A stretch of DNA of 64,000 nucleotides from Burkholderiales bacterium (GTDB lineage Bacteria; Pseudomonadota; Gammaproteobacteria; Burkholderiales; SG8-41), in NCBI GenBank assembly GCA_019749945.1, contig JAIEPF010000024.1:14436-78435 (forward strand). The letters run 5' to 3'. Positions 1 through 64,000 of this stretch are shown here, piece after piece. Numbering within the stretch: the stretch's first letter is position 1; each line of letters begins with the position of its first letter. The notes under the pieces are model-generated. The model was not told where the DNA came from. It did no database searches and saw only the letters and a list, made by a program, of their open reading frames with translations. The position numbers were made by a program, and so were the translations under genes.

Positions 1-545
1 GCGCTGATCCAGAACAGGCGGTGCTGCTGGTCGAACAGCGCGATCAGCGCCGCGCCCAGCGCCGGACCCAGCACCTGGCCGATCAGACCGCCGGTCTGCG
101 CCAGGGCCACCACACCGCCGATACGCTGTGGTGGTGTATTGGCCACCAGCAGCGAAACCCCGGCCGGCGTAAACCCGTTGAACACCGCGACCAGCATCAG
201 CAGCGCGGCAAAAGTCAGCGGCGTTTCGGCAAACGGCATCAGCAGCATCGCAACACCGATGCCCAGCATCGCGCGCAGCACCATCAGCTTGCGCCCGTAA
301 TGGTCGGCAATGCCACCCCAGATCGGGCTCACCGCAAAACTGACCAGGTAAAATACCATCAGCATGTAACCGACCCAGGTCTCGAGGTTCTCGCGCACAC
401 CGAGCCCGCGCACCATCAGCGGCACGAACGGCCACACCAGGTTGAAACCCAGGCCGCAGATCAGGTTGGCGAGCGGCATCACCAGCCGGTTGCGACGCCA
501 GTACGGATACCGCTTCGATTCGTCGTCGGAAATATGGATGCTCAT
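1..545 (-). CDS. MFS transporter, N-terminal part (gene continues beyond window start)
   Basis: Reverse translation from ATG (rc of cat 543-545) gives MSIHISDDESKRYPYWRRNRLVMPLANLICGLGFNLVWPFVPLMVRGLG..., hydrophobic MFS-like helices. The + ORF 21..563 is its antisense shadow. Confidence 0.7.
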   Translation of the reverse strand, partial: MSIHISDDESKRYPYWRRNRLVMPLANLICGLGFNLVWPFVPLMVRGLGVRENLETWVGYMLMVFYLVSFAVSPIWGGIADHYGRKLMVLRAMLGIGVAMLLMPFAETPLTFAALLMLVAVFNGFTPAGVSLLVANTPPQRIGGVVALAQTGGLIGQVLGPALGAALIALFDQQHRLFWIS

Positions 546-588
546 GAAAACAGCAAACGGTGATTACGGGAGCGCCTGCCCGGCTCCG

Positions 589-614
589 TGGAGTTCTCAG
601 GATTCAGTGGACAC
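589..614. repeat. IS3-type terminal inverted repeat (left in window)
   Basis: tggagttctcaggattcagtggacac pairs with the reverse complement of 1550..1575 (tggagttcccaagatttagtggacac). Confidence 0.75.
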
Positions 615-1512
615 GCTTGCGATCCCGTTTGGCCGCCGTTTCGAACTCCTCCGGGCTGACTCCACCCAAGTAGCTGTGGCGACGCGTTCGATTGTAAAAC
701 GATTCGATATAGTCAGAGATATCCACCCGTGCAATCTCCCGGCTCTTGTAGATTCGTTTCTTGATACGCTCTTTCTTCAAGCTACTGAAGAAAGACTCTG
801 CAACCGCATTGTCCCAGCAATTGCCCCGTCGACTCATGCTGGGCTCCAAGTGATTGGTTCGACAAAAGCGTCGCCAGTCGTCGCTGCCGTACTGCGAACC
901 TTGGTCGGAGTGAATAATGGCTTGAACTGGATGCCTTTGCCGCACAGCCATCAGGACAGCATCAAGAACAAGTTCGCGACCTATCGTCGGCTTCGTAGAC
1001 CATCCAATGTTCTTACGGGAGAAAAGATCCATCACAACGGCAAGATAGAGCCATCCCTTCCACGTTCGGATATAGGTAATGTCCGTAACCCAAGACTTAT
1101 TTGGGCTGGAAACATTGACATTTCTCTCTAGGACATTTGGCGTTAGCGCAGAAGGTTTCTTTGTCGAGGAGTATCTGGTGCGATAGCCGTACCGTGCGCG
1201 GATGTTATTGACGCGCATGATTCGTGCGACGCGATGCTTACTGCAAGTCTCGCCGGCTTCACGCAAATCGAGGAACACGCGCGGTGCGCCGTAAACCCCG
1301 TGACTTGCCACAAATGACGCACGGATCAAGCGAAGGAGTCGTGCATCCTCCTGCGCACGACGGGAAACTGGTGCCCGCAGCCATTCGTAATAGCCGCTGC
1401 GGGCCACCCCAAGCAATCGGCTCATCGACTCAATGCTATTGAGATGTTGGTTCTCTTTGATGAACTCATAAATGCGACGAACCTTCCTGGAATTTACCTG
1501 CGTAGTGACCAT
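604..1512 (-). CDS. IS3 family transposase OrfB (HTH_21 + rve/DDE integrase core)
   Basis: 302 aa. Contains SGYYEWLRAP, WVTDITYI, HSDQGSQY and NCWDNAVAESFF motifs typical of IS3 OrfB. AAGGA lies upstream of the ATG. Confidence 0.9.
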   Translation of the reverse strand: MVTTQVNSRKVRRIYEFIKENQHLNSIESMSRLLGVARSGYYEWLRAPVSRRAQEDARLLRLIRASFVASHGVYGAPRVFLDLREAGETCSKHRVARIMRVNNIRARYGYRTRYSSTKKPSALTPNVLERNVNVSSPNKSWVTDITYIRTWKGWLYLAVVMDLFSRKNIGWSTKPTIGRELVLDAVLMAVRQRHPVQAIIHSDQGSQYGSDDWRRFCRTNHLEPSMSRRGNCWDNAVAESFFSSLKKERIKKRIYKSREIARVDISDYIESFYNRTRRHSYLGGVSPEEFETAAKRDRKRVH

Positions 1513-1549
1513 TGACGTTCCTTATGAATTGCTCAATTCATGTTAACGT

Positions 1550-1575
1550 GTGTCCACTAAATCTTGGGAACTCCA
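1550..1575. repeat. IS3-type terminal inverted repeat (right in window)
   Basis: gtgtccactaaatcttgggaactcca, partner of 589..614. Confidence 0.75.
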
Positions 1576-1739
1576 ATAAGCGGGTAATGCGTGACCGTTT
1601 TCAAGACATAGCCGAACTACAGTGATTGAGACTCGACGTCTAAAAGCAGACGTTCGCTATCGCTTGCCGAGTGTGCTGGCGACCGACTGTATTGCAGCGA
1701 CTATGCTCAATCAAACATGCAGGCCGGTTAGCTGGCCAG

Positions 1740-2669
1740 TCAGGGCGTGCGTGGCGCATGCCGTGCCATCAGCTCCACGATCCAGTCGATGAACACCCGA
1801 AGCGACTTGCGGGCGTAGCGGTTGGACGGATACGCCACGTAGAGCGGCATCGGGTCAATCCGCCAGTCCGTGAAGAGCTGCACCAGTGCGCCGTTTGCAG
1901 CGTGTTCCTTGGCCATGTATGTGGGCAGCCACAGCACGCCCAGCCCTGAAAGTCCGGCGGTCAGGTAGGCGTTTCCGTCGTCGATCGCCAGCAGGTAGCG
2001 CCCTCCCATCTTCACGCGCTCCTCGCCCTTGGTCATCACATAGGGCAGCTTACCGGCCCAGCGGTAGCGAACGATGCGATGGCGGGGATCGTGCAGTTCA
2101 TCCGGGTGCGAGGGCGTGCCCGCCTCTGCCAGATAGGACGGCGCGGCATACACGCCCAGCTGCAGGTCGCCGACGTGGCGCGCCACCAGCGAACCGTTCT
2201 TGACCTCGCCTCCGCGCACCACGCAATCGACGCTCTCGCCGATCAGGTCGACATTGCGGTCGCTCACGCCCATCTCCAGCTGGATGTCGGGAAAGCGGTC
2301 GTGGAATGCGGGCAGCGCGGGCACCAGGATGATGTTTGCCAAGGGGCTTGGCACATCCACGCGCAGCAGGCCGCGCGGCGCCGAGGGGGCGCCGGGGAGA
2401 TTGGCCTCGATGTCGTCGAGCTCCGCCAGCAGGCGCACCACCCGCTTGTAGTAGGCAGCGCCGTCGGTGGTGATACTGACCCGGCGGGTCGTGCGGTGCA
2501 GCAGCTTGAGTTGCAGGCGCGCCTCCAACTGTTGTACCAGCTGGGTCACCGTGGTCCTGCTCAGGCCCAGGTTGTCGGCCGCCTTCGTGAAGCTGCCCGA
2601 CTCAACCACACGCACAAAAGCCCGCATGCCGTCAAACCTGTCCACTGAAAAGCTCCTTGGATTGTGCAT
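1740..2669 (-). CDS. LysR family transcriptional regulator
   Basis: 309 aa. N-terminal FDGMRAFVRVVESGSFTKAADNLGLSRTTVTQLVQQLEARL HTH followed by a LysR substrate domain. Divergent from the RidA gene. Confidence 0.9.
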   Translation of the reverse strand: MHNPRSFSVDRFDGMRAFVRVVESGSFTKAADNLGLSRTTVTQLVQQLEARLQLKLLHRTTRRVSITTDGAAYYKRVVRLLAELDDIEANLPGAPSAPRGLLRVDVPSPLANIILVPALPAFHDRFPDIQLEMGVSDRNVDLIGESVDCVVRGGEVKNGSLVARHVGDLQLGVYAAPSYLAEAGTPSHPDELHDPRHRIVRYRWAGKLPYVMTKGEERVKMGGRYLLAIDDGNAYLTAGLSGLGVLWLPTYMAKEHAANGALVQLFTDWRIDPMPLYVAYPSNRYARKSLRVFIDWIVELMARHAPRTP

Positions 2670-2748
2670 ATTTTACAAATAATGATGCAGGCGATAGTGG
2701 CTTTATTCAAGCAATCACCAGGGCTACAGTGACTGCACCAACCAACCC

Positions 2749-3153
2749 ATGGAGCCCAAAATGAGCAAGCGCAACGCAGTTTTCCCCGCCGGTCGGCAAG
2801 ACCTCTACACATCGCAGACCTATTCCGCGGCGATCCGATCGGGCGATCTTCTGTTCGTGTCGGGTCAGGTCGGCAGCCGCAGCGACGGCTCGCCCGAGCC
2901 TGAGTTCGAGGCGCAGGTTCGTCTGGCATTCGCTAATCTGGTCGCAACGTTGAAAGCGGGTGGATGTGAGCTCGACGACATCGTCGACGTGACGACCTTC
3001 CATACCGATCCACAGAACCAGTTTGGTACGGTCATGACTGTCAAGGGCGAGGTCTTCCCCAAGGCGCCGTATCCGAACTGGACGGCGGTCGGCGTCAACT
3101 GGCTCGCGGGATTCGACTTTGAGATCAAGGTCATTGCCCGCATTCCCGGCTGA
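2749..3153 (+). CDS. RidA/YjgF family protein
   Basis: 134 aa. AAIRSGDLLFVSGQVG ... DIVDVTTFH ... pattern of the RidA family. The start could be the internal ATG at 2761. Confidence 0.85.
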   Translation: MEPKMSKRNAVFPAGRQDLYTSQTYSAAIRSGDLLFVSGQVGSRSDGSPEPEFEAQVRLAFANLVATLKAGGCELDDIVDVTTFHTDPQNQFGTVMTVKGEVFPKAPYPNWTAVGVNWLAGFDFEIKVIARIPG

Positions 3154-3459
3154 ACGCCGAACAACCGGTATCGGGGCCCGATCGATACAGACCTGTACCA
3201 GGCTCAGGTCGGCCCGGGGCCTCGGTTCAGGATTTGTCGCCAGCGCCGCGTCCATCGCCAGGATGGTGTCGCTGAAGCCGCACTGGGGCGCGCGCATCCG
3301 TCCTGGGACTAGCCGTTACGCGCGGCACCACGCTTCAGGCGGTGCGCATGCTAGCGGCCTGTAAGGCTAACTATTAACCACCTCCAGTTCTATCGACTAT
3401 GGTTTCCTGATGGCAGAACGCCCCACCGTTTACAAGTTGATTTAAGTCCGTTGGTCTAA

Positions 3460-3492
3460 AAACAAAAAAGGGCGGAATCTCCGCCCTTTTTC
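3460..3492. terminator. bidirectional rho-independent terminator
   Basis: A-run, then GGGCGGA-atc-TCCGCCC, then T-run, immediately downstream of the minus-strand hydrolase gene. Confidence 0.6.
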
Positions 3493-3512
3493 TTCGCCCG
3501 CCCCTCTGACGA

Positions 3513-4397
3513 TTAGTCCTTGAAAAAAGTGCTGATCTCTTCGTAAACCATATCCGGCACCTGCTCCGCCGGGTAATGGCCGCAGGGCAAGGGCTTGATG
3601 CGCACGATGTTCGCGGCATATTGCGGCCAGGCCTTGCGCGGGTCGAAATGTTTTTCGGTGTGGCTTTTTTCGCCCCAGTACACCGCCGTCGGGCACTGGA
3701 TCTTGCGTCCGGCATTGAAGTCCTCGGTATCCATCGCCATGTCCACCGACACCGCGGCGCGGTAATCCTCGCACACGCCGTGGATGTTCTCGGCGGTGCA
3801 GACGCGGGCGTATTCCTTCAGCGTCTCCTCGGAGAAACCGCCCTTGCCGATGCCGAGTTTGGTCAGCTTCTGCTTGATGTAGTAATCGTATTTGCCTTCG
3901 ATCAGCTTTTCCGGAATGTCATAGGGCTGCGCCATGAAAAACCAGTGCGAGGAATTGAGCGCCCATTGCCAGGTGGCGTTGCTCAGCATGTGGTGCGTGG
4001 GCAGGATGTCGAAGCTGGCGAATTTTTTGATCTTGTCCGGATGGTCGAGCGCCATGCGGAAGGCGGTGCGCGCGCCACGGTCGTGTCCGGCGACGCAGAA
4101 ATTGTCAAAACCCAGATGCGCCATGACATCGATCTGGTCCTGCCCCATGCGGCGGAAGGAATAATTGCTGTGGTCGGGCAGACCGCGCGGCTTGCCGCTG
4201 TCGCCGTAACCGCGGAGGTCGGTGACCACGACGGTAAAGTCTTTCGCCAGCCGCGGCGCGACCAGGTGCCAGTGCACATGGGTCAGCGGATTGCCATGGA
4301 TCAGCAGGATGGGCGGGCCATTGCCGCCGTAACGCAGATTGATTTTGACTTCGGGATCGGTGGTCTGGACCTGGACATGTTTAAAACCCTCGAACAC
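3513..4397 (-). CDS. alpha/beta hydrolase, haloacetate (fluoroacetate) dehalogenase-like
   Basis: ILLIHGNPLTHVHW, GHDRGARTAFR and a C-terminal HY motif. I prefer the GTG at 4397 (AAGGAG 7 nt upstream, 294 aa) over the ORF-track start at 4493. Confidence 0.8.
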   Translation of the reverse strand: MFEGFKHVQVQTTDPEVKINLRYGGNGPPILLIHGNPLTHVHWHLVAPRLAKDFTVVVTDLRGYGDSGKPRGLPDHSNYSFRRMGQDQIDVMAHLGFDNFCVAGHDRGARTAFRMALDHPDKIKKFASFDILPTHHMLSNATWQWALNSSHWFFMAQPYDIPEKLIEGKYDYYIKQKLTKLGIGKGGFSEETLKEYARVCTAENIHGVCEDYRAAVSVDMAMDTEDFNAGRKIQCPTAVYWGEKSHTEKHFDPRKAWPQYAANIVRIKPLPCGHYPAEQVPDMVYEEISTFFKD

Positions 4398-4598
4398 GGC
4401 ATTACTCCTTGATGAACAAGCCCCGATGCTACCGCACCACTGCCATTCGCGTTTGCCGCATGCCGCGATATGGACAGACGCGTTGCAAGTCACCGGTAAA
4501 TCATCACATCTTGCGTGCTAACATCGGCGCGTTTTCCGCCGCAATACGGCAGCAAGCGGCGGCATCGTGACTGCGAATTGCAGTGCAGCAGAAGCAGT

Positions 4599-4636
4599 CA
4601 TAAAAATATCAATAAAATCAATTATTTATAATAATT
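4599..4636 (+). repeat. AT-rich dispersed element, copy E1
   Basis: cataaaaatatcaataaaatcaattatttataataatt (3 G/C in 38 nt). Matches rc of copy E7 at 34/40 positions. Ends 20 nt before the SMP-30 gene ATG. Confidence 0.8.
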
Positions 4637-4656
4637 CCTAGAGGGATCATCGCGTC

Positions 4657-5586
4657 ATGTTCAATCCGTTCAAACCGCTGGAACACATCCACGCCGAAGT
4701 CTTCACCTCCATGCCCGGAAAATTCCGCAAAAAAAGCCGCAGCAGCTGGTCGGATCCGAATCGCCAGAATGCGGAAGTGGAATGTTTCCTTGAGGCCCCC
4801 GCTTTCGACCGCGCCGGCAACCTGTTTGTCTGCGACATCCCCTTCGGCCGCATTTTCCGCATCACACCCAAGGGCGACTGGGATCTGGTGATCCAGTATG
4901 ACGGCTGGCCCAACGGCATGAAGTTCCACAAGGACGGCCGCCTGTTCATCTGCGATTACAAGGAAGGCCTGCTCACGCTGGACGTGAAGACCGGCAAGCT
5001 GGAAAACCTGCTGCGCACCGCGTACAGCGAAAGTTTCAAGGGCCTGAACGACCTGCATTTCGCATCGAACGGCGACCTCTATTTCACCGACCAGGGCCAG
5101 ACCGGCATCGCCGACCCGACCGGTCGCGTGTTCCGCCTCAAAGCCAACGGTGAGCTGCGCCGCCTGCTCGAGAACGGCCCCAGCCCCAACGGCATCACGC
5201 TGTCGACCACGGAAAAACATGTCTATGTCGGTATGACGCGTTCGAACTCGGTGTGGCGCCTGCCGCTGATGGCTGACGGCTCGGTGTCCAAAACCGGCCT
5301 CGCGATCCAGCTCTCCGGCGGCGTTGCCGGACCCGACGGCATCGAGATGGACGGTGAAAACGGTTTGCTGGTGTGCCAGCTCGGCGTGGGCATCTGGCGT
5401 TTCGATGCCAACATGCTGCCGACGCACCTCATTTCGTCGAAAAGCCACGACAAGCATCACCACCTCGACAACGTCGCCTTCGGCGGCCCCGACCACAAAC
5501 AGATTTTCATCACCGAAGCGCTGTCCGGCGATGTGCTGACGGCGAAGGTGCCCTTCGCCGGCAAAAAAATGTACGGCCACCAGTAA
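4657..5586 (+). CDS. SMP-30/gluconolactonase/LRE family lactonase
   Basis: 309 aa. Beta-propeller lactonase pattern (EAPAFDRAGNLFVCD, PNGM, NDLHF, PNGI, PDGIEMD). Confidence 0.9.
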   Translation: MFNPFKPLEHIHAEVFTSMPGKFRKKSRSSWSDPNRQNAEVECFLEAPAFDRAGNLFVCDIPFGRIFRITPKGDWDLVIQYDGWPNGMKFHKDGRLFICDYKEGLLTLDVKTGKLENLLRTAYSESFKGLNDLHFASNGDLYFTDQGQTGIADPTGRVFRLKANGELRRLLENGPSPNGITLSTTEKHVYVGMTRSNSVWRLPLMADGSVSKTGLAIQLSGGVAGPDGIEMDGENGLLVCQLGVGIWRFDANMLPTHLISSKSHDKHHHLDNVAFGGPDHKQIFITEALSGDVLTAKVPFAGKKMYGHQ

Positions 5587-5597
5587 GCCGGCTGTGC

Positions 5598-5634
5598 AAA
5601 AAAAACGGCGCACTCCCGGAGTGCGCCGTTTTGT
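5598..5634. terminator. bidirectional rho-independent terminator
   Basis: A-run, 11-bp stem ACGGCGCACTC / GAGTGCGCCGT with a 3-nt loop, then T-run, between convergent genes. Confidence 0.75.
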
Positions 5635-5651
5635 TGTGCCGGGTCTACAGC

Positions 5652-6770
5652 TCAGTGCGCCATCGTCAGGCTGTAGCGCGCAAGCTTCTCTTCGTCGAGA
5701 TCAATGCCCAGCCCGGGGCCTGATGGCAGGTCTATGCTGCCGCGGCTGATATCGAGCCGGGTCGTGGCCACGGTATCGACCACTTTCAGCGGCCCCACGC
5801 ATTCCAGTCCAGCCAGGACATTGCGCGAGGTGGCGGCGAGCATGATCTCCGCCGTCGTGCTGAGATCGAGTCCGAAACCGTGGCCCAGTACAACGGGCAG
5901 ACCTGCCGCCTCCGCGGTGGCCAGCATGCGCGAGGCCTGTAAAAAACCGCCGGCCTGCTTGATGCCGAACTTCACGTAGTCGGCGCAGTCCGCCTTGATC
6001 ACCCGGATCAGGCTTTGGTGATCGCTGATGGATTCGTCGGCCATGACGGGAATGCCGCCTTCCCGCCGAACCCGCGCCAGGCCCGCAAGATCGTCCCTGG
6101 GCGTCGGCTGCTCGAACAATTGCATATCGCAGGATTTGACGGCGCGGCACAAGGCCAGCGCCTGCTCCACGGTGCATTGCATGTTGGCGTCCATGCGCAG
6201 CTTCATGCCTTTGCCGACAGCATCCCGCACCGCCATCACCCGGGCGCTGTCCTTGCCGACATCGTTGCCGACCTTGATTTTCAGCGACTGGAATCCGGCG
6301 TCCTGCCAGCGCTTCGCTTCGGCCGCCGCCGCATCCGGCGGCAGCTCCCCGACCCAGCCGTTGAACAGCAGCCGGTCATGGACAGCGCCGCCGATGTAAT
6401 CGTACAGGGCGATGCCCCCGCGCCGGCAGACGAGCTCAATGCAAGCCAGTTCCACGCCCACCACAGCACCGGGCTGCAATGGCGTCAGCTTCGAGGCGAT
6501 CTCGACGATGCGGTTGACCTGACCCGGATCCTTCCCGATCAGGGCCGGAGCAATACGCTCACGAATGGCTGCGGCCAGCTCCGGACCGGTGTGCGGCGAC
6601 TTGGCGGTGGACGAGGGATCGATGCTGCTGATGCCGATCGCACCGTCAGCAGCCGTGACCCGCACCACAACACATTTGGTGACATTCTTGGAGACACCGC
6701 CGCTGGTAAAGGTGCCCACCAGAGGCATGCCGATGCTGAACACCTCGATTTTGCTGATCGTTGCAGTCAT
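5652..6770 (-). CDS. enolase-superfamily enzyme (mandelate racemase / muconate lactonizing / dipeptide-epimerase-like)
   Basis: 372 aa. KIKVG, LRMDAN, LFEQP and ADES motifs of the MR/MLE fold. Confidence 0.9.
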   Translation of the reverse strand: MTATISKIEVFSIGMPLVGTFTSGGVSKNVTKCVVVRVTAADGAIGISSIDPSSTAKSPHTGPELAAAIRERIAPALIGKDPGQVNRIVEIASKLTPLQPGAVVGVELACIELVCRRGGIALYDYIGGAVHDRLLFNGWVGELPPDAAAAEAKRWQDAGFQSLKIKVGNDVGKDSARVMAVRDAVGKGMKLRMDANMQCTVEQALALCRAVKSCDMQLFEQPTPRDDLAGLARVRREGGIPVMADESISDHQSLIRVIKADCADYVKFGIKQAGGFLQASRMLATAEAAGLPVVLGHGFGLDLSTTAEIMLAATSRNVLAGLECVGPLKVVDTVATTRLDISRGSIDLPSGPGLGIDLDEEKLARYSLTMAH

Positions 6771-6832
6771 TGCGGATCTGTTCCGTTATCTGATTGAAGA
6801 ATAATATGCAAATTCAGCGCGGCCTGAATGCC

Positions 6833-7795
6833 TCAACTGCCGCCAAGCCCGGTCTCCCGGATCAGCTTGCCCCACATCCGGACTTCATTCTGGATATGGA
6901 TACCGAATTCCTGCGGTGTGTTGCCGACCAGTTCGGAACCTTCCTTTTCCATGCGCGCGCGCACTTCCGGGTCGGCGACTACGGCTTTGACCTGCTGGTG
7001 GAGAAACTGCACCACCGGCTGCGGCGTCCTTAGTGGCGCCACGAGGCCGTACCAGTTGCCGACATCGAAGCCCGGCAAGGTCTCCGCAATCGCCGGCAGA
7101 TTGGGAAAAGCCTCCGCACGTTTGAGCGTGGTCACTGCAATACCCCTGATGCGGCCGGAAGTCATGTGCGGACGAGCACCCAGGGGATTCAGGAACGCAA
7201 GCTGCACCTGCCCGGCAGCCAGTTCGACCATGACCTGCCCGCCGCCCTTGTACGGCACATGGACCATGGAAATGCCGGCGCGCTGGGACAGCAGCGTTCC
7301 CGCGAGATGCTGCATGCCGCCGGTGGCCGAAGAACCATAGTTCAGGACGCCGGGCTTGGCCTTTGCCAGCGCGATCAGCTCGGGTATCGATTTCACGGGC
7401 ACGGCATTGGCCACCAGCACCACATAAGGCTGCTGAGTCACCTGCGAAATGGGTGCAAAGTCACGCGCCATGTCGTACGGCAGATCCTTGTGCATCGTAC
7501 TGCTTGCGGTGGTGCTGCCCGAAATCATCGTCAGGGTATATCCGTCGGGCGCAGCCTGCTTGGTGGTCTCCATCGCGATCCGGCCTCCGGCGCCCGGCCG
7601 GTTGTCGACCACAAACTGCTGCCCTGTGCGTTCCGACAGCTTCTGTGCCACGGCCCGGGCCACAAGATCTGTCCCTCCGCCGGCCACAAACGGCACCAGC
7701 ATGCGCACCGGCCTGGCGGGATACTGCTGCGCCGCTGCGGGCAGCGTGCAGGCGAGCCCCGCGCAAAGCATCAGAACCGTATATGCCGTCCTCAA
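6833..7795 (-). CDS. Bug family (TctC-like) tripartite tricarboxylate transporter substrate-binding protein
   Basis: 320 aa. Signal peptide plus YPARPVRMLVPF.AGGGTD and VVDNRPGAGG signature. Confidence 0.9.
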   Translation of the reverse strand: MRTAYTVLMLCAGLACTLPAAAQQYPARPVRMLVPFVAGGGTDLVARAVAQKLSERTGQQFVVDNRPGAGGRIAMETTKQAAPDGYTLTMISGSTTASSTMHKDLPYDMARDFAPISQVTQQPYVVLVANAVPVKSIPELIALAKAKPGVLNYGSSATGGMQHLAGTLLSQRAGISMVHVPYKGGGQVMVELAAGQVQLAFLNPLGARPHMTSGRIRGIAVTTLKRAEAFPNLPAIAETLPGFDVGNWYGLVAPLRTPQPVVQFLHQQVKAVVADPEVRARMEKEGSELVGNTPQEFGIHIQNEVRMWGKLIRETGLGGS

Positions 7796-7856
7796 AACAT
7801 CCTCCTCGAACTTTCTGCTTGCAGGAACATGAACATGTGCCGACGCCGGCGCCGGC

Positions 7857-8618
7857 TTAAGACTGCGGATTCAGTGTTGATTTAAGTTCATTCCCCTTTA
7901 TCCGCGCCAGCCTGCACTCCAGGGAGTGGCTGACATGCGACCGGGCAAGCAACTCCGCGCCTGCGTCATCCCGCGCCTCGATCGCCTCAAGGATGGCGAG
8001 ATGCTGCAGATGCGCAGCACGGGCATGCGGCTCATCGAGCAGATTGGAATCCCCGAGCAGCGGAATCAGCGAGTACACCGCCGCGATCGCCTTTTTCAGA
8101 AACTGGTTGCGCGCGGCCTCAAGAATGAGGTCGTGGAACTGCCGGTTCAGCGGGATCAGCGCGGCAGGGTTGCCCAGCACCTCCGCTTCCCGCCCGAGCA
8201 CTTCGCGCAGGGCGGCGATTTCGGACCCGGTGGCGCGTAATGCGCAAGCCGCCGCTGCGGCGGGCTCCAGCAGTTCCCGCACCGCGAACATCTGCTGCAT
8301 GTCCTCGGCATCGAGCCGCATCACCAGCGCGCCGCGGAAGGGCTGATTCAGCAGCAGGCCCTCGCTTTCCAGCCTGCGCATCGCTTCGCGCACGGGGGTG
8401 CGGCTCATGCCCAGCCAGCCGGCAAGCTCCATTTCGGTGAGGTGCGCGCCGGTGGGTACCCGCCCTTCGCGGATGGCGCGGCGGATTTCATCGCAGGCCA
8501 CTTCGGCCAGAGAACGCCCGTCACCCGCCGCCGGCATGCGCCGCGCGGCAATGCGCTCCAGGGCGCCCTCGTCCGGCGCAGTCCTCGAAGGCTTCCTGGT
8601 TCTGGCGCGCGTAGCCAT
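7857..8618 (-). CDS. GntR family (FCD-type) transcriptional regulator
   Basis: 253 aa. wHTH LTEMELAGWLGMSRTPVREAMRRLESEGLL followed by an FCD-like helical domain. Confidence 0.9.
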   Translation of the reverse strand: MATRARTRKPSRTAPDEGALERIAARRMPAAGDGRSLAEVACDEIRRAIREGRVPTGAHLTEMELAGWLGMSRTPVREAMRRLESEGLLLNQPFRGALVMRLDAEDMQQMFAVRELLEPAAAAACALRATGSEIAALREVLGREAEVLGNPAALIPLNRQFHDLILEAARNQFLKKAIAAVYSLIPLLGDSNLLDEPHARAAHLQHLAILEAIEARDDAGAELLARSHVSHSLECRLARIKGNELKSTLNPQS

Positions 8619-8621
8619 CGC

Positions 8622-9569
8622 TTATGCCGGGATAACGGCTTCGCCGTTGATCACGGTGCGGTGCATGACACGGGCTTGCGTCGAGTCGACCTCCGAACGG
8701 TAATGCATCGCACAGCGGTTGTCCCAGAGGATGACGTCGCCGACCTGCCACACGTGTTTCCAGGCATATTTTTCCTGGGTTGCGTGCGCCCACAGCTTGT
8801 CGAGCAGCGCCTCGCTGTCTGCGTTGGACATGCCGATGATGTAGTTCGACGGCCAGTCGCGCCGCCGCCCCAGGTACAGGGCAGGTTTGCCGGTCGCCGG
8901 ATGGATGCGCACCAGCGGATGCGCCGGCCCCGGCACTTCCTCGGGCGTCGTCGGCATTTTCACCGTCGGGCGCAACACGCCGGCGCTGTTGCGGCTGGCG
9001 TCATGGATCTGCATGCGGCCCTTGATCGCCGCCTTCAGGTCGGCGGGCAGGTCTTCATAGGCTTTGTACTGGTTGTTGAACCAGGTATCACCGCCGCCGT
9101 TGGTCGGGATCACGATTGAATACAGCATGCTGCCGGCCGGCGGCACCGCGACATAGGAATTGTCGCTGTGCCAGACCACTTCGTAGCTGCCCAGCCCGCC
9201 ATTATCCCTGACCGGGTTGCCGCCCTCATCGAGATTGCTGATCAGCGACAGATGCGGATGCAAGGGCACCATCCTGCCGCCGATCCTGTAACCGCCGGCC
9301 ACCTGGTACTTGCGCGCAGCCGGTTCCTTGGTGATGCCGAAAATACCCGCCGCTGCCAGAAACGCCTCGTCGGGCAGCGTTTGTTTGCGCCAGAACAAGA
9401 CCAGATGATCGTACCAGGCCCGGCGCAGCAGCTCGCGTGTCGCATCCGGAATTGGCTGCGCCAGATCGACACCGCGAATTTCCGCGCCGAGCGCGGCTCC
9501 GCTGGGTATGACCTGCACCTGCTCCGGGCTGTTCACGGCATTTTTCGCCATGCGTTGCGCTGCTTCCAT
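8622..9569 (-). CDS. TauD/TfdA family Fe(II)/2-oxoglutarate dioxygenase
   Basis: WHSDNSY (HxD), HDAS and the WDNRCAMH tail. Start chosen at the ATG preceded by GGGAGAG (315 aa). The ORF track extends to 9647. Confidence 0.85.
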   Translation of the reverse strand: MEAAQRMAKNAVNSPEQVQVIPSGAALGAEIRGVDLAQPIPDATRELLRRAWYDHLVLFWRKQTLPDEAFLAAAGIFGITKEPAARKYQVAGGYRIGGRMVPLHPHLSLISNLDEGGNPVRDNGGLGSYEVVWHSDNSYVAVPPAGSMLYSIVIPTNGGGDTWFNNQYKAYEDLPADLKAAIKGRMQIHDASRNSAGVLRPTVKMPTTPEEVPGPAHPLVRIHPATGKPALYLGRRRDWPSNYIIGMSNADSEALLDKLWAHATQEKYAWKHVWQVGDVILWDNRCAMHYRSEVDSTQARVMHRTVINGEAVIPA

Positions 9570-9699
9570 AGTGCTCTCCCTGGTATCCGGTGTTTTTTGT
9601 GCCTGCTGCATTCGTCGAGGATTGTATACAAGGTATACAATCCTCACAAGACCAAGTCATGCTCCTGTGCCCAGTGCAACTGGGTCGATTGTGGAACAG

Positions 9700-10974
9700 T
9701 CAGGCCCGCGGCTGACCCGGCATGCCGACAAAGGCAAAATCCACCTCCGGCGCCTTGCCGGAAACGATGTCGGCAATCGCTTTTCCTGAACCGCAGGCGT
9801 GGGTCCAGCCCAAGGTGCCGTGCCCGGTATCGAGATAAAGCTTGGGATATTTTGTTTTGCCGATATACGGCACGTTGGACGGCGTCGCCGGCCGCAGCCC
9901 CGTCCAGTAGCCGGCCTGCCGGACATCGCCCGCGCCCGGGAACAACTCCTGCGTGCGGCGGATGATGGCCTGGCAACGCACCTCATTCAGCGCGAGGTCG
10001 TAACCGTTCAGCTCGCAGGTGCCGGCGATGCGCAGGCGGTCGCCGAGCCGTGAATACACCAGTTTGTATTCGTCATCGGTCAGGCTGACCTGATAGGCAC
10101 GCGTCGCATCGGCAACGGGCATGGTCACTGAATAACCCTTGGCCGGATAAATCGACAGCCGGATGCCCAGCGGCGCCAGCAGCTGCGGACTGTAACTGCC
10201 CAGCGCGACCACATAGGCATCACCGATGATGGTCGAAGCGCGACCATCCGGTCCGGTGACAGCCACTCCGCTGACCTCGCCCCCGGCCAGCGCAATATGG
10301 GTAATGTTGTGGCCATACAAAAACCGCACGCCGGATTTTTCGCACAAGGCTGCCAGCCGCTGCGTAAACAGGTGCGCGTCGCCGGATTCATCCGACGGCG
10401 TCAGGCTGCCGCCGGCAATTTTGTGGCGTGCCTGCGCCAGCGCCGGCTCGATCGCCACGCATTCATCCGGCGTTTTCATCTCGAGTTCGCAACCGAACTC
10501 GCGCATGATGCGTGCCGGCTCCTGCGCCGCGTCAAAGGCCTCCTGGCTGGTGTAAAAATGCAGGATGCCGCGTTCAAGATGGTCATACTCGATGCCGGTT
10601 CCGGCGCGCAGTTCACGCAGCAGGCCGCGGCTGTAGAGTCCGAGATTGACCAACTGGATGATGTTGTGCCGCGTGCGTGCCGGTGTGCATTCGCGCAGGA
10701 ATTGCAGGCACCACCGCCATTGCCGCAGATCGGCGCGCGGCCGGAACAGCAGCGGCGCGTCTTCTCTGAACATCCATTGCAGCACCTTCAGCGGCGCGCC
10801 GGGATTGGCCCAGGGCTCGGCATGGCTGACGGAAATCTGTCCGCCGTTGGCGAAACTGGTTTCGAGCCCTGCCGCCGGTTGACGTTCGATCACGGTGACT
10901 TGATGTCCCGCCCCGGCCAGAAACCACGCGGCCGCAGTGCCGACGACGCCGGCACCGAGTACGATGACCCTCAT
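9700..10974 (-). CDS. dadA: FAD-dependent D-amino-acid dehydrogenase (DadA-like)
   Basis: 424 aa. MRVIVLGAGVVGTAAAWFLAGAGHQVTVIERQ dinucleotide fold and GHGTLGWT near the C-terminus. Confidence 0.85.
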   Translation of the reverse strand: MRVIVLGAGVVGTAAAWFLAGAGHQVTVIERQPAAGLETSFANGGQISVSHAEPWANPGAPLKVLQWMFREDAPLLFRPRADLRQWRWCLQFLRECTPARTRHNIIQLVNLGLYSRGLLRELRAGTGIEYDHLERGILHFYTSQEAFDAAQEPARIMREFGCELEMKTPDECVAIEPALAQARHKIAGGSLTPSDESGDAHLFTQRLAALCEKSGVRFLYGHNITHIALAGGEVSGVAVTGPDGRASTIIGDAYVVALGSYSPQLLAPLGIRLSIYPAKGYSVTMPVADATRAYQVSLTDDEYKLVYSRLGDRLRIAGTCELNGYDLALNEVRCQAIIRRTQELFPGAGDVRQAGYWTGLRPATPSNVPYIGKTKYPKLYLDTGHGTLGWTHACGSGKAIADIVSGKAPEVDFAFVGMPGQPRA

Positions 10975-10990
10975 TTGAACCTCTCAGTTT

Positions 10991-11215
10991 GCAAAAAGAC
11001 TCAGGACGGAGCTGTTCAGCTCCGCGCCGCCCTCGCTGTCCTTTTACCTGAGAGTTTTGCGAACCAGGGTTCGCGTGCCCCTTCGGTGGACCTTGCCGGT
11101 TTCCCGGTGGTCACTCTCCAGATCGGCTGCTGCTGTCTGCAGTAAATGAGCCTGAGCGATCATGAGGGTTTACGCCTTCGGCGGGGATTACGGGAATCCC
11201 GCTCTCCTGCAGACC
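10991..11215 (-). promoter_or_regulatory. tandem glycine riboswitch with terminator-type expression platform
   Basis: Minus-strand read. Aptamer 1 is CTGCAGGAGAG...GCCGAAGGCGTAA...CTCAGGCTCATTTACTGCAG. Aptamer 2 is CTGGAGAG...CACCGAAGGGGCA...CTCTCAGGTAAAAGGACAG. These are followed by ...CGTCCTGAGTCTTTTTGC, then 16 nt to the dadA ATG. Confidence 0.85.
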
Positions 11216-11221
11216 ATTGAT

Positions 11222-11250
11222 ATTCTAGACGCCGCGATGCAGCACGACAA
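11222..11250 (-). promoter_or_regulatory. putative sigma70 promoter of the riboswitch transcript
   Basis: Minus strand reads TTGTCG, 17 nt, TAGAAT. The -10 ends about 7 nt before the first aptamer. Confidence 0.45.
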
Positions 11251-11266
11251 GACGATCGTGCCGGTT

Positions 11267-12058
11267 TTACGGGATCAGGGTCACCTCGTCACCGACCCGG
11301 ATCTCGCCGCCGGCGCCGCGCGTCAGCATGCCGACGCCGAGCACGGGTTCCTTCTGCGCAAACGAACGCATCAACTGCTGCATCACCTGCAGGTCGCGCT
11401 CGCCGCTCACCGGGTTGGCGTGTGTGGCCAGGCAGCGCACCTTGGACTTCACCACATCGAATTCGACTGCGCCGATACGCAGGCTGCGCCCGACCCAGGA
11501 CTGCTCCGCCCAGGCTTCAATGCCTTCGATCGCAATGTTGGAACGGAAACGGTGTTCGCTCAATTTCGGATCGCGCAGCGCCGCTGCGGCCGATGCGATG
11601 GTCTCCCGGCTGTGCAGCGTCACCTGCCCCGCTTCGTTGTCCTGGTAACGCGGGGTTACGCCGTCGCCGATCAGTTTCAGCGGCAGGCGGTCGGGATGGT
11701 TGCGCAGCGGATGTTCCTTGAGGCTCAGCACATAAGCCGTCAGTGCATCGACCAGGCGCCCGCGTCCGGCGGCATCGAGTTTTTCATCAGCAAGGACCTG
11801 GCTGCCCAGCGCAATCTTCAGGCGCAGCTCTCGGTGATCAAACTGCGTGGTCAGCCGCGCCAGCCCCGGCGTGTTGGCGAGCACGATGCCTTCGTATTTG
11901 CGGCACCACTGGTCATCGGCGACCGGCGCGTTGGCAAAACGGAAGGCGAGCACGCGGTCGCCCGCGACCCGGCCTTCGGGCAGCACGGTCAGCGTGCTGC
12001 AATGTTCGGGGGTAAAACCCTTGAGTGGATAACGGTAGAGGGCGACGACGCGCGGCAT
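11267..12058 (-). CDS. MOSC domain-containing protein (YcbX-like)
   Basis: 263 aa. N-terminal beta-barrel LYRYPLKG plus a C-terminal MOSC-like RFRSNI...VRC pattern. Confidence 0.8.
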   Translation of the reverse strand: MPRVVALYRYPLKGFTPEHCSTLTVLPEGRVAGDRVLAFRFANAPVADDQWCRKYEGIVLANTPGLARLTTQFDHRELRLKIALGSQVLADEKLDAAGRGRLVDALTAYVLSLKEHPLRNHPDRLPLKLIGDGVTPRYQDNEAGQVTLHSRETIASAAAALRDPKLSEHRFRSNIAIEGIEAWAEQSWVGRSLRIGAVEFDVVKSKVRCLATHANPVSGERDLQVMQQLMRSFAQKEPVLGVGMLTRGAGGEIRVGDEVTLIP

Positions 12059-12152
12059 GTGGTGGACTTTGGTGGTTGATACGGGCCGGAAGGCATGCCG
12101 GAAGTTCCGGCGACACTGCTACAATTCGCGACTCACAATAACAGGTATCGCA

Positions 12153-13208
12153 ATGAAAATCCTCGTATTGCCCGGCGACGGCATCGGCCCTGAAATTACC
12201 GCGGCCACGCTCGCCGTCCTCGACCGCGCCAGCGCAAAGTTCAAACTCGGCCTCGAATGGGATACCCGCGAAATCGGTTTTGGCGCGCTGAAAAAACACG
12301 GTTCGACCTTTCCCGTCGATATCCAGGAAGCCGCGCGCAAAGCCCCCGGCATCATCCTCGGCCCGGTGTCGCACCTCGACTACCCGGCCAAGGAACAGGG
12401 CGGCATCAATCCTTCGGGCTGGTTGCGCGTCCAGCTCGACCTCTTTGCCAACATCCGTCCGGCAAAATCACGCATGGGCCTGGGCCTCACCGGCAAACCG
12501 ATCGACCTGGTGATTTTCCGCGAATGCACCGAGGGTTTTTACGGCGACCGCAATATGTTCATGGGCCGCGGCGAATTCATGCCGACGGAAGATGTCGCCA
12601 TCGCCATCCGCAAGGTCACCGCCAAACAATCGCGGCGTATTGCCGAGGTGGCCTTTGAATGGGCGCGCAAGCGGCGCAAAAAAGTCACCGCCGTGCACAA
12701 GGCCAACGTGCTGCACATGTCCGACGGCCTGTTCCTGCGCGAGGTGCGCGCGGTGGCGAAAAATTATCCCGACGTCCAGCTCGATGAAAAAATCGTCGAC
12801 GCCATGGCGGCACTGCTGGTGCGCATCCCCGACCAGTTCGACTGCATCGTCACCGGCAATATGTTCGGCGACATCCTGTCGGACGAAGCCTCGGAACTCT
12901 CCGGCGGCCTGGGCATTGCCGGCTCGACCATGACCGGCGACAGCGCCTGCTGCGCCCAGGCCCAGCACGGCTCGGCGCCCGACATCGCCGGCCAGGACAA
13001 GGCCAATCCGGTGTCGTTGCTGCTGTCGGCCGCGATGCTGCTGGAATGGCTGGCGGCCAGACACCAGCGTGCGGAGTTCGCTACCGCGGCCCAGGCCATC
13101 GAAGCCGCGATCGACGCCGCTTTGCAAGCGCCGGAGACACGCACCGTCGATCTCGGCGGCAAACTCGGTACCAAGGCGTTTACGGCAAAACTCGTCGCCG
13201 CGATCTGA
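12153..13208 (+). CDS. isocitrate/isopropylmalate dehydrogenase family oxidoreductase (tartrate-dehydrogenase-like)
   Basis: MKILVLPGDGIGPEI..., NLFANIRP, KANVL and NMFGDILSDEAS motifs. True start at ATG 12153 (351 aa), not the ORF-track start at 12057. Confidence 0.9.
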   Translation: MKILVLPGDGIGPEITAATLAVLDRASAKFKLGLEWDTREIGFGALKKHGSTFPVDIQEAARKAPGIILGPVSHLDYPAKEQGGINPSGWLRVQLDLFANIRPAKSRMGLGLTGKPIDLVIFRECTEGFYGDRNMFMGRGEFMPTEDVAIAIRKVTAKQSRRIAEVAFEWARKRRKKVTAVHKANVLHMSDGLFLREVRAVAKNYPDVQLDEKIVDAMAALLVRIPDQFDCIVTGNMFGDILSDEASELSGGLGIAGSTMTGDSACCAQAQHGSAPDIAGQDKANPVSLLLSAAMLLEWLAARHQRAEFATAAQAIEAAIDAALQAPETRTVDLGGKLGTKAFTAKLVAAI

Positions 13209-13244
13209 GTAATTGGCACCGCCGTTCATGATTCGATACTTCGT

Positions 13245-13298
13245 CAGGCTCAGCATCACCACGAACGGCTCCAGAAATAACCGTTCGCCCTGAGCCTG
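13245..13298. repeat. REP-like nested hairpin (GCCCTGAG family)
   Basis: CAGGCTCAG...CGAACGG...CCGTTCG..CTGAGCCTG nested inverted repeats between convergent genes. Confidence 0.5.
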
Positions 13299-13313
13299 TC
13301 GAAGGGTGGACGG

Positions 13314-13742
13314 TTATTTTTTACCTGCCGCCGGACGCGATTCCGGCGGCCCCTTCAGCTCCACCACATTGCCTTCCGGATCGCTGATATACAGCGACGG
13401 TCCGTGGCCATCGGCGCCGTAGCGTGATTTGATTTCGCCCGGCACCACGCCGTGGCGGATCAGCTGCGCAGTCAGCGCGCCCGGATCAAAAGGTTCGATG
13501 CGCAGACAGAAGTGATCCATGTTGCGCCCTTCGCTGCCGGGCGCTGCACCACCCTTGCGACCGATGGCACCATCGACTGCAACCAGGTCGATCAGTGAAT
13601 TGCCGGCGCGCAATTGCGTCAGGCCGAGATCCGGCCGCTCGCGCTCCAGCGTGCAGCCCAGCACCTTGCAGTAAAACTGCACCATGCGCGGCACGTTCAC
13701 CGCGCGCAGCACAATATGGTCAAGGCCGAGGATGCTGAACAT
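13314..13742 (-). CDS. VOC (glyoxalase/bleomycin-resistance/dioxygenase) family protein
   Basis: 142 aa. LDHIVLRAVNV ... DHFCLRIE ... LYISDPEGNVVEL pattern. Confidence 0.85.
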   Translation of the reverse strand: MFSILGLDHIVLRAVNVPRMVQFYCKVLGCTLERERPDLGLTQLRAGNSLIDLVAVDGAIGRKGGAAPGSEGRNMDHFCLRIEPFDPGALTAQLIRHGVVPGEIKSRYGADGHGPSLYISDPEGNVVELKGPPESRPAAGKK

Positions 13743-13755
13743 GATCCGGTTTCAC

Positions 13756-13787
13756 CAATAAAACCGCCGCAGCAGAGGCTGCGGCGG
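13756..13787 (-). terminator. rho-independent terminator downstream of gabD
   Basis: Minus strand: CCGCCGCAGC-ctct-GCTGCGGCGG followed by TTTTATT. Confidence 0.6.
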
Positions 13788-13822
13788 TGTGGTCGTAGTA
13801 CAGATAGGCAAAATATTGCGAA

Positions 13823-13899
13823 AGTATATAAACTATTGATTTTAAAAGAAATTTTTATTAATTACCTGGTTACCTAATAACTTAGTTACTTATTAATAT
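13823..13899. repeat. AT-rich dispersed element, composite copy E2
   Basis: tatataaactattgattttaaaagaaatttttattaat plus oppositely oriented partial units (aataacttag, ttacttattaatat). Overlaps the last four codons and stop of gabD. Confidence 0.7.
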
Positions 13900-15367
13900 C
13901 GCCCATGCACAGATACTTCACCTCGACGAATTCCTCGATGCCGTATTTCGACCCTTCGCGGCCGATGCCCGACTCCTTGATGCCGCCAAAGGGCGCGATT
14001 TCGTTGGAAATGATGCCGACGTTGATGCCGACGATGCCGGACTCCAGGCCTTCCGCGACGCGCCAGATGCGGCCGATGTCGCGGCTGTAGAAGTACGAGG
14101 CCAGGCCGTATTCGGTGTTGTTGGCCAGTTTCAGCAGTTCCTCTTCGGTCTTGAAGCGATACAGCGGCGCCACCGGGCCGAAGGTTTCTTCGTGGGTGAC
14201 TTTCATGTCGGTATTCACATTGGCCAGCACGGTGGGCTGGAAAAACTGACCGCCCTTTTCATGGCGCTTGCCGCCAGTGAGGATTTTGGCGCCCTTCGCC
14301 AGTGCGTCGGCGATATGTTCCTCAACCTTCTCCACGGCCTTCATGTCGATCAGCGGGCCCTGCAGATTGCCGTCCTCGAGGCCATTGCCGACCTTCATCG
14401 CACTGACTTTGTCGGACAGCATCTTGGCGAATTGGTCGTACACACCATCCTGCACAAAAATGCGGTTGGCGCAGACACAGGTCTGGCCGGTGTTGCGGAA
14501 CTTGGAAGCCATCGCGCCTTCCACCGCCGAAGCCAGATCCGCGTCGTCGAACACGATAAACGGCGCATTGCCGCCGAGTTCCAGCGAGACTTTTTTCACC
14601 GTGGTCGCGCATTGCTGCATCAGCAGCTTGCCGATTTCAGTGGAACCGGTGAAAGTGAACTTGCGCACCAGCGGATTGGTCGTCAGTTCCTTGCCGATGG
14701 GACCGGCGGAGCCGGTCACCACCGACAGCACACCTTTCGGAATGCCGGCGCGTTCGGCCAGTTCACACAGCGCCAGCGCCGAATACGGCGTCTGCGATGC
14801 GGGTTTGATCACCATGGTGCAGCCGGCAGCCAGTGCCGGGCCGGCCTTGCGCGTAATCATCGCGTTGGGGAAATTCCACGGCGTCACCGCGGCGCAGACG
14901 CCGATCGGCTGCTTGATGACGACAATGCGCTTGTCCGGCGCATGGGTCGGTATGGTGTCGCCGTAAATGCGCTTGCCTTCCTCGGCAAACCATTCGATGA
15001 ACGACGCGCCATAGGCGATTTCGCCGCGCGACTCGGCAATCGGCTTGCCCTGCTCGACCGTCATCAGTTTCGCCAGGTCTTCCTGGTTGGCCATCATCAG
15101 CTCGAACCATTTGCGCAGGATGATCGAGCGTTCCTTGGCGGTTTTCGCGCGCCACGCCGGCCAGGCGGCATTCGCGGCTTCAATCGCGCGGCGGGTTTCG
15201 GCGACACCCATTTTCGGCACCGTGCCGATCTGCGCGCCGGTGGCGGGGTTGTGCACGGCCAGCGTCGACTTGTCATCGGCATCCACCCAGGCACCGTCGA
15301 CATAACATTGCTGGCGGAACAGGCTCGGGTCTTTTAATTCAACCGCCGGTTTGGCTTTTTGCAGCAT
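13886..15367 (-). CDS. gabD: NAD(P)+-dependent succinate-semialdehyde dehydrogenase
   Basis: 493 aa from the ATG at 15367 (AAGGAG upstream). Contains VTPWNFP, LELGGNAP and FRNTGQTCVCANR motifs. The ORF-track start at 15550 is too far upstream. Confidence 0.9.
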   Translation of the reverse strand: MLQKAKPAVELKDPSLFRQQCYVDGAWVDADDKSTLAVHNPATGAQIGTVPKMGVAETRRAIEAANAAWPAWRAKTAKERSIILRKWFELMMANQEDLAKLMTVEQGKPIAESRGEIAYGASFIEWFAEEGKRIYGDTIPTHAPDKRIVVIKQPIGVCAAVTPWNFPNAMITRKAGPALAAGCTMVIKPASQTPYSALALCELAERAGIPKGVLSVVTGSAGPIGKELTTNPLVRKFTFTGSTEIGKLLMQQCATTVKKVSLELGGNAPFIVFDDADLASAVEGAMASKFRNTGQTCVCANRIFVQDGVYDQFAKMLSDKVSAMKVGNGLEDGNLQGPLIDMKAVEKVEEHIADALAKGAKILTGGKRHEKGGQFFQPTVLANVNTDMKVTHEETFGPVAPLYRFKTEEELLKLANNTEYGLASYFYSRDIGRIWRVAEGLESGIVGINVGIISNEIAPFGGIKESGIGREGSKYGIEEFVEVKYLCMGDINK

Positions 15368-15629
15368 GACTTCCACTCCTTGAGCTTGAAAATTAGACCG
15401 GAAAATGCACCGTTTTGGACGCCCGTTTTCCTCCCGGACCGAGGCCGCGAAGTATAACAAAGGGCATCCGACCAATCCCCGACCAATGCCCGCGCCCCAA
15501 ATCCGGGCATTCCCGGGTGCAGAATTGCACTGGACGAACCCGCTCCGCATTTGAGCCTGCAGCGAACCGGTAAACGGTTGTATATAATGCTTAAACCTAT
15601 TGCTGCACTACACCAATAAGGAACTGAAA

Positions 15630-16550
15630 ATGTTTCACACCGCCTCCCGTTTGCGATTGACCGCAGTCTGCGCTGTGATCAGCCTCGGCGTGCTCGGCGG
15701 ATGCGCCACCGCCAACGACCCCCGCGACCCGCTGGAGCCGATCAACCGCGGCGTTTACCAGTTCAACGAGGGTGTGGACACCATCCTGCTGAAACCCGCA
15801 GCCGAGGTTTATCAGGCGGTGATCCCGCCGGTTGCGCGTACGGGTGTAAGCAACGTGTTTTCCAATATCAATGATGTTGTTGTGGCGCTGAACAACCTGT
15901 TGCAGGGCAAGATCAACGAGGCACTGTCGGATGTCGGCCGCGTGCTGATCAATACCACCGCCGGCCTGTTTGGTATTTTTGATGTCGCAACACCCGTCGG
16001 GCTGGAAAAACACGAAGAGGATTTCGGCCAGACCCTCGGTTACTGGGGCGTCGGCGACGGCCCCTATCTGGTGCTGCCCATACTCGGTCCGCGCACCACG
16101 CGTGATACCGGAGGCCTGGTCGTTGATTTCCTGACCGATCCGGTAAGCCATATCGATCCGTCGCGCGACCGCAACCAGGTGCTGGGCCTGCGCCTGGTCT
16201 CACGCCGCGCCGAGTTGCTGGGTGCCAGCCAGCTGCTGTCGGTGGCGGCGCTCGACGAATATGAATTTGTGCGCGACGCCTACCTGCAGCGCCGCCGCAA
16301 CCTGATCCATGACGGTAACCCGCCGCGCGAAAAAGAAGCCGGCATTGACGTCAAACCGCTGCTGGCGGCGGAACCGGCGGGCGGCGGGGCAGCAGCAACA
16401 GAGGCCGTCTCCGGCACCTCAAGCGAGGCGCCCGCGGAAGCGGAAACCGGCAATGACCAGCAGCAAAATGAGCTGTCGCAGTCAAACACCCCCGCCGTTC
16501 CCGCACTCGTTGCCGCGCAACCCCGGCCGGTCCGCGTCTGGCTGCCCTAG
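15630..16550 (+). CDS. mlaA: MlaA/VacJ family outer-membrane lipoprotein
   Basis: Lipobox LGGC, DPLEPINRGVYQFN and GPYLVLPILGP. TATAAT lies about 45 nt upstream. Confidence 0.85.
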   Translation: MFHTASRLRLTAVCAVISLGVLGGCATANDPRDPLEPINRGVYQFNEGVDTILLKPAAEVYQAVIPPVARTGVSNVFSNINDVVVALNNLLQGKINEALSDVGRVLINTTAGLFGIFDVATPVGLEKHEEDFGQTLGYWGVGDGPYLVLPILGPRTTRDTGGLVVDFLTDPVSHIDPSRDRNQVLGLRLVSRRAELLGASQLLSVAALDEYEFVRDAYLQRRRNLIHDGNPPREKEAGIDVKPLLAAEPAGGGAAATEAVSGTSSEAPAEAETGNDQQQNELSQSNTPAVPALVAAQPRPVRVWLP

Positions 16551-16568
16551 AACCGGAAACATCGCCGG

Positions 16569-17579
16569 TCAGGCTGCCGGTGGCGCGCTGCCCGTGGCCG
16601 GCATCGTCTTTTTCACATTGTCCATCACGGCCATGGCCGAACTGACCAGCGTCGCCACATCGGCAACGTTGGCCGGAACGATCAGCGTATTGTTGGTGCG
16701 CGCGAGATGCGCGAAGGCATTGACGTACTGCTTCGCCACCTCCAGGTTCGCCGCCTGATTGCCGCCCGGCGCATTCAAGGCGCCGGCCACCGAACTGATC
16801 GCCGTTGCCGTCGCCTCGGCAATCAGCTGGATGCGCGCCGCCTCACCCTGAGCCCGGTTGATTGCCGCGGTCTTGTCACCCTCTGATTTCAACACCGCCG
16901 CCTGTTTCTCGCCGTCGGCCAGGTTGATTTCCTCCTGGCGCTGGCCTTCCGACTTGGCAATCAGCGCGCGTTTCTCGCGCTCCGAAGTGATCTGCGCCTG
17001 CATCGCGCGCAGAATCGCTTCCGGCGGCGTCAGGTTCTTGATTTCATAACGCAGCACCTTCACACCCCAGGTGCGCCCCGCCTCGTCGAGCACCGCCACC
17101 ACCTGACGGTTGATTTCATCGCGGCTTTCGAAGGTCTTGTCGAGTTCCATCTTGCCGATTTCGGAACGCAGCGTGGTCTGCGCCAGCTGGGTCACCGCCG
17201 ACACGTAATCGGCGGAGCCATAGGACGCGAGCTTGGGATCGGTGACCTGGTAATAAATGATGCCGTCGACACCCAGCTGCGTGTTGTCGCGCGTGATGCA
17301 TACCTGCTCCTGCACATCGAGCGAGGTTTCCTTCAGTGAATGCCGGTAGGCGACGCGGTCGAGAAAGGGCACGATCACGTTCAGCCCCGGCTCGAGCACG
17401 GAATGGTACTTGCCCATGCGCTCCACCACCCAGGCCATCTGCTGCGGCACCTGGCGGATCGATTCGATGGCGACCACCACGCCCAGCGCCACCACGAAAA
17501 ACGGCACCGCCAGCGAGCGCTGGTCAAACATCACCAGCAAGCCGGTGAGAAAAATGACAACGATCAGTTTCGGAAACAT
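16569..17579 (-). CDS. SPFH/Band-7 (stomatin-like, QmcA-type) protein
   Basis: 336 aa from the ATG at 17579. N-terminal TM helix plus an SPFH core (VVERMGKY..., ITRDN, RYEIKN). Confidence 0.9.
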   Translation of the reverse strand: MFPKLIVVIFLTGLLVMFDQRSLAVPFFVVALGVVVAIESIRQVPQQMAWVVERMGKYHSVLEPGLNVIVPFLDRVAYRHSLKETSLDVQEQVCITRDNTQLGVDGIIYYQVTDPKLASYGSADYVSAVTQLAQTTLRSEIGKMELDKTFESRDEINRQVVAVLDEAGRTWGVKVLRYEIKNLTPPEAILRAMQAQITSEREKRALIAKSEGQRQEEINLADGEKQAAVLKSEGDKTAAINRAQGEAARIQLIAEATATAISSVAGALNAPGGNQAANLEVAKQYVNAFAHLARTNNTLIVPANVADVATLVSSAMAVMDNVKKTMPATGSAPPAA

Positions 17580-17601
17580 GGCAGCCCCCCCTGTTATCGG
17601 T

Positions 17602-18024
17602 TTATTGCGGTCTGGCCGCGGATACACGCAGCGTGTTGCCGTCGACCGCATGGATGTAGAACACCTTGCCGCCGGGCACCCGTTCCCCGGTGACCTGCGC
17701 CTCCCATTGCGCGTTGCGGTATTTGACGCGGGCGAGGCCGTCGGCCTCGCTGATCCAGGCATCGAGCATCACGGTCTGGCCGATGTCGAGCCCCTGGCCC
17801 GATGCCGGCTGTGCCGCACCGCGAAACCGCTTGATCAGGATCACGCCCGCCACCGCCACCGCGGCGGTGATCACCGCCTGCACCCAGAATGTATATCCCA
17901 GGTACGCTGCGGCAGCCGCAGCCAGCGCCGCAATCCCCAGCACCAGCAGGTAAAACGTGCCGGTCAGCATCTCGACGATGACCAGCACGATGCCGGTGAT
18001 CACCCACAGCAAATACGCTTCCAT
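17602..18024 (-). CDS. NfeD family membrane protein
   Basis: About 140 aa. Two to three TM helices plus a C-terminal OB-like tail (ARVKYRNAQWEA). Classic partner upstream of the SPFH gene. Confidence 0.8.
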   Translation of the reverse strand: MEAYLLWVITGIVLVIVEMLTGTFYLLVLGIAALAAAAAAYLGYTFWVQAVITAAVAVAGVILIKRFRGAAQPASGQGLDIGQTVMLDAWISEADGLARVKYRNAQWEAQVTGERVPGGKVFYIHAVDGNTLRVSAARPQ

Positions 18025-18091
18025 TACGGCCCCCCCCCAGTGCGTGATGACGGGAACTAGCATAACAAACCCTGAACCGGGCCTGCCGCCC

Positions 18092-18955
18092 TCAATTCAG
18101 CCGGGCCACCTTCGCCGCAAGATCGGCAATCTGCGCGCGCACGGCTTCGGCGTCAGGCGCACCGGGGCATTGCTTCAAGTAGGTGCCGAAATCACCGAGC
18201 GCCGCGCGAAAACATTCCAGTTTCAGGTAAATGCCGCCGCGGTCGCGGTATTCCTCGCCGGCATCCTCCGGCGTCAGCGCAATCAGTCGCTCACTCGCAG
18301 ACAGCGCCCGCAACCAATCATCCTGCTGGCCATACACACCTTTCAGGTTGCGCAGCATGCGCGCCAGTACTTCCTTGTTGGAGGCTGCGCTCAACAGATG
18401 CGACAGGATGGCCTCATCGACATCCGCGGCGCTGCCCGCCGCGCGCAGCCGCTGCTGCAGTTCATCGATGCCGAGGGACACACCGCCGCTGTACGGATCC
18501 AGCACCACGACGCCATCGCGCAGCGCACATTTCACCAGGAAATGTCCGGGGAAGGACACGCCGTGCAGGCCGAGTCCGATGCGGCGGCCGATTTCGATAT
18601 AAACCACGCCCAGCGTGATCGGTATGCCGAGCCGGCGCTCCAGCACCTCGTTGAGGAAGCTGTTGCGCGGATCGTAATAATCATCGGTGTTGCCGCTGAA
18701 ACCCAGCTCGGAAAACAGGAAATGATTCAGCGCCAGCAGTTTTTCGGCAGTCGCCACATCGGCGCGCAGGCGGCTGCGCAGCTTGTTCGCCATGTCGTCC
18801 AGCCGCGCCAGGTAATCATCAACGGCAAGGCCCGGGTATTCGCTCGCGGCGATCCACAACGCACCTTCCGCAAGCGACACATCCTCGTCGGGCATGCGCG
18901 TGATGCGCCGCCATTGCTCGGCGGCCAGTGCTTCCGGAGACATTTCGCCGCTCAT
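18092..18955 (-). CDS. SirB1/transglutaminase-like + TPR family protein
   Basis: 287 aa. NFLFSELGF.GN...YYDP.NSFLNEVLERRLGIPITL pattern of the SirB1 N-terminal domain. Confidence 0.65.
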   Translation of the reverse strand: MSGEMSPEALAAEQWRRITRMPDEDVSLAEGALWIAASEYPGLAVDDYLARLDDMANKLRSRLRADVATAEKLLALNHFLFSELGFSGNTDDYYDPRNSFLNEVLERRLGIPITLGVVYIEIGRRIGLGLHGVSFPGHFLVKCALRDGVVVLDPYSGGVSLGIDELQQRLRAAGSAADVDEAILSHLLSAASNKEVLARMLRNLKGVYGQQDDWLRALSASERLIALTPEDAGEEYRDRGGIYLKLECFRAALGDFGTYLKQCPGAPDAEAVRAQIADLAAKVARLN

Positions 18956-19959
18956 GCGCGCCTCGCCAGCGGCAGGTTCATCAGCAGGTTCTGCGGTTTG
19001 AGGCGCAGATTGCCCTCTGCGGTCATCGCCATGCCGAGGAATACCGGTGCCCCGCGCATCTCTGCCTGCAGCGCGCCGGCATCGGCAAAATCCATGCGAA
19101 ACAGGCCGACCACGCGCCGCATGCGCTCTTCATCGACTTCGCCGCCGGCATAAATGTCATTGAGCATCGAACTGGCTTCAACATCAAGCCCGACATGCCA
19201 CAGCCATTCCTCATCGGGAATCTCGCGGATCGGCGTGACTTTCACCTTCGTGCCGTGGAAATGCTCGACCCAGCGCGCCAGCAGTTCGCACAGCGCCAGC
19301 GAGCCGGGCAGCCCGGGGTTGACCTGCAGCACGGTGTCGCGGCGTTCGTCGCGGCTGAAATATTCAGCGTGGTTCCTGTCATCCAGCACGCCCAGATCCA
19401 TGGAGCGCAGCGGTGCGTTGACTTCCTTCAGCATGCGGCCGAGATTGCCGAGCCCGCCGCTTTCGGCATGCAGGTTGACGGTCTCGGCATCGGCCAGCAT
19501 CACCGCGCCGTCCTTGACGCTGACTTTCTGCTGCCGGAAAAAGGTTTCCGCCGCACGCACCAGCAGGCCATTGTCGCTGCCCTCGAGCATGCCGCGCAGG
19601 ATGACTTCAGCGGTGTGATAAATGAACGGCGGCGGCACCGCGACATCCTGGCGGAACAGGCTGAAATAAAAGGTTTCCAGGGTCGGCGCCGCCAGCAACT
19701 GGTCGCGGAAGCGCAGCATCACCCGGTAATTTTCCCGGGCATCGGGATCTGCCAGCGCGGCAATTTCAGTTTCGCTGACCGCGCGGCGAGGTGACTCGAG
19801 CAGGGCGGCATGCAGGTGCTGTTCCGCGGCACAGGATTCCGCCACCGGGGCCAGCTCGGGCCGTGCGTAATAAAGTCTCAGGTAATCGTCAGTGACGAGC
19901 AGATGCCCGTCGGCAGCCCGCTCGAGCAATTGATAACCGCTGTGCTGCCAAAAATCCAT
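18952..19959 (-). CDS. conserved hypothetical protein
   Basis: 335 aa with good GC3 bias. ATGA overlap with the downstream SirB1-like gene. No motif I can name. Confidence 0.6.
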   Translation of the reverse strand: MDFWQHSGYQLLERAADGHLLVTDDYLRLYYARPELAPVAESCAAEQHLHAALLESPRRAVSETEIAALADPDARENYRVMLRFRDQLLAAPTLETFYFSLFRQDVAVPPPFIYHTAEVILRGMLEGSDNGLLVRAAETFFRQQKVSVKDGAVMLADAETVNLHAESGGLGNLGRMLKEVNAPLRSMDLGVLDDRNHAEYFSRDERRDTVLQVNPGLPGSLALCELLARWVEHFHGTKVKVTPIREIPDEEWLWHVGLDVEASSMLNDIYAGGEVDEERMRRVVGLFRMDFADAGALQAEMRGAPVFLGMAMTAEGNLRLKPQNLLMNLPLARRA

Positions 19960-20064
19960 AATGAATACGATCCCGAGGCCATTATGCCACGGTGTTTACA
20001 GCTGCTCACGACAGGATCTGCGCAGAAAACCGAACGTATAATCCCCGCCAAAGCCGGTGACCTG

Positions 20065-20331
20065 ATGACTACACTATCGTTCTCCCCGACCTGGATCGGC
20101 ATGGCTGCGGCCCTGCTGACCACCGCCGCGTTCGCACCGCAGGCGATCCAGGCCTGGCGCTCCCGCTCAACCAAGGATGTTTCGCTGGCCATGTTTGCCA
20201 TGATGGTGACCGGCATCACGCTGTGGCTGATTTACGGCATTCTGATCAATGACATTCCGCTGATCCTCGCCAACGCGGTCACGCTGGTATTGGCCGGCGC
20301 CATTCTGGTCGCCAAAATCCGCTTTCGCTAG
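20065..20331 (+). CDS. SemiSWEET / PQ-loop family small transporter
   Basis: 88 aa with three TM helices and a PQ motif (FAPQAIQAWRSRSTKDVSL). Confidence 0.7.
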   Translation: MTTLSFSPTWIGMAAALLTTAAFAPQAIQAWRSRSTKDVSLAMFAMMVTGITLWLIYGILINDIPLILANAVTLVLAGAILVAKIRFR

Positions 20332-20369
20332 ATCCATAATCGATCTTTCCTTTTACTGGAGATGCCACG

Positions 20370-20621
20370 GTGGCTAAAAAGAAAAACAAGCAGCCCGCTG
20401 GACAACCGGCCCTCGGTTTTGGCAACAAGGTGGAAAAGCTGGTGGTTTCCCTGGATCCGGCGATTCTTGCAGAACTGAAGCGTCGCCACGAGGAAACCGG
20501 CGCCACGATGGCCGAACTGGTGCGCAGGGCCGTCAAATTCTGGATTGCGGGCACCAAGGCGGCAGCGCTTGAAGCGGATGACGCAAGATCCCTGCATTTG
20601 AAAGGGCGACGGGGCAATTAG
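20370..20621 (+). CDS. small ribbon-helix-helix (CopG-like) protein, hypothetical
   Basis: 83 aa, GTG start with GGAG upstream. KLVVSLDPAILAELKRRHEETGATMAELVRRAV resembles an RHH fold. Confidence 0.45.
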   Translation: MAKKKNKQPAGQPALGFGNKVEKLVVSLDPAILAELKRRHEETGATMAELVRRAVKFWIAGTKAAALEADDARSLHLKGRRGN

Positions 20622-20684
20622 CAGATGGCGGCATCGCGCCCCAGCGGGCAATCGGACAAGGCACGGGCGTTATAATCCGCGCTG

Positions 20685-20760
20685 GCCCTGGTAGCTCAGT
20701 GGATAGAGCAGTCCCCTCCTAAGGGACAGGTCGGACGTTCGATTCGTCTCCAGGGCGCCA
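20685..20760 (+). tRNA. tRNA-Arg (anticodon CCT)
   Basis: Manual cloverleaf. Acceptor GCCCTGG/CCAGGGC, D-arm GCTC..GAGC, anticodon stem GTCCC/GGGAC with loop CTCCTAA, T-arm GGACG TTCGATT CGTCT, and encoded CCA. TATAAT at 20671-20676. Confidence 0.95.
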
Positions 20761-20786
20761 CTCTCACCCCGGCCCTGGACTTGAAC

Positions 20787-22043
20787 ATGCTGCTCGGCTG
20801 CATCGCGGATGACTTTACCGGCGGAACCGACTTGGCCAGCATGCTGGCGACCGGCGGCATGCGCACGGTGCAGACCATCGGTGTGCCCGAAGGCGGGATC
20901 GACAGCGCGGATGCCGTGGTCGTCGCACTCAAATCGCGCACCGTGCCGCCGGCCCAGGCTGTTGCCGAATCCCTCGCCGCGCTGCGCTGGCTGCAGGCCC
21001 AGGGTTGCCGCCAGTTCTTTTTTAAATACTGTTCGACTTTCGACTCCACGCCGGCCGGCAACATCGGCCCGGTGATCGATGCGTTGATGGATGCGCTGGG
21101 CCTTTCCTTCACCATCGCCTGCCCCGCCTATCCGGAAAACGGACGCACGGTGTATCGCGGGCACCTGTTCGTCGGCAACCAGTTGCTGTCGGACTCCGGC
21201 ATGAAAGACCATCCGCTGACCCCCATGACCGATGCCAACCTGGTGCGCGTGCTGCAGGCGCAGACCAAACAGCGCGTTGGGCTGATCGGCCATGACACCG
21301 TGGTCACTGGCGCTGCCGGCATCCTTGAAGCGTGCAAAGCCACATCTGCCGCAGGTCACAACATTGCCATCGTCGATGCCGTATCCACAGCCAACCTGCA
21401 CGCCATCGGCGAAGCTGCTGCGGAACTGCCGCTGCTGACCGGCGGCTCCGGCATTGCCCTCGGCCTGCCCGACAATTTCCGCCGCAGCGGTGAGTTGCCC
21501 GATCGAGCCGCTGCCGGCGCATTGCCACGCATCGACGGCGCCGCCGCGATCATCGCCGGCAGTTGTTCGACTGCCACCAACGCCCAGGTCGCGCGCTGGC
21601 TGGAAACACGACCCGGATTTCGCGTCGATGTGCGCCGCCTGCTCGCTGGTGCGGACATTGTCGGCGAAGCACTCGACTGGCAAAGCCGGCAGGCGCGGCG
21701 CGATCCGGTGCTGGTCTACGCCACCAGCACACCGGAGGAAGTACGTGCGGTGCAGTCAGAAGCCGGCGCTGAACAGGCCGGACAGCAGGTCGAAACCGCG
21801 CTCGCTGAAATCGCCGCCGGCCTGGCCAGGACCGGCACGCGCAAATTTGTCGTCGCGGGCGGTGAAACCTCCGGTGCAGTCGTCAAACGACTGGGCATCC
21901 GCGCCTTGCGCATCGGCCCGGCCATCGATCCAGGAGTGCCCTGGACCTGCAGTGTCGCGGCACAGCCGCTGGCCCTGGCGCTGAAGTCCGGCAATTTCGG
22001 CAGCGTCGATTTTTTTGAAAAAGCACTGAATAGACTGCAATAA
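20787..22043 (+). CDS. otnK: four-carbon acid sugar kinase family protein (3-oxo-tetronate kinase-like)
   Basis: MLLGCIADDFTGGTDLA N-terminus and a C-terminal GGETSGAV nucleotide-binding motif (YgbK/DUF1537 type). Confidence 0.75.
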   Translation: MLLGCIADDFTGGTDLASMLATGGMRTVQTIGVPEGGIDSADAVVVALKSRTVPPAQAVAESLAALRWLQAQGCRQFFFKYCSTFDSTPAGNIGPVIDALMDALGLSFTIACPAYPENGRTVYRGHLFVGNQLLSDSGMKDHPLTPMTDANLVRVLQAQTKQRVGLIGHDTVVTGAAGILEACKATSAAGHNIAIVDAVSTANLHAIGEAAAELPLLTGGSGIALGLPDNFRRSGELPDRAAAGALPRIDGAAAIIAGSCSTATNAQVARWLETRPGFRVDVRRLLAGADIVGEALDWQSRQARRDPVLVYATSTPEEVRAVQSEAGAEQAGQQVETALAEIAAGLARTGTRKFVVAGGETSGAVVKRLGIRALRIGPAIDPGVPWTCSVAAQPLALALKSGNFGSVDFFEKALNRLQ

Positions 22044-22067
22044 ACCGGCTGCAATAGGGAAACCAGA

Positions 22068-22706
22068 ATGAACGAAAACCAGTTGCGCGAAGAAATTGCC
22101 ACACTCGGCCGCTCGATCTACGAGCGCGGCCTGACCCATGGCAGCACCGGCAACATCAGCGCGCGCTGCAGCGACGGCTGGCTGCTGACACCCACCGGCT
22201 CCAGCCTCGGCCGCCTCGATCCGGGACGCATTTCCAAACTCGACTGGAACGGCAGGCTGGTATCCGGCGATGCACCGTCCAAGGAAAATTTCCTGCATCT
22301 CGCGATGTACCAGGAGCGCCGGCAAAACGCTGCGGTGGTGCATCTGCACAGCACCCATTCGGTGGCGGTGTCGGTGCTGGCCGATACCAATACCGAAGAC
22401 GCCCTGCCGCCGCTGACCGCCTATTACGTGATGCGCATCGGCTCGCTGCCGATGGTGCCCTATTACGCACCCGGCGACATGGCACTGGCCGGCGCCGTGC
22501 GCAGACTCGCCTCCAGACACCATGCGCTGCTGCTGGCCAACCACGGCCCGGTCGTCGGTGGCAGCACGCTGGCCGCTGCGGCTGACGCCATCGAGGAACT
22601 GGAAGCGACGGCCCGGCTGCACCTGCTGTTGCGCGGCGAAAAAATCCGCCCGCTGGATGCAAGCCAGGTGGCCGAACTGAAACGGCGTTATCCGGCCCAG
22701 TCATGA
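22068..22706 (+). CDS. otnC: class II aldolase/adducin family protein (3-oxo-tetronate 4-phosphate decarboxylase-like)
   Basis: 212 aa. GSTGNISAR, VVHLHSTHS and LLANHGPVV metal-binding His pattern. Adjacent to the kinase as in ygbK-ygbL. Confidence 0.75.
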   Translation: MNENQLREEIATLGRSIYERGLTHGSTGNISARCSDGWLLTPTGSSLGRLDPGRISKLDWNGRLVSGDAPSKENFLHLAMYQERRQNAAVVHLHSTHSVAVSVLADTNTEDALPPLTAYYVMRIGSLPMVPYYAPGDMALAGAVRRLASRHHALLLANHGPVVGGSTLAAAADAIEELEATARLHLLLRGEKIRPLDASQVAELKRRYPAQS

Positions 22707-22875
22707 CCAGGTCTCTGACAACTGCGCCTTAATGGCGGGGAATATCCTGGCTGCGGCAGTGTTTGCGTGATTGAAGCGGATGGACAAGGCGTCCGATACC
22801 GTTCATCACGAACCGCCGCGTCGTGCATCATCACCTGTCGTAAAGCCAGGCCATCCGTCAACAGGAGTAGACACC

Positions 22876-23370
22876 ATGCAGGTCATTTCCCGACTCATCG
22901 CCACAGGGCTGGTTATCGGAACGCTTGCCGGTTGCGCGCTGCCGTCCTCGATAAAACCCGGAACCACCAGCGCCGACCAATTGCAGCAACAGCTGGGCAA
23001 ACCGACGGAGATTCATCCGGATCCCCAGGGCGGCGAGTCCTGGGATTATGTGTATGGCCCCGAAGGCGTCCAGACCTGGCGTTTCGGCATCGACCGTGCA
23101 CGCATGGTGGGCAGCGCGACGCAATTATTGACGCAGGAGCGTCTGTTCAGTGTGCGGCCCGGCCAGACCACCACGGCGCAGGTGCGGGCATTGCTGGGCA
23201 AACCGCGGGATATCGTCGTACTGCGCGGCGAAACGGTATGGGAATGGCGCGTCGCCCTGGCGCCGGAGTACGGCGTATTCATCGTGCGTTTCGGGCCCGA
23301 CGGCATTGCCACCGGCATCAACGTGCTGCGCGACCTCACGTCGAGCGACGACAAGGACAGCGGCCCGTAA
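22876..23370 (+). CDS. lipoprotein (BamE/SmpA_OmlA-like)
   Basis: 164 aa from the ATG at 22876 (CAGGAG upstream). Lipobox LAGC. Repeated ...QVRALLGKP... motif. Confidence 0.65.
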   Translation: MQVISRLIATGLVIGTLAGCALPSSIKPGTTSADQLQQQLGKPTEIHPDPQGGESWDYVYGPEGVQTWRFGIDRARMVGSATQLLTQERLFSVRPGQTTTAQVRALLGKPRDIVVLRGETVWEWRVALAPEYGVFIVRFGPDGIATGINVLRDLTSSDDKDSGP

Positions 23371-23400
23371 CCCTGCGCCGGCGCAGTGATGCAATGATGC

Positions 23401-24687
23401 TCAGATGCCGGCCAGCTTGGAATTCGCGGCAGCGAGGCGTTCGACGAGGATGCGCAGGTAGGTGCGATCAAAATTGAGCCGGCAGATTTCCGAGGCGTGC
23501 TGCAGCGCCTTGATGCTGATCTTGATCATGCGCACGTCGGTTGCCGCCACGACGTCGGCGGAGCGCGTACCGCCCGCCTCGCCTAGATAAGCCATCTCGC
23601 CGATCGATTCTCCGGCCTTGAGCAAACTCAGCAACAGCCGGCGCTTGCGCAGCACCCGCGCCTCGCCTGAGACCAGGATGCAGAAAAAGTCGCCCGGATC
23701 GCCTTCGTTCATGATGACTTCATCCTTCGCAACATCCACCCACTCGGAAAAACGCAGCACCTCCCACAGTTCGACGTCGCCGAAGGACTTGAAAAAAGAC
23801 AGGGTGCGCAGAATGTTGAATTTCTCGGTATCAAGCACGCCGTGTTTGGGCAGCGGCGCACCGGAAGCAATGGCAGCCAGGTCATTGGCAAACTGCTCCC
23901 AGCCCATGTAACGCACGGCCTGGTCGCGCGCCATGGCGCGGCTCACCACCAGATCAAGCTCGGTGGGCACGTCCTGGCGGAATTCAGAAGGCAGCGGCGG
24001 ATCGTCATTGAGCACCTGATTCGCCAGGCCGGCGATGTTGGTGGCGCTGAACGGCAGGCGGCCGGTGAGCAGCTGGAACATCACCACCCCCAGCGCGTAA
24101 ATGTCGGTCTGCAGGTTGACCGGTTTGTTCATGTGCTGCTCCGGCGACATGTAGGCCGGTGTGCCGATGCCGTCAACCACCGTGCGTTCGGTCAGCAGCA
24201 GCGCCGCGGAGCCGAAATCCGTGACCTTGATGTCGGTGTTGTCCTTGACCAGGATGTTGGCGGGTTTGATGTCGCGGTGGATCACGCCCAGCCGTGACGC
24301 AAAATCCAGCGCCTTGGCGCATTTGAACACCACTTCGATGACATCACCCAGCGCCAGCAGGTTGTCGCCGCGGGTGAAACGCTGCAGCGTGCCGCCCGAC
24401 ACATATTCCATCACGATATAGGCGTTGTCCTCGTCGGCCACCGCGTCGTAGATTTCGACGATATGCGGATGGGTCAGCTTGCCGGCCAGCGAGGCTTCGG
24501 TGAGGAACAGGTGGTGCAGCAGCTGGCCGCGGGTTTCGTCCTTCAGCGCGCCCTGCGACACCAGCTTGATCGCCACTTCGCGGGAATTGAAGGCGTCGCG
24601 TGCCAGGAACACGGTGCTGGTCGCGCCATCGCCGAGTTTCTTGACGATTTCGTACTTGCCGATCTTGTTGACGACCGATTCCGCCAT
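23401..24687 (-). CDS. Hanks-type Ser/Thr protein kinase fused to a C-terminal cyclic-nucleotide-binding domain
   Basis: 428 aa. GDGATSTV, VAIK, HRDIKPANILV, DFG and GTPAYMSPE, followed by a CAP-like FFCILVSGEARV...GEMAYL...RSADVVA. Confidence 0.9.
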   Translation of the reverse strand: MAESVVNKIGKYEIVKKLGDGATSTVFLARDAFNSREVAIKLVSQGALKDETRGQLLHHLFLTEASLAGKLTHPHIVEIYDAVADEDNAYIVMEYVSGGTLQRFTRGDNLLALGDVIEVVFKCAKALDFASRLGVIHRDIKPANILVKDNTDIKVTDFGSAALLLTERTVVDGIGTPAYMSPEQHMNKPVNLQTDIYALGVVMFQLLTGRLPFSATNIAGLANQVLNDDPPLPSEFRQDVPTELDLVVSRAMARDQAVRYMGWEQFANDLAAIASGAPLPKHGVLDTEKFNILRTLSFFKSFGDVELWEVLRFSEWVDVAKDEVIMNEGDPGDFFCILVSGEARVLRKRRLLLSLLKAGESIGEMAYLGEAGGTRSADVVAATDVRMIKISIKALQHASEICRLNFDRTYLRILVERLAAANSKLAGI

Positions 24688-24829
24688 GAACTGCCGCCTT
24701 TTTGATTATTTTAGTGCATCGGATGCAGTCCGGCACAAATGCATGCCCTTGCACACAAGCTGCGATTAAAACCCGCCACCTGCCGAGCGTCAACCTGCCA
24801 ATGCGCTAACATGGAAACAACCCACCGAC

Positions 24830-27800
24830 ATGGCCCGCATGACTGCAGCAGACACGATCAACCGGCGCTGGCAATTCTGGATCGACCGCGGCGGCACCTT
24901 CACTGACATCGTCGCCCGCCGCCCCGACGGCGGCTTGGTCACGCACAAGCTGCTCTCGGAAGACCCCGCGCGTTATCGTGATGCTGCGCTGGCCGGCATC
25001 CGCGACCTGCTGGGCCTGGCCCGCGACGCCGCCATTCCGGCCGGACAGATCGATGCCGTGCGCATGGGCACCACGGTGGCGACCAATGCCCTGCTCGAAC
25101 GCCGCGGCGAAGGCACCGCGCTGTTCATCACCCGCGGTTTCGGTGATGCGCTGCGCATCGCCTGGCAGAACCGCCCGCATATCTTCGACCGCCATATCGT
25201 GCTGCCGGACCTGCTCTACGAGACTGTCCGGGAAGTCGATGAACGCGTCGGCGCGCATGGCGATATCATCCGCGCGCCGGATGCCGCGGTGCTGCGCCAC
25301 GACCTCGCCGCTGCAAAGGCGCAGGGTTATCGCTCGGTCGCCATTGTGTTCATGCACGGCTACCGTTATCCGGTGCATGAACAACTCGCCGCCGCCCTCG
25401 CCCGGGAATGCGGCTTCGAACAGATTTCGGTATCCCACGAAGTCAGCCCGCTGATGAAACTGGTGGCCCGCGGTGACACCACCGTGGTCGATGCCTATCT
25501 GACGCCGGTGCTGCGGCGATATGTCGAACAGCTCGGAAACGAATTGCCGGGCACCCGCCTGCTGTTCATGCAGTCGAGCGGCGGCCTGACCGACGCGGGA
25601 CATTTCCGCGGCAAGGACAGCATCCTATCCGGCCCGGCGGGCGGCATCGTCGGCGCAGTGCGCACGGCCCTGAACGCCGGCTGTGAACACATCATCGGTT
25701 TCGACATGGGCGGCACCTCCACCGATGTCGCGCATTTTGCCGGGCACGACCTCGCTGCGCTGGAACGCACCTTCGATGCGCAGGTCGCCGGCGTACGCGT
25801 GCGCGCGCCGATGCTGGCCATCCACACCGTTGCCGCCGGCGGCGGATCGATCCCGCATTTTGACGGCGCACGCATGCGCGTCGGCCCTGATTCCGCGGGC
25901 GCCGATCCCGGCCCGGCCTGTTACGGCAAGGGCGGCCCGCTGACCATCACCGACTGCAATGTGCTGCTTGGCAAAATCCAGCCGGCGTTTTTTCCAAGGG
26001 TGTTCGGCGCCAGTGGCGACCAGCCGTTGGATGCGACCGCAGCCGAAAACCTATTTGCTGCACTGCACGATAAAATTATCAATAAAAACAATAACTTAGT
26101 GTCAATCGCTGCCATGGCCGAGGGTTATGTGCAAATCGCCGTCGAAAACATGGCCAACGCGATCAAAAAAATCTCGGTGCAGCGCGGCCACGACGTCACG
26201 GGATACACGCTGGCCTGTTTTGGCGGTGCCGCGGGCCAGCATGCCTGCCGTGTCGCCGATGCACTGGGCATGCCGCATATCTTCATCCATCCGCTGGCGG
26301 GTGTGCTGTCAGCGTACGGCATGGGCCTTGCCGACATCACGGCGATGCGCGAAGCCGCGGTCGAAGCGCCGCTGGATGCTGCAGCCATTGCGGCGCTTGA
26401 TGTGCAGGTCACAGCGCTCGGCACTGCTGCGCGCGAAGACGTCATCGCACAGGGGGTTGCGAGTGCAGCCATCCAGTTACACACAAGGGCGCACATCAAA
26501 TACGCCGGAACCGACAGTACGCTGACCGTGCCCTATGGTTCCGCAGCATCCATGCAGCAGGCCTTCATAGAACTGTATCTGCAGCGTTACAGTTTCCTGA
26601 TGCCGGAACGCGCGCTGGTCATTGAAGCGATCTCGGCGGAAGCCGTGGGCCATGGCGCCGGCGACACCGAAACCATAACGGCCGCATCCGCAACCCGGGC
26701 CCCCGCTTCTGTCGCCCGAACGAAGATGTACAGCAATGGCGCATGGCACGACGTGTCGGTCTATAAACGCGAAACACTGGCGCCCGGCCACAACATCACC
26801 GGCCCCGCCATCATCGCCGAAGCCAATGCCACCACGGTGATCGAACCCGGCTGGCAGGCTGAAGTCACGCCGCGCAATGACCTGCTGCTGAGCCGTCGCG
26901 AACCGCGCCGCGCGGCACAGGCCGGTACCACCGCGGATCCGGTGATGCTCGAGGTTTTCAACAATCTCTACATGTCGATCGCCGAACAGATGGGTGCAAC
27001 GCTGGCCAACACGGCTTATTCGGTCAACATCAAGGAGCGGCTGGATTTTTCCTGCGCGCTGTTCGATGCCCAGGGCAATCTGATCGCCAATGCGCCGCAC
27101 ATGCCCGTGCATCTGGGCTCGATGGGCGAAAGTGTCAAAGCCGTGATCAATGCCAACCGCGGCCGCATGGCGCCGGGTGATGCGTGGATGCTGAATGATC
27201 CCTATGCGGGAGGCACCCACCTGCCCGACATCACGGTGATCACGCCGGTGTTCGATGCCGGGGGCCGCGACGTGCTGTTCTATACCGGGTCGCGCGGCCA
27301 CCATGCCGACGTCGGCGGCATCACGCCCGGTTCGATGCCGCCCGACAGCCGCCACATCGACGATGAAGGCGTGCTGATTTCGAATTTTCTGCTGGTGCAG
27401 CAGGGCCGGCTGCGCGAGACCGAAACCCGCATGCTGTTTGCCTCGGCACGCCATCCGGCGCGCAACATCGACCAGAACATCGCCGACCTGCGCGCAATGA
27501 TCGCCGCCAACCACAAGGGCGCGCAGGAACTGGAACGCATGGTCGGGCACTTCGGTCTCGACGTGGTCACCGCCTACATGCGCCATGTGCAGGACAACGC
27601 CGAGGAAGCCGTGCGCCGCGTCATCGGCAAACTGCGCGACGGCAGCTTCAGTTACGAAATGGACCACGGCGCAATCATCAAGGTTGCGATCCGCGTCGAT
27701 GCCCAGGCGCGCAGCGCGGTCATCGATTTCACCGGCACATCAAAACAGGGCGAGGACAATTTCAACGCACCCTTTGCCGTGACCATGGCGGCGGTGCTGT

Positions 27801-28465
27801 ATGTTTTCCGCACCCTGGTCGATGACGACATCCCGCTCAATGCCGGCTGCCTGAAACCGCTGACGGTGATCGTGCCCGAAGGCTCCCTGCTCAACCCGCG
27901 CCATCCTGCCGCGGTGGTCGCCGGCAACGTCGAGACTTCGCAATGCGTCACCGATGCGCTCTACGGCGCGCTGGGCGCGATGGGGGCGTCGCAGGGCACG
28001 ATGAACAATTTCACCTTCGGCAACGAACGCCACCAGTATTACGAAACCATCGCCGGTGGTTCCGGCGCCGGTGAAGGCTTCAATGGCACCGCCTGCGTGC
28101 AGACTCACATGACCAATTCGCGGCTGACCGATCCCGAGGTGCTGGAATGGCGTTACCCGGTGCGCCTCGACAGCTTCGCCATACGCCGCGGCAGCGGCGG
28201 CGCCGGGCGCTGGCGCGGCGGTGACGGCGCCGTACGTCGTCTGCAGTTTCTTGAACCGATGACCGCCGCCATCCTGTCCGGACACCGCCGCGTGCCGCCG
28301 TACGGCATGGCCGGCGGAGAGCCGGGACAGCCCGGGCGCAACAGTGTGCTGCGCGCCGACGGCCCGGTTGTCGCCCTCGACGCCTGCGCCAGTGTCGCCA
28401 TGCAGCCGGGCGATATCTTCATCATTGAAACGCCCGGCGGCGGCGGCTACGGAACGGTAGAATGA
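24830..28465 (+). CDS. 5-oxoprolinase / hydantoinase A-B fusion (ATP-hydrolysing)
   Basis: 1211 aa. [14 protein letters not shown]-terminus, HyuA-like first half and HyuB-like second half ([12 protein letters not shown]). Confidence 0.9.
26069..26106 (+). repeat. AT-rich dispersed element, copy E3 (inside the oxoprolinase ORF, in frame)
   Basis: gataaaattatcaataaaaacaataacttagtgtcaat carries the exact 12-mer aataaaaacaat shared with E5 and E7. Translated as [12 protein letters not shown]. Confidence 0.75.
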
Positions 28466-28511
28466 CCAAAATCGCAAATCACCAAAAACAAAATCCCATA
28501 ACAGGTTACCC

Positions 28512-29045
28512 ATGGCCCGTGTCCCGCTGATCGGCGAGGAGCGCAGCGACCTCGCCCCCTTCATAACACGCGTCAAAAAAGAGCGCGGCAAGCTGATCAA
28601 TCTCTACCGCGTACTGATGAACAGCCCGGCCATCGCCGCGGGCTGGCTCGATTTCAACAGCATCGTGCGTTACAAAACCACGCTGGATCCGGCGCTGCGC
28701 GAAATGATCATCCTGCGCGTCTCCATCCTCAACGGCGCCGAATACCAGGCGCGCATCCACGGCGCGAGCCATGCGCTAGAGGCGGGATTGAGCGCGGAGC
28801 AGATCGAAGCCCTGGGCGACTGGGTGAACAGCAAATTGTTCAGCACGGCACAACGCGCCGCCCTTGCCTGGACCGATGCAATGACCCAGCAGATCAATGT
28901 GCCCGACACGCTGCACAACGAACTGCAGCGCCACTTCGACGATCAGGCCGTGGTCGAAATCACCGTGCTCGCCGGCGCCTACAACATGCATACCCGGGTC
29001 GCACGCGCGCTGCGCATCGAATCCGAAACCCCGGGCAAGGCCTGA
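28512..29045 (+). CDS. carboxymuconolactone decarboxylase (AhpD-like) family protein
   Basis: 177 aa. REMIILRVSILNGAEYQ pattern. Confidence 0.8.
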   Translation: MARVPLIGEERSDLAPFITRVKKERGKLINLYRVLMNSPAIAAGWLDFNSIVRYKTTLDPALREMIILRVSILNGAEYQARIHGASHALEAGLSAEQIEALGDWVNSKLFSTAQRAALAWTDAMTQQINVPDTLHNELQRHFDDQAVVEITVLAGAYNMHTRVARALRIESETPGKA

Positions 29046-29047
29046 TC

Positions 29048-30127
29048 ATGGGCAAAGCCGTCCTGGTTGTAGAAGAAGACCCCTTCCTGCGCCTGATCGG
29101 CGTCACGCTGGACCCCGCCACCAGCGCGGAACGCATCGCCGCCTTTGCCGATTTTTTTGCCCATGATCTGCCGGACTTCGACGGCTGGCTGCGCCGGCTG
29201 CGCGGCCGCCTGCCAAAGTTGTTTCCGGCGGAAGTCCGACTGGTCGACAGCAGCGAAGCGCTGCGCAGTGCACTGGCGGACGCCGATTTTGCCGTCGTGG
29301 AATCGCTGCCCTTTGGCGCCGCGGAACTGGCTGCCGCACCGCGCCTGCGGGCGGTGCAGAAATACGGGGCCATCCCCAACAACATCGACGCCGCCGCCTG
29401 TGCCGCACGCAACGTTCCCGTACTGACCATACGCCGCCGTGCCAACATCGCCTGCGCCGAACACAGCATCGCGCTGATGCTCGGCCTGTCACGACAGTTG
29501 CAGAGGACCATCAACCGTATCAGCACACAATCACTGCAAGCCGCAGGATTTTCACCGCGCACCTACGACCGCCGGCATACGGCGAACTCCAACTGGGCGC
29601 GTGTGCCGAACATCCGCCTGCTGCACGAAACCACGCTGGGCATTGTCGGTCTCGGTGAAATCGGCCGCGAGGTCGCGACCCGCGCCGCGGCCTTCGGCAT
29701 GAACATCCTCTACCATCAGCGCAGGCGCCAGCCCGCCAGTGTAGAAACGGCGCACCACGCACACTATGCCGACTTCGACACGCTGCTCGAAAGCAGCGAC
29801 TGGGTGGTGATCTGCCTGCCCGGCAATGCCAATACGCGCCACTTGTTCGACGGCCTGCGCCTGGCGCGGATGAAACCGGGCGCACGGCTGATCAACATCT
29901 CGCGTCCGGAAATCGTCGACCGCGATGCGCTGATCGCCGCATTGCGCTCCGGCCATCTCGGCGGCTTCGCGCTCGATCCCTTGTATGAAGCGCCGGGCCG
30001 CGACGACGACGAGCTGCTGCAATTCAACAACGTGCTGATCACCCCGCACATCGCCGCCCAGCCGCGTTTCAACGCACTGGACGACATCACCGACCTGATC
30101 ACCGGGCTGGAGAAAAAATGGTCATGA
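29048..30127 (+). CDS. D-isomer-specific 2-hydroxyacid dehydrogenase family protein
   Basis: 359 aa. GIVGLGEIGREVA NAD fold, INISRPEIVD and TPHIAA. Confidence 0.85.
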   Translation: MGKAVLVVEEDPFLRLIGVTLDPATSAERIAAFADFFAHDLPDFDGWLRRLRGRLPKLFPAEVRLVDSSEALRSALADADFAVVESLPFGAAELAAAPRLRAVQKYGAIPNNIDAAACAARNVPVLTIRRRANIACAEHSIALMLGLSRQLQRTINRISTQSLQAAGFSPRTYDRRHTANSNWARVPNIRLLHETTLGIVGLGEIGREVATRAAAFGMNILYHQRRRQPASVETAHHAHYADFDTLLESSDWVVICLPGNANTRHLFDGLRLARMKPGARLINISRPEIVDRDALIAALRSGHLGGFALDPLYEAPGRDDDELLQFNNVLITPHIAAQPRFNALDDITDLITGLEKKWS

Positions 30128-31095
30128 ATAAAACCTCACTCATAGTCGCCGCTGCCCTGCTCGCCGGTCATTCATTTTCAGTGCCGGCCGCCGACACCTG
30201 GCCCAGCCGCCCGATCCGCCTGGTTGCGCCCTTCCCCGCGGGCAGCTCCGTCGATGCCGCCGTGCGCGTGATCACGCCGCGAATGACCGAATCGCTGGGT
30301 CAGCCCATTGTCATCGACAACCGCGCCGGCGCCGGCGGCACCATCGGCGCGGAAGTCGGCGCACGCGCCGCACCCGACGGCTACACGCTGGCCGGCGGCA
30401 CCACCAGCACCCATGCGCTGGCCAAAGTGCTTAACCCGAAACTGGCTTATGACCCGCAGCGCGATTTTGTGCCGATCACGCTGATCGGCCACCTGCCGTA
30501 CATCCTCGCCGTGCATCCGGGCGTCGCCGCCAACAACATGCAGGAACTGATCGCGCTCGCGCGCACAAAACCGGGCGAGATCCGCTACACGACCGTTGGC
30601 GACACCAGCATGGCGCGCTTGGGCGGCGAACTGCTGTCCAATCTGGCCGGCATCAGGATCACGCCGATTGCCTACAAGAGTTCGGCGCAATCCGTGGTCG
30701 ACACCATCTCCGGCCGTATCGAACTGCAGTTCGGCACCATGGCGCCGGTGCTGCCGCATGTGCGTTCCGGCAAATTGCGCGCGCTGGCGGTGACCGGCGC
30801 GAAACGCGCGCCGGCGCTGCCCGAGGTGCCCACGGTGCAGGAATCCGGCATCAAAAATTTCGAGGTCACGCTGTGGCTGGCCGTATTCGCGCCGGCAAAA
30901 ACCCCGCGCACGATGGTCGAGCGCCTGAACCGGGAATTCACCGCGGCCATCAATACGCCCCAGGTACGCGATGCCCTGTTGCTCCAGGGGCTGCAGCCGG
31001 AAACCACGACTTCGGCGGCATTCGCCAAATACCTGGATAGCGAAATCAGCAAATGGCGCGAGGTTGCACAGAAGGCGAATCTGAAGCCGGAATGA
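30118..31095 (+). CDS. Bug family (TctC-like) substrate-binding protein
   Basis: 325 aa. Signal peptide, PIRLVAPFPAGSSVD and IDNRAGAGG. Confidence 0.9.
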   Translation: MVMNKTSLIVAAALLAGHSFSVPAADTWPSRPIRLVAPFPAGSSVDAAVRVITPRMTESLGQPIVIDNRAGAGGTIGAEVGARAAPDGYTLAGGTTSTHALAKVLNPKLAYDPQRDFVPITLIGHLPYILAVHPGVAANNMQELIALARTKPGEIRYTTVGDTSMARLGGELLSNLAGIRITPIAYKSSAQSVVDTISGRIELQFGTMAPVLPHVRSGKLRALAVTGAKRAPALPEVPTVQESGIKNFEVTLWLAVFAPAKTPRTMVERLNREFTAAINTPQVRDALLLQGLQPETTTSAAFAKYLDSEISKWREVAQKANLKPE

Positions 31096-31138
31096 GGATG
31101 CAAGCACCGGCGGTCGGTGCGTCGCCGCCCTGCGCGGC

Positions 31139-32107
31139 TTAAAAAACGAGTTGCATCACTGCCGCAAGTTTTGCGCCGCTCAGCCACGCGCCTTCGATCC
31201 TGCCATCGGCGCACCAGTCGCCGCAGGTGCCAATGCGACGACCGGCATTCCACAGGCATCCCGTGCCGGTGCCGGGGGTGAGTGCATAACGCCAGCGGTG
31301 CGCGATCATCTCCACGGGCGCCGGGACATCCCCGATCAGCGCCCGGAAGGCATTGGCCAGTTGTGTTGCGATGTCGGATGCCGCAGCCTCCAGATGAAGC
31401 TGCGACCATTCAGCATTGGCCTGCAGAACCCAGCGCTCTCCGGCTGCCCGTCCCGGCCGCGAAGCATCACGCATCACCCAGCCGAGCACCGGATGCTCGA
31501 CAAACGCCGCATCGAAGGCAACACCGGGCGCTTCCGCAAAACGGATCATTGCGGTCCAGCACGGCCGGTATTTCACGGCGCCGGCCTGCGCCGCGAGGTC
31601 GGGGGCCGCGGCACAAAGCGGCACCGCCTGCACCGCAGGTATTGCAAGAGCAACGGCATCAAATCCGGACTCGCCGCCTTCGTCCCAGGACAGCCGCCAG
31701 CCGTATTCCCCGGGGGTGACCGCCGTCACCCGGCATTCCGGTTCGACGTTGATGTCGGCGCCAAGCGCGCGGCAGACCGCATTCATGGCGGGTGTCGCAA
31801 CAAACCGTGGCTCTGCCGGTGCAAGCAGGCGGACTGCGCCGGCCTTGATCTGCGCAATGCGCCCGGCATAAGGCGCGGCCAGGCCGGCGGCCAGCCATGT
31901 TTTCACCTGCGCCTGGAATGCCGGGCTGCGCGCAGTGAAATACTGCGCGCCGTGGTCGTAACTGCCGCCGGCTGTGCGCCGGGTGGCCATGCGCCCGCCC
32001 GGCCCGCGGCTTTTTTCGAATACCCGCACCCGGTGTCCGGCATCCATCAACAGCCTTGCGCACGACAGCCCGGCAATGCCGGCGCCCACCACCGCAACCT
32101 TAGCCAT
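31139..32107 (-). CDS. NAD(P)/FAD-dependent oxidoreductase (renalase-like)
   Basis: 322 aa. VAVVGAGIAGLSCA...VFEKSRGPGGRM. Confidence 0.8.
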   Translation of the reverse strand: MAKVAVVGAGIAGLSCARLLMDAGHRVRVFEKSRGPGGRMATRRTAGGSYDHGAQYFTARSPAFQAQVKTWLAAGLAAPYAGRIAQIKAGAVRLLAPAEPRFVATPAMNAVCRALGADINVEPECRVTAVTPGEYGWRLSWDEGGESGFDAVALAIPAVQAVPLCAAAPDLAAQAGAVKYRPCWTAMIRFAEAPGVAFDAAFVEHPVLGWVMRDASRPGRAAGERWVLQANAEWSQLHLEAAASDIATQLANAFRALIGDVPAPVEMIAHRWRYALTPGTGTGCLWNAGRRIGTCGDWCADGRIEGAWLSGAKLAAVMQLVF

Positions 32108-32390
32108 CTTTTTCCTTGGTTGAAACCGCCTTCAGCGGCAGCCGGTCATGTTTTTTATCCGCATCGCTCTGCGCTCCCGGATCCAGCCCCATCAGGCGCA
32201 GCGACCAGGCGGACAAAAACCCGATCACCAGCGGCCACCAGGTATCAAGCAACAGGGCCAGCGCAGCCGCCATGGCGTAAGTCGCCGCGAGCAACAGCGC
32301 GCCGGGATGGCGGCGCTGCCACCAGGTAAACAGCAACGCAGCAGCGAGCAGGAAAAAAACGGCGCAGAACAGATAAATGACGATACTCAT
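32100..32390 (-). CDS. small membrane protein, hypothetical
   Basis: 96 aa from the ATG at 32390 with three hydrophobic segments. 8-nt overlap with the downstream oxidoreductase start. Confidence 0.4.
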   Translation of the reverse strand: MSIVIYLFCAVFFLLAAALLFTWWQRRHPGALLLAATYAMAAALALLLDTWWPLVIGFLSAWSLRLMGLDPGAQSDADKKHDRLPLKAVSTKEKDG

Positions 32391-32514
32391 GATCGATGCG
32401 GGATGCAAAAGGCCGATTTTATTGCAATAAACAATTGACGTCGCTGCCACAATCGGCACCCCGCGCCGGTTGTGGCATGCTAGACAGAATAATCATTAAA
32501 AAATATACCCGGCC

Positions 32515-33723
32515 TTGAGCACATCCAGCCCCAAACGCGCATTGACCGCCTGCTGTGCGGCGCACTCGCTGCACGACGGTTTGTCCGATCTCACCTACGT
32601 GCTGCTGCCGCTGCTGGCGCAGACTTTCGGCCTGTCGCTGGCGCAGGTCGGCATGATACGCGCGGCGCACCGCACCGCGATGGCGGCATTCCAGATCCCG
32701 GCGGGACTGGTCGCCGAACGTTTTGGTGAACGCAATCTGCTGGCCGCCGGCACCTTTATCGCCGGCGCGGCCTTTGTCGGACTGGCGTTTATTGACGTCA
32801 ATCATGCCTCCGCGTTCTGGATGCTCCTGGTCGCGCTGTTTTTCGCCGGACTCGGCTCGGCGGTACAACACCCGCTGTGTTCGACCATCATTTCCAACGC
32901 GTTCCCGGATGCCGGTCGCCGCACCGCGCTGGGCACCTACAACCTGTTCGGTGATGTCGGCAAGTTTGCCTTCGGCGGACTGCTGAGCCTGCTCTTGCTG
33001 GGCGGCCTGTCGTGGCAGGGCCCCGTGGTGTTCTACGGTCTCGCCGGCATGGCAACCGCCGCCGCAGTGCTGTTCTGGGTCGCCGGCAACAGCTCAGCAG
33101 CCACGGCAACCGCGAAGCACGCCGACACCAAGCCATCAAGCGGCGGCTGGGGCATCCGCAGCAAACGCGGCTTCGGCGCGTTATGCCTGATCGAAATCAT
33201 CGACAGCAGCACCCGCACCGGTTTCCTGACGCTGATCGCCTTCCTGATGATCGACAAGGGTCTGTCTGCCGGCTGGGCTGCGCTGTCGGTGCCGCTGATC
33301 CTTGTCGGCGGCATGGCCGGCAAATACGCCTGCGGCCTGTTCGCCGAACGCGTCGGCATCATCCGCACCATCATCCTCACCGAAATCGCCACCGGCGTCG
33401 GCATACTCTGCGCCGTGGCGCTGCCCGGCATGGCAGCATTCCTGCTGCTGCCGCTGATCGGCATCGCGCTGCAGGGCACCTCATCGGTGCTCTATGCCAC
33501 CATCGGCGATCTGGTCGAGCAACCGCGCCTGCCCCGCGCCTTCGGCCTGTTTTACACGCTGGGCTCCATCTGCGGCATTGCCGCGCCGCTGGCTTACGGG
33601 CTGGCCGGCGACCATATCGGCGTCGCCAACGCCGTGGCGCTGATGGGCATCGCGATATTATTTGTGCTGCCGCTGTGCGCGGTGCTGAAACCGGCGATCG
33701 GCGCAGACCCGGTGCGTATCTGA
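32515..33723 (+). CDS. MFS transporter
   Basis: 402 aa (TTG start) with about 12 predicted hydrophobic helices. Confidence 0.85.
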   Translation: MSTSSPKRALTACCAAHSLHDGLSDLTYVLLPLLAQTFGLSLAQVGMIRAAHRTAMAAFQIPAGLVAERFGERNLLAAGTFIAGAAFVGLAFIDVNHASAFWMLLVALFFAGLGSAVQHPLCSTIISNAFPDAGRRTALGTYNLFGDVGKFAFGGLLSLLLLGGLSWQGPVVFYGLAGMATAAAVLFWVAGNSSAATATAKHADTKPSSGGWGIRSKRGFGALCLIEIIDSSTRTGFLTLIAFLMIDKGLSAGWAALSVPLILVGGMAGKYACGLFAERVGIIRTIILTEIATGVGILCAVALPGMAAFLLLPLIGIALQGTSSVLYATIGDLVEQPRLPRAFGLFYTLGSICGIAAPLAYGLAGDHIGVANAVALMGIAILFVLPLCAVLKPAIGADPVRI

Positions 33724-33782
33724 TCCACGCATTTATTCCACATTACCATCGGCCTGCAACACCACCATTGGAGGCGCCACAC

Positions 33783-34430
33783 ATGAGCAAACAACGCATC
33801 AGTTACATCCCGCTCGACCAGATGACCCCGGAAATGCGCGCCGAGATGGAGCGCTGCGCGCGCGAAGGCACGCCGCGACCGGAGAGCACGGCGGTGCGTG
33901 CCCATGTGCCGGCCTGCTTCTGGTTTTTCGCCAATTCCTGGAACGACGTGTTCCGCAACGGCATCCTCGATCACGCGATCAAGGAGGTGTGCCGCATTTA
34001 TGTGTCGCGCTCGGTGGTCTGCGAATTCTGCGGCAACCAGCGTTCGATCAAAGGCCAGCAGGCAGGGATCAACGAAGGCCAGGTCGATGACCTGATGAAT
34101 TTCGAGAAATCCGCCAACTACGATGAACGGCAGAAAGCCGCGCTGGCCTATGCCGAAGCCATTGTCTGGCGCAGCGACACCGACGATGCGTTCTGGGAAC
34201 GCATGTACCAACATTTCACCGAGCCGGAACTGGTCGAACTGGGCTGCGCCATCGGCCTGACGCTGGGGCAGCAGAGCTGGTTGCGCCTACTCAACATCGA
34301 CCATCACCAGGTCATGGCCGGCACCACGGCCTCGATGGCCCCGGGGTTTGAAACCGCCGAAGCCCTGGCCAAAACCAAGGCTGCACCGGATTACTGGGCA
34401 AAAAAGGCGCCGCTCAAAAACACCGCCTGA
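33783..34430 (+). CDS. carboxymuconolactone decarboxylase (AhpD-like) family protein
   Basis: 215 aa from ATG 33783 (GGAGG upstream). CRIYVSRSVVCEFC motif. The upstream part of the 472-aa track ORF is out-of-frame overlap with the MFS gene. Confidence 0.8.
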   Translation: MSKQRISYIPLDQMTPEMRAEMERCAREGTPRPESTAVRAHVPACFWFFANSWNDVFRNGILDHAIKEVCRIYVSRSVVCEFCGNQRSIKGQQAGINEGQVDDLMNFEKSANYDERQKAALAYAEAIVWRSDTDDAFWERMYQHFTEPELVELGCAIGLTLGQQSWLRLLNIDHHQVMAGTTASMAPGFETAEALAKTKAAPDYWAKKAPLKNTA

Positions 34431-34448
34431 ACAGGCCCCCCTCACCCA

Positions 34449-34472
34449 AGCGCCCCTCCGGGCGCTTTTTTT
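34449..34472 (+). terminator. rho-independent terminator
   Basis: AGCGCCC-ctcc-GGGCGCT followed by TTTTTTT. Confidence 0.75.
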
Positions 34473-34489
34473 ATGCCCGCAGATGGTTG

Positions 34490-34518
34490 TTGACAGTGCT
34501 GGAATACATGCTTATATT
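34490..34518 (+). promoter_or_regulatory. sigma70 promoter of hemP
   Basis: TTGACA, 17 nt, TATATT. Confidence 0.6.
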
Positions 34519-34531
34519 GATAATCATTCTC
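34513..34531. promoter_or_regulatory. Fur box overlapping the -10 element
   Basis: TATATTGATAATCATTCTC matches GATAATGATAATCATTATC at 16/19 positions. Confidence 0.7.
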
Positions 34532-34555
34532 ATTTAATAAAGGGGCCCTGCCGCC

Positions 34556-34738
34556 ATGTCCCACACCGATACCAGCACCATCACACCGCCGCCCGCGACA
34601 CCTCCGGTCAGCGGCGCAGCCCCGGAAATCAACAGCCTGCGCCTGCTCGGCGAACAAGGCCTGCTGCGCATCGCACACAAGGGCGCGGTCTACACCCTGC
34701 GCACCACCAGCAAAGGTGGATTGATCCTGACCAAATAG
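34556..34738 (+). CDS. hemP: hemin uptake protein HemP/HmuP
   Basis: 60 aa. C-terminal ...LLGEQGLLRIAHKGAVYTLRTTSKGGLILTK matches the HemP family signature (Y.LR.T..GKLILTK). Confidence 0.8.
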   Translation: MSHTDTSTITPPPATPPVSGAAPEINSLRLLGEQGLLRIAHKGAVYTLRTTSKGGLILTK

Positions 34739-34856
34739 TACGCACCCCACCTGCTGCGCACCGAATCTGACGCATCCAAAACCCGCTCCTCCGCCAGCCC
34801 AAGGGCCCTCCTGCCCGGTCGCCAGCCTCCACCCACACGAAATCCGGAGACTGTGC

Positions 34857-35096
34857 ATGAATACCGCCCCGCCCAAACCTGTAGACGACGCCCGCATCCC
34901 CGTCGCGGCGACGCTCTACCTGATGTCGCACTATGCCCACCGCCCCTGCCCCCTGATCGCCCACGCCATTGCCGAACAACTGCTTCATGTGTCGCAGTCC
35001 TGCACCGGCAGTTCATCGCTGGTGCTGCAAAAACTGGCGGATACGCTGCTGCCGCAGTGGCGGCGCATCGCATGCGGCAACGTCGTACGCCACTGA
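34857..35096 (+). CDS. hypothetical small protein
   Basis: 79 aa with GGAG 8 nt upstream and strong GC3 bias. No recognisable family. Confidence 0.45.
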   Translation: MNTAPPKPVDDARIPVAATLYLMSHYAHRPCPLIAHAIAEQLLHVSQSCTGSSSLVLQKLADTLLPQWRRIACGNVVRH

Positions 35097-35103
35097 AAAC
35101 ACC

Positions 35104-35346
35104 ATGCACAACTCTGCCAAACGAAGAATATTGTCCAGCGGACTGGTCGCCGAAGTCGAACACTGCGCGGGCTGCGAAATCATGCACCTGCACATCGGCG
35201 CCTTCACGCTGCGCATGAAAGCCGCGGCGCTGCACGACCTGCGCGACACGCTGAGCCACGCGCTTGCCGCCTTGCCCGGACACGACTGCGAAACCGCAAT
35301 GCATGCAGGCGCAGATCTGCGCTCATCCGGCGGATCCTGCCACTGA
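35104..35346 (+). CDS. hypothetical small Cys/His-rich protein
   Basis: 80 aa from ATG 35104, 7 nt after the previous stop. CAGC plus several His and good GC3 bias. No recognisable family. Confidence 0.4.
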   Translation: MHNSAKRRILSSGLVAEVEHCAGCEIMHLHIGAFTLRMKAAALHDLRDTLSHALAALPGHDCETAMHAGADLRSSGGSCH

Positions 35347-35354
35347 CACCGGCC

Positions 35355-35498
35355 ATGCACCGGGTATCACCACGACCGGCCGGTTTTGCGCTGACCGCGA
35401 CGGGAATATCCGCTGTCGGCCTGCTCTCGGCGCTCATCGACGGCACGCTGGGCTGGGAGTACCTGGCGCAGGAACTGCTGCTCCGGCTCGCGCACTAG
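35355..35498 (+). CDS. possible 47-aa hydrophobic peptide
   Basis: ATG 8 nt after the previous stop. ...ALTATGISAVGLLSALIDGTLGW... shows GC3 bias, but there is no clear SD. Confidence 0.2.
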   Translation: MHRVSPRPAGFALTATGISAVGLLSALIDGTLGWEYLAQELLLRLAH

Positions 35499-35609
35499 GC
35501 GCAACTCCCACCGCCGGCCTTCCCCGTTCCACAACGTGACGGCTTATGTTACAGACTTACCTGCTGCACAAATGCAGGTAATCTACTACAAAACCAAAAA
35601 GGAATAAGC

Positions 35610-36416
35610 ATGCTGGATCTCAAAGGCAAGGTTGCGTTCGTCACCGGCGCGGGCAGCATCGGCGCGGGCTGGGGCAACGGCAAGGCCGCCGCCGTGCTGC
35701 TGGCGCGTCAGGGTGCGCAGGTCTTCGGCACCGACCTCAACGCAGCAGCGGTGGAAGCGACACGCGCGATCATCGCCAAGGAAGGCGGCGACTGCAGCAC
35801 GCATATTTGCAACATGACGGATTCGGGCTCAGTCAAAACTGCGGTCGATGCCTGCATCAAAAAATACGGCCGCATCGACATCCTGATCAACAACGTCGGC
35901 GGCTCGGCCCCCGGTGATCCGGTGAGCATGAGCGAGGAAGTCTGGGACAGCCAGGTCGACCACAACCTGAAGACCGCCTTCCTCGGCTGCAAACACGTGC
36001 TGCCGGTGATGGAAAAACAGCGCAGCGGCGCCATCGTCAATGTGTCGTCAGTCGCCGGCTTCGCCCATCAGGTCGACGGTCGCGTACACATCGCCTACAG
36101 CGCGACCAAATCCGGACTGTTTGGTTTCACCCGCGCCACCGCCATTGCCTATGTCAAAAAAGGCATCCGCTGCAATATGGTGGTGCTCGGCACCATGCAC
36201 ACGCCGCTGGTCGAAGAGCGGCTGATGAAACAGCTCGGACCCGAAGCCGCCAGGGATCTGGTGGCGAAACGCCATGCCGCGGTGCCGATCGGCCGCATGG
36301 GCGACGCCTGGGATAGCGCCCACGCCATATTGTTCCTCGCTTCCGATGAAGCGCGTTACATCACCGCGACCCAGCTCGTGGTGGATGGCGGACTCACTGC
36401 GGCCCGGCCCGGCTGA
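35610..36416 (+). CDS. SDR family oxidoreductase
   Basis: 268 aa. VTGAGSIGAGWG, NNVG and YSATK catalytic motif. Confidence 0.9.
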   Translation: MLDLKGKVAFVTGAGSIGAGWGNGKAAAVLLARQGAQVFGTDLNAAAVEATRAIIAKEGGDCSTHICNMTDSGSVKTAVDACIKKYGRIDILINNVGGSAPGDPVSMSEEVWDSQVDHNLKTAFLGCKHVLPVMEKQRSGAIVNVSSVAGFAHQVDGRVHIAYSATKSGLFGFTRATAIAYVKKGIRCNMVVLGTMHTPLVEERLMKQLGPEAARDLVAKRHAAVPIGRMGDAWDSAHAILFLASDEARYITATQLVVDGGLTAARPG

Positions 36417-36489
36417 GCGGATTTCGCGGCGCGGAACTTGTCGCGCTGCGCATTGCCCAACCGGCGTTCCAAAAAACAGGAAATCCACC

Positions 36490-37422
36490 ATGAACGAATC
36501 GCAGCAGAAAGCCGTGCTGACCGTGTGCCTGATGGCCGCATTCGCCGACGGCGGCAAACACGAGCGCGAACGCACTGAAATCAAAAACATTGCCGAGTCT
36601 CTGGCCGGTCAGGCCACCATCAACATCTCCGCACTTGTCCAGGACGTGCTGCTCCAGCGCGCTTCGCTGCCGGCCATTGCCGCTGCGCTGAACACGCCGG
36701 AGTCCCGTCAGCTCGCGTTCGAGATGGCGGTCTGTGTCTGCGACGCCGACGGCGCACAATCGCCTGCAGAACGGGATTTCCTCGATACGCTGCGCGGCGC
36801 GCTGGGGCTGGACGCGCGCCAGGCAGACACCTTCAGCGCACAGGCGGAAGCCATCGCCAGCGCGCCCGTCGCACCCGCAGCAGCGGCCGCTGCCGCCTCG
36901 ACGATGACCCGCGAGGACATGGACAAGGCCATACTCGACGCGGCCATCCTCAACGGCGCGATCGAACTGCTGCCCGAATCACTGGCGACGATGGCCATTA
37001 TCCCGCTGCAGATGAAACTGGTTTACCGCATCGGCAAGTCATATGGTTATGAACTCGATCGTGGCCACATCAAGGATTTCCTCGCCACTGCCGGCGTCGG
37101 CCTGACTTCGCAGTACCTGGAACAGGCGGGACGCAAACTGCTCGGCGGACTGTTGCGCAGCGTCGGCGGCGGATTGCTTGGCGGCCTCGGCAAACAGGCG
37201 GTCAGTTCGGGCATGAGTTTCGCCAGTACCTATGCGCTGGGCCATGTCGCGCGTCGTTACTACAGCGGCGGGCGCACGCTGAATACACAGATGCTGCGCG
37301 ACGCCTTCAATGACATGCTGGGTGAAGCCAAAAACCTGCAGGCGCGTTACCTGCCGCAGATGCAGGCGCAGGCGCGCACACTGGATGCAGGGCACCTCGT
37401 CACCCTCGTACGGCAGACCTGA
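36490..37422 (+). CDS. TerB-like N-terminal domain protein with DUF697/YcjF-like C-terminal region
   Basis: 310 aa from ATG 36490. LMAAFADGGKHERERTEI (TerB-like) and a C-terminal IIPLQMKLVYRIGKSYGY pattern. The family assignment is tentative. Confidence 0.65.
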   Translation: MNESQQKAVLTVCLMAAFADGGKHERERTEIKNIAESLAGQATINISALVQDVLLQRASLPAIAAALNTPESRQLAFEMAVCVCDADGAQSPAERDFLDTLRGALGLDARQADTFSAQAEAIASAPVAPAAAAAAASTMTREDMDKAILDAAILNGAIELLPESLATMAIIPLQMKLVYRIGKSYGYELDRGHIKDFLATAGVGLTSQYLEQAGRKLLGGLLRSVGGGLLGGLGKQAVSSGMSFASTYALGHVARRYYSGGRTLNTQMLRDAFNDMLGEAKNLQARYLPQMQAQARTLDAGHLVTLVRQT

Positions 37423-37435
37423 GGCATCCCGCGGG

Positions 37436-37478
37436 AAATATTATAAGCTATTGATTATAATAACTTTTATTCGAATTT
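37436..37478 (-). repeat. AT-rich dispersed element, copy E4
   Basis: aaatattataagctattgattataataacttttattcgaattt. Shares attataag..attg with E7 and caatag.ttata with E2. Contains the stop codon of the PrpF-like gene. Confidence 0.7.
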
Positions 37479-38657
37479 GCGTGTACCGGCGCCAACCAAT
37501 GCCGGCACTTGTGACGCACGCACCAGCACCTGTCCCTCGAACATGCGCCGCTGCGTGCGATAAAACGCGCCCTGCTCCGCGTGCCATAAACCGTCTTTTT
37601 GTTTGACCGTGGCCGCCACGGTCAGGATGCCGGAAGGCATGCCGATGCGGATCGGCGCTTCGGTACCCGCCCCCTTGCGCAGCACCTCGTTGACCACACT
37701 GCCTTCGATACGCGCCGCCACCGCCATACACAGCGAAACCGTCAGCGGCAGCGCACGATGCGGCTGACCGTTGGAAATCACGCGGCCGGTGAGATCGATG
37801 TCGCCGGCGGCAATCGCTGCGCCGGACAGCATTTTTGCGTCCTGTGCAACAGACACAAAACCGATGAAAGGCACGGATTTGTTTTTCGCCGCATCTGCGG
37901 CATTCTTCGTAATGCCCATCGCCACTGACGCCGCCCTGCGGATCGCTTCGAGTTTGGCCATCACTGCGACATTGACTTCCAGCGCTTCCGGCAGTTCAAT
38001 GCCGGTCAGGCCGAGATCCTTCGCGTTGACCCACACCGTGGCATTCGCCGCATCGACCATCGAGGCGCGGATGTTGCCGACGCCCGGCACGTCGAGCGTA
38101 TCGACCACATTGCCGGTGGGCAGCAGCTTGCCGGTGGTGGCGCCGCCCGGATCGCGGAACTCGAGCTTCACCGGCGAGCCGGTGCCGGACACGCCGGGGA
38201 TCGCCAGATCGCCGTCGACTGCGGCCAGTCCGTCGTCGAGGCTGAACAGCGCATGGATGATTTTTTTGGTGTTGGTGTTGTGGATGCGCACCAGCGCCTC
38301 GCGCCCCGACACCTTGACGATGCCCTCGTCCACCGCGAACGGCCCCATCGCCGAGGACATGTTGCCACAGTTCGCGCCGTAATCCACCCTGGCTTCCTTC
38401 ACCTGCACCTGAGCAAAGGTGTAATCGATGTCGGCATCGGGACGCGTCGGCGGACCGACCACGCAGACCTTGGACAGCGAGGACACGCCGCCGCCCATGC
38501 CGTCGAGCTGGCGGCCGTTGGGGTCGGGGCTGCCGATCGCGGCGAGGAAAATTTCATCCCACAGGGCCCTGTCCTGCGGCAGGTCGCGCTGATTGAACAC
38601 CACCGCATTGCTGGTGCCGCCGCGCATGAACACCGCCGGCAGTTTGAACTGTTTCAT
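37467..38657 (-). CDS. PrpF family isomerase (2-methylaconitate isomerase / 4-oxalomesaconate tautomerase-like)
   Basis: 396 aa from the ATG at 38657 (AGGAGG upstream). MRGGTSNAVVF and ANCGNMS motifs. Confidence 0.85.
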   Translation of the reverse strand: MKQFKLPAVFMRGGTSNAVVFNQRDLPQDRALWDEIFLAAIGSPDPNGRQLDGMGGGVSSLSKVCVVGPPTRPDADIDYTFAQVQVKEARVDYGANCGNMSSAMGPFAVDEGIVKVSGREALVRIHNTNTKKIIHALFSLDDGLAAVDGDLAIPGVSGTGSPVKLEFRDPGGATTGKLLPTGNVVDTLDVPGVGNIRASMVDAANATVWVNAKDLGLTGIELPEALEVNVAVMAKLEAIRRAASVAMGITKNAADAAKNKSVPFIGFVSVAQDAKMLSGAAIAAGDIDLTGRVISNGQPHRALPLTVSLCMAVAARIEGSVVNEVLRKGAGTEAPIRIGMPSGILTVAATVKQKDGLWHAEQGAFYRTQRRMFEGQVLVRASQVPALVGAGTRKFE

Positions 38658-38971
38658 GATTGCCTCCTGTGCCTCTGATCTAAGCGTGATTATACGAACA
38701 AAGTTTACAAACCAAGGCTGTTGCAAATCACGGCACAGCACGAGTTGGCACAAGTCTTCAGTGTTGCAGGCGCTGTCATGGTGCATGCGGAATGGTGGCC
38801 TGCAGGCATGTTCACCATATGGATGCTTGCTAATCAACAGCGCGCTGAAACACTTGCTGTAGTTCGTCTTCAGTGCCGGACTGCGGTATTCTAATGGTAA
38901 TTGCACACTACAGCCGGGCGGCTGCAGCGCAGATCCGGATCGCGTCGCCCCTTACTCCAGGAATCCATCAT

Positions 38972-39835
38972 ATGAAAAGACGTGCCGCCACCACCGCAAA
39001 ACACCGCCCCGCCGCCCGCAAGCGTCCCGCACGCGCCGCGAAGCAAGTGCTCCTGGGGGGCGCCGCAAAGCAAGTCCCCTTGAGGGGCGATATCAGTGCC
39101 GCGGAATGGCAGGCCCGAGTCGAACTCGCCGCCGCCTACCGGCTGACCGCGATGATGGGCTGGACCGACATGCTGGGCACGCATATCTCCTGTCGCGTGC
39201 CGGGCACCCGCGACCAGTTCCTGATCAATCCCTACGGCCTGCTGTTCGAGGAGATGACGGCATCCGACCTGATCAAATGCGACATCGAAGGCCGCAAGCT
39301 GTCGGACTCGCCTTACGAAGTGAACTCCGCCGGATTCACCATCCACAGCGCGGTCCACATGGGCAACCATGATGCCGAAGCCGTGATGCATTGCCATACC
39401 CAGTACGGCGTCGCGGTCGCTTCGCAGAAACAGGGGTTGCTGCCGCTGACGCAGATGGCGCTCACCGCGATGTCGCAGGTGCGCTACCACGACTTCGAAG
39501 GCGTGGCCGAAGACCACAACGAACGCGAACGCCTGGTCCGCGACCTCGGCGACGGCAGCATGCTGATCCTGCGCAATCACGGCACGCTGACGGTTGGCTC
39601 GTCCGTCGGCGAAATGTTCGCGCGCATGTTCCGGCTTGAACGCGCCTGCAAGTTCCAGATCACGGCGATGAGCGGCGGCGCCGAACTGAACCGCATCCCG
39701 GAAGAAGTCATCAACCACACCGTGGAACAGGGCGGGATGATTTACGGCAAGGGCGGTCGCGGCGCAGGCGGCAAACTGATGTGGGAAGCCCTGAAGCGCA
39801 AACTCGACAAGGAATCCCCCGGTTACGCCTCCTGA
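38972..39835 (+). CDS. class II aldolase/adducin family protein
   Basis: 287 aa. GWTDMLGTHISCRVPG, IHSAVH, VMHCHT and LRNHG motifs. Confidence 0.8.
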   Translation: MKRRAATTAKHRPAARKRPARAAKQVLLGGAAKQVPLRGDISAAEWQARVELAAAYRLTAMMGWTDMLGTHISCRVPGTRDQFLINPYGLLFEEMTASDLIKCDIEGRKLSDSPYEVNSAGFTIHSAVHMGNHDAEAVMHCHTQYGVAVASQKQGLLPLTQMALTAMSQVRYHDFEGVAEDHNERERLVRDLGDGSMLILRNHGTLTVGSSVGEMFARMFRLERACKFQITAMSGGAELNRIPEEVINHTVEQGGMIYGKGGRGAGGKLMWEALKRKLDKESPGYAS

Positions 39836-39908
39836 AACAGCAAACGCGCAAATTCCTGCGGCACCGGCCTGACCGCCGGCAACCCCGTCTTTTGCAGCAC
39901 GCATCGCC

Positions 39909-41036
39909 TTGAACCCGATTATCGTCGTCACGCTGCTGACCCTCGCCATGCAGGGCGGCCACATGGGCAGCCGCGTCGTGGCCTCCCTGCTCGCCCTGAA
40001 CCTGGGTGCCGGCCCGCTGCTGATCGGCGTCCTGATCGCCTCCTACTCGATATTCCAGCTGGGATTCGCGCTGATTGTCGGACGCATCTCCGATCGTCAC
40101 GGTTCACGCTGGCCGATGCTCGGCGGCACCATGGCGTTCGGCGCCGGGCTCATCATCCCTGCCGTGTGGCCGACATTGCCGGCGCTGTTCATCTCGGCAC
40201 CGCTGATCGGCGTCGGTTTCGTATTTTTCAACGTTGCCGTGCAAAGTCTGGCCGGCACCCTCGGCTCCGCAGCGGAACGCACTCGCAACTTTTCGACGCT
40301 GAGCCTGGGTTATTCCAGCGGCCACATGATCGGCCCGGTCATCGCCGGCGTGATGATCGATCGTTTTGGCTTCGGTTCCGCCTACATCGCCTTTGCCGTC
40401 CTCACGCTGTGTCCGATTCTCACTCTGGCATTGTCGCCGCGACTGGGTGCCAACGGCAACCGCAGCGAGCCGCAAAAGAGCAGCGCTTTCGAATTGATGC
40501 GCCTGCCTTCGCTGCGCCGGATGATCATTGTCAGCGGGCTGGTCACCACCGGCTGGGACCTCTACACGTTTTATGTGCCGATTTACGGCCATTCCATCGG
40601 CCTTTCGGCATCCACCATCGGCGCCATCCTCGGCGCTTTCGCCGCAGCGAGTTTTATTGTCCGGGTGGCGCTGCCGATGCTGACGCGTCGCTACAGCGTG
40701 GAAAGCGTGCTCGCCGCGGCCATGGGCATCGCCGCACTGCTGTTCATCCCGTTCGCCTTCATTGAATATGTGCCGGTGCTGATGGCGCTGTCCTTCGGCA
40801 TCGGCCTGACCCTCGGCGTCAGCCAGCCGCTGACCCTGAATCTGACCTACAACCGCTCCCCTGCGGGGCGTTCCGGGGAGGTCACCGGCCTCCGGCTGAC
40901 CATCAACAACATCACCCATATCGGTGTGCCGCTGGCCGCCGGCTCGGTCGGCGCGTTGCTCGGCATTGCCCCGGTGTTCTGGGCCAGCGCCGCAATCCTG
41001 CTGGTCAGCGGCTGGATGTCCCGCAACGACAAATAA
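39909..41036 (+). CDS. MFS transporter
   Basis: 375 aa (TTG start). GRISDRHGSR loop motif and multiple TM helices. Confidence 0.85.
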   Translation: MNPIIVVTLLTLAMQGGHMGSRVVASLLALNLGAGPLLIGVLIASYSIFQLGFALIVGRISDRHGSRWPMLGGTMAFGAGLIIPAVWPTLPALFISAPLIGVGFVFFNVAVQSLAGTLGSAAERTRNFSTLSLGYSSGHMIGPVIAGVMIDRFGFGSAYIAFAVLTLCPILTLALSPRLGANGNRSEPQKSSAFELMRLPSLRRMIIVSGLVTTGWDLYTFYVPIYGHSIGLSASTIGAILGAFAAASFIVRVALPMLTRRYSVESVLAAAMGIAALLFIPFAFIEYVPVLMALSFGIGLTLGVSQPLTLNLTYNRSPAGRSGEVTGLRLTINNITHIGVPLAAGSVGALLGIAPVFWASAAILLVSGWMSRNDK

Positions 41037-41066
41037 AAACGCCGCCGCGGTCAGCCGCGGCGGCGT
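41030..41066 (-). terminator. rho-independent terminator of the Bug gene (hairpin shared by convergent genes)
   Basis: 12-bp stem ACGCCGCCGCGG / CCGCGGCGGCGT. On the minus strand it is followed by TTTTTATTT. Confidence 0.6.
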
Positions 41067-41105
41067 AATGCCTGATGATGACGGCAAATATCGCCGCCGG
41101 ACTGC

Positions 41106-42089
41106 TTATTTCAACTGGATACCCGCGGCCTTGATGACCTTGCCGTACTTGTCGAGCTCGGTTTTCATCAGTGCCGTCATTTCCGCCGGGGTGTTGGTCA
41201 CCGCGCTGGCGCCGTTTTTCTCGAATTGCGCAGCCATGTCCGGTGAATTGGCGATGGCCACCAGTTCTTTTTGCAGGCGCGACAATACCGCCTTGGGCGT
41301 GCCTTTGGGCGCAAAAAATCCCAGCCACAGCGATACCTCGAATCCCGGATAACCCGACTCCGCGACTGTCGGCACATTGGGCAGCGCCGGCGAACGTTTG
41401 GAAGTCCCCACGGCGATCGGCCGCAAACGTCCGGCCTGGGCATGCGGCAATACCGCCGGCATGCTGCCGAACAGCGCCTGCACCTGTCCGCCAAGTGCGG
41501 CGGCACCCGCCGGGCCGTTGCCGCTGTAGGGGATGTGTACGATGTCCATGCCGGCGGCGCGGTTGAGCATTTCCATCGCCAGTTGCGTGGTCGAGCCGGT
41601 GCCCGCCGAGGCATAGTTCAGCTTGCCTGGCTGCGATTTGGCCAGCGCGACGAACTCCTTGAGGTTGTTGGCCTTGACGCCGGGATGCAGCACCAGCAGG
41701 TACGGCGTGGACGCCACCAGCGTGATGGGCTCGAAATCCTTGACCGGATCGTAATTCACCTTCGCATAGGCGGCGGGCGCGATGACGTGGGTGCTGGTTG
41801 TGCCCATGGTCAGCGTATGGCCATCGGGTGTCGCCTTAGCCGCGATTTCGGTGCCGATGGTGCCGCCGGCGCCGCCGCGGTTGTCAACGATGACCTGCTG
41901 CCCGAGTTTTTCGCCCAGCCGCTGCGCCACCAGACGGGCAATGATGTCGGTGGAGCCGCCCGCCGGGAAGGCCACGATCAAGCGCACGGGTTTTGTCGGG
42001 TACTGGGCAAGTCCGGATGCCGGCATCAAACCGGCGGCAACCAGCAGCGCCCCTGCCACCACGCCTGCAATTTTATTGTTCATGCTCAT
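41106..42089 (-). CDS. Bug family (TctC-like) substrate-binding protein
   Basis: 327 aa. Signal peptide, YPTKPVRLIVAFPAGGSTD and VDNRGGAGG. Confidence 0.9.
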   Translation of the reverse strand: MSMNNKIAGVVAGALLVAAGLMPASGLAQYPTKPVRLIVAFPAGGSTDIIARLVAQRLGEKLGQQVIVDNRGGAGGTIGTEIAAKATPDGHTLTMGTTSTHVIAPAAYAKVNYDPVKDFEPITLVASTPYLLVLHPGVKANNLKEFVALAKSQPGKLNYASAGTGSTTQLAMEMLNRAAGMDIVHIPYSGNGPAGAAALGGQVQALFGSMPAVLPHAQAGRLRPIAVGTSKRSPALPNVPTVAESGYPGFEVSLWLGFFAPKGTPKAVLSRLQKELVAIANSPDMAAQFEKNGASAVTNTPAEMTALMKTELDKYGKVIKAAGIQLK

Positions 42090-42102
42090 TATGGTCTCCT
42101 CA

Positions 42103-42134
42103 CAAAAAAAGCACGCGGCAAAACGCCGCGTGCT
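42103..42134 (-). terminator. rho-independent terminator after tctA
   Basis: Minus strand: AGCACGCGGC-gttt-GCCGCGTGCT followed by TTTTTTT. Confidence 0.65.
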
Positions 42135-42170
42135 TGGTTGTTACGACACAAAGGCCGCTGTTATTGACGA

Positions 42171-43697
42171 CTACAGCGTGGCCGATTCGGCCACCGCCTC
42201 TTCGCGTTTTTTGCGGAAGGACGGCACGATCATGAACGCCAGCAACAGCGCAGTGGCGACCAGGAAGGCCGCACTGATGGGCCGGGTAATGAACACCGTC
42301 GGATCGCCACGCGAGATCAGCAGCGCACGGCGCAGGTTTTCCTCCATCAGCGGGCCAAGCACGAACGCCAGGATCAGCGGCGCCGGTTCACATTTGAGCT
42401 TCATGAAGATGTAACCCAGGATGCCGAACAGGATCGTCATGTAGATGTCGAGATCCAGGTTGTTCACGCTGTACACGCCGATCGCCATGAATACCATGAT
42501 CGCCGGATACAGGAAACGGTACGGCACCTTCAGCAACTTGATCCACAAACCGACCAGCGGCAGATTCAGAATCACCAGCATCGCATTGCCGATCCACATG
42601 CTCGCGATCAGGCCCCAGAACAGGTCGGGGCGCTGGGTCATCACCTGCGGGCCCGGCGCGATCCCCTGGATGGTCAAGGCGCCCAGCAGCAGGGCCATCG
42701 TCGCGCCATGGGGAATACCCAGGGTCAGCGTGGTGATGAAGGCGCACTGCACGGCCGCATTGTTGGCCGATTCAGGGGCCGCAACACCGCGAATGTCGCC
42801 CTTGCCGAAGTTCTCCGGATTTTTGGCCATTTTCTTCTCGACAGCATAGGCCGAAAATGCGCTGATCGTCGGTCCGCCGCCGGGCAGCGTGCCGAAGAAC
42901 GCACCGATCGCCGTGCCGCGCAGGATCGCACCAAAGGAATCCTTCATGTCCTTGGCCGTGGGCATCAGGCCGGTGATTTTCTGGTTCAGGATGTCCCGGC
43001 TCGCAGTATCGGCCTTGTCCTGCAGATTGCTCAGGATTTCAGCAAAACCGAACAGACCCATCGCCACCACCACGAAACTCAAGCCGTCAGCCAGGCCGGA
43101 TGCGCCGAAGGTAAAGCGCGACATGCCGGAATTGACGTCGGTGCCGACAATGCCGACCAGCAGGCCGAGCACGATCATGCAGATCGTTTTCAGCATGCCG
43201 CCGTGTGCCAGCACGGCCGCGGCGATCAGCGCCATGACCATCAGCGAGAAATATTCGGGGGCACCGAATTTCAGCGCAATTTCAGCGAGCGGCGGTCCGA
43301 CCAGCGCCACCAGGATGGTGCCGACGGTGCCTGCGAAAAACGAGCCGATCGCGGCAATGGCCAGCGCCGGGCCGGCCCGGCCGATACGCGCCATCGCATA
43401 ACCGTCCATGCAGGTGACCACTGAAGCCGATTCACCCGGCAGGTTCACCAGGATGGCCGTCGTTGAACCGCCATACTGCGTGCCGTAATAAATGCCCGAC
43501 AGCATGATGATGGCGCCGACCGCGTCCAGGTTGAAGGTCAGAGGCAGCAGCATCGCCACCGCAGCCACCGGGCCGATGCCCGGCAATACACCGATCAGCG
43601 TGCCGACCAGCACACCGATGAAGCAATAGAACAGGTTGATTGGTGAAACCGCTGTAGAGAACCCCAGCGCGAGGTTTTGGATGATGTCGGTTTCCAT
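42171..43697 (-). CDS. tctA: tripartite tricarboxylate transporter large permease TctA
   Basis: 508 aa from the ATG at 43697 (GGAG upstream, 1 nt after the tctB stop). Typical TctA N-terminus LGFSTA...GVLVGTLIGVLPGIGP. Confidence 0.9.
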   Translation of the reverse strand: METDIIQNLALGFSTAVSPINLFYCFIGVLVGTLIGVLPGIGPVAAVAMLLPLTFNLDAVGAIIMLSGIYYGTQYGGSTTAILVNLPGESASVVTCMDGYAMARIGRAGPALAIAAIGSFFAGTVGTILVALVGPPLAEIALKFGAPEYFSLMVMALIAAAVLAHGGMLKTICMIVLGLLVGIVGTDVNSGMSRFTFGASGLADGLSFVVVAMGLFGFAEILSNLQDKADTASRDILNQKITGLMPTAKDMKDSFGAILRGTAIGAFFGTLPGGGPTISAFSAYAVEKKMAKNPENFGKGDIRGVAAPESANNAAVQCAFITTLTLGIPHGATMALLLGALTIQGIAPGPQVMTQRPDLFWGLIASMWIGNAMLVILNLPLVGLWIKLLKVPYRFLYPAIMVFMAIGVYSVNNLDLDIYMTILFGILGYIFMKLKCEPAPLILAFVLGPLMEENLRRALLISRGDPTVFITRPISAAFLVATALLLAFMIVPSFRKKREEAVAESATL

Positions 43698-43698
43698 G

Positions 43699-44145
43699 TT
43701 ATCTCCACCAGAACAGCGGGAACGGCAGTTCGATGCCGTAGATGAAAATGCCGACCGCACCTGCGATCAGCACAACGGTCATGATCAGCACTTCGACGAC
43801 CTTGAAGGTCTGGCCGGCGGCCGCGGTAATCACCGAGAGCAGGAACAGCGCCGGAATGAATCCGATGTGATCCACGCCCCAGCCGAAGGCCAGGAAGCCC
43901 GCGCTGAGCAAGATCATCGGTTTCCATGCGAACGGTGTGACCTTCGGGCCTTCCGTCTTCAGTGCCATCACTGCCACGATGGTGCCGAGCAGCAGCATGA
44001 TCGCGCCCAGCCAGGTGGGGAAATATCCCGGTCCCATGCGGCTCGCCGTACCCATCGGGTAATCGGTCGACAGCCATATGGCCAAGGCTCCGAAGCCGGC
44101 GAACATCATGCCGGCCCAGAAATCTTCCTGATTCTTGATCTTCAA
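43699..44145 (-). CDS. tctB: tripartite tricarboxylate transporter small subunit TctB
   Basis: 148 aa with four TM helices and a GPGYFP motif. Confidence 0.85.
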   Translation of the reverse strand: MKIKNQEDFWAGMMFAGFGALAIWLSTDYPMGTASRMGPGYFPTWLGAIMLLLGTIVAVMALKTEGPKVTPFAWKPMILLSAGFLAFGWGVDHIGFIPALFLLSVITAAAGQTFKVVEVLIMTVVLIAGAVGIFIYGIELPFPLFWWR

Positions 44146-44728
44146 CTGAACTCCCTCCTGATTTCAAAAACAAGACACTGGAACGAGCCACACTTCCAGT
44201 CCGGTGTGCGGTACACCTGCTTCCACGCAATTAATTAAGGACTGGACTGCAGCAGCAGCCGGGTGCTGCTTTTCCCCCTCTGCTTATACGAATTACATTC
44301 AAGTAGTTATTAAGTATTAGCGCTTACGTATGTGTACTTACACATTACGGAACCGGACTTTACACGAAGCCCTTACTCAAACAAAGCTTTTTTGCCCCTG
44401 TCATGGTGCGGCGCACAACGTATTCCCGGGTGCAGATCGACACCGTTGCACGACGCAGAATTTGATTGCGGAAGCCGCAAATGCGGAGGCATTTATAGGG
44501 CGCAGTACTTGCGCAAGACTTACGCAAGCTTGCACATAACTGAATACAAACACTGCATACAAAATTGCACGTATGCAGTGCATCGGATGCAGCGTCCCAC
44601 CCCGAAAATCGCGGGACCATCCTTGAATGCTCGATTTGAAGGAGGGCGACGCGCCCTAATGGTGCACCCGCAAACGGTCTGCGTAACAATTCATCAGGCT
44701 GTCAGGAGCATCCTGAACCAGGGCGAGC

Positions 44729-45733
44729 TTACTCCATCATCTCCACACGTCTGGTCTTGATCAACATGCTCAGTTTATCGGCTTCATTCTTGATGAAGGC
44801 GCCAAACTCTTCAGGAGTGCCGCCGGCCTTGACCAGACCCAGCTGGTCCAGGCGCGCCTGCACATCAGGCATTTGCAGAACCCGGTTCATCTCGGCATTC
44901 AGTTTGTTGATGATGGGACGCGGCGTTTTCGCCGACACCTGGACGCCGAACCAGACTGTCGCCTCGGCATTCTTGATGCCCTCCTCCAGCAATGTCGGTA
45001 CGTTGGGCAACACTGCCTGGCGAGTGGGGGCCGCCACGGCCAGCACCTTGACCCGGCCGGACTTGATCTGCGCATCGGCGCTGACCACGGTTGTATGCAT
45101 CACATCGACGCGACCGCTCATGACATCGGTCAATGCAGCTGCCGACCCTTTATACGGTACATGCACGATATCGAGGCCGGTGGCCGCCGCAAACAAGGCG
45201 AGGCCGATGTGCAGGCTGCTGCCGTTACCCGAGGAGGCCCAGGTCAGCTTGCCGGGATTGGCCTTGGCATAGGCGACCAGCTCCCGCCCGTTGTTGGCGA
45301 CGAATTTGGGATTGGCCAGGATCAGCAGCGGCGAGTAACCGATGAACATGACCGGTGCAAAATCGTTGAGCTGGTACGGTGACTTGCGCCGCATGATGAT
45401 GTTGTTGACGCTGGGGCCCGGATTGGCGTGCAGCAGGGTATGGCCGTCGGGCGAAGCCTCCGCGGCGAGTTGCGCGCCGATCGAACCGCCCGCACCGGGC
45501 CGGTTGTCTATGACAAACTGCTGGCCCATGGACTCGGACATCTTGTGTGCAAACAGGCGCGCGGTGATGTCGTTGGATGCGCCCGGCGGAAAGGGCACGA
45601 TCCAGCGCACCGGCTTGCTCGGGTAGGTCGCCGCCGTATTTTGCGTCAGCTCTTTTTTTTGCGCGACCGCTGCCGGGGCATGCACGGCTGCCAGACCGGC
45701 TGCCATGGCAAGCAGGGTCAAGGTTGTTTTCAT
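44729..45733 (-). CDS. tctC: Bug family / TctC substrate-binding protein
   Basis: 334 aa. Signal peptide, YPSKPVRWIVPFPPGASND and IDNRPGAGG. Sits upstream of tctBA. Confidence 0.85.
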   Translation of the reverse strand: MKTTLTLLAMAAGLAAVHAPAAVAQKKELTQNTAATYPSKPVRWIVPFPPGASNDITARLFAHKMSESMGQQFVIDNRPGAGGSIGAQLAAEASPDGHTLLHANPGPSVNNIIMRRKSPYQLNDFAPVMFIGYSPLLILANPKFVANNGRELVAYAKANPGKLTWASSGNGSSLHIGLALFAAATGLDIVHVPYKGSAAALTDVMSGRVDVMHTTVVSADAQIKSGRVKVLAVAAPTRQAVLPNVPTLLEEGIKNAEATVWFGVQVSAKTPRPIINKLNAEMNRVLQMPDVQARLDQLGLVKAGGTPEEFGAFIKNEADKLSMLIKTRRVEMME

Positions 45734-45801
45734 GACATCTCCTCCTTCTTTGTTGTAATCAAACCAATCCTACAGCAACCGCCTTGTTCCCGGACGTCCC
45801 C

Positions 45802-46782
45802 TCAGGACCGCCCGCCCAGCACCTCCGGATTGATCATATTGACCGGCTTGCCGGCGGCGTAGGCCAGGATCTGGTCAAAAATGCTGCTGAAAATGCGCTC
45901 GTAACCCCCGCGCTCGACATAACCGATATGCGGTGTGCACACCGCATTGTCCAGCGCCAGCAGCGGGTGGCTCGCGCCGAGAACGGGTTCATCCTCGAAG
46001 ACATCGACCGCGGCCATGCCCGGCCGGCCGAGTTTGAGCGCTTTTTCCAGCGCGCCTGCCTCGATCAGGCCGGCACGGCTGGTATTGACCATCAGCGCCG
46101 TCGGTTTCATCCGCGCCAGATCCGCCGCCGAGACGATGCCGCGGGTGGCATCGATCAGGCGCAGGTGCAGCGTGATGACATCACTCTCCTCAAAAAACGC
46201 TTCCTTGCTGCGCGCTGCCGCGTAACCATCGGCTCGCGCCCGCTCCAGCGACGCTTCGCGCGCCCACACCAGCACCTTCATGCCGAAGGCCTTGCCGTAG
46301 CCTGCCACCACCGCACCGATGCGGCCGTAGCCGTAGATGCCCAGCGTCTTGCCGCGCAGACCGTAACCCACCGTCGACTGCCAGCGCCCCGCTTTGAGTG
46401 CTGCGACTTCCTGCGGAATGTTGCGCATCGCCGCGATGATCAGTCCCCAGGTCAGTTCCGCCGTCGCGTGCGAGGGCTGGCCCGGATGCAGGTTGCTGCA
46501 AAGCAGGATGCCCTGTCTGGTCAGCGCATCGACATCGACATGCGGGTACACGCTGTGGTGGCTCAGCAGTTTCAGTTTGGGCAGGCGCGCGATCAGCGGC
46601 GCGCGGATCGGCGTGCGTTCGCGGATCATCACCAGTGCTTCGGTGTCCTGCAGGCGTTGGGCCAGCGTATCGACATCCTTGGTGTGGTCGTTCCACACCG
46701 TCACCTCATGGCCCTGCAGTTTCTTGAAGCAGTCGAGCGTGCGCACGACATCCTGATAGTCATCGAGTATTGCGATTTTCAT
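45802..46782 (-). CDS. D-2-hydroxyacid dehydrogenase family protein
   Basis: MKIAILDDY..., [17 protein letters not shown] and TPHIGY. Confidence 0.85.
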
Positions 46783-46796
46783 GCTTCCCATTCCCG

Positions 46797-46834
46797 TATA
46801 TTATGTAACGTATTGTTTTTATTAATTATTTTAA
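46797..46834 (-). repeat. AT-rich dispersed element, copy E5
   Basis: tatattatgtaacgtattgtttttattaattattttaa carries the exact core attgtttttatt. Overlaps the last two codons and stop of the lyase gene and ends 6-15 nt before the next ATG. Confidence 0.8.
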
Positions 46835-48190
46835 CCAGCCGCTGGCGCGCTGCGCGTGCACGACTTCATCGACGATCTCCGGCGCGCGGCCGACATAGGT
46901 GGTCGGGTCGAGCGCCGCCTTCAATTCATCCGAAGTCAGCGCCGCCTTGACCTGCGCGTTCTGCATCAGCGCGCTCTCGAACGACACACCGTTCTCGATG
47001 CCGTGCATCGAGGCTTCGTAAACAAGGTCATGCGCCGTTTGTTTGCCGACCTTGTCCGACAGCACGAACATCACGCGCTCCGACAGCAGGAAACCGCCGA
47101 GACGGTCGAGATTCAGGCGCATCTGCTTCACATCGACATGCAGATCGCTCAGCACGTATTTCATCATCGCCAGCAGGCCGCCGGCCATCAGGCAGGATTC
47201 CGGAATCGCCTTCCATTCACCGCGCCAGCCCGAGCCGTCACGCTCGTGTTCGGTGACCATGCACTCCAGCATGAATGACGCGTTGTAACGCAAGGCGCGG
47301 CTGACGCCGACCACCGCCTCGCAGGTAGAGGGATTGCGTTTGTGCGGCATGGTCGATGAACCGACCTTGCCGGCGCTGAAGGGTTCAAACAATTCGCCGA
47401 TTTCGGTGTGTTCTAGATTGACGATCTCGTTGGCGATCTTGCCCAGTGTCGCGCTGATCAGGCCCAGCACATTGACGTATTCGGCAAAACGGTCGCGCGC
47501 CGGCTGCCAGTTGATGTCGGCCACACCCAGCCCCAGCCGCTTCATCAGACGTTTTTCCAGCTCCCTGGCCTGAGGACCGAACGAGGCCTGGGTGCCGACC
47601 GCCCCGACCATGCCGCCGACGAACATCCGCGGCTCGAGCTGGCGCAGCCGCTCGTAGTGCCGCCCCATTTCCGACAGCCAGATCGCGGCCTTGTGGCCGA
47701 AGGTGATCGGCAAGGCCTGAACGCCATGCGAGCGCCCCACCATCGGTGTCGCACGGTGCTCTTCGGCGAGTCTGGCCAGCGCATTGCCGATGGCCTTCAT
47801 GTCGCGCAGGTAAATCGCATGTGCATCCCTGATCTGCAGCATGGTGGCGGTGTCGAGCACGTCCTGCGTGGTCGGCCCGAAATGGATGTACTCGCCGTGT
47901 TCGGGTTTGCACAGCTTCTGCACCGCCTTCACCGCGGGCACCAGCGGATGCTTGATGCGACGGATCTCGGCGGCCACGGCGTTGATGTCGATTTTCGAGA
48001 TTTTGCAGTTGGCGGCGATTTCCTCGGCTGCCGCCTTGGGGATGATGCCCAGCGCCGCCTGTTCCAGCGCCAGCGCCGCCTCGAAATCCAGCCATTTCTG
48101 CACGCGGTTGTGCTCGTTGAATATGCCGCGCAGCTCCTCGGTGCTCCACAGGTGCTGAATCAGTGCGTCGTCAAATACTCCGGATGCCAT
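46826..48190 (-). CDS. class II fumarase/aspartase superfamily lyase (adenylosuccinate lyase / carboxymuconate cycloisomerase-like)
   Basis: 454 aa. HFGPTTQD and GSSTMPHKRNP signature. Confidence 0.85.
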   Translation of the reverse strand: MASGVFDDALIQHLWSTEELRGIFNEHNRVQKWLDFEAALALEQAALGIIPKAAAEEIAANCKISKIDINAVAAEIRRIKHPLVPAVKAVQKLCKPEHGEYIHFGPTTQDVLDTATMLQIRDAHAIYLRDMKAIGNALARLAEEHRATPMVGRSHGVQALPITFGHKAAIWLSEMGRHYERLRQLEPRMFVGGMVGAVGTQASFGPQARELEKRLMKRLGLGVADINWQPARDRFAEYVNVLGLISATLGKIANEIVNLEHTEIGELFEPFSAGKVGSSTMPHKRNPSTCEAVVGVSRALRYNASFMLECMVTEHERDGSGWRGEWKAIPESCLMAGGLLAMMKYVLSDLHVDVKQMRLNLDRLGGFLLSERVMFVLSDKVGKQTAHDLVYEASMHGIENGVSFESALMQNAQVKAALTSDELKAALDPTTYVGRAPEIVDEVVHAQRASGWLK

Positions 48191-48217
48191 TGCAGACTCC
48201 TCCAGTGAATTATTCAG

Positions 48218-49150
48218 TCAGGCGGCCAGCGCGCGGTTTTCAGGCATGTTCATGAACGATTCCATCGCATGCCAGAACTTGTGGCGGTTGATGCCCAGCG
48301 TCGCCGCATGGGCCAACCCCGATACGAACACGAACTGCTTGTCCTTGCACGGGAGCCTGCCGAAGAAGTTCAGCAGATCCGGCTCGGCAGCAATGCCGTC
48401 GAATTCGCCACGGATGATGCACACCGGACAGGTGATTTTTGCCGGATCGATCACCGGCAGGTTGGCACACATGTCAAGGTAAGTCCCGGTCGGCACCGAA
48501 TCACCCAGCGGCAATTCGGCGTCGGCCAATGCATCAGCGGCGATCATTTCCGAAGTGCCGGGCTTGTCGCGGGTGAACATGCTGTGGATGAATGCGCGAT
48601 CGACCTTGCGCCGCGGGCTGGCGCGGTATTCTTCAACCTTCTCGCGGCGCTTGGCCAGTGTCGGCGAACCCTCACCGGTGTAGACCAGTGCCGACACCAT
48701 CAGTCGTTTGACGCGACCCGGATTCTGCTGCGCATACAGGGCCGCGCGCAGCGCGCCCGACGAACCGCCGTACATGTACACCTCGCGCGCGCCGGTTTCA
48801 CGTTCAACGATCTGCATCGCCGCGGCCAGATCCTGGGCGCCGGACGCAATATTGGAATTGCTGTCGGTGCGGTCGGAGCGGCCGTAGCCTTCATGGTCCA
48901 CCGTCCATACGTCGTAACCCAGGCCGGCAAAGTGGTCCATCAGCGAATAATCATCGCGTCCCGGCACATGGAGATCGAAACTCGAGCGCCCCGATGCCGA
49001 TGAGCCGTGCACCAGGAACAGCACCGGTGCACCTTTTGCCGCAGTCGCAGCACGTTTGCGATACACATACAGTTTGACGCTGCTCCGTTTTTCGGTACCT
49101 TTGTGTGCCTGATATTCCGCGCTGGTGATTTTTGCCTGTGTTGCGGCCAT
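48218..49150 (-). CDS. alpha/beta hydrolase
   Basis: 310 aa from the ATG at 49150 (GGAG upstream). LVHGSSASG and the nucleophile elbow YGGSSGA. Confidence 0.8.
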   Translation of the reverse strand: MAATQAKITSAEYQAHKGTEKRSSVKLYVYRKRAATAAKGAPVLFLVHGSSASGRSSFDLHVPGRDDYSLMDHFAGLGYDVWTVDHEGYGRSDRTDSNSNIASGAQDLAAAMQIVERETGAREVYMYGGSSGALRAALYAQQNPGRVKRLMVSALVYTGEGSPTLAKRREKVEEYRASPRRKVDRAFIHSMFTRDKPGTSEMIAADALADAELPLGDSVPTGTYLDMCANLPVIDPAKITCPVCIIRGEFDGIAAEPDLLNFFGRLPCKDKQFVFVSGLAHAATLGINRHKFWHAMESFMNMPENRALAA

Positions 49151-49295
49151 GCCCTGCTCCACGAATTGAAATGAGTCGCGATTATCGCACCGCGGGCCGA
49201 CAGGGCCCATGGCAGTCCGAATACTGGTCACAGTGCAGTTCGGCCGGCAAAAATCAGGGTGTAAACTTTCGCCACACCCCGCTCCGGAGCGCCAC

Positions 49296-50117
49296 ATGGC
49301 CGCTACTGCATCCAAAATCATCAGCCTCGCCGAACTCGCGCAGCGCATCCCTGAAGGGGCGGCACTGGGCCTCGGTGGCGTGTTCCTGCATCGCGGACCA
49401 TTCGCACTGGTGCGCGAGCTGGTACGCCAGCAACGCAAGAACCTTGAAATCATCAAACCCTCGCCCGGTTACGACCTCGACCTCCTGTGCCGTGCCGGCG
49501 CCGTCGCCAAAGTGCGTGCCGGCATTGTCGCCATGGAAGGCAATTTCGGCATGGCGCGCTGGTACCGCAAAACCATCGAGCGCAAGGAAGCCCGTCTCGA
49601 AGAACACGCCTGAATGACCCTGGTCGCAGGGCTGCGTGCAGCCTCCTACGGAATCCCCTTCCAGCCGGTTGCCGGTGTACACGGCAGCGAACTCGCAGGC
49701 GTCAACAACTGGCAGACCCTGCGCGATCCGTACGGCTCCGGCAAGGATGTGTATGTCATTCCGGCAGTGCAGCCTGATATCGCAGTGATCCACGCCGCCG
49801 AGGTCGATACCGACGGCAATGCGCGCATTTACGGCTCGCCGTTCTGGGACCACCCGCTGACCCGCGCCGCTAAACGTGTGCTGGTCACTGCGGAAAAACT
49901 GGTGCCCACCGACCGGCTGCGCGAACAACCGGAACTGACCCTGGTGCCGGGCTTCATGGTCGAAGCCGTCGCCATCACGCCCAGGGGCGCATGGCCCGGC
50001 TCGATGCATCCCTATTACGACATCGATTATGCGGCGGTGGAATACTACATGCAGGATGCCGAGGGCGTGCTCGAAAACCATCTCGCCGCCGCGCCTGAAG
50101 CCGTCGCAGTCGGCTGA
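49296..50117 (+). pseudogene. CoA-transferase subunit A (glutaconate-CoA-transferase-like) interrupted by an in-frame TGA at 49611-49613
   Basis: Two track ORFs (…LEEHA* and MTLVAGLRAASYGIPFQPV…) are in the same frame and separated only by TGA. Together they form one gap-free 273-codon subunit-A-like sequence. Confidence 0.6.
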
Positions 50118-50121
50118 ACGC

Positions 50122-50640
50122 ATGCCCGTCGTCCGCAGCTTTGCGCCGATTGCCGATGTATCGGCGCGTTTGCTGATCCTCGGCAGCATGCCCGGCATCG
50201 AATCGCTGCGCACAGGGCAGTATTACGCACATCCGCGCAACGCGTTCTGGCGCATCATGGGTGATCTTGTCGGCGCATCGCCCGAGATGCCCTATGCCGC
50301 ACGCACCCGCCGCCTGAAAAAAGCGGGAATCGCAGTGTGGGACGTGCTCGCGGCCTGCGCGCGTGAAGGCAGCCTTGATGCCGCTATCGACCGGCGTTCG
50401 ATCATCGCCAACGACCTGGTATCGTTTCTGGCGCGGCGGCCGGACATCCGCCATGTATTTTTCAACGGCGCCACGGCCGAGCGCTGCTTCCGGGTGCATG
50501 TGCAGCCCGCCCTGGAAGCCGGCGCCCTGAAACTTGTGCGCCTGCCCTCGACCAGTCCGGCCCATGCGGCGCGCGCCTACGCCGACAAACTGCAAGCCTG
50601 GCGGGTGATCCTGGAACCACTCGCAGAAAAACAAAAATAA
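50122..50640 (+). CDS. DNA-deoxyinosine (hypoxanthine) glycosylase, UDG superfamily
   Basis: 172 aa. LLILGSMPG..S......YYAHPRNAFW and LPSTSPA motifs. Confidence 0.7.
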   Translation: MPVVRSFAPIADVSARLLILGSMPGIESLRTGQYYAHPRNAFWRIMGDLVGASPEMPYAARTRRLKKAGIAVWDVLAACAREGSLDAAIDRRSIIANDLVSFLARRPDIRHVFFNGATAERCFRVHVQPALEAGALKLVRLPSTSPAHAARAYADKLQAWRVILEPLAEKQK

Positions 50641-50663
50641 TAAATAAAACAATAACTTACGAA
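50625..50663 (+). repeat. AT-rich dispersed element, copy E6
   Basis: agaaaaacaaaaataataaataaaacaataacttacgaa has a core one A shorter. Overlaps the last codons and stop of the glycosylase gene and abuts the EamA ATG. Confidence 0.7.
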
Positions 50664-51530
50664 ATGAACGCCCTGATTCTCGCCATGCTGGCCGCGCTGT
50701 GTTTCGGCGCCGGCATGATCACCTCGCGCGTCGGTTTGCGCCATGTCGATGCGCGCAGCGGCGCTGCGATCAGCATTCCCGTCGCGACGCTGCTGTTCGT
50801 CATCGCCGCACCGTTCACCGTCGAACTGTCCGCGTTCAACCTCACCGCCGCCCTGATTTTCGCGCTGGTCGGTCTGTTCTATCCCGCGCTGGTCACGCTG
50901 CTGACTTTCCGCGCCAATGAAGAACTCGGCCCCACCGTCACCAGCGCAATCTCGGGCACCGCACCGCTGTTCGCGATGCTCGCCGCAGCGTTGCTGCTGG
51001 GCGAGCAAATCCCGCCACAGGCGGCCATAGCGGCGCTGGGCGTCGCTGCCGGTGTTGCCCTGCTGTCCTGGCGCCCCGGCGCAACCCGGGGCCGGATGCC
51101 CGGCCGCGCGCTGGTGTGGCCCGTTGCCGGCGCCGTTGTGCGCGGCGTGGCGCAGGCCGGCGCCAAGGCCGGGCTGCTGCTGTGGGGCAATCCGTTTGCC
51201 GCCAGCGTGATCGGCTACCTGGTATCGTCCACCGCGGTGCTCGGCGCGGAAGGCCTGCGTCGCGGCGGGCGCAAGGCGGTCAGCCGCGACGGCCTGCTGT
51301 GGTTTGCCGCGACCGGCACCGTCAACGGGGCCGCAATGGTGCTGATGTATTCGGCACTCGCAATGGCGCCGGTATCAACGGTCGCACCGGTGATTGCCGC
51401 CTATCCGCTGGTCACCGCGCTGGCCAGCGCGCTGTTCCTGCGCGGTGAAAAAATCAGTGTGCAGATCATCTGCGGTGCCGTCATCACGGTCACAGCCATC
51501 ATTTACCTCGCCGCCTTCCGCACATCCTGA
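50664..51530 (+). CDS. EamA/DMT family transporter
   Basis: 288 aa with ten hydrophobic segments arranged as two EamA-like halves. Confidence 0.85.
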   Translation: MNALILAMLAALCFGAGMITSRVGLRHVDARSGAAISIPVATLLFVIAAPFTVELSAFNLTAALIFALVGLFYPALVTLLTFRANEELGPTVTSAISGTAPLFAMLAAALLLGEQIPPQAAIAALGVAAGVALLSWRPGATRGRMPGRALVWPVAGAVVRGVAQAGAKAGLLLWGNPFAASVIGYLVSSTAVLGAEGLRRGGRKAVSRDGLLWFAATGTVNGAAMVLMYSALAMAPVSTVAPVIAAYPLVTALASALFLRGEKISVQIICGAVITVTAIIYLAAFRTS

Positions 51531-51559
51531 AACAACACGCGGGTCGTTATACTTCCCCC

Positions 51560-52288
51560 ATGAACTGGACACCCTTTTCCTTCATCGTCGTCAATCTCGC
51601 GCGCCAGATCCGCGCCGGTGAAATCACCTTCAGCGGCGTCAACTCGACGCTGCCGATGCTCGCCTGCCTGCTCGCCAAGCGCGCCTACGATTTCCCGTTC
51701 ACCTGGATCAATGTCGCCGGTGGCGTCGAGCCGCAACCGGTCACCGTGCCGCAGTCGAGCAGTGACCCGGCGATCGTTCATGGTTCACCGGCGATATTCG
51801 CCAATCAGGATTTTTACGACCTGTGTGCACGCGGCGGACTCGATCTGGTCTATCTCGGCTGCGCCCAGATCGATGCCGAAGGCCGCACCAATGTATCGGC
51901 CATCGGCACCTGGGAAAATCCAAAGGTGCGGCTGCCTGGCGGCGGCGGCGCTGCCGTGATGCTGCCGACGGCGAAACGCGTCGTGACCTGGCGCACCGAC
52001 CACAGCACACGCGCCCTCGTCGACAAACTCGATTTTGTCACCGCTTCCGGCAACATGACTGCGCTGGTCACGCCGCTGGCGGTATTTACACGCGAACCCC
52101 GCGCAGGCTCACGTTTCATTCTCGAGTCCCATCATCCGGAAACCACCATTGCCCACATCGCAGCGCATACCGGATTTCAATTTGATGCCGCGCAGGCACA
52201 GCCGGCAGCATCAATGACCAAGCGCGAATACGACGCATTGAATGCGCTCGATGCCGGAGAACAATTCTCCGCTGCGGTGAATCGCTGA
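51560..52288 (+). CDS. CoA-transferase subunit B (glutaconate-CoA-transferase-like)
   Basis: 242 aa. ...GCAQIDAEGRTNVS...LPGGGGAAVM... pattern of family-I beta subunits. Confidence 0.75.
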   Translation: MNWTPFSFIVVNLARQIRAGEITFSGVNSTLPMLACLLAKRAYDFPFTWINVAGGVEPQPVTVPQSSSDPAIVHGSPAIFANQDFYDLCARGGLDLVYLGCAQIDAEGRTNVSAIGTWENPKVRLPGGGGAAVMLPTAKRVVTWRTDHSTRALVDKLDFVTASGNMTALVTPLAVFTREPRAGSRFILESHHPETTIAHIAAHTGFQFDAAQAQPAASMTKREYDALNALDAGEQFSAAVNR

Positions 52289-52346
52289 AGGTGCCGTGCT
52301 AGCATAAGGCTGCTTTTTTACGCCACACCGCATCACAAAATCCCAC

Positions 52347-53516
52347 ATGCTCCCGTTACAAGGTATCCGCGTCGTCGAGTTCTGCCAGGTTCTGGCCGGT
52401 CCCTTTGCGGGTTGTCTGCTCGCCGACATGGGTGCTGACGTGATCAAGGTCGAATCGCCTGAAGGCGACCTGATGCGGCAATGGCCGCCGATCCTCGACG
52501 GTTACAGCCAGTATTTTGCATCAGTGAACCGAAACAAACGTTCGGTGGTGCTGGATCTGAAAACGGATAACGATCGTGCCGCGGCACGCAAGCTGGCCTT
52601 GAGCGCCGACATCGTGCTCGAAAATTTCCGCCCCGGCGTGATGGCGAAGTTCGGTCTCGATTACGCATCACTCGCAAAAGATCACCCCGCCCTTGTTTAC
52701 TGTTCGGTATCCGCCTTCGGCCAGACCGGACCGCGCGCTGGCGAAGGCGGTTTTGACATGACCGTGCAGGCGATGAGCGGCGTGATGAGCGTCACCGGCG
52801 ACCGCGACGGCCGTCCCGCGAAATGCGGCATCCCGATCGCTGATTTCTCCGCAGGCCTTTACGCCGCATTCAGCGCAGCAGCGACACTGCACAAGGCGCG
52901 CGCCACCGGCCAAGGCGACCATGTCGATGTGTCCATGCTCGGCGCCATGCTCGGTATCGCCAACCTGCAGACCAGCGAACTGTTCGGCACCGGTCGCGAT
53001 CCGGTGCGCCTCGGTTCGGCACATCCGATGAACGCGCCGTACGCCGCGTTCTGCTGCCGCGATGGTTATTTCGCATTGGCCGCCGGCACCAACAAACTGT
53101 GGGAAGCCGCCTGCGAAGTCATCAGCCGCAGCGATCTGCCCAAAGATCCGCGCTTCGCAACGCCGACCTTGCGCGCGCAACATCAGGATGCGCTGCGCGA
53201 AGTGCTGGAAACGGAATTCGCCAAATTCGATGCAAACGACCTGTTGAGCCGCATGAACGCAAGCGGCGTACCCTGCGCTCCGCTGTACAATTATTCGCAG
53301 GTACTGGCCGACCCGCAGGTCAAACACATGGAATGGGTGCAGGACATGGCGCTGCCCAACGGCGTCGCCAGCAAAACCGTGATTTCACCGCAACGTGTTT
53401 CCGGTCAGCGGCTGGATGTGCGCAATGGCCCGCCGGCACTGGGCGCACACACCGCGGAAATTCTCGCCGAACTGAAGAATGTGAAAGCAGCAAATTCAGC
53501 AGGAGATTCATCATGA
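52347..53516 (+). CDS. CaiB/BaiF family (class III) CoA-transferase
   Basis: 389 aa. LQGIRVVEFCQVLAGPFAG..LADMGADVIKVE and NKRS motifs. Confidence 0.9.
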   Translation: MLPLQGIRVVEFCQVLAGPFAGCLLADMGADVIKVESPEGDLMRQWPPILDGYSQYFASVNRNKRSVVLDLKTDNDRAAARKLALSADIVLENFRPGVMAKFGLDYASLAKDHPALVYCSVSAFGQTGPRAGEGGFDMTVQAMSGVMSVTGDRDGRPAKCGIPIADFSAGLYAAFSAAATLHKARATGQGDHVDVSMLGAMLGIANLQTSELFGTGRDPVRLGSAHPMNAPYAAFCCRDGYFALAAGTNKLWEAACEVISRSDLPKDPRFATPTLRAQHQDALREVLETEFAKFDANDLLSRMNASGVPCAPLYNYSQVLADPQVKHMEWVQDMALPNGVASKTVISPQRVSGQRLDVRNGPPALGAHTAEILAELKNVKAANSAGDSS

Positions 53517-54127
53517 AAAACACCGCCCGCTTCCGCCATTTCGTCGCCGAGTTCACGCGCCTCGCCGAAAAAAACGCAAAGGACGAAAAAATCATGCTCG
53601 ACGCCGGCGGCAAGCTGCTCGGCGAGCTGATCAAACACGACGACTGGCTGCCCGATGAATGCGCACAGCCGCATCCGCAGTTTTATCAACAGTATTTGCT
53701 CTACTGCGATCCGCTGGAACGTTTCTCGGTGGTCAGCTTTGTCTGGGGTCCGGGACAGAAAACACCGGTGCATGACCACATGACCTGGGGCATGGTCGGC
53801 ATGATGCGCGGCGCCGAATCCTGCCGCCGCTTCGAACAGAGCACCGCCGGGAAACCAATGATTGCCAGTGAAACAGGCCGCCTGCTGCCGGGGGAAGTGG
53901 ACAAAGTTTCGCCCACCTTCGGTGACATCCATGAAGTGGCCAATGCCTTTGACGACCGGGTATCGATCAGCATTCACGTCTATGGGGCCAACATCGGCGC
54001 GGTCAAACGCCATGTCTTCGATGCCGCCACCGGCATCGAAAAACCGTTTGTGTCCGGCTACTCCAGCACCCGGATGCCGAACTTCTGGGACCGCTCTGCC
54101 GAAGTCCGCGCAAGCCTGCAAAGCTGA
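53513..54127 (+). CDS. cysteine dioxygenase type I-like cupin (thiol dioxygenase family)
   Basis: 204 aa from ATG 53513 (ATGA overlap with the caiB-like stop). TPVHDH...W and IHVYG cupin motifs. Confidence 0.7.
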   Translation: MKNTARFRHFVAEFTRLAEKNAKDEKIMLDAGGKLLGELIKHDDWLPDECAQPHPQFYQQYLLYCDPLERFSVVSFVWGPGQKTPVHDHMTWGMVGMMRGAESCRRFEQSTAGKPMIASETGRLLPGEVDKVSPTFGDIHEVANAFDDRVSISIHVYGANIGAVKRHVFDAATGIEKPFVSGYSSTRMPNFWDRSAEVRASLQS

Positions 54128-54140
54128 AAAAAACAATGCA

Positions 54141-54246
54141 GCCACAGAGGACACAGAGTTCACAGAGTTCACAGAGAAACCCCGAACCCCATGCAAAAGC
54201 ATCCCTTCGCCCTGAATTCCTCTGTGTCCTCTGTGTCCTCTGTGGC
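54141..54246. repeat. palindromic element built from tandem 9-mers (CACAGAGNN)
   Basis: Left arm gccacagaggacacagagttcacagagttcacagag. Right arm ttcctctgtgtcctctgtgtcctctgtggc. The outer 18 nt are perfect reverse complements and the spacer is about 40 bp. Confidence 0.8.
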
Positions 54247-54267
54247 TAAGTTTTTAAAGACCTCCCC

Positions 54268-54993
54268 ATGAGCGACGAACTGCTGCGCAAGCACGAGAAC
54301 CATGTCACGCGGCTGACACTGAACCGGCCGCAGAAGGCCAATGCGCTGTCGGCACCGCTGGTCGAAGCGCTGATCGATGCCGTCGAATATGCCGCCACCG
54401 ACGGCACGCGGCTGCTGATCATCGACGGCACCGGCTCGCATTTCTGCGCCGGTTTTGATTTCACCGACGCGCAGGCACAAAGCGACGGCGACCTCGCGCT
54501 GCGCTTCATCCGCATCGAAACCCTGCTGCAGGCGCTGTATCACGCCCCCTGCGCGACACTGGCGCTGGCCCACGGCCGTGTGTTCGGCGCCGGTGCCGAC
54601 CTCGTCGCCAGCTGCGGCCTGCGCATTGCCGCCGCCGGCACCACCTTCCGCATGCCCGGCCTGCGCTTCGGCGTGGTACTCGGTACCCGCCGGCTGATGC
54701 ATCGCGTCGGCGCCGACAAGGCGCGCGAAATCCTGTCGACCTCGCGCAGCTTCGATGCAGCCGAAGCACTGGCCGCAGGATTTTTGACCGGGATCGCTGC
54801 GGCTGACGAATGGCCGGCCCTGATCCATGGCGCGCAAGGCGCAGCCGAAGCGCTGACCCCTGCGGCAGCCGCGGCCCTGCATCGCCGCACCGTGATCGAC
54901 AGTCGCGCCGAAGACATGGCCGAACTGGCGCGTTCGGTCAGCACGCCGGGACTCAAAGAACGCATCCGCAAATACCGCGAAGCCGGCAAATAA
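54268..54993 (+). CDS. enoyl-CoA hydratase/isomerase (crotonase) family protein
   Basis: 241 aa. LNRPQKANAL, FCAGFD and GAGADL motifs. Confidence 0.85.
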   Translation: MSDELLRKHENHVTRLTLNRPQKANALSAPLVEALIDAVEYAATDGTRLLIIDGTGSHFCAGFDFTDAQAQSDGDLALRFIRIETLLQALYHAPCATLALAHGRVFGAGADLVASCGLRIAAAGTTFRMPGLRFGVVLGTRRLMHRVGADKAREILSTSRSFDAAEALAAGFLTGIAAADEWPALIHGAQGAAEALTPAAAAALHRRTVIDSRAEDMAELARSVSTPGLKERIRKYREAGK

Positions 54994-55018
54994 CGACAGT
55001 GACAAAACGAGGATTACC

Positions 55019-56014
55019 ATGAGCAATACCCTGCCCGCCACCATGAACGCCGTGGAAATTTCCGCCCCCGGCGGCCCTGAAGTATTAAAGCCGACAGAAC
55101 GTCCACTGCCGGTGATCAAAGCCCATGAAGTGCTGATCAAGGTTGTCGCTGCCGGCATCAACGGCCCCGACATCATGCAGCGCAAGGGTTTGTATCCGGC
55201 GCCCAAGGGCGCCTCCGACCTGCCAGGCCTGGAAGTCTCGGGGGAGATCGTCGCCCAAGGCGCGGACGTGCAGCGCTGGGCCATCGGTGACAAGGTCGTC
55301 GCACTGACCAACGGCGGCGGTTATGCCGAGTATGTCGCAGTCGATGCCGGGCACTGCCTGAGCGTGCCCCAGGGCATCAGCATGGTCGATGCCGCGGGGC
55401 TGCCTGAAACCTTTTTCACGGTGTGGAGCAATGTGTTCATCGGCGCCGGCCTCAAGGCCGGGGAAACCTTCCTGGTGCATGGCGGCGCCGGCGGCATCGG
55501 CACCACCTGCATCCAGCTCGGCAAGGTTTTCGGCGCCAAGGTCATCGCCACCGACAGCCCCGAATCACGTTGCAAGGTATGCAAGGACCTGGGCGCCGAC
55601 CGGGTGATCGATTATCGCGCTGAGGATTTTGTTGAAGTGGTCCGCGCTGAAGGCGGTGCCAACGTGATCCTCGACATCGTCGGCGGTCCGAACATCGAAA
55701 AAAACCTCAAGGCCGCGAGCCACGACGCGCGCATCATCCAGCTTGCCTTCGCTGCAGGATCAAAAGTTGAAATCAACCTGATGCCGGTGATGCTGAAACG
55801 GCTGACCTATACCGGCTCCACGCTGCGCACCCGCCCGGATGCCTTCAAGGCGCGCATCGCACGCGAACTGGAGGCCCAGGTGTGGCCGCATATCGCCAGC
55901 GGAAAAATCCGGGTGGTCACGCACAGTGCGCTACCGCTGCAGGACGCGGCCAAGGCGCATGCGCTGATGGAAGCCAGCCAGCACACGGGAAAAATACTGC
56001 TGAAAGTGGCCTAG
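55019..56014 (+). CDS. NAD(P)H:quinone oxidoreductase (zeta-crystallin/MDR family)
   Basis: 331 aa. GINGPDIMQRKGLYP, LVHGGAGGIGT and the HTGKILL tail. Confidence 0.9.
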   Translation: MSNTLPATMNAVEISAPGGPEVLKPTERPLPVIKAHEVLIKVVAAGINGPDIMQRKGLYPAPKGASDLPGLEVSGEIVAQGADVQRWAIGDKVVALTNGGGYAEYVAVDAGHCLSVPQGISMVDAAGLPETFFTVWSNVFIGAGLKAGETFLVHGGAGGIGTTCIQLGKVFGAKVIATDSPESRCKVCKDLGADRVIDYRAEDFVEVVRAEGGANVILDIVGGPNIEKNLKAASHDARIIQLAFAAGSKVEINLMPVMLKRLTYTGSTLRTRPDAFKARIARELEAQVWPHIASGKIRVVTHSALPLQDAAKAHALMEASQHTGKILLKVA

Positions 56015-56056
56015 GGCCTGTTAACCATTACTTCATGAGTGCGACGGCGACGATTT

Positions 56057-56131
56057 GGCCTCAGGGCTAGGGGCGTCGAGCGCGGTTTGCCCGTCGGCAA
56101 ATGAGCGAAGGCGCGACAACGCCCTGAGGCC
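56057..56131. repeat. REP-like hairpin (GCCCTGAG family)
   Basis: GGCCTCAGGGC ... TTTGCCCGTCGGCAAA ... GCCCTGAGGCC between convergent genes. Confidence 0.5.
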
Positions 56132-56158
56132 CGGTCCTGACCCGCCGGCAGCGCGCGG

Positions 56159-57136
56159 TTACGCCGCCTCAGGGAGACTGCTGTCGGGCAGCCTGCGACG
56201 CAGCATTGAGACGTCCTGCGTTTCGGCAATGGTGCGCGCGTAATCAATGTTCCGGCGCACCACCGAGTAATAGAGATTCTCGCCCTTGAAGTGGCTGTCG
56301 GCGTAACGGTAGACCCCGCCCAAGTCCTGTTCCAGGCGTTTGTGCGCACCCGCAAAAAAACCGGGGGTCTTGAAAATAAGATCCGCGGGAGAGGAGAAAA
56401 TGACTTTCTCCTGTCCTTTGTCATCAACCTGGCGAGCAATGCCGCCGAGCACGAACTCCGGATACAGGCGATCGCGGCATTTCTCCAGATAATAACGATC
56501 CGCCATCTGCGCGAGAATGTCGGCGCTGCCGAGCAGGTTGCCGACCATGCGGTATTGCGGTTCGATCTGGATATTGCCCACCGGCACTTCGTAGCCGGTG
56601 AAATGCACGATGCGTGCAGCAGGATCAGCCAGTTCCTCCAGGCCGACTTCCGGCAGATACCAGGACATGAATTCGGCGCCACGACCGACATGGGTGCGGG
56701 TGTACTCCGCGCCATGTTTCTTTTCGTTGTCGTCCAGGCGGCGCAGATAACCTACATCGTGGAACAGCGCGCTGACGGTGCCCAGTTGAAACAGGCGTTC
56801 ATCCATGATCCGCGTGTTGGTCGCCTGTGCGCAGCCGTCCATCAGCCGCGACATGGCCAGCGTCACCTCGAGGATGTGCTGGATGTCGTGATAGTCGGTT
56901 TCGCAGGCATGAAAGCCGGGAAATTCGCCGCGGTACAGCCGGCCGACATCGGCAAACACCCGCAACAGGCTGGAAGGAAATTCGCGCCGGTAAAGACGTT
57001 CGTAAATTTGCGCGACTTCGAAGGACACTGACACCGGATCCATGGTGTCGACCTGATTCGTGACATCCAGCGTCGAACGGCGGCTATCCGAATAATCCGG
57101 TGATTCTGATGATAATTGCGGATCCATATGCATCAT
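56159..57136 (-). CDS. HD-domain phosphohydrolase-like protein
   Basis: About 325 aa. HDIQH...HDVGY HD motif. The start is ambiguous (ATGs at 57136, 57133 and 57127). Confidence 0.7.
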   Translation of the reverse strand: MMHMDPQLSSESPDYSDSRRSTLDVTNQVDTMDPVSVSFEVAQIYERLYRREFPSSLLRVFADVGRLYRGEFPGFHACETDYHDIQHILEVTLAMSRLMDGCAQATNTRIMDERLFQLGTVSALFHDVGYLRRLDDNEKKHGAEYTRTHVGRGAEFMSWYLPEVGLEELADPAARIVHFTGYEVPVGNIQIEPQYRMVGNLLGSADILAQMADRYYLEKCRDRLYPEFVLGGIARQVDDKGQEKVIFSSPADLIFKTPGFFAGAHKRLEQDLGGVYRYADSHFKGENLYYSVVRRNIDYARTIAETQDVSMLRRRLPDSSLPEAA

Positions 57137-57287
57137 TTTGTTGTATCCGGCTATAGTAACTATAATGCCCCTGCACATGCAATGCCGGCACTTCGGGTAT
57201 GCAGCGCAGGAAACCGGCGGGGAGCGCAGTGTCGGGCCGCCGGCCGGCCCGCGGCAAAACTGTCCAATAAATCACGGTGTTAATGCC

Positions 57288-60200
57288 ATGCACCCGCAAA
57301 CTGTCTACGCCAAGACCTCCAAGGGCGTTCTTGATTTCAAGAACAAAACCATCAAGCTCGATCGCAATGCCGGCAATATTTTTCTTTCGGTGGATGGCAA
57401 ATCGACCTTTGCCGAACTGGTGGCGAAAAGCAAAATCGCCCCCAAGGATGTCGAAGGCATACTGGATGAACTGACCAAGGCGGGTTACGTCAAGGTTTTC
57501 TCGTCCCCGGCTGCTGCTCCTGCCGCAAAACCCGCCGCCCCGGCGACACCTGCAGGGCGCGCCGCCGCCCCGGCCGCACCGGCAGCCGATGACGGCGAGA
57601 TGGATCTCGACTTCACTTCCCCCGAGGCTGTAGCCAAGGTCAATGCCGAGGCAGAAGCCCGTAAAGAGAAGGAAGCGCAGGCCAAGGCCCGCGCGCAGGC
57701 CGCGGCCAAGGCCGCAATGGAGGCCAAAGCGCGGCAGCAGGCTGAAGCCCAGGCCCGCGCCGCCGCCGAAGCCCGCGCCAAAACGGAGGCGGAAGCCAAG
57801 GCCAAGGCTGACGCTGCCGCCCGAGCCGCCGCCGAAGCCCGTGCCAAGGCGGAAGCCGAGTCCAAAGTCGCGGCAGATGCGCAGGCGAAAGCCGCGGCGG
57901 AAATCCGCCTGAAGGCGGCGCAGGAAGCCTCCGCCAGGGCAGAGGCCGAAGCCCGTGCGAGAGCGCAGTCCGAAGCCCGCGCCAAGGCCGAGGCCATTGC
58001 CAAAGCCACCTCGGAAGCCAAGGCCCGCGTCGAAGCCGAAGCGCAGGCCAAGGCCGAAGTCGAAGCCAATGCCCACGCCGCCGCCGAAACCAAGGCGCGC
58101 GAAGCGCTGGAAGCACAGATGAAAGCGATGGCTGAAGCCCTCGCCCGTGCCCAGGATTCCGCGAAACGCGAGGCCGAAGCCCGCGTCCGCATGGAAGCCG
58201 ACATCAAGGCCCGCCTCGAAGCGGAGCGCAAGGCCCTGGAAGAAGCCGAAGCCCGCGCCAAAGCCGCCGAGGAAGCGGTGGCGCAGGCGCGCCAGATGGC
58301 GGAGGAAGCGGCGCGCGCCAAAGCGGCCGCCGAAGCACGGGCGGCAACGCAAGGTTCGGATCCCGAATCCATGGCCAGGGCCACAGCAGCGATGCAGGCG
58401 CTGGAAGAAGCCAAAGCCCGGGCGCGGGCGGAAGCCGAAGCCCGCGTCGCCGCCGAAGCCCGTGCCAAAGCCGAAGCCGAAGCCCGCGCACGCGAGGAAG
58501 AGCAGCGAAGAATCGCCGCCGAAGCCGAGCAAAAAGCGCGCGCTGAAATCGAGGCCAAGGCCAATGCCGAACTGAAAGCACTGCGCGAACAGGCACGGCA
58601 GGCCTCGGCTGAAGCGGAAACCCGCGCTGCGGAAGAAAAACGCGCCCGCGAAGAAATGGAAAACCGGATCGCCGCCGAGCGCCGCGCCCGCGAGGACGCC
58701 GAAGCCAAGGTTGCCGCAGAACGTGAACTGCGCGAAGAGGCCATCCGCAAAGTACAGGCCGAGGCCGAGGCCAAGGCCCGCGCTGAAGTCGAGGCGGTGA
58801 TGGAGGTCGAACGGCGCAAACGCGAGGAAGCCGAGAAAAAAGCCCAGGCCGAGATCGCCGCGCGCACGGTGGCCGAGCGCAAGGCGCGCGAGGAAGCCGA
58901 CCGTCAGCTCGAAATCGCCCATAAAGCGCGGGAGGATGCGGAACGGCTGGCCCGCAGCGCCGGGGCCGGCGAAAGCGCGGAAAGCAAAAAAGCACGGGAG
59001 GATGCGGAATATCGCGCCCAGATGGCCGAAGCCGCGGTGGCAAAAGCCAAGGCGCAGATGGAAGTCGAGCGCCAGGCCCGCGCCCAGGCTGAAGAACGCG
59101 CCAAGGCCGAGGCCGTGGCCCGCGTGGTGCGCGAACAGGAACTGCGCGAAAGCGCTGAAAAAAGCGTCAAGTCGCGGGTGGACGAAGAATTGCGTGCCCG
59201 CGCCCGCGCCGAAATTGAAGCCGACGCGCGTTACCGTGCCGAAGCCGAGGAACGCGCCAAGGCGGCCGCCGCCGACCGCAAGCTGCGCATGGAGTCCGAG
59301 GCGCGTGATGCCGCCTCGTCTTTCCGCTCCGACAAAAAACCGCGCAGCAAGCTGGTGATGGCCGGCATCGGCCTGTTGGTGCTGGTCGCCGGCGGGCTGG
59401 GCGCCCTCCAATTCATGCCGCTCGGCAGCCATGTGCCGGCAGTGCAGGAACTGGTGTCACAGCGGTTCAAGCAGCCGGTGCGCATCAGCAACATGCGCTA
59501 CACGGTTTATCCGGAACAGGTGCTCCGCCTCGAGCAGGTCAGCGTGGGCGGCACGCAGCAGATCAAGGCCGATACCGTCAGCATCCCGATGATGCCGTGG
59601 AGCCTGCTGCTCGGCGCGCGCGAGTTCGACATCATCGCCGCCAACGCCGTCACCATTGAACCCGCGGGCATCGACCTGCTGCCGGTTATGGCAAAAGGCG
59701 CCGAAGGCGCCGCGCTGCAGATCAGCCAGTTGCGCCTGACCAACGTCAAAATCAACGGTCTTGCCATCGATGTACCGCAATTCGAGGCCCTGATCAGCTT
59801 CAGCCGCAGCGGCGCCATGCAGAAAATGCGCCTGAGCGACGGCAAAATGACCGTCAATGCCACGCCGAAGGACAACGGGCTTGCGCTGGCCATCTCGGCC
59901 AGCGAATGGCAGTTGCCGGTGGGACCGGCGCTGAACTTCAGCGACCTTTCAGTCACCGCGCAGGTGGATCAGCGGCAGGCGACGGTGAGCGCGTTCGAAG
60001 GCCGCGTCGGCGGCGGTCGCGTCAAGGGCGCGCTGAAAGCGGCATGGGCCGGCGTCATCAGTGTCGAAGGCGAATTCAATCTTGAAAACGGCCGGCTGCA
60101 GGAACTGATGCCCGCCTACACCCGCGATTTTTCAGCCAACGGCTCGATCAGTGCGAACGGCAGTTATGCGCTGCAGGGGAAAACCCTGAAAACGCTGTTC

Positions 60201-60542
60201 GATGCCAGCGCCGCGGAAGCTTCGTTCACCATCAGCACCGGTGAACTGATGAATATCGACGTGGTGCGTGCGATCCAGGCGCCTTCAGCCAGCGGTACCC
60301 GTGGCGGCAAAACCCGGTTTGACACGCTGAGCGGCGCGCTCAGCATCAGCGGCGGCCGCTACAACTACAAACAGCTGCAACTGAATTCCGGCCCGCTCAA
60401 TGCCAGCGGCGCGATTGCCGTCGGTGACGGCGGAGCGCTTTCGGGCCGCATCAATGCGGAACTCGGCTCCAAGGGCCTGGTGGTGGCCCGCGGCGGCCTG
60501 TCGGTTGCCGGCGCGGTCCGCGATCCGCTGCTGCGGCCCTGA
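57288..60542 (+). CDS. large membrane-anchored protein: N-terminal ~70-aa module, Ala/Pro linker, ~570-aa A/E/R/K-rich coiled coil, one TM helix, C-terminal AsmA-like domain
   Basis: 1084 aa from ATG 57288. The repeat region runs about 57615-59330 (AEARAKAEAE...). The TM helix LVMAGIGLLVLVAGGLGALQF lies at about 59350-59415. The C-terminal G-rich beta-type domain resembles AsmA-family tails (tentative). Confidence 0.8.
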   Translation: MHPQTVYAKTSKGVLDFKNKTIKLDRNAGNIFLSVDGKSTFAELVAKSKIAPKDVEGILDELTKAGYVKVFSSPAAAPAAKPAAPATPAGRAAAPAAPAADDGEMDLDFTSPEAVAKVNAEAEARKEKEAQAKARAQAAAKAAMEAKARQQAEAQARAAAEARAKTEAEAKAKADAAARAAAEARAKAEAESKVAADAQAKAAAEIRLKAAQEASARAEAEARARAQSEARAKAEAIAKATSEAKARVEAEAQAKAEVEANAHAAAETKAREALEAQMKAMAEALARAQDSAKREAEARVRMEADIKARLEAERKALEEAEARAKAAEEAVAQARQMAEEAARAKAAAEARAATQGSDPESMARATAAMQALEEAKARARAEAEARVAAEARAKAEAEARAREEEQRRIAAEAEQKARAEIEAKANAELKALREQARQASAEAETRAAEEKRAREEMENRIAAERRAREDAEAKVAAERELREEAIRKVQAEAEAKARAEVEAVMEVERRKREEAEKKAQAEIAARTVAERKAREEADRQLEIAHKAREDAERLARSAGAGESAESKKAREDAEYRAQMAEAAVAKAKAQMEVERQARAQAEERAKAEAVARVVREQELRESAEKSVKSRVDEELRARARAEIEADARYRAEAEERAKAAAADRKLRMESEARDAASSFRSDKKPRSKLVMAGIGLLVLVAGGLGALQFMPLGSHVPAVQELVSQRFKQPVRISNMRYTVYPEQVLRLEQVSVGGTQQIKADTVSIPMMPWSLLLGAREFDIIAANAVTIEPAGIDLLPVMAKGAEGAALQISQLRLTNVKINGLAIDVPQFEALISFSRSGAMQKMRLSDGKMTVNATPKDNGLALAISASEWQLPVGPALNFSDLSVTAQVDQRQATVSAFEGRVGGGRVKGALKAAWAGVISVEGEFNLENGRLQELMPAYTRDFSANGSISANGSYALQGKTLKTLFDASAAEASFTISTGELMNIDVVRAIQAPSASGTRGGKTRFDTLSGALSISGGRYNYKQLQLNSGPLNASGAIAVGDGGALSGRINAELGSKGLVVARGGLSVAGAVRDPLLRP

Positions 60543-60560
60543 GCCGCTGTCGCCACAAAC

Positions 60561-60593
60561 AAAAGCCCGCGCCGTACAGCGCGGGCTTTTTTG
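60561..60593. terminator. bidirectional rho-independent terminator
   Basis: AAAA-AGCCCGCGC-cgtaca-GCGCGGGCT-TTTTT between convergent genes. Confidence 0.8.
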
Positions 60594-60627
60594 TTGCTGA
60601 ACGAACCGCTGCCGCTTGTCCTGCCGC

Positions 60628-61515
60628 TTATTGCGCCCCGGACTGCGCGGCGCGCAGCGCGGCGATGCGCACATCCAGCGGCGGATGCGACATGAACAGC
60701 GCCATCATTCCGCCGCCGCCCGAAATGCCGAAGGCCGACATCTGCGCGGGCAAGGACGTCTGGTCATGGTTCATTTTCAGGCGCTCCAGCGCGGCGATCA
60801 TCTTCTGCCGGCCGGCCAGTTCGGCGCCGCCGGCATCGGCACGGAATTCTCGCTGGCGGCTGACCCAAGCCACCACCATGCTCGCCAGCACGCCGAGCAC
60901 CATTTGCGCAACAAAGGTGGCGACAAAAAATCCTATGCCCTGACCGCGCTCATTTTTCAGCAGCACGCGGTCGACGAAGAAACCGATCACGCGCGAGAAG
61001 AAGAGCACGAAGGTGTTCACCACGCCCTGCACCAGCGTCAGCGTCACCATGTCGCCGTTGGCGACATGGCTGATTTCATGTCCGAGCACGGCCTCCGCCT
61101 CGTCCTGCGACATGTTGTTGAGCAGGCCGGTGCTGACCGCCACCAGCGCGTCGTTGCGGTTCCAGCCGGTGGCGAAGGCGTTGATGTCCGGGGCGTCGTA
61201 AATCGCCACTTCCGGCATGCCGATGCCGGCGCGTTCCGCCTGACGCTTGACGGTATCCACCAGCCAGCGCTCGGTGGTATTGGCGGGCACTTCGATCACC
61301 CGGGCGCCCGTCGCACTTTTGGCCATCCACTTCGAGATCAGCAGCGAAATGAACGCGCCGCCGAAGCCGAAGAGCGCCGCGAAGACCAGCAGGCCCTGCA
61401 GATTGAGACCGGTCTCGTTTTCCAGCGCAGCGTCGATGCCCAGCAACTGCATGGTCACACTGAGTACCGCGAGTATCGCGAAGTTGGTGACGATCAGCAG
61501 AAAGACACGTTTCAT
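60628..61515 (-). CDS. htpX: zinc metalloprotease HtpX
   Basis: 295 aa. [10 protein letters not shown] (HExxH), four TM segments and typical HtpX N- and C-termini. Confidence 0.95.
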
Positions 61516-61598
61516 GGCTTTTCAAACCCCCGGATGGTTGAACACGCAGCATTAGATAGGGGCGAAGTACACAAGTTCAAGATGCCCCTGGCCCCCGA

Positions 61599-61638
61599 GT
61601 ATTAATTATAAGTAATTGTTTTTATTCATATTTTTATG
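61599..61638 (-). repeat. AT-rich dispersed element, copy E7
   Basis: gtattaattataagtaattgtttttattcatatttttatg (5 G/C in 40 nt). Its rc matches E1 at 34/40. Overlaps the stop of the dtd remnant and lies about 84 nt upstream of the htpX ATG. Confidence 0.8.
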
Positions 61639-61893
61639 GCTGCCAGCGCCTCAACAAACGCCGCGATGCCGCCTCCGCCACCGGCGCGCAACTGCAGCCA
61701 GAATGTCACAGGGCCGTCATTGGTCAGCGTGACCTGCATGTCCGCGCCGAAACGGGCCCGCAGCCACCTGCGCATGGACACGCCGCGCCTGGACCACGAC
61801 ATGCTCAAACAGCTTCCGGCCCGGCTCCGGTGGCGCCCACGTTTACGCCTTCAATCACGACCTGCGCCAGGCTGACCCGTTGCAGCAGGGCGA
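61626..61893 (-). pseudogene. dtd: D-aminoacyl-tRNA deacylase (dtd) remnant with an internal deletion and frameshifts
   Basis: Three frames carry Dtd pieces. They are [26 protein letters not shown] (N-terminus), [19 protein letters not shown], and [22 protein letters not shown] (C-terminal signature). Only about 270 bp are present, whereas about 450 bp are expected. Confidence 0.7.
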
Positions 61894-62739
61894 TCAGCGG
61901 ATTTCCCTGAGCATCGCATTGCCATCGGCAACCGTCGAAGATCCGCGCCCCATCCGGCCCGGCCGGAAATGATCGAGATCATCGTAATAGTCCGGCCGTT
62001 CATTATCGGCACACCAACCGGGCACGCCCAGCACCGGCAACGGTGCAAGTTCATGCGTGTGCCGCAAGGACTGCGGGTCGGCAATCAGCAGCGCCAGGCG
62101 GCGGTCGATTTGCGTCAACCGCTCCGCCGGCGCAAGCGCAAGGAAATCCCGATCCGCACCGAACAACAGTGCGCGTCCGGTAATACCCTTGTAGGGCGCG
62201 AGTGCTTTTTCGCAAAGTGCGTGACCAAAAGGCAGGAATTCCATGCCGGTGATCACCGCGTCGCGGCGCTCCCGGAACAGCGGTTTCCAGCGGAACTCGC
62301 GGATCATGGTCAACAGCCCGATATCCGAAGACAGCACGATGACGCCGCTTTCATCAAACAATGTCAGCGCATCGCGCACCGGTCCACGCCCGCCCGCCTT
62401 GCCTGCGGGCAATGCCGCATGGTGCCGCGCATTCAATGCCGCCTTGGCGCGCGGAAACGTCAGCCAAACCAGTACATTGAACAGGTCGTGCCAGTTGCGC
62501 TCCCGGAATTCCAGTTCACCGCGCGCATAAAGACGCTGCTCGTACGATGCGCCCGCGCCGGCCACCGGCGACACCAGCCGCAGCGGCAGACCGGACGCTG
62601 TGCCGATGCCGGCGCGCGTGATGATTTCCTGCAGCCGCGACAGCGCCGGCCAGTCGTCTCCGGCAAGCTGCCGTGCGGCAGTGCGCAGCACCGCCAGCAG
62701 TGGCGACTGCTCAATAAAATCCGCACTCCATTGATTCAT
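61894..62739 (-). CDS. conserved hypothetical protein (possibly DUF3025-like)
   Basis: 281 aa with good GC3 bias. The family name is recalled from memory only. Confidence 0.55.
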   Translation of the reverse strand: MNQWSADFIEQSPLLAVLRTAARQLAGDDWPALSRLQEIITRAGIGTASGLPLRLVSPVAGAGASYEQRLYARGELEFRERNWHDLFNVLVWLTFPRAKAALNARHHAALPAGKAGGRGPVRDALTLFDESGVIVLSSDIGLLTMIREFRWKPLFRERRDAVITGMEFLPFGHALCEKALAPYKGITGRALLFGADRDFLALAPAERLTQIDRRLALLIADPQSLRHTHELAPLPVLGVPGWCADNERPDYYDDLDHFRPGRMGRGSSTVADGNAMLREIR

Positions 62740-62917
62740 GCGCCCAGTGTACGACGCACCGGCGTTTTAAAGTAAACTTGCGGCTTCTCCGAACCTGGCA
62801 GCCGTTTTTCAGCGGCTTGCCATGAATAAAAAAGTGACTAACGCCGCCATCGGCTCCGAAGCAGCCGGACTGAGCATTGCCGGCCACGTTGCCGATATGC
62901 TGGGATAATGACCAATC

Positions 62918-63695
62918 ATGACCGATAACAACACTTACCGCACCACCGCCAAGGGTCGCGCCGAAGTTGCAGCGAAACCGGGTGTGCTGAAACCGGGTAT
63001 CAAGGGACTGCTGGCCGCGGTCGGTGAGCGGGCCACGGCGAAAAATCTGCGTGACCGGTTTCCGCGTGCCGGCGACATCGGCGCGGCGCTCGAGGCGCTG
63101 ACGAACGAGGGTTATATCGAAATCGCGCCGGCAACGGCTCCGCAATCCAAATCCACGGTCGACGACCTGGAGAGTTTTCTCAGCGAACGCCCGAAAGAGC
63201 CGACGCTGCAGCAGCGCCGCCAGGCCGAGGGTACGATTTCCGGCGCGCGCAAACTGAAAGCCGGTTACCAGATCAATATCCTAAACCGCCCGGGCAAACC
63301 GATCCCGCCGCGCGGCGGCGGCAAACATGCCATTCTGCTTATCGACAGCCACGAAGCGGAAGCGCTGGCCGCCGCACGCGGGCTGATGCAGGGCGGATTC
63401 GACATCCGCGGCGCAGCCAGCCGCAGCGAAATCGCCGCCGCTCTGGCCAAGCCCCCCCCTGCCCGACCTGATCATCATCGATGTCGAACTGCGCGATGCC
63501 GTCGGTCTGGATGTGCTCGGCAAACTGCATGAACACCCGGAATTCAAATCGACGCCGATCATCGTCGTGACTGCCCGCGCCGAACGCGACGACATCGTCG
63601 CGGCACTGGCCTACGGCGCTTCGGGTTACCTCAACAAACCCGTCAAGCCGGATGTCCTGCTGCGCCATGCCAAAGACGCGCTCGGCCTGCCCTGA
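62918..63695 (+). pseudogene. response regulator (N-terminal ~70-aa module + receiver domain) frameshifted at a C8 tract
   Basis: Frame 1 gives ...KHAILLIDSHEAEALAAARGLMQGGFDIRGAASRSEIAAALAKPP. Frame +1 continues LPDLIIIDVELRDAVGLDVLGKLHEHPEFKSTPIIVVTARAERDDIVAALAYGASGYLNKPV. The total length of 778 nt equals 3n+1. Confidence 0.75.
63452..63459. repeat. poly-C homopolymer (C8) at the frameshift site
   Basis: The block gcccccccct was counted directly. Deleting one C restores a single 258-aa ORF. Confidence 0.9.
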
Positions 63696-63712
63696 GCCCC
63701 CGTACTATTGAC

Positions 63713-64000
63713 TCATTCGCCCAGCAACTGCTGGATCAGCGGCAACATCAATTCGGCAGCCGCACGCCCCTCTTTGACCGACTCCGCGGCACGGTGGTAA
63801 TCAAGGGCCCCCACGTTTCCCAGCCGGGGCGCAATCACCACATCGGCGGGTTCACCGGCAAGCCGGCTGCGGGTGATGCGCACCTGCATGATGCTGATGC
63901 TTTCCGCGACCACCTCGATCATGTTCGGCTGGCGATCGCTGGGTCGGCCGCGCACATGACGACCGGCGATGCCTGAACCAAGATCGACGCCGATGACAAA
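63713..64000 (-). CDS. patatin-like phospholipase, C-terminal part (gene continues beyond window end)
   Basis: The minus-strand frame is open to the window edge (...FVIGVDLGSGIAGRHVRGRPSD...VVIAPRLGNVGALDYHRAAESVKEGRAAAE...). This resembles the RssA-type C-terminus and the assignment is tentative. Confidence 0.55.
   Translation of the reverse strand, partial: FVIGVDLGSGIAGRHVRGRPSDRQPNMIEVVAESISIMQVRITRSRLAGEPADVVIAPRLGNVGALDYHRAAESVKEGRAAAELMLPLIQQLLGE

Follow-up and report, generated by a model that had tools for sequence, protein, structure and literature searches.

AT-rich elements recurring in a G+C-rich betaproteobacterial genome: probable strong IHF binding sites kept at fixed positions

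Seven AT-rich elements (E1 to E7) are dispersed over the window, by which we mean the whole 64,000-nucleotide stretch of Burkholderiales DNA that was analysed. We consider it probable that they are strong binding sites for the DNA-bending protein IHF (integration host factor), kept by selection at fixed places. On this reading the elements are a known kind of site, which is unusually stereotyped and frequent (~1 per 6 kb) in this uncultured betaproteobacterial lineage. From their anatomy, their conservation in relatives, the lack of insertion and their resemblance to the IHF sites of phage lambda we infer IHF binding and its effect. The original prediction, made from the DNA sequence of the window, had offered three roles for the elements, and the evidence favours one of these, a landing pad for a nucleoid protein, with IHF named among the candidates.

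Anatomy and distribution of the elements

All seven AT-rich stretches were found where the original prediction had placed them. They share the core AANCAATNNNTTA, which the 64 kb window contains at exactly seven positions (4616+, 13829-, 26086+, 37444-, 46806-, 50647+ and 61609-). The number expected by chance was 0.12 when the window was shuffled by dinucleotides, and 0.04 when bases were shuffled only inside the AT-rich islands, thus the core motif is not a by-product of AT-richness. The identities given earlier between E1 and the reverse complement of E7 (34/40) and between E3 and the reverse complement of E7 (27/34) were reproduced. Some details had to be corrected: the G+C content, put at 3-5 per 40 nt, was measured as 3-7 per ~40 nt, and E6, described as having a one-base variant of the shared 12-mer, shows a one-base shift with no substitution. 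E2 had been called composite; the motif itself occupies the minus-strand interval listed in Table 1, and the remainder of the 77-nt stretch is other AT-rich sequence. The elements do lie at gene boundaries, as proposed, with the exception of E3, which is inside the 5-oxoprolinase ORF (24830-28465). With 27 sites in 151.6 kb the density is ~1 per 5.6 kb, the range quoted extending up to ~1 per 10 kb, and the spacing of E1 to E7 in the window is more even than chance (CV 0.32, P ~0.006-0.012).

A canonical IHF site is described by four listed features: a tract of 4-6 A in the 5' half, two ApA steps 9 bp apart at which prolines intercalate, WATCAA, and TTR four base pairs 3' of it (PMC1874591). 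Each copy of the element is ~34 bp long and has the canonical features at the right spacing, namely an A4-5 tract, an ApA pair 9 bp apart, WATCAA and TTR (consensus TCAATAAAAWCAATNNNTTA). WATCAA is matched with 0 or 1 mismatch in the seven copies: it is exact in E1, E2 and E4, and reads AAACAA in E3, E5, E6 and E7. The sole mismatch is A for T at position 3, a position which is W in the E. coli in vivo IHF motif WAWCAACnnnTT, so A is allowed there (PMC8407004). The IHF-like word noticed earlier, WATCAANNNNTTR, is indeed exact in E1, E2 (minus strand) and E4. TTA stands four bases 3' of WATCAA in all seven copies. An ApA step is found 9 bp upstream of the CAA step in five of the seven (E1, E3, E5, E6 and E7), the dinucleotide being TT in E2 and AT in E4; among relatives the 9-bp repeat TCAAT...WCAAT is the rule. 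The A4-A5 run ends 8-10 nt before the W position in 7/7 copies (8 nt in lambda H'); of the two A5 runs of E6 the second, chosen by eye, ends 9 nt before W, the first, picked by the script, 15 nt before it. The most conserved positions are C-A-A, the TT-A four bases on and the 9-bp ApA pair, and the motif is strictly asymmetric.

Table 1. Elements and neighbouring features in the window.
Feature	Position	Strand	Description	Score or basis
E1	4596..4628	+	full-consensus IHF-type site: A5 tract, ApA pair 9 bp apart, AATCAA, TTAT, TTA	27.5 bits
Intrinsic terminator	13757..13787	-	G+C-rich hairpin and T run, CCGCCGCAG...CTGCGGCGGTTTTATT	read from sequence
E2	13829..13861	-	IHF-type site, AATCAA TAGT TTA	10.8 bits
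E3	26066..26098	+	IHF-type site, in frame within 5-oxoprolinase gene (10 codons)	30.7 bits
E4	37444..37476	-	IHF-type site immediately past prpF stop codon	18.1 bits
E5	46806..46838	-	IHF-type site	27.7 bits
E6	50627..50659	+	IHF-type site	19.1 bits
Weaker G+C-containing site of the same type	57250..57282	+	AATCAC GGTG TTA	13.0 bits
htpX sigma-32-type promoter	61554..61581	-	CTTGAAC, 12 nt, CCCCTATCT	
E7	61609..61641	-	IHF-type site	31.2 bits

The surroundings of the elements differ. E1 lies between two divergent genes, one for an alpha/beta-hydrolase (-) and one for an SMP-30/gluconolactonase (+); the ATG of the latter is 28 nt past the TTA. E2 lies 25 nt past an aldehyde dehydrogenase stop codon and is followed by the intrinsic terminator, situated between E2 and the next start codon, and then by a glyoxalase-family gene. 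E3 takes the place of an equal-length variable loop of 5-oxoprolinase, and the protein aligns to its homologues free of gaps. The genes flanking E4, prpF (-) and DUF533/TerB (+), are convergent. E5 fills the spacer between the stop codon of an adenylosuccinate-lyase-family gene and the start of a 2-hydroxyacid dehydrogenase gene (ATG 23 nt past the TTA). E6 and the 3' end of a uracil-DNA-glycosylase-family gene overlap, and the first EamA transporter ATG follows 4 nt past the site. The 5' part of E7 forms the last codons and the stop of the upstream gene, which was called D-aminoacyl-tRNA-deacylase-like (dtd-like) on the strength of its C-terminal sequence rather than by a family search. The weaker site is 5 nt 5' of the start of a gene for a long Ala/Glu/Lys-rich protein, and is kept in locus L001 (14175, 13.9 bits). 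Crude gene calls based on GC3 were noisy; where the assignment was important it was taken from Pfam or from the annotation that came with the contigs.

Conservation in relatives and the htpX locus

E3, E4, E5 and E7 are kept at orthologous positions in relatives, where their non-consensus bases drift. E3 is conserved inside the gene in L208, L209, L211 and L212, including synonymous sites and rare codons; orthologues of E4 follow prpF in L202-L207 and L212, those of E5 were found in L002, L204, L205 and L207, and those of E7 in six genomes. The exact HtpX sequence of the window had no entry on record; the closest HtpX relative found was a MAG with 94% HtpX identity, and orthologous copies persist down to ~70% HtpX identity between genomes, with only the consensus positions kept. 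Where the conserved sites vary (the E4 and E5 orthologues of L205/L207 and L212), TTA becomes TTG and no pyrimidine is seen in the final position, in keeping with TTR. This conservation speaks for purifying selection on the sites at the DNA level. Such stable inheritance at orthologous positions does not agree with the proposal that the elements are scars of a site-specific process. The comparison of orthologous loci gave no clean pair of empty and filled sites; a site at 4213 in L001 has no counterpart in the window, and L002 has no match to E6, to the EamA gene or to the 3' part of the uracil-DNA-glycosylase-family ORF.

E7 has as its neighbour, outside the AT-rich element, a sigma-32-type promoter of htpX (Table 1), which was identified by the sigma-32 consensus and is conserved in most htpX loci examined. 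The TTA of E7 is 27 nt upstream of the -35 of this heat-shock promoter, and in the orthologues it is 26-28 nt from the TTGAAC of the sigma-32 -35, the sequence of the spacer being unrelated. The centre of the site is ~75-80 bp upstream of the inferred sigma-32 start, and this distance is conserved. The geometry would suit an architectural activator by which the DNA further upstream is folded back to reach RNA polymerase.

Among 80 proteobacterial htpX loci the strong sites are limited to one lineage; other proteobacterial htpX loci of similar G+C content, which are expected to have IHF, contain no such strong sites. IHF is near-universal in Proteobacteria, and for this reason we assume that it is present in the lineage; ihfA and ihfB are absent from the window and from loci L001-L080. 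Nearly all sites that the focal lineage has in co-directional spacers run in the direction of transcription, which is not required by IHF binding alone. Related high-density contigs have both orientations in co-directional spacers, which fits a double-stranded DNA site: the copies at 7266-7298 of L092 (31.1 bits) and at 12849-12881 of L169 (28.5 bits) run antisense to the genes on either side, Pfam having confirmed the strands of these genes.

As a separate observation, in some metagenome loci the motif abuts tRNA-like 3' ends. By eye these ends are 3' fragments of tRNA genes and resemble attachment-site remnants; no adjoining tRNA gene was found in these loci by ARAGORN or by Rfam at gathering thresholds. 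Attachment-site remnants would fit IHF sites beside integrase cores.

Comparison with known IHF sites and alternative explanations

A 33-column weight matrix made from the elements was run over both strands of the whole phage lambda genome, 97 kb of sequence in all. The top matches were 35741-35773 (TCAATAAATACAATTGGTTA) upstream of pL, 74-106 (AAATAAAAACATTAAGTTA) in cosB just past R3, 27675-27716 (TATCAATATATTA), the H2 site beside the attP core, and 35651-35683 at about -86 from pL. The cosB match falls at the position of the IHF site I1 (PMC4669245), and the sequences of I1 and of 35741-35773 are close to the element consensus. Lambda pL, like the htpX locus, has an IHF site placed upstream of the promoter at about -80. 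Like the IHF sites of E. coli and of lambda (attP H', H1 and H2, cosB I1 and those upstream of pL), the elements are ~34-bp asymmetric sites with a 5' A-tract, an ApA pair 9 bp apart, WATCAA, four bases and TTR; unlike them, the elements have the whole footprint made up of A+T and nearly invariant, and they come back at intervals of ~6 kb in a genome of 62% G+C. The original prediction had not recognised the element. This stands as far as repeat families are concerned, a literature search for 12-13-mers of the motif having returned only unrelated primers and the like and, in the papers covered, no described repeat family with the sequence, but not for the motif, which is close to the known IHF sites of lambda.

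A 50-kb stretch of E. coli including the oriC IHF site reached a maximum of 13.8 bits with a uniform background and 10.5 bits with an AT-rich background, whereas the elements score 18-31 bits with the AT-rich background and vary far less among themselves than typical IHF sites of E. coli do. E. coli is reported to have "thousands" of IHF sites (PMC8407004), and the density found here is of that order. The information content of the element is ~30 bits, or 20 bits against an AT-rich background, and ~13.5 bits would be enough at this density. The excess is partly due to ascertainment, and the remainder leaves room for a second constraint or another protein. A different nucleoid protein that reads AT tracts, such as an H-NS-like protein, Fis, Lrp or a lineage-specific factor, would make the likeness to IHF sites partly a coincidence. 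TCAATAAAAT matches 8/10 positions of the H-NS high-affinity motif, TCGATAAATT, and both the stereotypy relative to E. coli and the restriction of strong sites to one lineage among the 80 htpX loci would be easier to accommodate in this way. We consider it improbable nevertheless: the most conserved positions are those that define IHF sites and fall outside the H-NS, Fis and Lrp motifs, the strict asymmetry is unlike the Fis and Lrp motifs, and the matrix puts the lambda IHF sites first in the sequence scanned.

It was also suggested that the elements are portable promoters. They would then be modules in which the A-tract serves as UP element and a -10 hexamer starts at the conserved TTA, driving the downstream co-oriented gene. 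In the focal lineage a co-oriented start codon lies ahead of most copies, TATAAT does follow the core in E1, E4 and E7 as had been noted, and start codons lie 4-33 nt past the TTA in E1, E5, E6 and at L001 1174, L002 18048 and L006 7468, where leaders would be short. Sigma-70 UP elements and A-tract upstream activators resemble the elements in being A-rich, orientation-dependent and upstream of genes, in some copies with TATAAT following. Such a function is, however, unlikely. No -35/-10 pair was found for E1 or E7, and the window has at least one canonical promoter-like sequence elsewhere (TTGACA, 17 nt, TATATT at ~34480-34510); with the -35 absent and the would-be T at -7 not enriched (11/28 G+C-rich metagenome copies), TTA as the start of a -10 hexamer was rejected. 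E4 and its orthologues face a convergent gene and a terminator separates E2 from the next gene, therefore the elements are not generic promoters. E3 is intragenic, htpX has its own sigma-32 promoter downstream of E7, the site there being beyond the UP zone (-40 to -60), the high-scoring L092 and L169 copies point against both flanking genes, and copies are kept where there is no downstream gene to drive.

Another alternative is that the motif acts in RNA, as an A/U-rich signal in 3' UTRs or intercistronic spacers, e.g. a cleavage site or an enhancer of translation of the next gene. With the exception of E1, all window copies are in the sense orientation relative to a gene that flanks or encloses them. 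E2, E4, E5, E6 and E7 start no more than 25 nt from a co-oriented stop codon, and several copies end 20-30 nt ahead of a start codon. A sense-strand RNA motif was considered for the orientation bias and is weakened by the antisense copies in L092 and L169. Moreover, the htpX site precedes the promoter by a constant length of DNA, the pattern of conserved positions agrees with a map of protein-DNA contacts, and avoidance of U-runs within operons may explain the sense-strand bias, which makes a function in RNA highly improbable.

The elements were originally regarded as a dispersed repeat family or portable cassette, and they might be copies of a miniature repeat, mobile or spread by gene conversion, that carries an IHF site, like RIP/BIME-1 of E. 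coli or Correia of Neisseria. In RIP/RIB and Correia too the IHF site recurs extragenically, and its frequent location past a gene's 3' end or between two convergent genes is like that of E2 and E4. The identity of E1 and E7 is above that of E7 and its L001 orthologue, relatives differ in the sites that they have (the one at L001 4213; E6 and EamA unmatched in L002), and the information content is above the need. Yet RIP/RIB and Correia act as repeat units and have palindromic REP units or terminal inverted repeats at their borders, whereas here sharing stops at the ~34-bp IHF footprint. In agreement with the original prediction, there are no target-site duplications (no flanking direct repeats of at least 6 nt) and no inverted ends or flanking palindromic units, terminal 12-mers matching at only 2-7/12 positions. 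Together with the protein alignment of E3, in which the element replaces a loop of the same length rather than being inserted, this led us to reject an insertion or MITE. Furthermore, the orthologues keep their consensus positions only, both cases of presence and absence coincide with differences in neighbouring genes, and the likeness of E1 and E7 is, by estimate rather than formal test, roughly that to be expected of the most similar among 21 pairs written in a two-letter alphabet. We therefore think a mobile repeat very unlikely. A DNA uptake signal sequence was rejected too; such signals are short, occur ~1 per kb and are common in genes, whereas the elements are 34 bp, occur ~1 per 5.6-9 kb and are almost entirely extragenic.

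Possible role and significance

If the elements are IHF sites, the protein, a heterodimer of IhfA and IhfB, would recognise the 3' half (WATCAA, four bases, TTR) and kink the DNA at the two ApA steps 9 bp apart, aided by the A-tract in the 5' half, and the outcome would be a U-turn of the DNA. The mutual likeness of the sites would then reflect convergence on the optimum of one protein, not copying, and selection would hold them in place, whether past a stop codon, in the spacer between two cistrons, 5' of a promoter or, in one case, within a coding loop. The role of E2, E4 and E3 is probably architectural for the chromosome rather than gene-specific. It is conceivable, if rather unlikely, that the near-perfect super-consensus IHF-type sites form a genome-wide set which serves as anchors for chromosome folding, or is read by IHF and a second factor, and not for ordinary gene-by-gene regulation; this suggestion comes from the even spacing, the upkeep inside a coding loop and between convergent genes, and the about twofold excess over the information needed.

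The stereotypy and density of the sites are unusual, and do not by themselves demand a new mechanism. If our interpretation as IHF sites is true, the elements would not be a new class, they would be a clean natural example of strong selection on an architectural DNA site: the same 24 bases are fixed in a coding gene, where rare codons and a constrained peptide are the price, and the site after prpF persists regardless of the neighbouring gene. The analysis also points to a conserved pairing of an IHF-type site with the htpX sigma-32 promoter. AT islands in a G+C-rich genome would then be a marker for mapping the IHF regulon of unculturable lineages.

A common core in the AT-rich elements and its gene contexts

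The seven AT-rich stretches of the original prediction were all found at the coordinates given for them in the window (62.3% G+C), and once E2, E4, E5 and E7 are reverse-complemented, so that every copy runs the same way, they have the common core AANCAATNNNTTA. This core matches the window seven times, whereas 0.12 matches are expected from dinucleotide shuffles of the window, and 0.04 when base shuffling is confined to its 12 AT-rich islands. The latter value shows that the motif is not a by-product of AT content. The identities quoted earlier were correct (34/40 for E1 and 27/34 for E3, both against the reverse complement of E7), and we likewise saw neither terminal inverted repeats nor duplications in the flanks of E1-E7. 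The elements are AT-rich as described, with 3-7 rather than 3-5 G/C per ~40 nt. The E2 stretch exists, only half of its 77 nt belongs to the motif, which is on the minus strand, and what had been taken for a one-base variant of a recurrent 12-mer in E6 is a one-base shift. The placement at gene boundaries had to be corrected for E3, which lies within a gene. The contexts were derived from Pfam scans and from gene calls supplied with the related contigs.

AT-rich elements (core positions) and associated features in window coordinates
Feature	Position	Strand	Context or composition
E1	4616	+	divergent spacer; ATG of SMP-30-family gene 28 nt past TTA
Terminator beyond E2	13757-13787		G+C hairpin and T-run, before glyoxalase-family gene
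E2	13829	-	3' of aldehyde dehydrogenase stop codon; followed by terminator, then glyoxalase-family gene
E3	26086	+	in frame within 1,211-codon 5-oxoprolinase gene; codes for 10 residues
E4	37444	-	immediately 3' of prpF stop codon; faces convergent DUF533/TerB gene
E5	46806	-	whole spacer between lyase-family and 2-hydroxyacid dehydrogenase genes
E6	50647	+	overlaps end of UDG-family gene; finishes 4 nt before first ATG of EamA gene
Sigma-32-type htpX promoter	61554-61581	-	CTTGAAC and CCCCATCT
E7	61609	-	upstream of htpX; includes last three codons and stop codon of upstream gene

The gene upstream of E7, judged from its C-terminal sequence alone, looks like a putative D-aminoacyl-tRNA deacylase gene (dtd). 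At E6, blastn showed that the close relative L002 has 128 bp (13470-13598) where the window has ~1.2 kb (50271-51504); L002 lacks a counterpart to E6, to the EamA gene and to the 3' portion of the UDG-family ORF. These close relatives differ here in gene content, and the site is part of the difference. The A-over-T skew of 0.64 at 58-59 kb is due to the gene 57288-60542 (+), whose ~1,085-residue product has no Pfam match. It contains ~600 residues of Ala/Glu/Lys/Arg-rich repeats, which look like a possible coiled coil, followed by a hydrophobic segment and then a domain at the C-terminus.

Resemblance to IHF sites and other readings of the motif

The canonical site of the DNA-bending protein IHF (integration host factor) is ~34 bp long, with WATCAA (W is A or T) near its centre and, after four more bases on the 3' side, TTR (R is A or G); its 5' half holds a run of 4-6 A, and prolines intercalate at two ApA steps that are nine bp apart (PMC1874591). 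All seven elements fit this anatomy, and they equal the IHF footprint in size (~40 bp). They have no or one mismatch to WATCAA, always A for T in position 3, and the motif determined for IHF in E. coli in vivo, WAWCAACnnnTT, likewise shows A there (PMC8407004). TTA is present in all copies, the ApA step 9 bp upstream in five of the seven (seen as the TCAAT...WCAAT periodicity), and the distance from the end of a run of 4-5 A to the W position is 8-10 nt, compared with 8 nt in lambda H'.

As an independent test, both strands of phage lambda were scanned with a 33-column weight matrix made from the elements. The best four matches were 35741-35773, 74-106, 27675-27716 and 35651-35683. The first is upstream of the leftward pL promoter and the fourth ~86 bp upstream of it; we take them to be the IHF sites L1 and L2 of Giladi et al. 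The third, TATCAATATATTA, is beside the attP core (27724-27738) and is the H2 site. The second falls in cosB just beyond R3, and the I1 IHF site sits between R3 and R2 of cosB (PMC4669245). When composition was discounted by use of an AT-rich background, 35741-35773 and 74-106 still ranked first and second in lambda. On the same background the elements score 18-31 bits, compared with a maximum of 10.5 bits (13.8 with a uniform background) in a 50-kb E. coli stretch including oriC; typical E. coli IHF sites are much farther from the ideal than the elements. The information content is ~30 bits, or 20 against an AT-rich background, a figure inflated by counting strong sites alone, whereas ~13.5 bits are needed at the observed density. 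The genes ihfA and ihfB were not found in the window or in 80 proteobacterial htpX loci.

Other explanations of the motif were considered. The E3 stretch aligned without gaps to 14 homologues (61-70% identity) and takes the place of a poorly conserved loop of equal length in 5-oxoprolinase homologues, thus E3 is not an insertion. This, and the failure to find sequence common to the copies beyond ~34 bp, argue against a mobile repeat. The motif was not accepted as a promoter either: a consensus scan of E1 and E7 found no pair of -35 and -10 elements, and T occupied the would-be -7 position in only 11 of 28 G+C-rich metagenome copies among the matches listed. Moreover, E3 lies within a gene, a terminator follows E2, the gene faced by E4 and its orthologues is convergent, and htpX already has a promoter of its own. 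Read by eye, TTGACA, 17 nt, TATATT at ~34480-34534 of the window looks like a canonical promoter and overlaps the Fur-box-like GATAATCATTCTCATT (34519-34534). By synteny with the related contig L202, this AT island, from which the IHF-type motif is absent, would separate a LysR-family gene from a divergent CMD-like/hemP pair. In co-directional spacers of the focal lineage the sites are nearly all co-oriented with transcription, often starting at the upstream stop codon, which raised the possibility that the motif acts at the RNA level. However, on two other high-density contigs (L092, 7266-7298, 31.1 bits; L169, 12849-12881, 28.5 bits) strong sites are antisense to both flanking genes, whose strands were confirmed with Pfam. 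A double-stranded DNA site explains the occurrence of both orientations, and the bias in the focal lineage may have arisen because U-runs are avoided within operons.

Conservation and density in related genomes

Scanning species-representative genomes with HtpX yielded 80 loci, the closest from uncultured Betaproteobacteria/Burkholderiales MAGs (HtpX identity 94% for L001, 89% for L002 and ~70% for L003, L006 and L007). In the window and these five relatives E7 or its counterpart lies just upstream of a sigma-32-type promoter, with 26-28 nt between TTA, the last conserved triplet of the motif, and TTGAAC of the -35 element; the DNA in between is unrelated and the upstream gene varies between genomes. 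The AT-rich site is absent upstream of htpX in L004, L005, L008 and L042. The consensus of sigma-32 promoters is well established, and CTTGAAC, 12-15 nt, CCCCATCT was found upstream of htpX in most of 19 loci. This promoter is kept across very distant Proteobacteria; the IHF-type site is limited to one lineage.

Orthologues of E5 were found in L002 (by synteny) and in the related contigs L204, L205 and L207. E4 has orthologues immediately 3' of prpF in L202 and L203 (98% PrpF identity), L204 (94%) and L205-L207 (91%), and in L212, which has another gene as convergent neighbour. In L205-L207 a strong hairpin terminator (AAAACGGGCGCCCGGCGCCCGTTTTT; L205 11217-11290) comes after the site, so the order of stop codon, site and terminator after prpF is that of E2 in the window. 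E3 is conserved in the oxoprolinase genes of L208, L209 and L211 (89% protein identity; ATT ATC AAT AAA AAC AAT TAC TTA) and of L212 (90%; ATT GTT AAT AAA AAC AAT AAC TTA). Its synonymous positions are unchanged and the adjoining codons vary freely; it uses TTA, AAT, AAA and ATT codons though the third positions of the gene are 77% G+C. The comparison of orthologous loci proposed originally thus gave the same picture in every case: consensus positions are retained, N positions drift, and the last base of TTA varies only to G (E4/E5 orthologues of L205/L207 and L212).

In the window and the five relatives, the motif or a close variant occurs in 26 of 34 AT-rich islands (our count). Among the 80 loci, sites of at least 18 bits were found only in these five nearest relatives; with the window they amount to 27 sites in 151.6 kb, ~1 per 5.6 kb. 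The intervals between the window sites (9.2, 12.3, 11.4, 9.4, 3.8 and 11.0 kb; CV 0.32) are more even than chance (post hoc P ~0.006 for random placement, ~0.012 among AT islands); regular spacing was not seen in L003 and L006. In a metagenome scan, a 20-mer version of the motif matched at least 120 loci. Among the matches listed, more than 40 are on contigs with a G+C content of 53% or more, in which matches by chance are negligible, and some of these contigs have two or three sites. Genes of TctC (Bug-family) periplasmic receptors are very numerous in L092, L169, L202-L212 and the window (39873-42140), which points to a Burkholderiales-like lineage; several IHF-type sites adjoin them.

Two further observations concern the metagenome contigs. 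In L153 (~875-920) and L174 (~2410-2460, minus strand) the motif is, by eye, 7-10 nt from a tRNA-like 3' half, an arrangement reminiscent of what an integrated element leaves of its attachment site, with an IHF site adjoining; neither ARAGORN nor Rfam called a tRNA at these loci. L163 (660-800), L192 (2735-2875) and L149 (2090-2230) have one conserved region in common, in which the G+C-rich sequences on either side of the 20-mer (cctcctg...gggaggcagg) are complementary, suggestive of a structured RNA. It had no Rfam match at gathering thresholds and is probably unrelated to the IHF-type sites.

Significance of the sites

We consider it quite probable that E1-E7 are full-consensus IHF binding sites, in line with one of the roles suggested from their sequence, and that they are kept by selection. 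At htpX the centre of the site precedes the inferred sigma-32 start by ~75-80 bp, and this distance is conserved; the geometry is like that of lambda pL, where according to Giladi et al. IHF reportedly stimulates transcription via the alpha subunit and a distant UP element. The kind of site is already known; it is notable here for its stereotypy and density, and at E3 a DNA site clearly constrains coding sequence.

Follow-up and report, generated by a model that had tools for sequence, protein, structure and literature searches.

The 5-oxoprolinase gene described here raises the question of why a protein-coding sequence with a strong bias towards G or C at third codon positions should contain, in frame, a short run of AT-rich codons that matches an element otherwise lying between genes. 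The gene is part of a 64-kb stretch of Burkholderiales DNA, analysed over its whole length and called the window below.

An AT-rich patch inside a 5-oxoprolinase gene

The host gene, the patch and the sequence directly downstream comprise the following features:

24830..28465 (+), 5-oxoprolinase / hydantoinase A+B fusion ORF of 1211 aa (from the ORF list), host of the patch
26064..26105 (+), in-frame copy of the AT-rich element, 42-nt weight-matrix match (41.4 bits) containing most of the 26069-26107 patch
26072..26075 (+), A-tract in the 5' half of the in-gene element (AAAA in GATAAAAT), read from the sequence
26086..26098 (+), bipartite core AAACAA + TAAC + TTA (WAWCAA-N4-TTR) of the in-gene element, found in 7/7 window copies
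28466..28511 (+), decayed and GC-enriched element remnant, from the oxoprolinase stop codon to the CMD start codon (AAAAACAAAATCCCATAACAGGTTACCCATG)
28512..31095 (+), cluster 3' of the oxoprolinase gene encoding CMD, 2-hydroxyacid dehydrogenase and TctC (Pfam), syntenic across orthologous loci

The ORF has the Pfam domains Hydant_A_N (aa 16-194), Hydantoinase_A (214-505), Hydant_A_C (521-678) and Hydantoinase_B (703-1209), and its nearest database homologues, at 90% identity, are annotated as 5-oxoprolinase. The patch consists of codons 414-426 (GAT AAA ATT ATC AAT AAA AAC AAT AAC TTA GTG TCA ATC) at 26069-26107 on the forward strand; a preliminary description of the sequence gave these 13 AT-rich codons and their peptide correctly but ended them at 26106, one base short. 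GC content is 0.33-0.35 at the patch (60-nt windows) compared with ~0.65 for the gene, and the patch is the only element-like AT-rich island within a gene in the window. The idea that long genes require an internal copy is ruled out by the other long gene of the window (57138-60542, 1134 aa), which has none. As originally described, the patch is in frame and directly upstream of a conserved oxoprolinase block. The suggestion that this linker would tolerate such a segment agrees with a predicted structure in which a loop (residues 420-425) joins two helices (402-419 and 426-451; block pLDDT 82-88 over residues 401-430), and with a loop 2-6 residues shorter in distant homologues; according to the model, the loop with the patch is a permissive helix-loop-helix, surface segment. 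At the syntenic place of the 28466..28511 remnant, three other loci (L083, L087 and L094) have full element copies and L105 has a match to the core. Rfam matches in the window are a tRNA-Arg and a glycine riboswitch only.

A family of gene-boundary elements

The element has the consensus ATAAAAATAT-N-AATAAAA(A/T)CAA(T/A)NNNTTA(Y)(R) and spans ~35-40 nt (30-40 bases). Seven copies occur in the window when the in-gene patch is counted; the others are intergenic:

4594..4635 (+), copy in a divergent spacer, 28 nt upstream of the SGL/gluconolactonase start (56.8 bits)
13822..13863 (-), copy from the aldehyde dehydrogenase stop to the glyoxalase start, both genes on the minus strand (48.1 bits)
37437..37478 (-), copy from the PrpF stop codon on, filling a 44-nt convergent spacer (49.0 bits)
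46799..46840 (-), copy filling the 34-nt spacer between lyase and 2-hydroxyacid dehydrogenase, with the upstream TAA stop inside the element (53.2 bits)
50625..50666 (+), copy abutting the EamA start codon (TTACGAAATG), without a Shine-Dalgarno sequence (50.6 bits)
61602..61643 (-), copy with the upstream gene's TGA inside it, followed by TATAAT, 93 nt upstream of the M48 peptidase start (56.9 bits)

An A4-5 tract is present in the 5' half of every one of the seven window copies. The earlier claim that the patch carries the exact core of the element was correct: AATAAAAACAAT occurs without mismatch at 26081(+), 46812(-) and 61615(-) and with a single mismatch at 4611(+), four matches in the window against 0.10 expected by chance, and AATAACTTAG is found at 13876 too, with a one-mismatch copy at 50651. 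Class A copies, the patch among them, read AAACAA at the core, and class B copies (4616, 13841 and 37456) read AATCAA. On a 42-nt weight matrix derived from 19 intergenic copies only, with the patch left out, the patch scores 41.4 bits and all other non-family AT-rich islands of the window remain below 32 bits; neither composition-preserving shuffles of the patch (0/200,000) nor synonymous recodings of the window patch (0/5,000) reached its score.

Copies typically lie just 3' of the stop codon of a co-oriented gene, with 10 between co-directional pairs, 8 between convergent pairs and few (3-5) in divergent spacers. An upstream neighbour was identified for 25 intergenic copies, and in 20 of these it is co-oriented, a count that depends on a crude gene caller; copies antisense to the local operon occur at position 2530 of L112 (51.5 bits; syntenic copy at L113 6670) and 22960 of L084 (49.4 bits). 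Patch-bearing genomes have ~1 copy per 9-14 kb, and intergenic copies are kept at syntenic positions across genomes with oxoprolinases ~75-88% identical. L081 and L082 have syntenic counterparts of the 37437..37478 copy, and a copy homologous to it in sequence lies in L106, 11 nt past the stop of a co-oriented gene.

No inverted repeats were found flanking the copies, RNAalifold returned no conserved RNA structure at the element and Rfam no known RNA family there. A regulon was rejected on the grounds that the genes adjoining the copies (SGL, glyoxalase, dehydrogenase, EamA, M48, CMD, TctC and BT1) have no function in common, and an identity as a REP/BIME, MITE or Correia-type repeat on the grounds that flanking inverted repeats and conserved RNA structure are missing and the in-gene replacement is of equal length. 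A literature search for the exact motif strings yielded unrelated AT-rich organisms only, and one on synonymous constraint and AT-rich intragenic sites yielded nothing specific. Viral contigs gave 120 pattern matches, nearly all in AT-rich phages (median GC 0.35), which is consistent with chance; one viral contig of GC 0.73 (L156) has an exact ATCAATAAAAACAATGACTTAC island behind an ORF.

Conservation of the patch at silent sites

In a codon alignment of 22 non-redundant oxoprolinase orthologues (GC3 ~0.75), the patch codons AAT AAA AAC are invariant (22/22), and among 34 conserved Asn/Lys columns just four have an invariant codon, these three and one other. Leu423 is TTA in 19 and TTG in 3 of the 22, never CTN, with TTA accounting for 1.5% of Leu codons elsewhere in the gene, and Ile416 is ATA in 14 of the 22 versus 6% elsewhere. 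The patch is the lowest-GC3 nine-codon window of the gene (0.24-0.31 versus a mean of 0.75) and ranks in the top five windows for third-position conservation among the 22 orthologues. An unbiased metagenome scan at the amino-acid level (AAY AAR AAY ... NMANAI) likewise found AAT AAA AAC in 19/19 GC-rich oxoprolinase matches. On the intergenic-only matrix, the actual DNA of every orthologue scored (23/23) beats 99.8-100% of 5,000 synonymous recodings, and per-position conservation in the patch follows how informative each position is among the intergenic copies (Spearman rho 0.74 across 42 positions and 0.90 across the 14 third-codon positions). The hypervariable codons 417 and 422 coincide with N positions of the element: their amino acids are free to vary, and the nucleotides at motif positions are not. 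Judged from these alignments, the data show that the patch is retained by purifying selection on its nucleotides, not on the peptide alone, and that a lineage-specific AT-rich cis-element has a functional copy here, although function itself is something we infer. Since the patch is preserved in DNA, silent positions included, its codons would serve both the protein and a nucleic-acid signal.

An alternative interpretation is that selection acts on protein or translation only, either for the NKNNNL peptide or for a rare-codon (ATA, TTA) pause cluster aiding co-translational folding, and that the likeness to the element is coincidental. Conservation of the rare codons TTA and ATA, the modelled position of the segment between two helices and an N/K-rich loop at this site in an AT-rich marine lineage too are in its favour, but we strongly disfavour it and consider it highly improbable: AAA and AAC, which are not rare, are among the codons that never vary, codons 417/422 vary in residue while the motif nucleotides do not, synonymous recodings hardly ever and shuffles never attain the observed score, third positions track intergenic information content at rho 0.90, and the peptide is missing wherever the intergenic family is missing. 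The patch resembles conserved rare-codon clusters and synonymous-constraint regions in its local conservation of synonymous sites and rare codons across orthologues, but differs from rare-codon clusters in matching an independent intergenic family base for base and in having invariant codons that are not rare.

Two translational signals were also rejected. Programmed -1 frameshifting uses an in-frame X XXY YYZ heptamer followed by a stimulatory structure; the zero-frame T AAA AAC of the patch breaks the X rule, and no conserved structure lies downstream. A stop codon in the -1 frame (TAG) is present in the window and L081 (TTA GTG / TTA GAG) and missing from the other orthologues shown. An internal translation start, at the in-frame ATG 26112, is not conserved, the codon being GTC, CTT, GTA, ATA, CTG and others in orthologues.

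Distribution and origin

The patch is carried by >20 independent metagenome assemblies and shared by orthologues down to ~70% identity. These observations dispose of two explanations raised in the preliminary description, an assembly artefact and a recent patch of foreign recombinant DNA, and a length-changing insertion is excluded by the gap-free alignment of orthologues with and without the patch, the latter having a GC-rich segment (EIRDATGDTRTPEQ-type) of equal length. All 80 of 80 loci of other genomes have a GC-rich segment at the site, mostly of equal length and in a minority 4-6 residues shorter. Orthologues thus have the same AT-rich codons within the lineage but not outside it, so that the possibility of an ancient patch common to all orthologues holds in part; this restriction argues against recent insertion and for a selected embedded signal. 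The analysis indicates that the element entered the oxoprolinase gene by point substitutions and the use of AT-rich synonymous codons, leaving length unchanged.

In 365 kb from patch-bearing lineages, 26 intergenic copies score 35 bits or more; the 633-725 kb from other GC-rich genomes, which take in L110 and L111 as syntenic true orthologues, contain no such copy. Family and patch occur in the same lineages, genomes without the family are without patch and peptide, and in ~314 kb of coding DNA of these loci the oxoprolinase gene alone has element-like islands.

The neighbour-joining trees, on which the inference of independent origins is based, suggest more than one origin of the patch. The gene backbone of P0059/L112 clusters with ancestral-type alleles (83% bootstrap), the neighbouring gene DUF6352 concurs, and likeness to patch-bearing alleles is limited to ~45 nt; a recombination tract in L112 was rejected, its left flank being nearest its own ancestral-type relatives and only ~45 nt differing in affinity. 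Clades G1 and G2 are united in just 6% of bootstraps, and both have the post-core peptide QSI, which could reflect common descent or gene conversion of the patch only. Three further loci (L113, L114 and L115), of a sister lineage, are ancestral at site 1 and have, at a second site (aa 666-683), a conserved island that is in frame and resembles the element, with the rare codons TTA, AGA and ATA in genes of GC3 0.81-0.84 and a conserved in-frame ATG at its end, just upstream of the HyuB domain. The site-2 copy is a class B variant read in another frame than site 1. At site 1, the sense orientation and reading frame would have been forced, because, of the six reading frames of the class A sequence, a single one lacks stop codons and encodes hydrophilic, N/K-rich residues. 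NENNNL-type peptides (P0115, P0076 and P0120) were rejected as intermediates, being nested in clade G2 and representing secondary decay towards GC.

A selfish or mutational drive would account for these patterns differently, with copy-and-paste or gene conversion overwriting tolerant sequence and homogenising it, so that synonymous conservation would reflect concerted evolution. The lineage-specific, high-copy family (~1 per 9-14 kb), the ~45-nt limit of the likeness between L112 and patch-bearing alleles and the presence of the patch in non-sister gene lineages are all compatible with drive. We nevertheless consider it quite improbable: there is no length change, target duplication, terminal inverted repeat or hairpin, the ancestral sequence at site 1 has no similarity able to seed conversion, no other gene in the ~314 kb of coding DNA carries such islands, and intergenic copies are retained at syntenic positions. 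In L108 the patch decays towards GC in a genome that still has intergenic copies; homogenisation is therefore not automatic.

Comparison with known signals

The proposal that the patch is an internal regulatory site fared well as regards a nucleic-acid signal, which strong synonymous-site constraint supports, but not as regards a canonical sigma-70 promoter: no -35/-10 pair 16-18 bp apart was called, and a -10-like TATAAT follows about half of the intergenic copies, never the patch. DNA uptake sequences (DUS/USS) occur at ~1 per kb and in many genes. The element shares with them and with Chi-like oligomers the character of a lineage-specific signal accommodated by codon and residue choice, with dual-use codons, but was rejected as a member, having 7 copies in 64 kb (~1 per 9-14 kb across patch-bearing genomes), in-gene occurrence in the oxoprolinase only (one gene in ~314 kb of coding DNA) and an orientation that follows local transcription. 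In a comparison by eye, none of the ARG box, NAC, PhoP/KdpE/CpxR direct repeats, Ter, dif and boxA fits.

Candidate mechanisms

A -35-less, A-tract-assisted promoter module in which TTA opens a TATAAT -10 would make the patch an internal sense promoter driving downstream genes or a shorter transcript. About half of the intergenic copies continue as TTA|TAAT, TTA|TGAT or TTA|TATA, which is TATAAT-like in a fixed register, the geometry in L094 fits a leaderless CMD mRNA, and 3-5 copies lie in divergent spacers upstream of genes. This interpretation is improbable in our view. A promoter consensus scan calls neither the copies nor the patch, the -35 being absent, and the window's tRNA-Arg gene and Fur-box promoter have normal -35/-10 elements without the element; past the TTA of the patch there is no conserved -10 (the next codon is CAG, CAA, AAA, CAT, GTG or others), several copies have a start codon 0-4 nt from the TTA, too near for a transcription start, and 8 copies would direct transcription into a convergent gene from its 3' end.

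The element might instead act as RNA, through an unstructured A-rich, (ARN)n-like sequence (AAU AAA AAC AAU AAC) recruiting S1/30S, Hfq, an sRNA or RNase E. It would then be a Shine-Dalgarno-independent translation enhancer or a processing site at gene boundaries, and would affect mRNA decay or local ribosome behaviour within the ORF. The strong bias with transcription (20/25 copies behind a co-oriented gene, by the crude gene caller) fits this reading, as do ~10 copies with an ATG -1 to +4 nt from the TTA and without a Shine-Dalgarno sequence (such as EamA at 50664, BT1 in L083 and CMD in the window, L081 and L105), the predicted unpaired state of the patch in 19 orthologues and the conserved in-frame ATG ending the site-2 island of L113-L115. 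The distance from element to CMD ATG varies from 3 to 23 nt, which rules out a fixed promoter geometry and suits a leader element. The distal face of Hfq recognises at least 3-4 consecutive A-R-N triplets in single-stranded RNA; the patch and class A copies have 4-5 such triplets, predicted unpaired, but in class B copies the register is disrupted (AUC). We consider an RNA signal unlikely, as conserved high-scoring copies lie antisense (L112 2530 with L113 6670, and L084 22960), the 8 copies in convergent spacers serve no downstream gene, no start codon is kept 3' of the site-1 patch, and a fixed N4 spacer of variable sequence typifies protein-DNA recognition rather than base-pairing or binding of S1, Hfq or RNase E.

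The explanation that we tentatively favour, at somewhat less than even probability, is that the patch is a selected in-gene copy of the lineage-specific element, acting as an IHF-type architectural binding site. It is our best guess because the element has counterparts, in the canonical arrangement, of all four features of the canonical IHF site, defined as WATCAA near the centre, TTR 4 bp 3', AA steps ~9 bp apart and an A4-6 tract, within ~34 bp (PMC1874591). The hexamer agrees perfectly in class B copies only. The element is alike in its 5' A4-5 tract, AA steps 9 bp apart, central WA(T/A)CAA and TTR at +4, as well as in a spacer of fixed length and variable sequence, and it shares the asymmetric layout of the lambda H' site (WATCAANNNNTTR with a 5' A-tract) over ~34 bp. 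All seven window copies have the WA(T/A)CAA hexamer with TTR exactly 4 bp 3', five of the seven have AA 9 bp upstream, and complete IHF-like sites number 8.5 per 100 kb in element-bearing lineages versus 0.0 elsewhere. The TTA/TTG alternation at Leu423 matches the TTR of the IHF site, and the high-scoring antisense copies (L112 2530 and L084 22960) favour recognition of duplex DNA. In this mechanism the element would be a high-affinity duplex-DNA site, bound and bent by an IHF-type architectural protein, and at gene boundaries such sites would shape the starts and ends of transcription units, a role proposed for the IHF-binding RIB/BIME-1 repeats of Escherichia coli. Within the oxoprolinase gene (3.6 kb), the site might serve as a bend, a roadblock or a topological insulator, modulating transcription through oxoprolinase, CMD, dehydrogenase and TctC.

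RIB/RIP (BIME-1) elements of E. coli are dispersed extragenic repeats that contain an IHF site and lie where transcription units end (PMC3333891). The element is similar in being a high-copy, lineage-restricted repeat with an IHF-like consensus, located mostly past stop codons, where the adjoining genes are co-directional or convergent, and seldom between divergent ones. It differs in having neither flanking REP palindromes nor hairpins, in being ~40 nt and wholly AT-rich, and in having one copy in frame and conserved in a coding sequence.

We caution that an IHF-type protein as the trans-factor is pure inference, and several features of the element, to which binding is here predicted, depart from canonical IHF sites. 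Position 3 of the hexamer is A, not the well-conserved T, in most copies and in all site-1 patches, and the conservation of AATAAAA beside the core exceeds what IHF contacts explain. IHF is, to our knowledge, universal in Proteobacteria, so a strictly lineage-specific family requires an extra assumption, which could be the spread of a site-carrying repeat or an altered or paralogous protein. The transcription-linked orientation of the copies (20/25 co-oriented, by the crude gene caller) is not predicted by an IHF site and indicates a role at the level of transcription or RNA. There is also no evident reason why the oxoprolinase gene alone would need an internal site.

Implications

The broader picture, which we regard as possible but rather doubtful, is of an uncultured Burkholderiales lineage with an undescribed sequence-specific system, consisting of a ~40-nt AT-rich boundary element (~1 per 10 kb) and a trans-factor, for which selection would have repeatedly rewritten two surface segments of the oxoprolinase, one of them two or more times at the same codons and the other, the HyuA-HyuB linker, once, amounting to adaptive convergent dual coding. 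The case is an unusually clean example of a non-coding signal shaping a bacterial coding sequence: residues of a loop vary where a DNA motif is degenerate, synonymous positions stay fixed despite strong GC3 bias, and this solution is found again in separate lineages and at another site. The analysis further reveals a high-copy gene-boundary element in GC-rich uncultured Burkholderiales with no literature match by exact-string search, for which an IHF-type site, analogous to E. coli RIB/BIME-1 minus the palindromes, is the working hypothesis. If this hypothesis is confirmed, the patch would let the evolution of architectural or regulatory sites inside genes be followed in a natural experiment, and would call for caution in codon-optimisation and dN/dS analyses of such genes.

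An AT-rich element lies in frame within the oxoprolinase gene

The oxoprolinase gene of the window carries an in-frame copy (the patch, at site 1) of a ~40-nt AT-rich element found mostly in gene spacers.

24830-28465 (+), HyuA/HyuB-fusion 5-oxoprolinase ORF, 1211 aa
residues 16-194, Hydant_A_N (Pfam)
residues 214-505, Hydantoinase_A (Pfam)
residues 521-678, Hydant_A_C (Pfam)
residues 703-1209, Hydantoinase_B (Pfam)
26069-26107 (+), patch, codons 414-426: GAT AAA ATT ATC AAT AAA AAC AAT AAC TTA GTG TCA ATC

The codons are those of the preliminary description, but the end it gave, 26106, was one base short of the true end at 26107. GC in 60-nt windows is 0.33-0.35 at the patch versus ~0.65 gene-wide, and an AT-rich island scan of the window revealed the patch as the sole family member inside a gene. 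The element core reported for it was borne out, with the 12-mer AATAAAAACAAT exact at 26081(+), 46812(-) and 61615(-) and a one-mismatch copy at 4611(+) (total of four matches versus 0.10 expected). Island alignment gave the asymmetric family consensus ATAAAAATAT-N-AATAAAA(A/T)CAA(T/A)NNNTTA(Y)(R), and a 42-nt weight matrix built from 19 copies, intergenic only (six from the window, 13 from related loci), scored its seeds at 48-57 bits, the patch at 41.4 bits and all other, non-family AT-rich islands of the window at <32 bits. Since, in addition, 0 of 200,000 composition-preserving shuffles reached the score of the patch, its likeness to the family is specific and extends beyond composition. 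The sequence itself shows that sense orientation and frame are forced at site 1; AAT AAA AAC AAT AAC TTA is the only frame of six that is both stop-free and hydrophilic, and the antisense stop-free frame would encode the peptide KLLFLLIIL.

Constraint on the patch acts at the nucleotide level

Four syntenic orthologues (87-72% identity, GC3 0.72-0.84) keep AAT AAA AAC AA without a base change, and AAT AAA AAC was used by 19/19 GC-rich oxoprolinase matches of a metagenome scan whose pattern was set at the amino-acid level against bias (AAY AAR AAY, 57 N, AAY ATG GCN AAY GCN ATH); of the other matches, three belong to a marine lineage with AT-rich DNA and one is due to chance. Codon alignment of 22 non-redundant orthologues placed the lowest-GC3 nine-codon window of the gene at the patch (0.24-0.31 versus a mean of 0.75), which is also among the top five windows for third-position conservation (0.857 versus a mean of 0.669). 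Out of 34 conserved Asn/Lys columns, the codon is invariant at 418, 419, 420 and one other, while Leu423 is TTA in 19/22 and TTG in 3/22 (TTA elsewhere makes up 1.5% of Leu codons) and Ile416 is ATA in 14/22 versus 6% elsewhere. When synonymous recodings were sampled from each gene's own codon usage, 0-0.18% of 5,000 equalled the real DNA on the intergenic matrix in each of 23 orthologues. Conservation along the patch tracks the intergenic information profile (42 positions, Spearman rho 0.74, p = 2e-8; 14 third-codon positions, rho 0.90, p = 1e-5), the patch and intergenic consensus are identical at 23/27 core positions, and codons 417 and 422, whose amino acid is hypervariable, coincide with N positions of the element. 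It is therefore the DNA motif that sets the peptide, rather than the peptide that sets the motif.

Age, structural setting and probable repeated origin

An insertion, one of the readings proposed earlier, is contradicted by an alignment of 120 homologues with no gap at the patch: most relatives down to ~70% identity encode I-x-NKNNNLQSI and others IRDATGDTRTP, of equal length. The GC-rich 'ATGDxRTPE' type was present in 80/80 loci listed from other genomes, from Burkholderiales to Streptomyces, cyanobacteria and archaea, and is thus ancestral; the patch is lineage-specific but old. An AlphaFold model of oxoprolinase residues 1-720 (mean pLDDT 82) has the patch spanning loop 420-425 together with the adjoining ends of helices 402-419 and 426-451, and the segment is 2-6 residues shorter in distant homologues, including the solved structures 6YRA and 7HK5. 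Site 1 is thus predicted to be a permissive helix-loop-helix, in agreement with the earlier suggestion that the protein may tolerate the patch in this linker. Marine AT-rich oxoprolinases (L089, L097 and L100, GC 0.28-0.33) have KNKNKITKS at this loop (codons AAT AAA AAT AAA ATT ACT), which looks like compositional drift and is not the element motif.

In a patch-masked, outgroup-rooted neighbour-joining tree (200 bootstraps), patch-bearing alleles formed clades G1, with the window (98.5%), and G2 (100%), which were joined in 6% of replicates, and G2 identity was 0.748 to ancestral-type alleles versus 0.708 to G1. The patch-bearing protein P0059 of locus L112 clustered with ancestral-type alleles (83% bootstrap; 8/8 nearest neighbours ancestral-type), a placement also supported by its neighbour gene DUF6352; its similarity to patch-bearing alleles is limited to ~45 nt, and its patch is the best-matching of all (52.9 bits). 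The patch most probably evolved in place, more than once. The origin trees are neighbour-joining only, however, and G1 and G2 have the post-core residues QSI in common; patch-only conversion is a possible alternative to independent origins. In L108 the patch is partly decayed towards GC (CAT CAT GAA AAC AAC AAC CTA); because this decay is nested within G2, NENNNL forms are secondary, and their reading as intermediates was rejected.

Site 1 is of the ancestral type in loci L113, L114 and L115, whose oxoprolinase genes have a second in-frame AT-rich, element-like island at aa 666-683 (site 2).

L113 11998-12051 (equivalent site in L114 and L115), site-2 island, oxoprolinase gene

This island, in the Hydant_A_C/Hydantoinase_B linker (GAA TTA AAT CAT ATN GTT ATG ACR AGA), involves no length change, uses rare codons in genes of GC3 0.81-0.84 and resembles class B copies (core AATCAA; 27-35 bits). 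The island is kept in three genomes, and the in-frame ATG at its end could let the HyuB half be expressed separately.

Intergenic copies and their distribution

With orientation and context assigned by a crude gene caller, an upstream neighbour was identified for 25 intergenic copies, 20 of which directly follow the stop codon of a co-oriented gene; ~10 of these 20 have that stop codon inside their A-rich 5' arm, 0-11 nt from the core. On the downstream side, 10 copies face a start codon and 8 the end of a convergent gene, 3-5 copies occupy divergent spacers, and in several places the element is the entire spacer (34 nt at 46792-46825; 44 nt after PrpF). Syntenic copies occur after PrpF in the window, L081 and L082 (L106 has a homologous copy 11 nt past the stop of a co-oriented gene), upstream of CMD, the gene next downstream of the oxoprolinase, in L083, L087, L094 and, by core match, L105, and, in L108 and L109, behind the gene for 2-hydroxyacid dehydrogenase; the CMD leader in the window is a decayed copy. 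A small number of strong copies (L112 2530, L084 22960) run antisense to the operon around them, and the genes flanking copies are functionally unrelated.

At a threshold of 35 bits, 365 kb from patch-bearing lineages yielded 26 intergenic copies and 725 kb from the other genomes listed, 80 in number, yielded none; the few 30-34-bit matches in the latter were all in genomes of GC 0.35-0.39. GC-rich DNA from outside the clade (633 kb) gave five matches to the core regex, with no A-rich context around any of them, and in 23.6 kb each neither L110 nor L111, syntenic true orthologues with the ancestral segment, had a copy reaching 28 bits.

The AT-rich element also lies directly 5' of a TctC gene in L083 (19457-20419), and an identical AGTGGAGTAAGAAATGTTGAGTTAAAACAATCAGTTAATGAACG pair ~940 bp apart in L087, at 9410 (-) and 10347 (-), is a local duplication bearing an element-like core that abuts ATG. 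An IMG/VR contig (L156, GC 0.73) has an exact ATCAATAAAAACAATGACTTAC at 9994-10015 (-) in an isolated AT-rich island, ~58 nt past the stop of an ORF that we take, by eye only, to be a putative phage antirepressor-like (Bro-N type) gene; this may represent either a copy of the element carried by a phage or, in a phage whose host is GC-rich, an IHF-type site.

Other features of the window

11130-11219 (-), glycine riboswitch, upstream of a 424-aa gene at 9700-10974
20685-20760 (+), tRNA-Arg(CCT) gene

The tRNA promoter is an ordinary -35/-10 pair (CGGACA-17-TATAAT). At 34490-34545 a canonical TTGACA-17-TATATT promoter overlaps a Fur-box-like GATAATCATTCTCATT, and counterparts of this island precede hemP in L082 (18848-18887) and short unannotated ORFs in L083 (17869-17982). 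A terminator-like hairpin with a 12-bp stem (44550-44581, -) lies inside an AT-rich island (44536-44566) outside the element family. Divergent from the oxoprolinase is a Ser/Thr protein kinase and cyclic-nucleotide-binding domain fusion (23401-24687, -). Most of the orthologous loci examined share this arrangement, whether or not they have the patch, but it is missing from L108, L109, L113 and L114; its recurrence hints at a regulatory link. Related loci repeatedly carry TctC (Bug-family) solute-receptor genes; the window has one Pfam-confirmed (30118-31095) and several other ~325-aa ORFs TctC-like by appearance only, while the 329-aa ORF at 45802-46791 was rejected as TctC, being a 2-hydroxyacid dehydrogenase.

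A candidate mechanism

The canonical IHF site is ~34 bp long, with a central WATCAA, TTR 4 bp 3', two AA steps 9 bp apart and an A4-6 tract in its 5' half (PMC1874591). All seven copies of the window combine WA(T/A)CAA-N4-TTR with an A-tract, and five of the seven have the upstream AA step; complete IHF-type sites reach a density of 8.5 per 100 kb in element lineages versus 0.0 elsewhere. These features favour a reading at the level of duplex DNA, and by this analogy we infer that, as the most likely mechanism, the element would be bound and bent by an IHF-type protein. However, most copies, the site-1 patches among them, have A and not T at hexamer position 3, extra conserved bases beside the core exceed what IHF contacts would account for, element orientation is biased with transcription, and the family is restricted to one lineage although IHF is, as far as is known, universal in Proteobacteria.

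These four points keep two other roles viable, though less likely: an RNA-level role, as an A-rich single-stranded leader or processing signal, and, more doubtful still, a promoter role. Copies are not canonical sigma-70 promoters. They have no hairpins or terminal inverted repeats, and the element has no conserved RNA structure and matches no Rfam family. Orthologues share no start codon downstream of site 1. A slippery heptamer was also rejected, T AAA AAC being neither proper nor followed by a stimulatory structure. Exact-sequence strings retrieved no description of the family from the literature. The preliminary observation is confirmed and its interpretation supported in part: the permissive loop of the oxoprolinase has, embedded in its codons, a cis-element under selection.

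Follow-up and report, generated by a model that had tools for sequence, protein, structure and literature searches.

A winged-helix-like N-terminal unit common to an AsmA-like membrane protein and a frameshifted receiver protein in a Burkholderiales bacterium

In the window analysed here, a stretch of 64,000 nucleotides from a Burkholderiales contig, the gene of a 1084-residue protein (start MHPQTVYAK; 57288-60542, + strand) is followed by that of a broken response regulator (62918-63532, + strand, with a frame change and then on to 63695). The first-pass annotation, whose positions for both genes are right, had proposed that the two proteins begin with a private module of ~70 residues and belong to one signalling and envelope system. 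Are the two N-termini of common origin, and what would such a module do on two proteins so differently built?

Aligned globally with BLOSUM62, residues 1-70 of the large protein and residues 1-69 of the regulator reproduced the annotated 17 identities and single 1-residue gap from the initiator Met, with a score of 47 as compared with -18 ± 9.7 for shuffled sequences (z = 6.7; none of 5000 shuffles scored as high). Plain BLASTP between the two proteins aligned only the final 28 residues of the module (E 4e-4), so the evidence from the pair alone is weak. Profile-profile comparison with hhalign was significant, giving a probability of 84.9% (E 6.4e-6) for 8 versus 5 sequences, and 98.4% (E 5.5e-15, 72 columns starting at residue 1) for 79 versus 37 modules from related loci; reversed or column-shuffled controls reached at most 2.9% and a score of 16, against a real score of 73.8. 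The HMM of either family also detected the other in divergent loci, in both directions. A similarity due to chance or composition, to which the 28-residue BLASTP alignment might point, is already refuted by these profile comparisons with their controls, the HMM cross-matches and the z-score, and its probability is close to nil. At their N-termini the two proteins are paralogous over a unit in two parts: a winged-helix-like domain of ~72 residues (residues 1-72 in both; 57288..57503 and 62918..63133, + strand) and, across a flexible linker rich in Ala and Pro, a short acidic motif, [DE]-[LF]-D-F-[TA]. The annotated ~70-residue similarity is real, but the common unit is longer, reaching through the linker to the DLDF(T/A) motif. 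In a neighbour-joining tree, the 48 regulator-type modules group as a single clade, far from every module of the large-protein type, which rules out a recent local duplication.

The AF2 model of the module in the large protein consists of a strand (residues 6-9), four helices (11-18, 26-34, 41-48, and 52-64), and a last strand (68-72), with pLDDT of 92-96 from a 44-sequence alignment and 80-86 from 12 sequences. The top Foldseek matches in the PDB were winged-helix domains (rmsd 1.9-2.3 Å over 71-72 columns), with weak E-values (≥0.02), and several of them are protein-binding, non-DNA-binding winged helices (Nprl2/Nprl3 of GATOR1/SEA, and RPC39). PDB sequence-profile matches were weak throughout and came mostly from wHTH proteins, including the ZitR/AdcR core at module positions 22-73. 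Model, Foldseek and profile matches agree with the winged-helix-like look noticed at first reading, and support this as the predicted fold. The module shares its core topology (~2 Å) with MarR/HxlR/Lrp-type as well as protein-binding winged helices, but differs from these in several respects. All of its sequence scores lie under the family thresholds, no curated HTH model reaching threshold on the module (HTH_24, 14.1 versus 21.9; MarR_2, 12.1 versus 27) and Trans_reg_C and XRE giving no match. The helix at the recognition position (residues 52-65) is acidic, with net charges of -2 (large protein) and -3 (regulator). In the model, the canonical β-hairpin wing is replaced by the N-terminal strand, which pairs with the last strand, and an extra N-terminal helix bears the TxKGxxE signature; this most conserved surface motif (T10-x-K12-G13-x-x-E16) sits where a strand passes into a helix, close to the N-terminus. 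The whole module is basic (+4 and +3, respectively), with the basic residues mainly in positions 1-34. The top Pfam match of the large protein's module was PqqD (E 0.0097, model nearly fully covered), a RiPP recognition element of the winged-helix-like, peptide-binding kind; it stays below threshold (16.7 versus 23.4 bits), the modeled strand order differs, and the regulator's module gave no PqqD match.

In both proteins the module is followed by the annotated Ala/Pro-rich linker, which is long in the large protein (residues 73-100; 57504..57587; pLDDT ~44), short in the regulator, and of different length between homologs. The acidic motif DDGEMDLDFT follows in the large protein (residues 101-110; 57588..57617; core DLDFT, 106-110). 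Of the 89 family members with 130 residues or more, 58 carry a DLDFT-like motif at a median position of 93, as compared with 3.5% of shuffles, and the motif is common to the large protein, divergent regulators, and PAS-type paralogs. Residues 82-88 of the window regulator (DDLESFL; 63161..63181) are its degenerate counterpart; at this position, divergent orthologs of the regulator read DDLDFAAYMNRP or NDLDFTRFINRP. The motif is lost or degraded, with the domain kept, in small members of ~155 residues and in the window-type regulator.

The rest of the large protein begins with a helical stalk (residues 112-670; 57621..59297; AF2 helices 112-227, 254-354, 359-468, 479-557, and 564-670), rich in Ala (35%), Glu (19%), Arg (13%), and Lys (8.5%) and encoded by DNA with imperfect 24-nt repeats. 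The coiled coil had been annotated as membrane-spanning; it is instead predicted to be cytoplasmic, with a single TM helix (residues 690-709; 59355..59414) after it. The preceding KKPRSK would place the N-terminus in the cytoplasm, and a single hydrophobic stretch occurs at the corresponding position in all 34 long homologs (34/34). Homologs differ by several hundred residues in the length of the spacer that leads up to the TM helix, which begins between residues 174 and 727. In composition the stalk resembles domain II of TolA (weak TIGR02794 match), whose helical region, in contrast, follows the TM helix and lies in the periplasm. The annotated AsmA-like periplasmic domain is borne out as a β-rich 'mini-AsmA' domain (residues 713-1084; 59424..60539; pLDDT 91-98), which, scanned alone, lies above the PF05170 gathering cut-off (33.0 versus 29.8 bits, E 3.9e-8); 8 of 10 diverse orthologous domains match the same model, at its ends only. 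Matches to YhdP, TamB, and GspN models were weak, and a PDB fold search with the domain gave no significant match. AsmA-like proteins (AsmA, YhdP, TamB, and YdbH; also GspN) likewise have a single N-in TM anchor followed by a β-rich periplasmic domain. Compared with the canonical members, the large protein adds ~690 cytoplasmic residues (winged helix, DLDF, and stalk) before the anchor, and its periplasmic part, only ~380 residues long, matches the AsmA model (607 positions) at the two ends alone. The layout of a cytoplasmic HTH-type domain, linker, one TM helix, and periplasmic domain is also that of bitopic proteins of the RodZ and ToxR/CadC types; the HTH domain of RodZ binds a protein (MreB), not DNA. 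The large protein has no sequence relationship to them, a far longer stalk, and an AsmA-like periplasmic domain.

The regulator continues from the unit into a conserved segment (residues 89-135, PKEPTLQQR...KAGYQI.ILNRPGKPI.PR; 63182..63322), found in 36 orthologs and absent from the large protein, and then into a receiver (REC) domain (63332..63692) split by a frameshift. Removal of one C restores the PF00072 match (68.8 bits, E 5.6e-19; second ORF alone, E 1.2e-9), in accordance with its annotation as a broken receiver protein. The +1 frameshift site is a C8 homopolymer (63452..63459); orthologs have no long C run there (e.g. AAACCGCCCCTGCCC), and almost all are intact, with complete genes of ~254-278 codons except for one with an in-frame stop (L033). 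The C8 allele recurs in the contigs examined, which come from 3 of the 5 run assemblies, of independent read sets, that carry the regulator ORF, and the frameshift looks real in the window's population.

An exhaustive HMM search found at least 1,472 clusters (50% identity) with the module at E ≤ 1e-3, 154 of them at E ≤ 1e-10, in at least six architectures and nearly always at residue 1; the module is thus far from private to the two genes. The commonest architecture is that of the large protein (module, coil or helical stalk, one TM helix, and mini-AsmA domain of ~380 residues), and a TM helix followed by an AsmA-like domain was present in 34 of the 42 long module matches. Others join the module to a receiver domain (3.8e-21), a coiled coil and PAS domain (1.9e-12), a soluble coiled coil, a small helical domain, or a tandem second copy. 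No model in Pfam or NCBIfam covers the module, which represents a large family outside the curated libraries and a widespread N-terminal 'tag' on many types of protein. The family is seen in uncultured Betaproteobacteria, with at least one gammaproteobacterial member (Competibacteraceae), and some genomes encode multiple members. The gene neighbourhoods of distant members showed no recurring signalling or envelope partner in common.

The annotated HD, htpX, and patatin-like neighbours are all present. The HD-domain metalloprotein gene (Npun_R2479-like; 56159..57178, - strand; NCBIfam NF045583, E 1.2e-8) is divergent from the large gene across 109 bp, as in most of 80 related loci, and even in a rearranged locus (L084) its 55%-identical ortholog is close to the large gene. 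The convergent htpX (M48 protease; 60628..61515, - strand; PF01435, E 1.5e-38) is separated from the large gene by a bidirectional intrinsic terminator (60561..60590; 12-bp stem with an A/T run on each side), whose hairpin is what sub-threshold Rfam 'leader' models matched; htpX and the large gene stay adjacent in most of the related loci, as well as in L081, a distant locus. A DUF3025 gene (61894..62739, - strand; PF11227, E 1.1e-68) is divergent from the regulator and lies upstream of it in 34 of 36 regulator-bearing loci, directly adjacent in close relatives, in an order that holds even where extra genes are inserted between htpX and DUF3025. The patatin-like gene (63713..64000, - strand), convergent with the regulator, is cut at the window end; its counterpart on contig L088, which carries an identical regulator allele, encodes a 268-residue Patatin protein (PF01734), and likewise on L087. 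The whole forms a syntenic block, QOR-HD-large gene-htpX...DUF3025-regulator-patatin. A single transcription unit of large gene and regulator was considered and rejected, because the terminator, the convergent htpX, and the opposite-strand DUF3025 gene intervene; this gene order indicates that the regulator is transcribed separately. All 24 close loci with sufficient flank carry the regulator, as do 12 that are more distant. Its place next to the DUF3025 and patatin genes is fixed, and its distance downstream from the large gene ranges from 5.6 to 9.8 kb because unrelated genes are inserted. It was absent within 10 kb downstream in all 15 distant large-protein loci, and from six still more distant ones (L081-L086). 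The suggested genomic co-occurrence of the two gene types thus holds for neighbours in 36 related loci of one uncultured clade, but not in the 15 and 6 distant contexts, and the regulator type arose once, within this Burkholderiales clade. The proximity may be inherited gene order alone.

The module is most likely a docking tag that does not bind DNA: the helix standing in place of the recognition helix carries acidic charge, a canonical wing is lacking, and the conserved T10-x-K12-G13-x-x-E16 motif lies near the N-terminus; that a paralogous bipartite N-terminal unit serves as such a tag is the best explanation as a whole, to which we give an even chance. A DNA-binding wHTH output domain would make the large protein a ToxR/CadC-like membrane-tethered regulator with an AsmA-like sensor, and the regulator, PAS protein, and small proteins soluble regulators of the same kind of DNA site. 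It would agree with the winged-helix fold, the weak sequence matches to MarR, HxlR, and Lrp regulators, the net charge of +3 to +4, and the order of N-terminal wHTH, linker, one TM helix, and periplasmic domain known from ToxR-like proteins. The basic charge, mostly in residues 1-34, would also permit nucleic-acid or membrane binding via a non-canonical face, and the set of receiver, PAS, TM plus periplasmic, and stand-alone forms is typical for output domains, a point that counts against the docking tag. The acidic helix, the replaced wing, the curated HTH models below threshold with Trans_reg_C unmatched, the non-DNA-binding winged helices among the top structural matches, and a TolA-like stalk varying by hundreds of residues, foreign to ToxR-like regulators, nevertheless make a DNA-binding output domain unlikely. 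Rather improbable is a winged-helix domain that binds the acidic DLDF itself, either within one chain as auto-inhibition or between chains as head-to-tail homo- or hetero-oligomers, for example between the large protein and the regulator. AlphaFold did not dock the motif onto the domain (linker and motif pLDDT ~44 in both models), and the ~155-residue members and window-type regulator keep the domain with the motif lost or degraded, whereas the almost constant joining of the two through a flexible tether, a conserved basic N-terminal patch (K9, K12, K20, K23, and R26) opposite a motif charge of about -5, and the several family members in some genomes would fit such binding.

Whether the two genes also act together is a separate matter. 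That they merely have an old domain in common, and stand near each other through inherited order in one Burkholderiales clade, is possible, if on the doubtful side: it accounts for the separate transcription units, the variable spacing within a syntenic block, the lack of the regulator in the distant loci, the monophyly of its modules far from those of the large protein, and a window regulator broken with no sign of compensation. On the other hand, the regulator type was seen solely in large-gene loci (36/36), in a search that was itself seeded on the large gene, and that both proteins retain the tag and the DLDF motif points to a binding activity in common. As a protein-docking 'address tag' rather than a DNA reader, the domain with its tethered DLDF peptide would recruit whatever follows it to a common cytoplasmic partner or, alternatively, bring family members to one another. 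In the large protein, the tag lies at the far end of a long stalk that extends into the cytoplasm from its inner-membrane anchor, an arrangement that would couple the partner to an AsmA-like groove in the periplasm, presumably one that handles lipids; in the regulator, it would put a phosphorylatable receiver at that same partner. The window regulator gives no PATAN/DUF4388 or CheW match, and its N-terminal fold family is different from those of PatA and CheV, but its domain order is the same, a likeness that serves as a lead only. For PatA-type PATAN-REC and CheV-type CheW-REC proteins, the idea is likewise that an N-terminal non-DNA-binding domain directs the C-terminal receiver to a particular partner or cellular location.

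The large protein (1084 aa) and the frameshifted response regulator encoded downstream of it are related through their N-terminal modules. The first-pass annotation had pointed to a similarity of ~70 residues between the two N-termini, and the global alignment reproduced it with 17 identities and a single 1-residue gap from Met1, at a score 6.7 SD above those of 5000 shuffles. Because BLASTP on the pair aligned the last 28 residues alone (E-value, 4e-4), the comparison was undertaken at the family level. A scan of the GTDB species genomes with the module of the large protein gave 118 loci, all in metagenome-assembled genomes (MAGs) of uncultured Burkholderiales or Betaproteobacteria, and 79 large-protein modules and 37 regulator modules were drawn from the 80 loci analysed. 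In hhalign, a first pair of small alignments gave a probability of 84.9% (E-value, 6.4e-6), and the profile–profile comparison of the two sets of modules, a test that had been named with the annotation as one that could refute it, gave 98.4% (E-value, 5.5e-15) across 72 columns from the first residue on. Controls in which the columns of one alignment were reversed or shuffled did not exceed 2.9% probability or a score of 16, as against 73.8 for the real pair. Among divergent loci, the large-protein HMM matched a regulator (locus L034) at 8e-7 and the regulator HMM matched a large protein (L051) at 2.4e-5; a broader regulator HMM matched the distant large protein of L081 at 2e-17. Based on the profile match, the failure of the controls, and the reciprocal HMM matches, the two modules are of common descent, and we regard their homology, together with the anatomy of the two proteins, as practically certain.

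The large gene extends on the forward strand of the window (G+C, ~62%) from an ATG at 57288 to the stop at 60542; the mechanical ORF begins farther upstream, at a TTG, and MHPQT is the start in all homologs. A bidirectional terminator at 60561–60590, composed of a perfect 12-bp hairpin with A- and T-runs on either side, separates the large gene from the convergent htpX (PF01435; E-value, 1.5e-38). The only matches in an Rfam scan of 55.5–64 kb were sub-threshold ‘leader’ models (Leu/Thr leader, 60524–60623), which represent this terminator hairpin. Both htpX and a DUF3025 gene on the reverse strand (E-value, 1.1e-68) are situated between the large gene and the regulator, which occupies 62918–63532 (stop) on the forward strand, with its receiver going on in another frame to 63695. 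Downstream of the regulator is a convergent patatin gene (63713–64000, reverse strand). On the other side, an Npun_R2479-like HD-domain gene (56159–57178, reverse strand) and the large gene are divergently arranged, 109 bp apart; inspection of the HD product by eye revealed no HD-GYP (c-di-GMP) motifs. A tblastn search of 72,556 plasmids with the large protein was without a match.

In the first-pass annotation, the end of the module had been said to look winged-helix-like, and the predicted structure of the module agrees with this, showing a three-helix HTH core and a small sheet. The AF2 model has the topology of a strand (residues 6–9), four helices (11–18, 26–34, 41–48, and 52–64), and a final strand (68–72), with pLDDT values of 80–86 from a 12-sequence alignment and 92–96 from 44 sequences. 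All top Foldseek matches to the model are winged-helix structures (rmsd, 1.9–2.3 Å over 71–72 columns; probability, 1.0; E-values of only 0.02–0.4), the best being Nprl2/Nprl3 of GATOR1/SEA, RPC39, Lrp/AsnC, and MarR. A profile search of PDB sequences yielded weak matches alone, mostly to wHTH proteins; positions 22–73 of the module align with the wHTH core of ZitR/AdcR, a register in which helix 52–65 takes the place of the recognition helix. This helix carries a net charge of −2 in the large protein and −3 in the regulator, and the basic residues of the module are found in residues 1–34. In the AF2 model, an N-terminal strand stands in place of the wing hairpin, and the last strand of the module is followed by a disordered linker. 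Thr10, Lys12, Gly13, and Glu16, and the core residues Leu24, Leu44, Leu62, and Gly66, are conserved in all types. Assignment to existing families was rejected in each case: PqqD/RRE scored 16.7 bits with the large protein’s module (Pfam gathering threshold, 23.4) and was without a match to the regulator’s; HTH_24 (14.1 versus 21.9), HTH_34 (13.0–13.5 versus 27), MarR_2 (12.1 versus 27), and Rrf2 (12.0 versus 30) were likewise below threshold; and no matches at E ≤ 10 were found to Trans_reg_C, for a ToxR/CadC-like OmpR-type wHTH, or to DUF4388, for a PatA-type PATAN–REC arrangement of the regulator.

The unit shared by the two proteins runs beyond 70 residues. Behind the module, the large protein has an Ala/Pro linker and DDGEMDLDFT, and divergent regulators have a short linker and DDLDFAAYMNRP or NDLDFTRFINRP; in the regulator of the window, the counterpart of this DLDF motif has decayed to DDLESFL. 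A DLDFT-like motif, tethered to the module, is conserved in 58 of the 89 family members of sufficient length (median position, 93), as against 3.5% in shuffles. Between the DLDF-like motif and the receiver, the regulator also contains a strongly conserved 47-residue segment, PKEPTLQQR...KAGYQISILNRPGKPI.PR (63182–63322), for which neither a counterpart in the large protein nor a family match was found.

Residues 112–670 of the large protein are predicted to form five long helices, constituting a stalk rich in Ala (35%), Glu (19%), Arg (13%), and Lys (8.5%), with a weak match to TolA. Several imperfect 24-nt (8-codon) tandem repeats occur in the coil-coding region (57924–58485), which is compatible with a stalk that lengthens through repeat expansion and differs in length from homolog to homolog. 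The transmembrane helix (residues 690–709) is preceded by a basic KKPRSK sequence, and the protein is without a signal peptide; therefore, the first ~689 residues are assigned to the cytoplasm and residues 713–1084 (59424–60539) to the periplasm. This β-rich periplasmic domain is predicted with pLDDT values of 91–98, and the N-in single transmembrane anchor directly before it, as in AsmA, likewise occurs in 34 homologs. Scanned alone, the C-terminal 402 residues exceed the gathering threshold of PF05170 (AsmA; 33.0 versus 29.8 bits), as do 7 of 10 diverse orthologous domains, with one more just below. The full-length protein has no PF05170 match, probably because the low-complexity coil suppresses the score. 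Since the domain and its orthologs match only the two ends of the AsmA model (~5–116 and ~442–605 of 607 positions), as if its middle were deleted, the domain is a shortened ‘mini-AsmA’ of ~380 residues, compared with the 617 residues of Escherichia coli AsmA. A fold search of the PDB with this domain gave no match at E ≤ 0.001, whether to the solved TamB and YhdP fragments with their open β-taco groove or to another structure, the best being ApoB100 (E-value, 0.053; probability, 0.25). The large protein is thus an unusual AsmA-like variant with a long cytoplasmic extension.

After frame correction, the regulator contains a receiver domain (PF00072, 68.8 bits) in which DLIIIDV, IIVVTA, and YLNKP supply the phospho-acceptor Asp and the conserved Thr and Lys; its N-terminal acidic pair is Asp–Ser, not Asp–Asp. 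The frame is broken in a run of eight C residues (C8, 63452–63459), and removal of one C restores ...AKPPLPDLIIIDVELRD... in the reading frame. Complete orthologs of about 254–278 aa have no long C run at this site; the C8 homopolymer exists in the lineage of the window only, with mixed Pro codons in the orthologs. In the Logan run assemblies, the identical broken ORF was found on five contigs from separate sequencing runs, and C8 was present in all three contigs examined. An exact-sequence search of a 15-billion-protein collection for the intact alleles (C7, or C9 giving PPP) found neither. The frameshift is accordingly more likely a real mutation in the population than a random assembly error, and it could be either a fixed pseudogene or a slipped-strand switch. 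The regulator ortholog of another locus (L033, 13585–14634) is also interrupted, by an in-frame stop directly past its DLDFT motif.

An exhaustive hmmsearch of 1.84 billion cluster representatives with a 16-sequence profile of both types detected at least 1,472 proteins at E ≤ 1e-3, with 154 of them reaching E ≤ 1e-10; the module match nearly always begins at residues 1–20. Among the matches listed, 34 of the 42 hits of at least 250 aa have the plan of the large protein, with a module, usually DLDFT, a helical spacer, one hydrophobic helix, and a C-terminal part of ~400 aa that matches the C-terminal-domain HMM of the large protein with E-values of 1e-42 to 1e-178. The spacer varies widely in length in these 34 homologs, the first residue of the hydrophobic helix ranging from 174 to 727. 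The module is also joined to other partner domains: soluble coiled-coil proteins (P0048, P0080, and P0114), a regulator-type protein (P0034; receiver E-value, 3.8e-21), ~155-aa proteins with a small helical domain (P0134, P0145, P0149, P0150, and P0157), and a 167-aa protein with two tandem copies of the module and no DLDF motif (P0159). One listed match, P0138, was judged spurious. A third type, in which the module is followed by a TLDFT motif, a coiled coil, and a PAS domain (E-value, 1.9e-12), is encoded upstream of the large gene in two loci (L043, 3822–5063; L050, 5749–6909) where the regulator type was not found. Word-indexed protein searches returned nearly all short contig-end fragments and missed full-length proteins, possibly owing to the low-complexity coil, which breaks assemblies and lowers HMMER scores; the architectures were therefore taken from the GTDB loci and the hmmsearch. 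One small member comes from a Competibacteraceae MAG (Gammaproteobacterium). Family members, where named in their sources, are called ‘hypothetical’, no Pfam-A or NCBIfam model covers the module, and literature searches, covering DUF3025 and AsmA-like proteins that bear winged helices or coiled coils in the cytoplasm, turned up nothing on this family. The module thus defines a new, uncurated family within the winged-helix fold, sizeable (at least 1,472 clusters) and outside Pfam and NCBIfam, and a model of it would improve the annotation of many betaproteobacterial ‘hypothetical proteins’.

The order conserved around the two genes is quinone oxidoreductase (QOR, forward), HD (reverse), large gene (forward), htpX (reverse), a variable insert, DUF3025 (reverse), regulator (forward), and patatin (reverse). 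Of the loci with at least 6.8 kb of downstream sequence, all 24 in which the module shares at least 74% identity with that of the window contain the regulator type, as do 12 more distant loci (49–62% identical). In these 36 loci, the regulator is downstream of the large gene and shares its strand, the two starts being 5.6–9.8 kb apart, and DUF3025 is just upstream of the regulator in 34. The synteny is limited to this clade: in 15 distant loci, with modules of 56% identity or less and 10 kb of downstream sequence, the regulator type is missing, and in several of them the sequence continues past DUF3025 and contains no receiver gene. Nor is a regulator within reach in six large-protein contexts that are more distant still, two of which instead share a pntAB...amiC neighbourhood. 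Since the 48 regulator-type modules group in one clade, well apart from every large-protein module, the regulator is an old single-origin paralog, not a recent copy from its large-gene neighbour. No recurring partner was found near the distant family members and the small ~155-aa proteins.

Current work on AsmA-like proteins treats them as bridges for phospholipids that span the two membranes, and they are not known to be under cytoplasmic regulation. Here, a whole AsmA-like subfamily carries a cytoplasmic extension (~690 residues in the window’s protein) tipped by a confidently folded, conserved domain, and the presence of the same tip domain on receiver and PAS proteins offers a handle on cytoplasmic partners in the form of one domain and one short motif. 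We tentatively infer that this unit is a protein-docking tag, a role that seems quite possible if short of probable, because an acidic helix occupies the recognition position, there is no canonical wing, and winged helices that bind proteins are among the closest structures. Further reasons are that the domain is always N-terminal, with a free end and a flexible tether, and that a domain paired with a short linear motif on such a tether is typical of docking modules. Doubt over the docking tag comes from the AlphaFold models, neither of which predicts the DLDF motif to dock on the domain (linker and motif are disordered, pLDDT ~44), and from the proximity of the large gene and the regulator, which may be inherited gene order only. 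A DNA-binding output domain would also fit, and the list of module architectures is equally consistent with it; the basic or polar recognition helix and the β-hairpin wing of DNA-binding winged helices are absent from the sequence and the AF2 model of the module.

The first-pass annotation had further seen in the pair a hint of a signalling and envelope system linked through a common partner or ligand. Its observation is confirmed and extended, and its interpretation is supported in part. A more far-reaching reading, in which the winged-helix and DLDF unit would be the address tag of a previously unrecognised cytoplasmic hub controlling outer-membrane lipid homeostasis, we consider improbable. 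Such a hub would physically join the REC and PAS signalling proteins to the inner-membrane AsmA-like, putatively lipid-handling protein, and phosphorylation would govern competition or co-assembly at the stalk tip, thereby exerting control from the cytoplasm.

Several further features of the neighbourhood were observed. The HD-domain gene divergently adjoins the large gene in most related loci and is a more consistent neighbour than the regulator. It is still near the large gene in a rearranged distant locus (L084, 5985–6935), where quinone-oxidoreductase pseudogene fragments between the two genes (5208–5867) mark the block rearrangement. Two MAGs, SMAG_U9493 and SMAG_U10135, have two large-protein paralogs each (L042/L046 and L047/L056), the second copy being located outside the conserved QOR–HD–htpX neighbourhood. 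Patatin-like genes recur near module genes, namely next to the regulator in the window (63713–64000, reverse strand) and in L081 (7217–8437), L087 (1664–2470), and L093 (9523–10692); the module genes concerned encode the regulator, a distant large protein, and a small ~160-aa member, and the recurrence may reflect a shared betaproteobacterial gene order.
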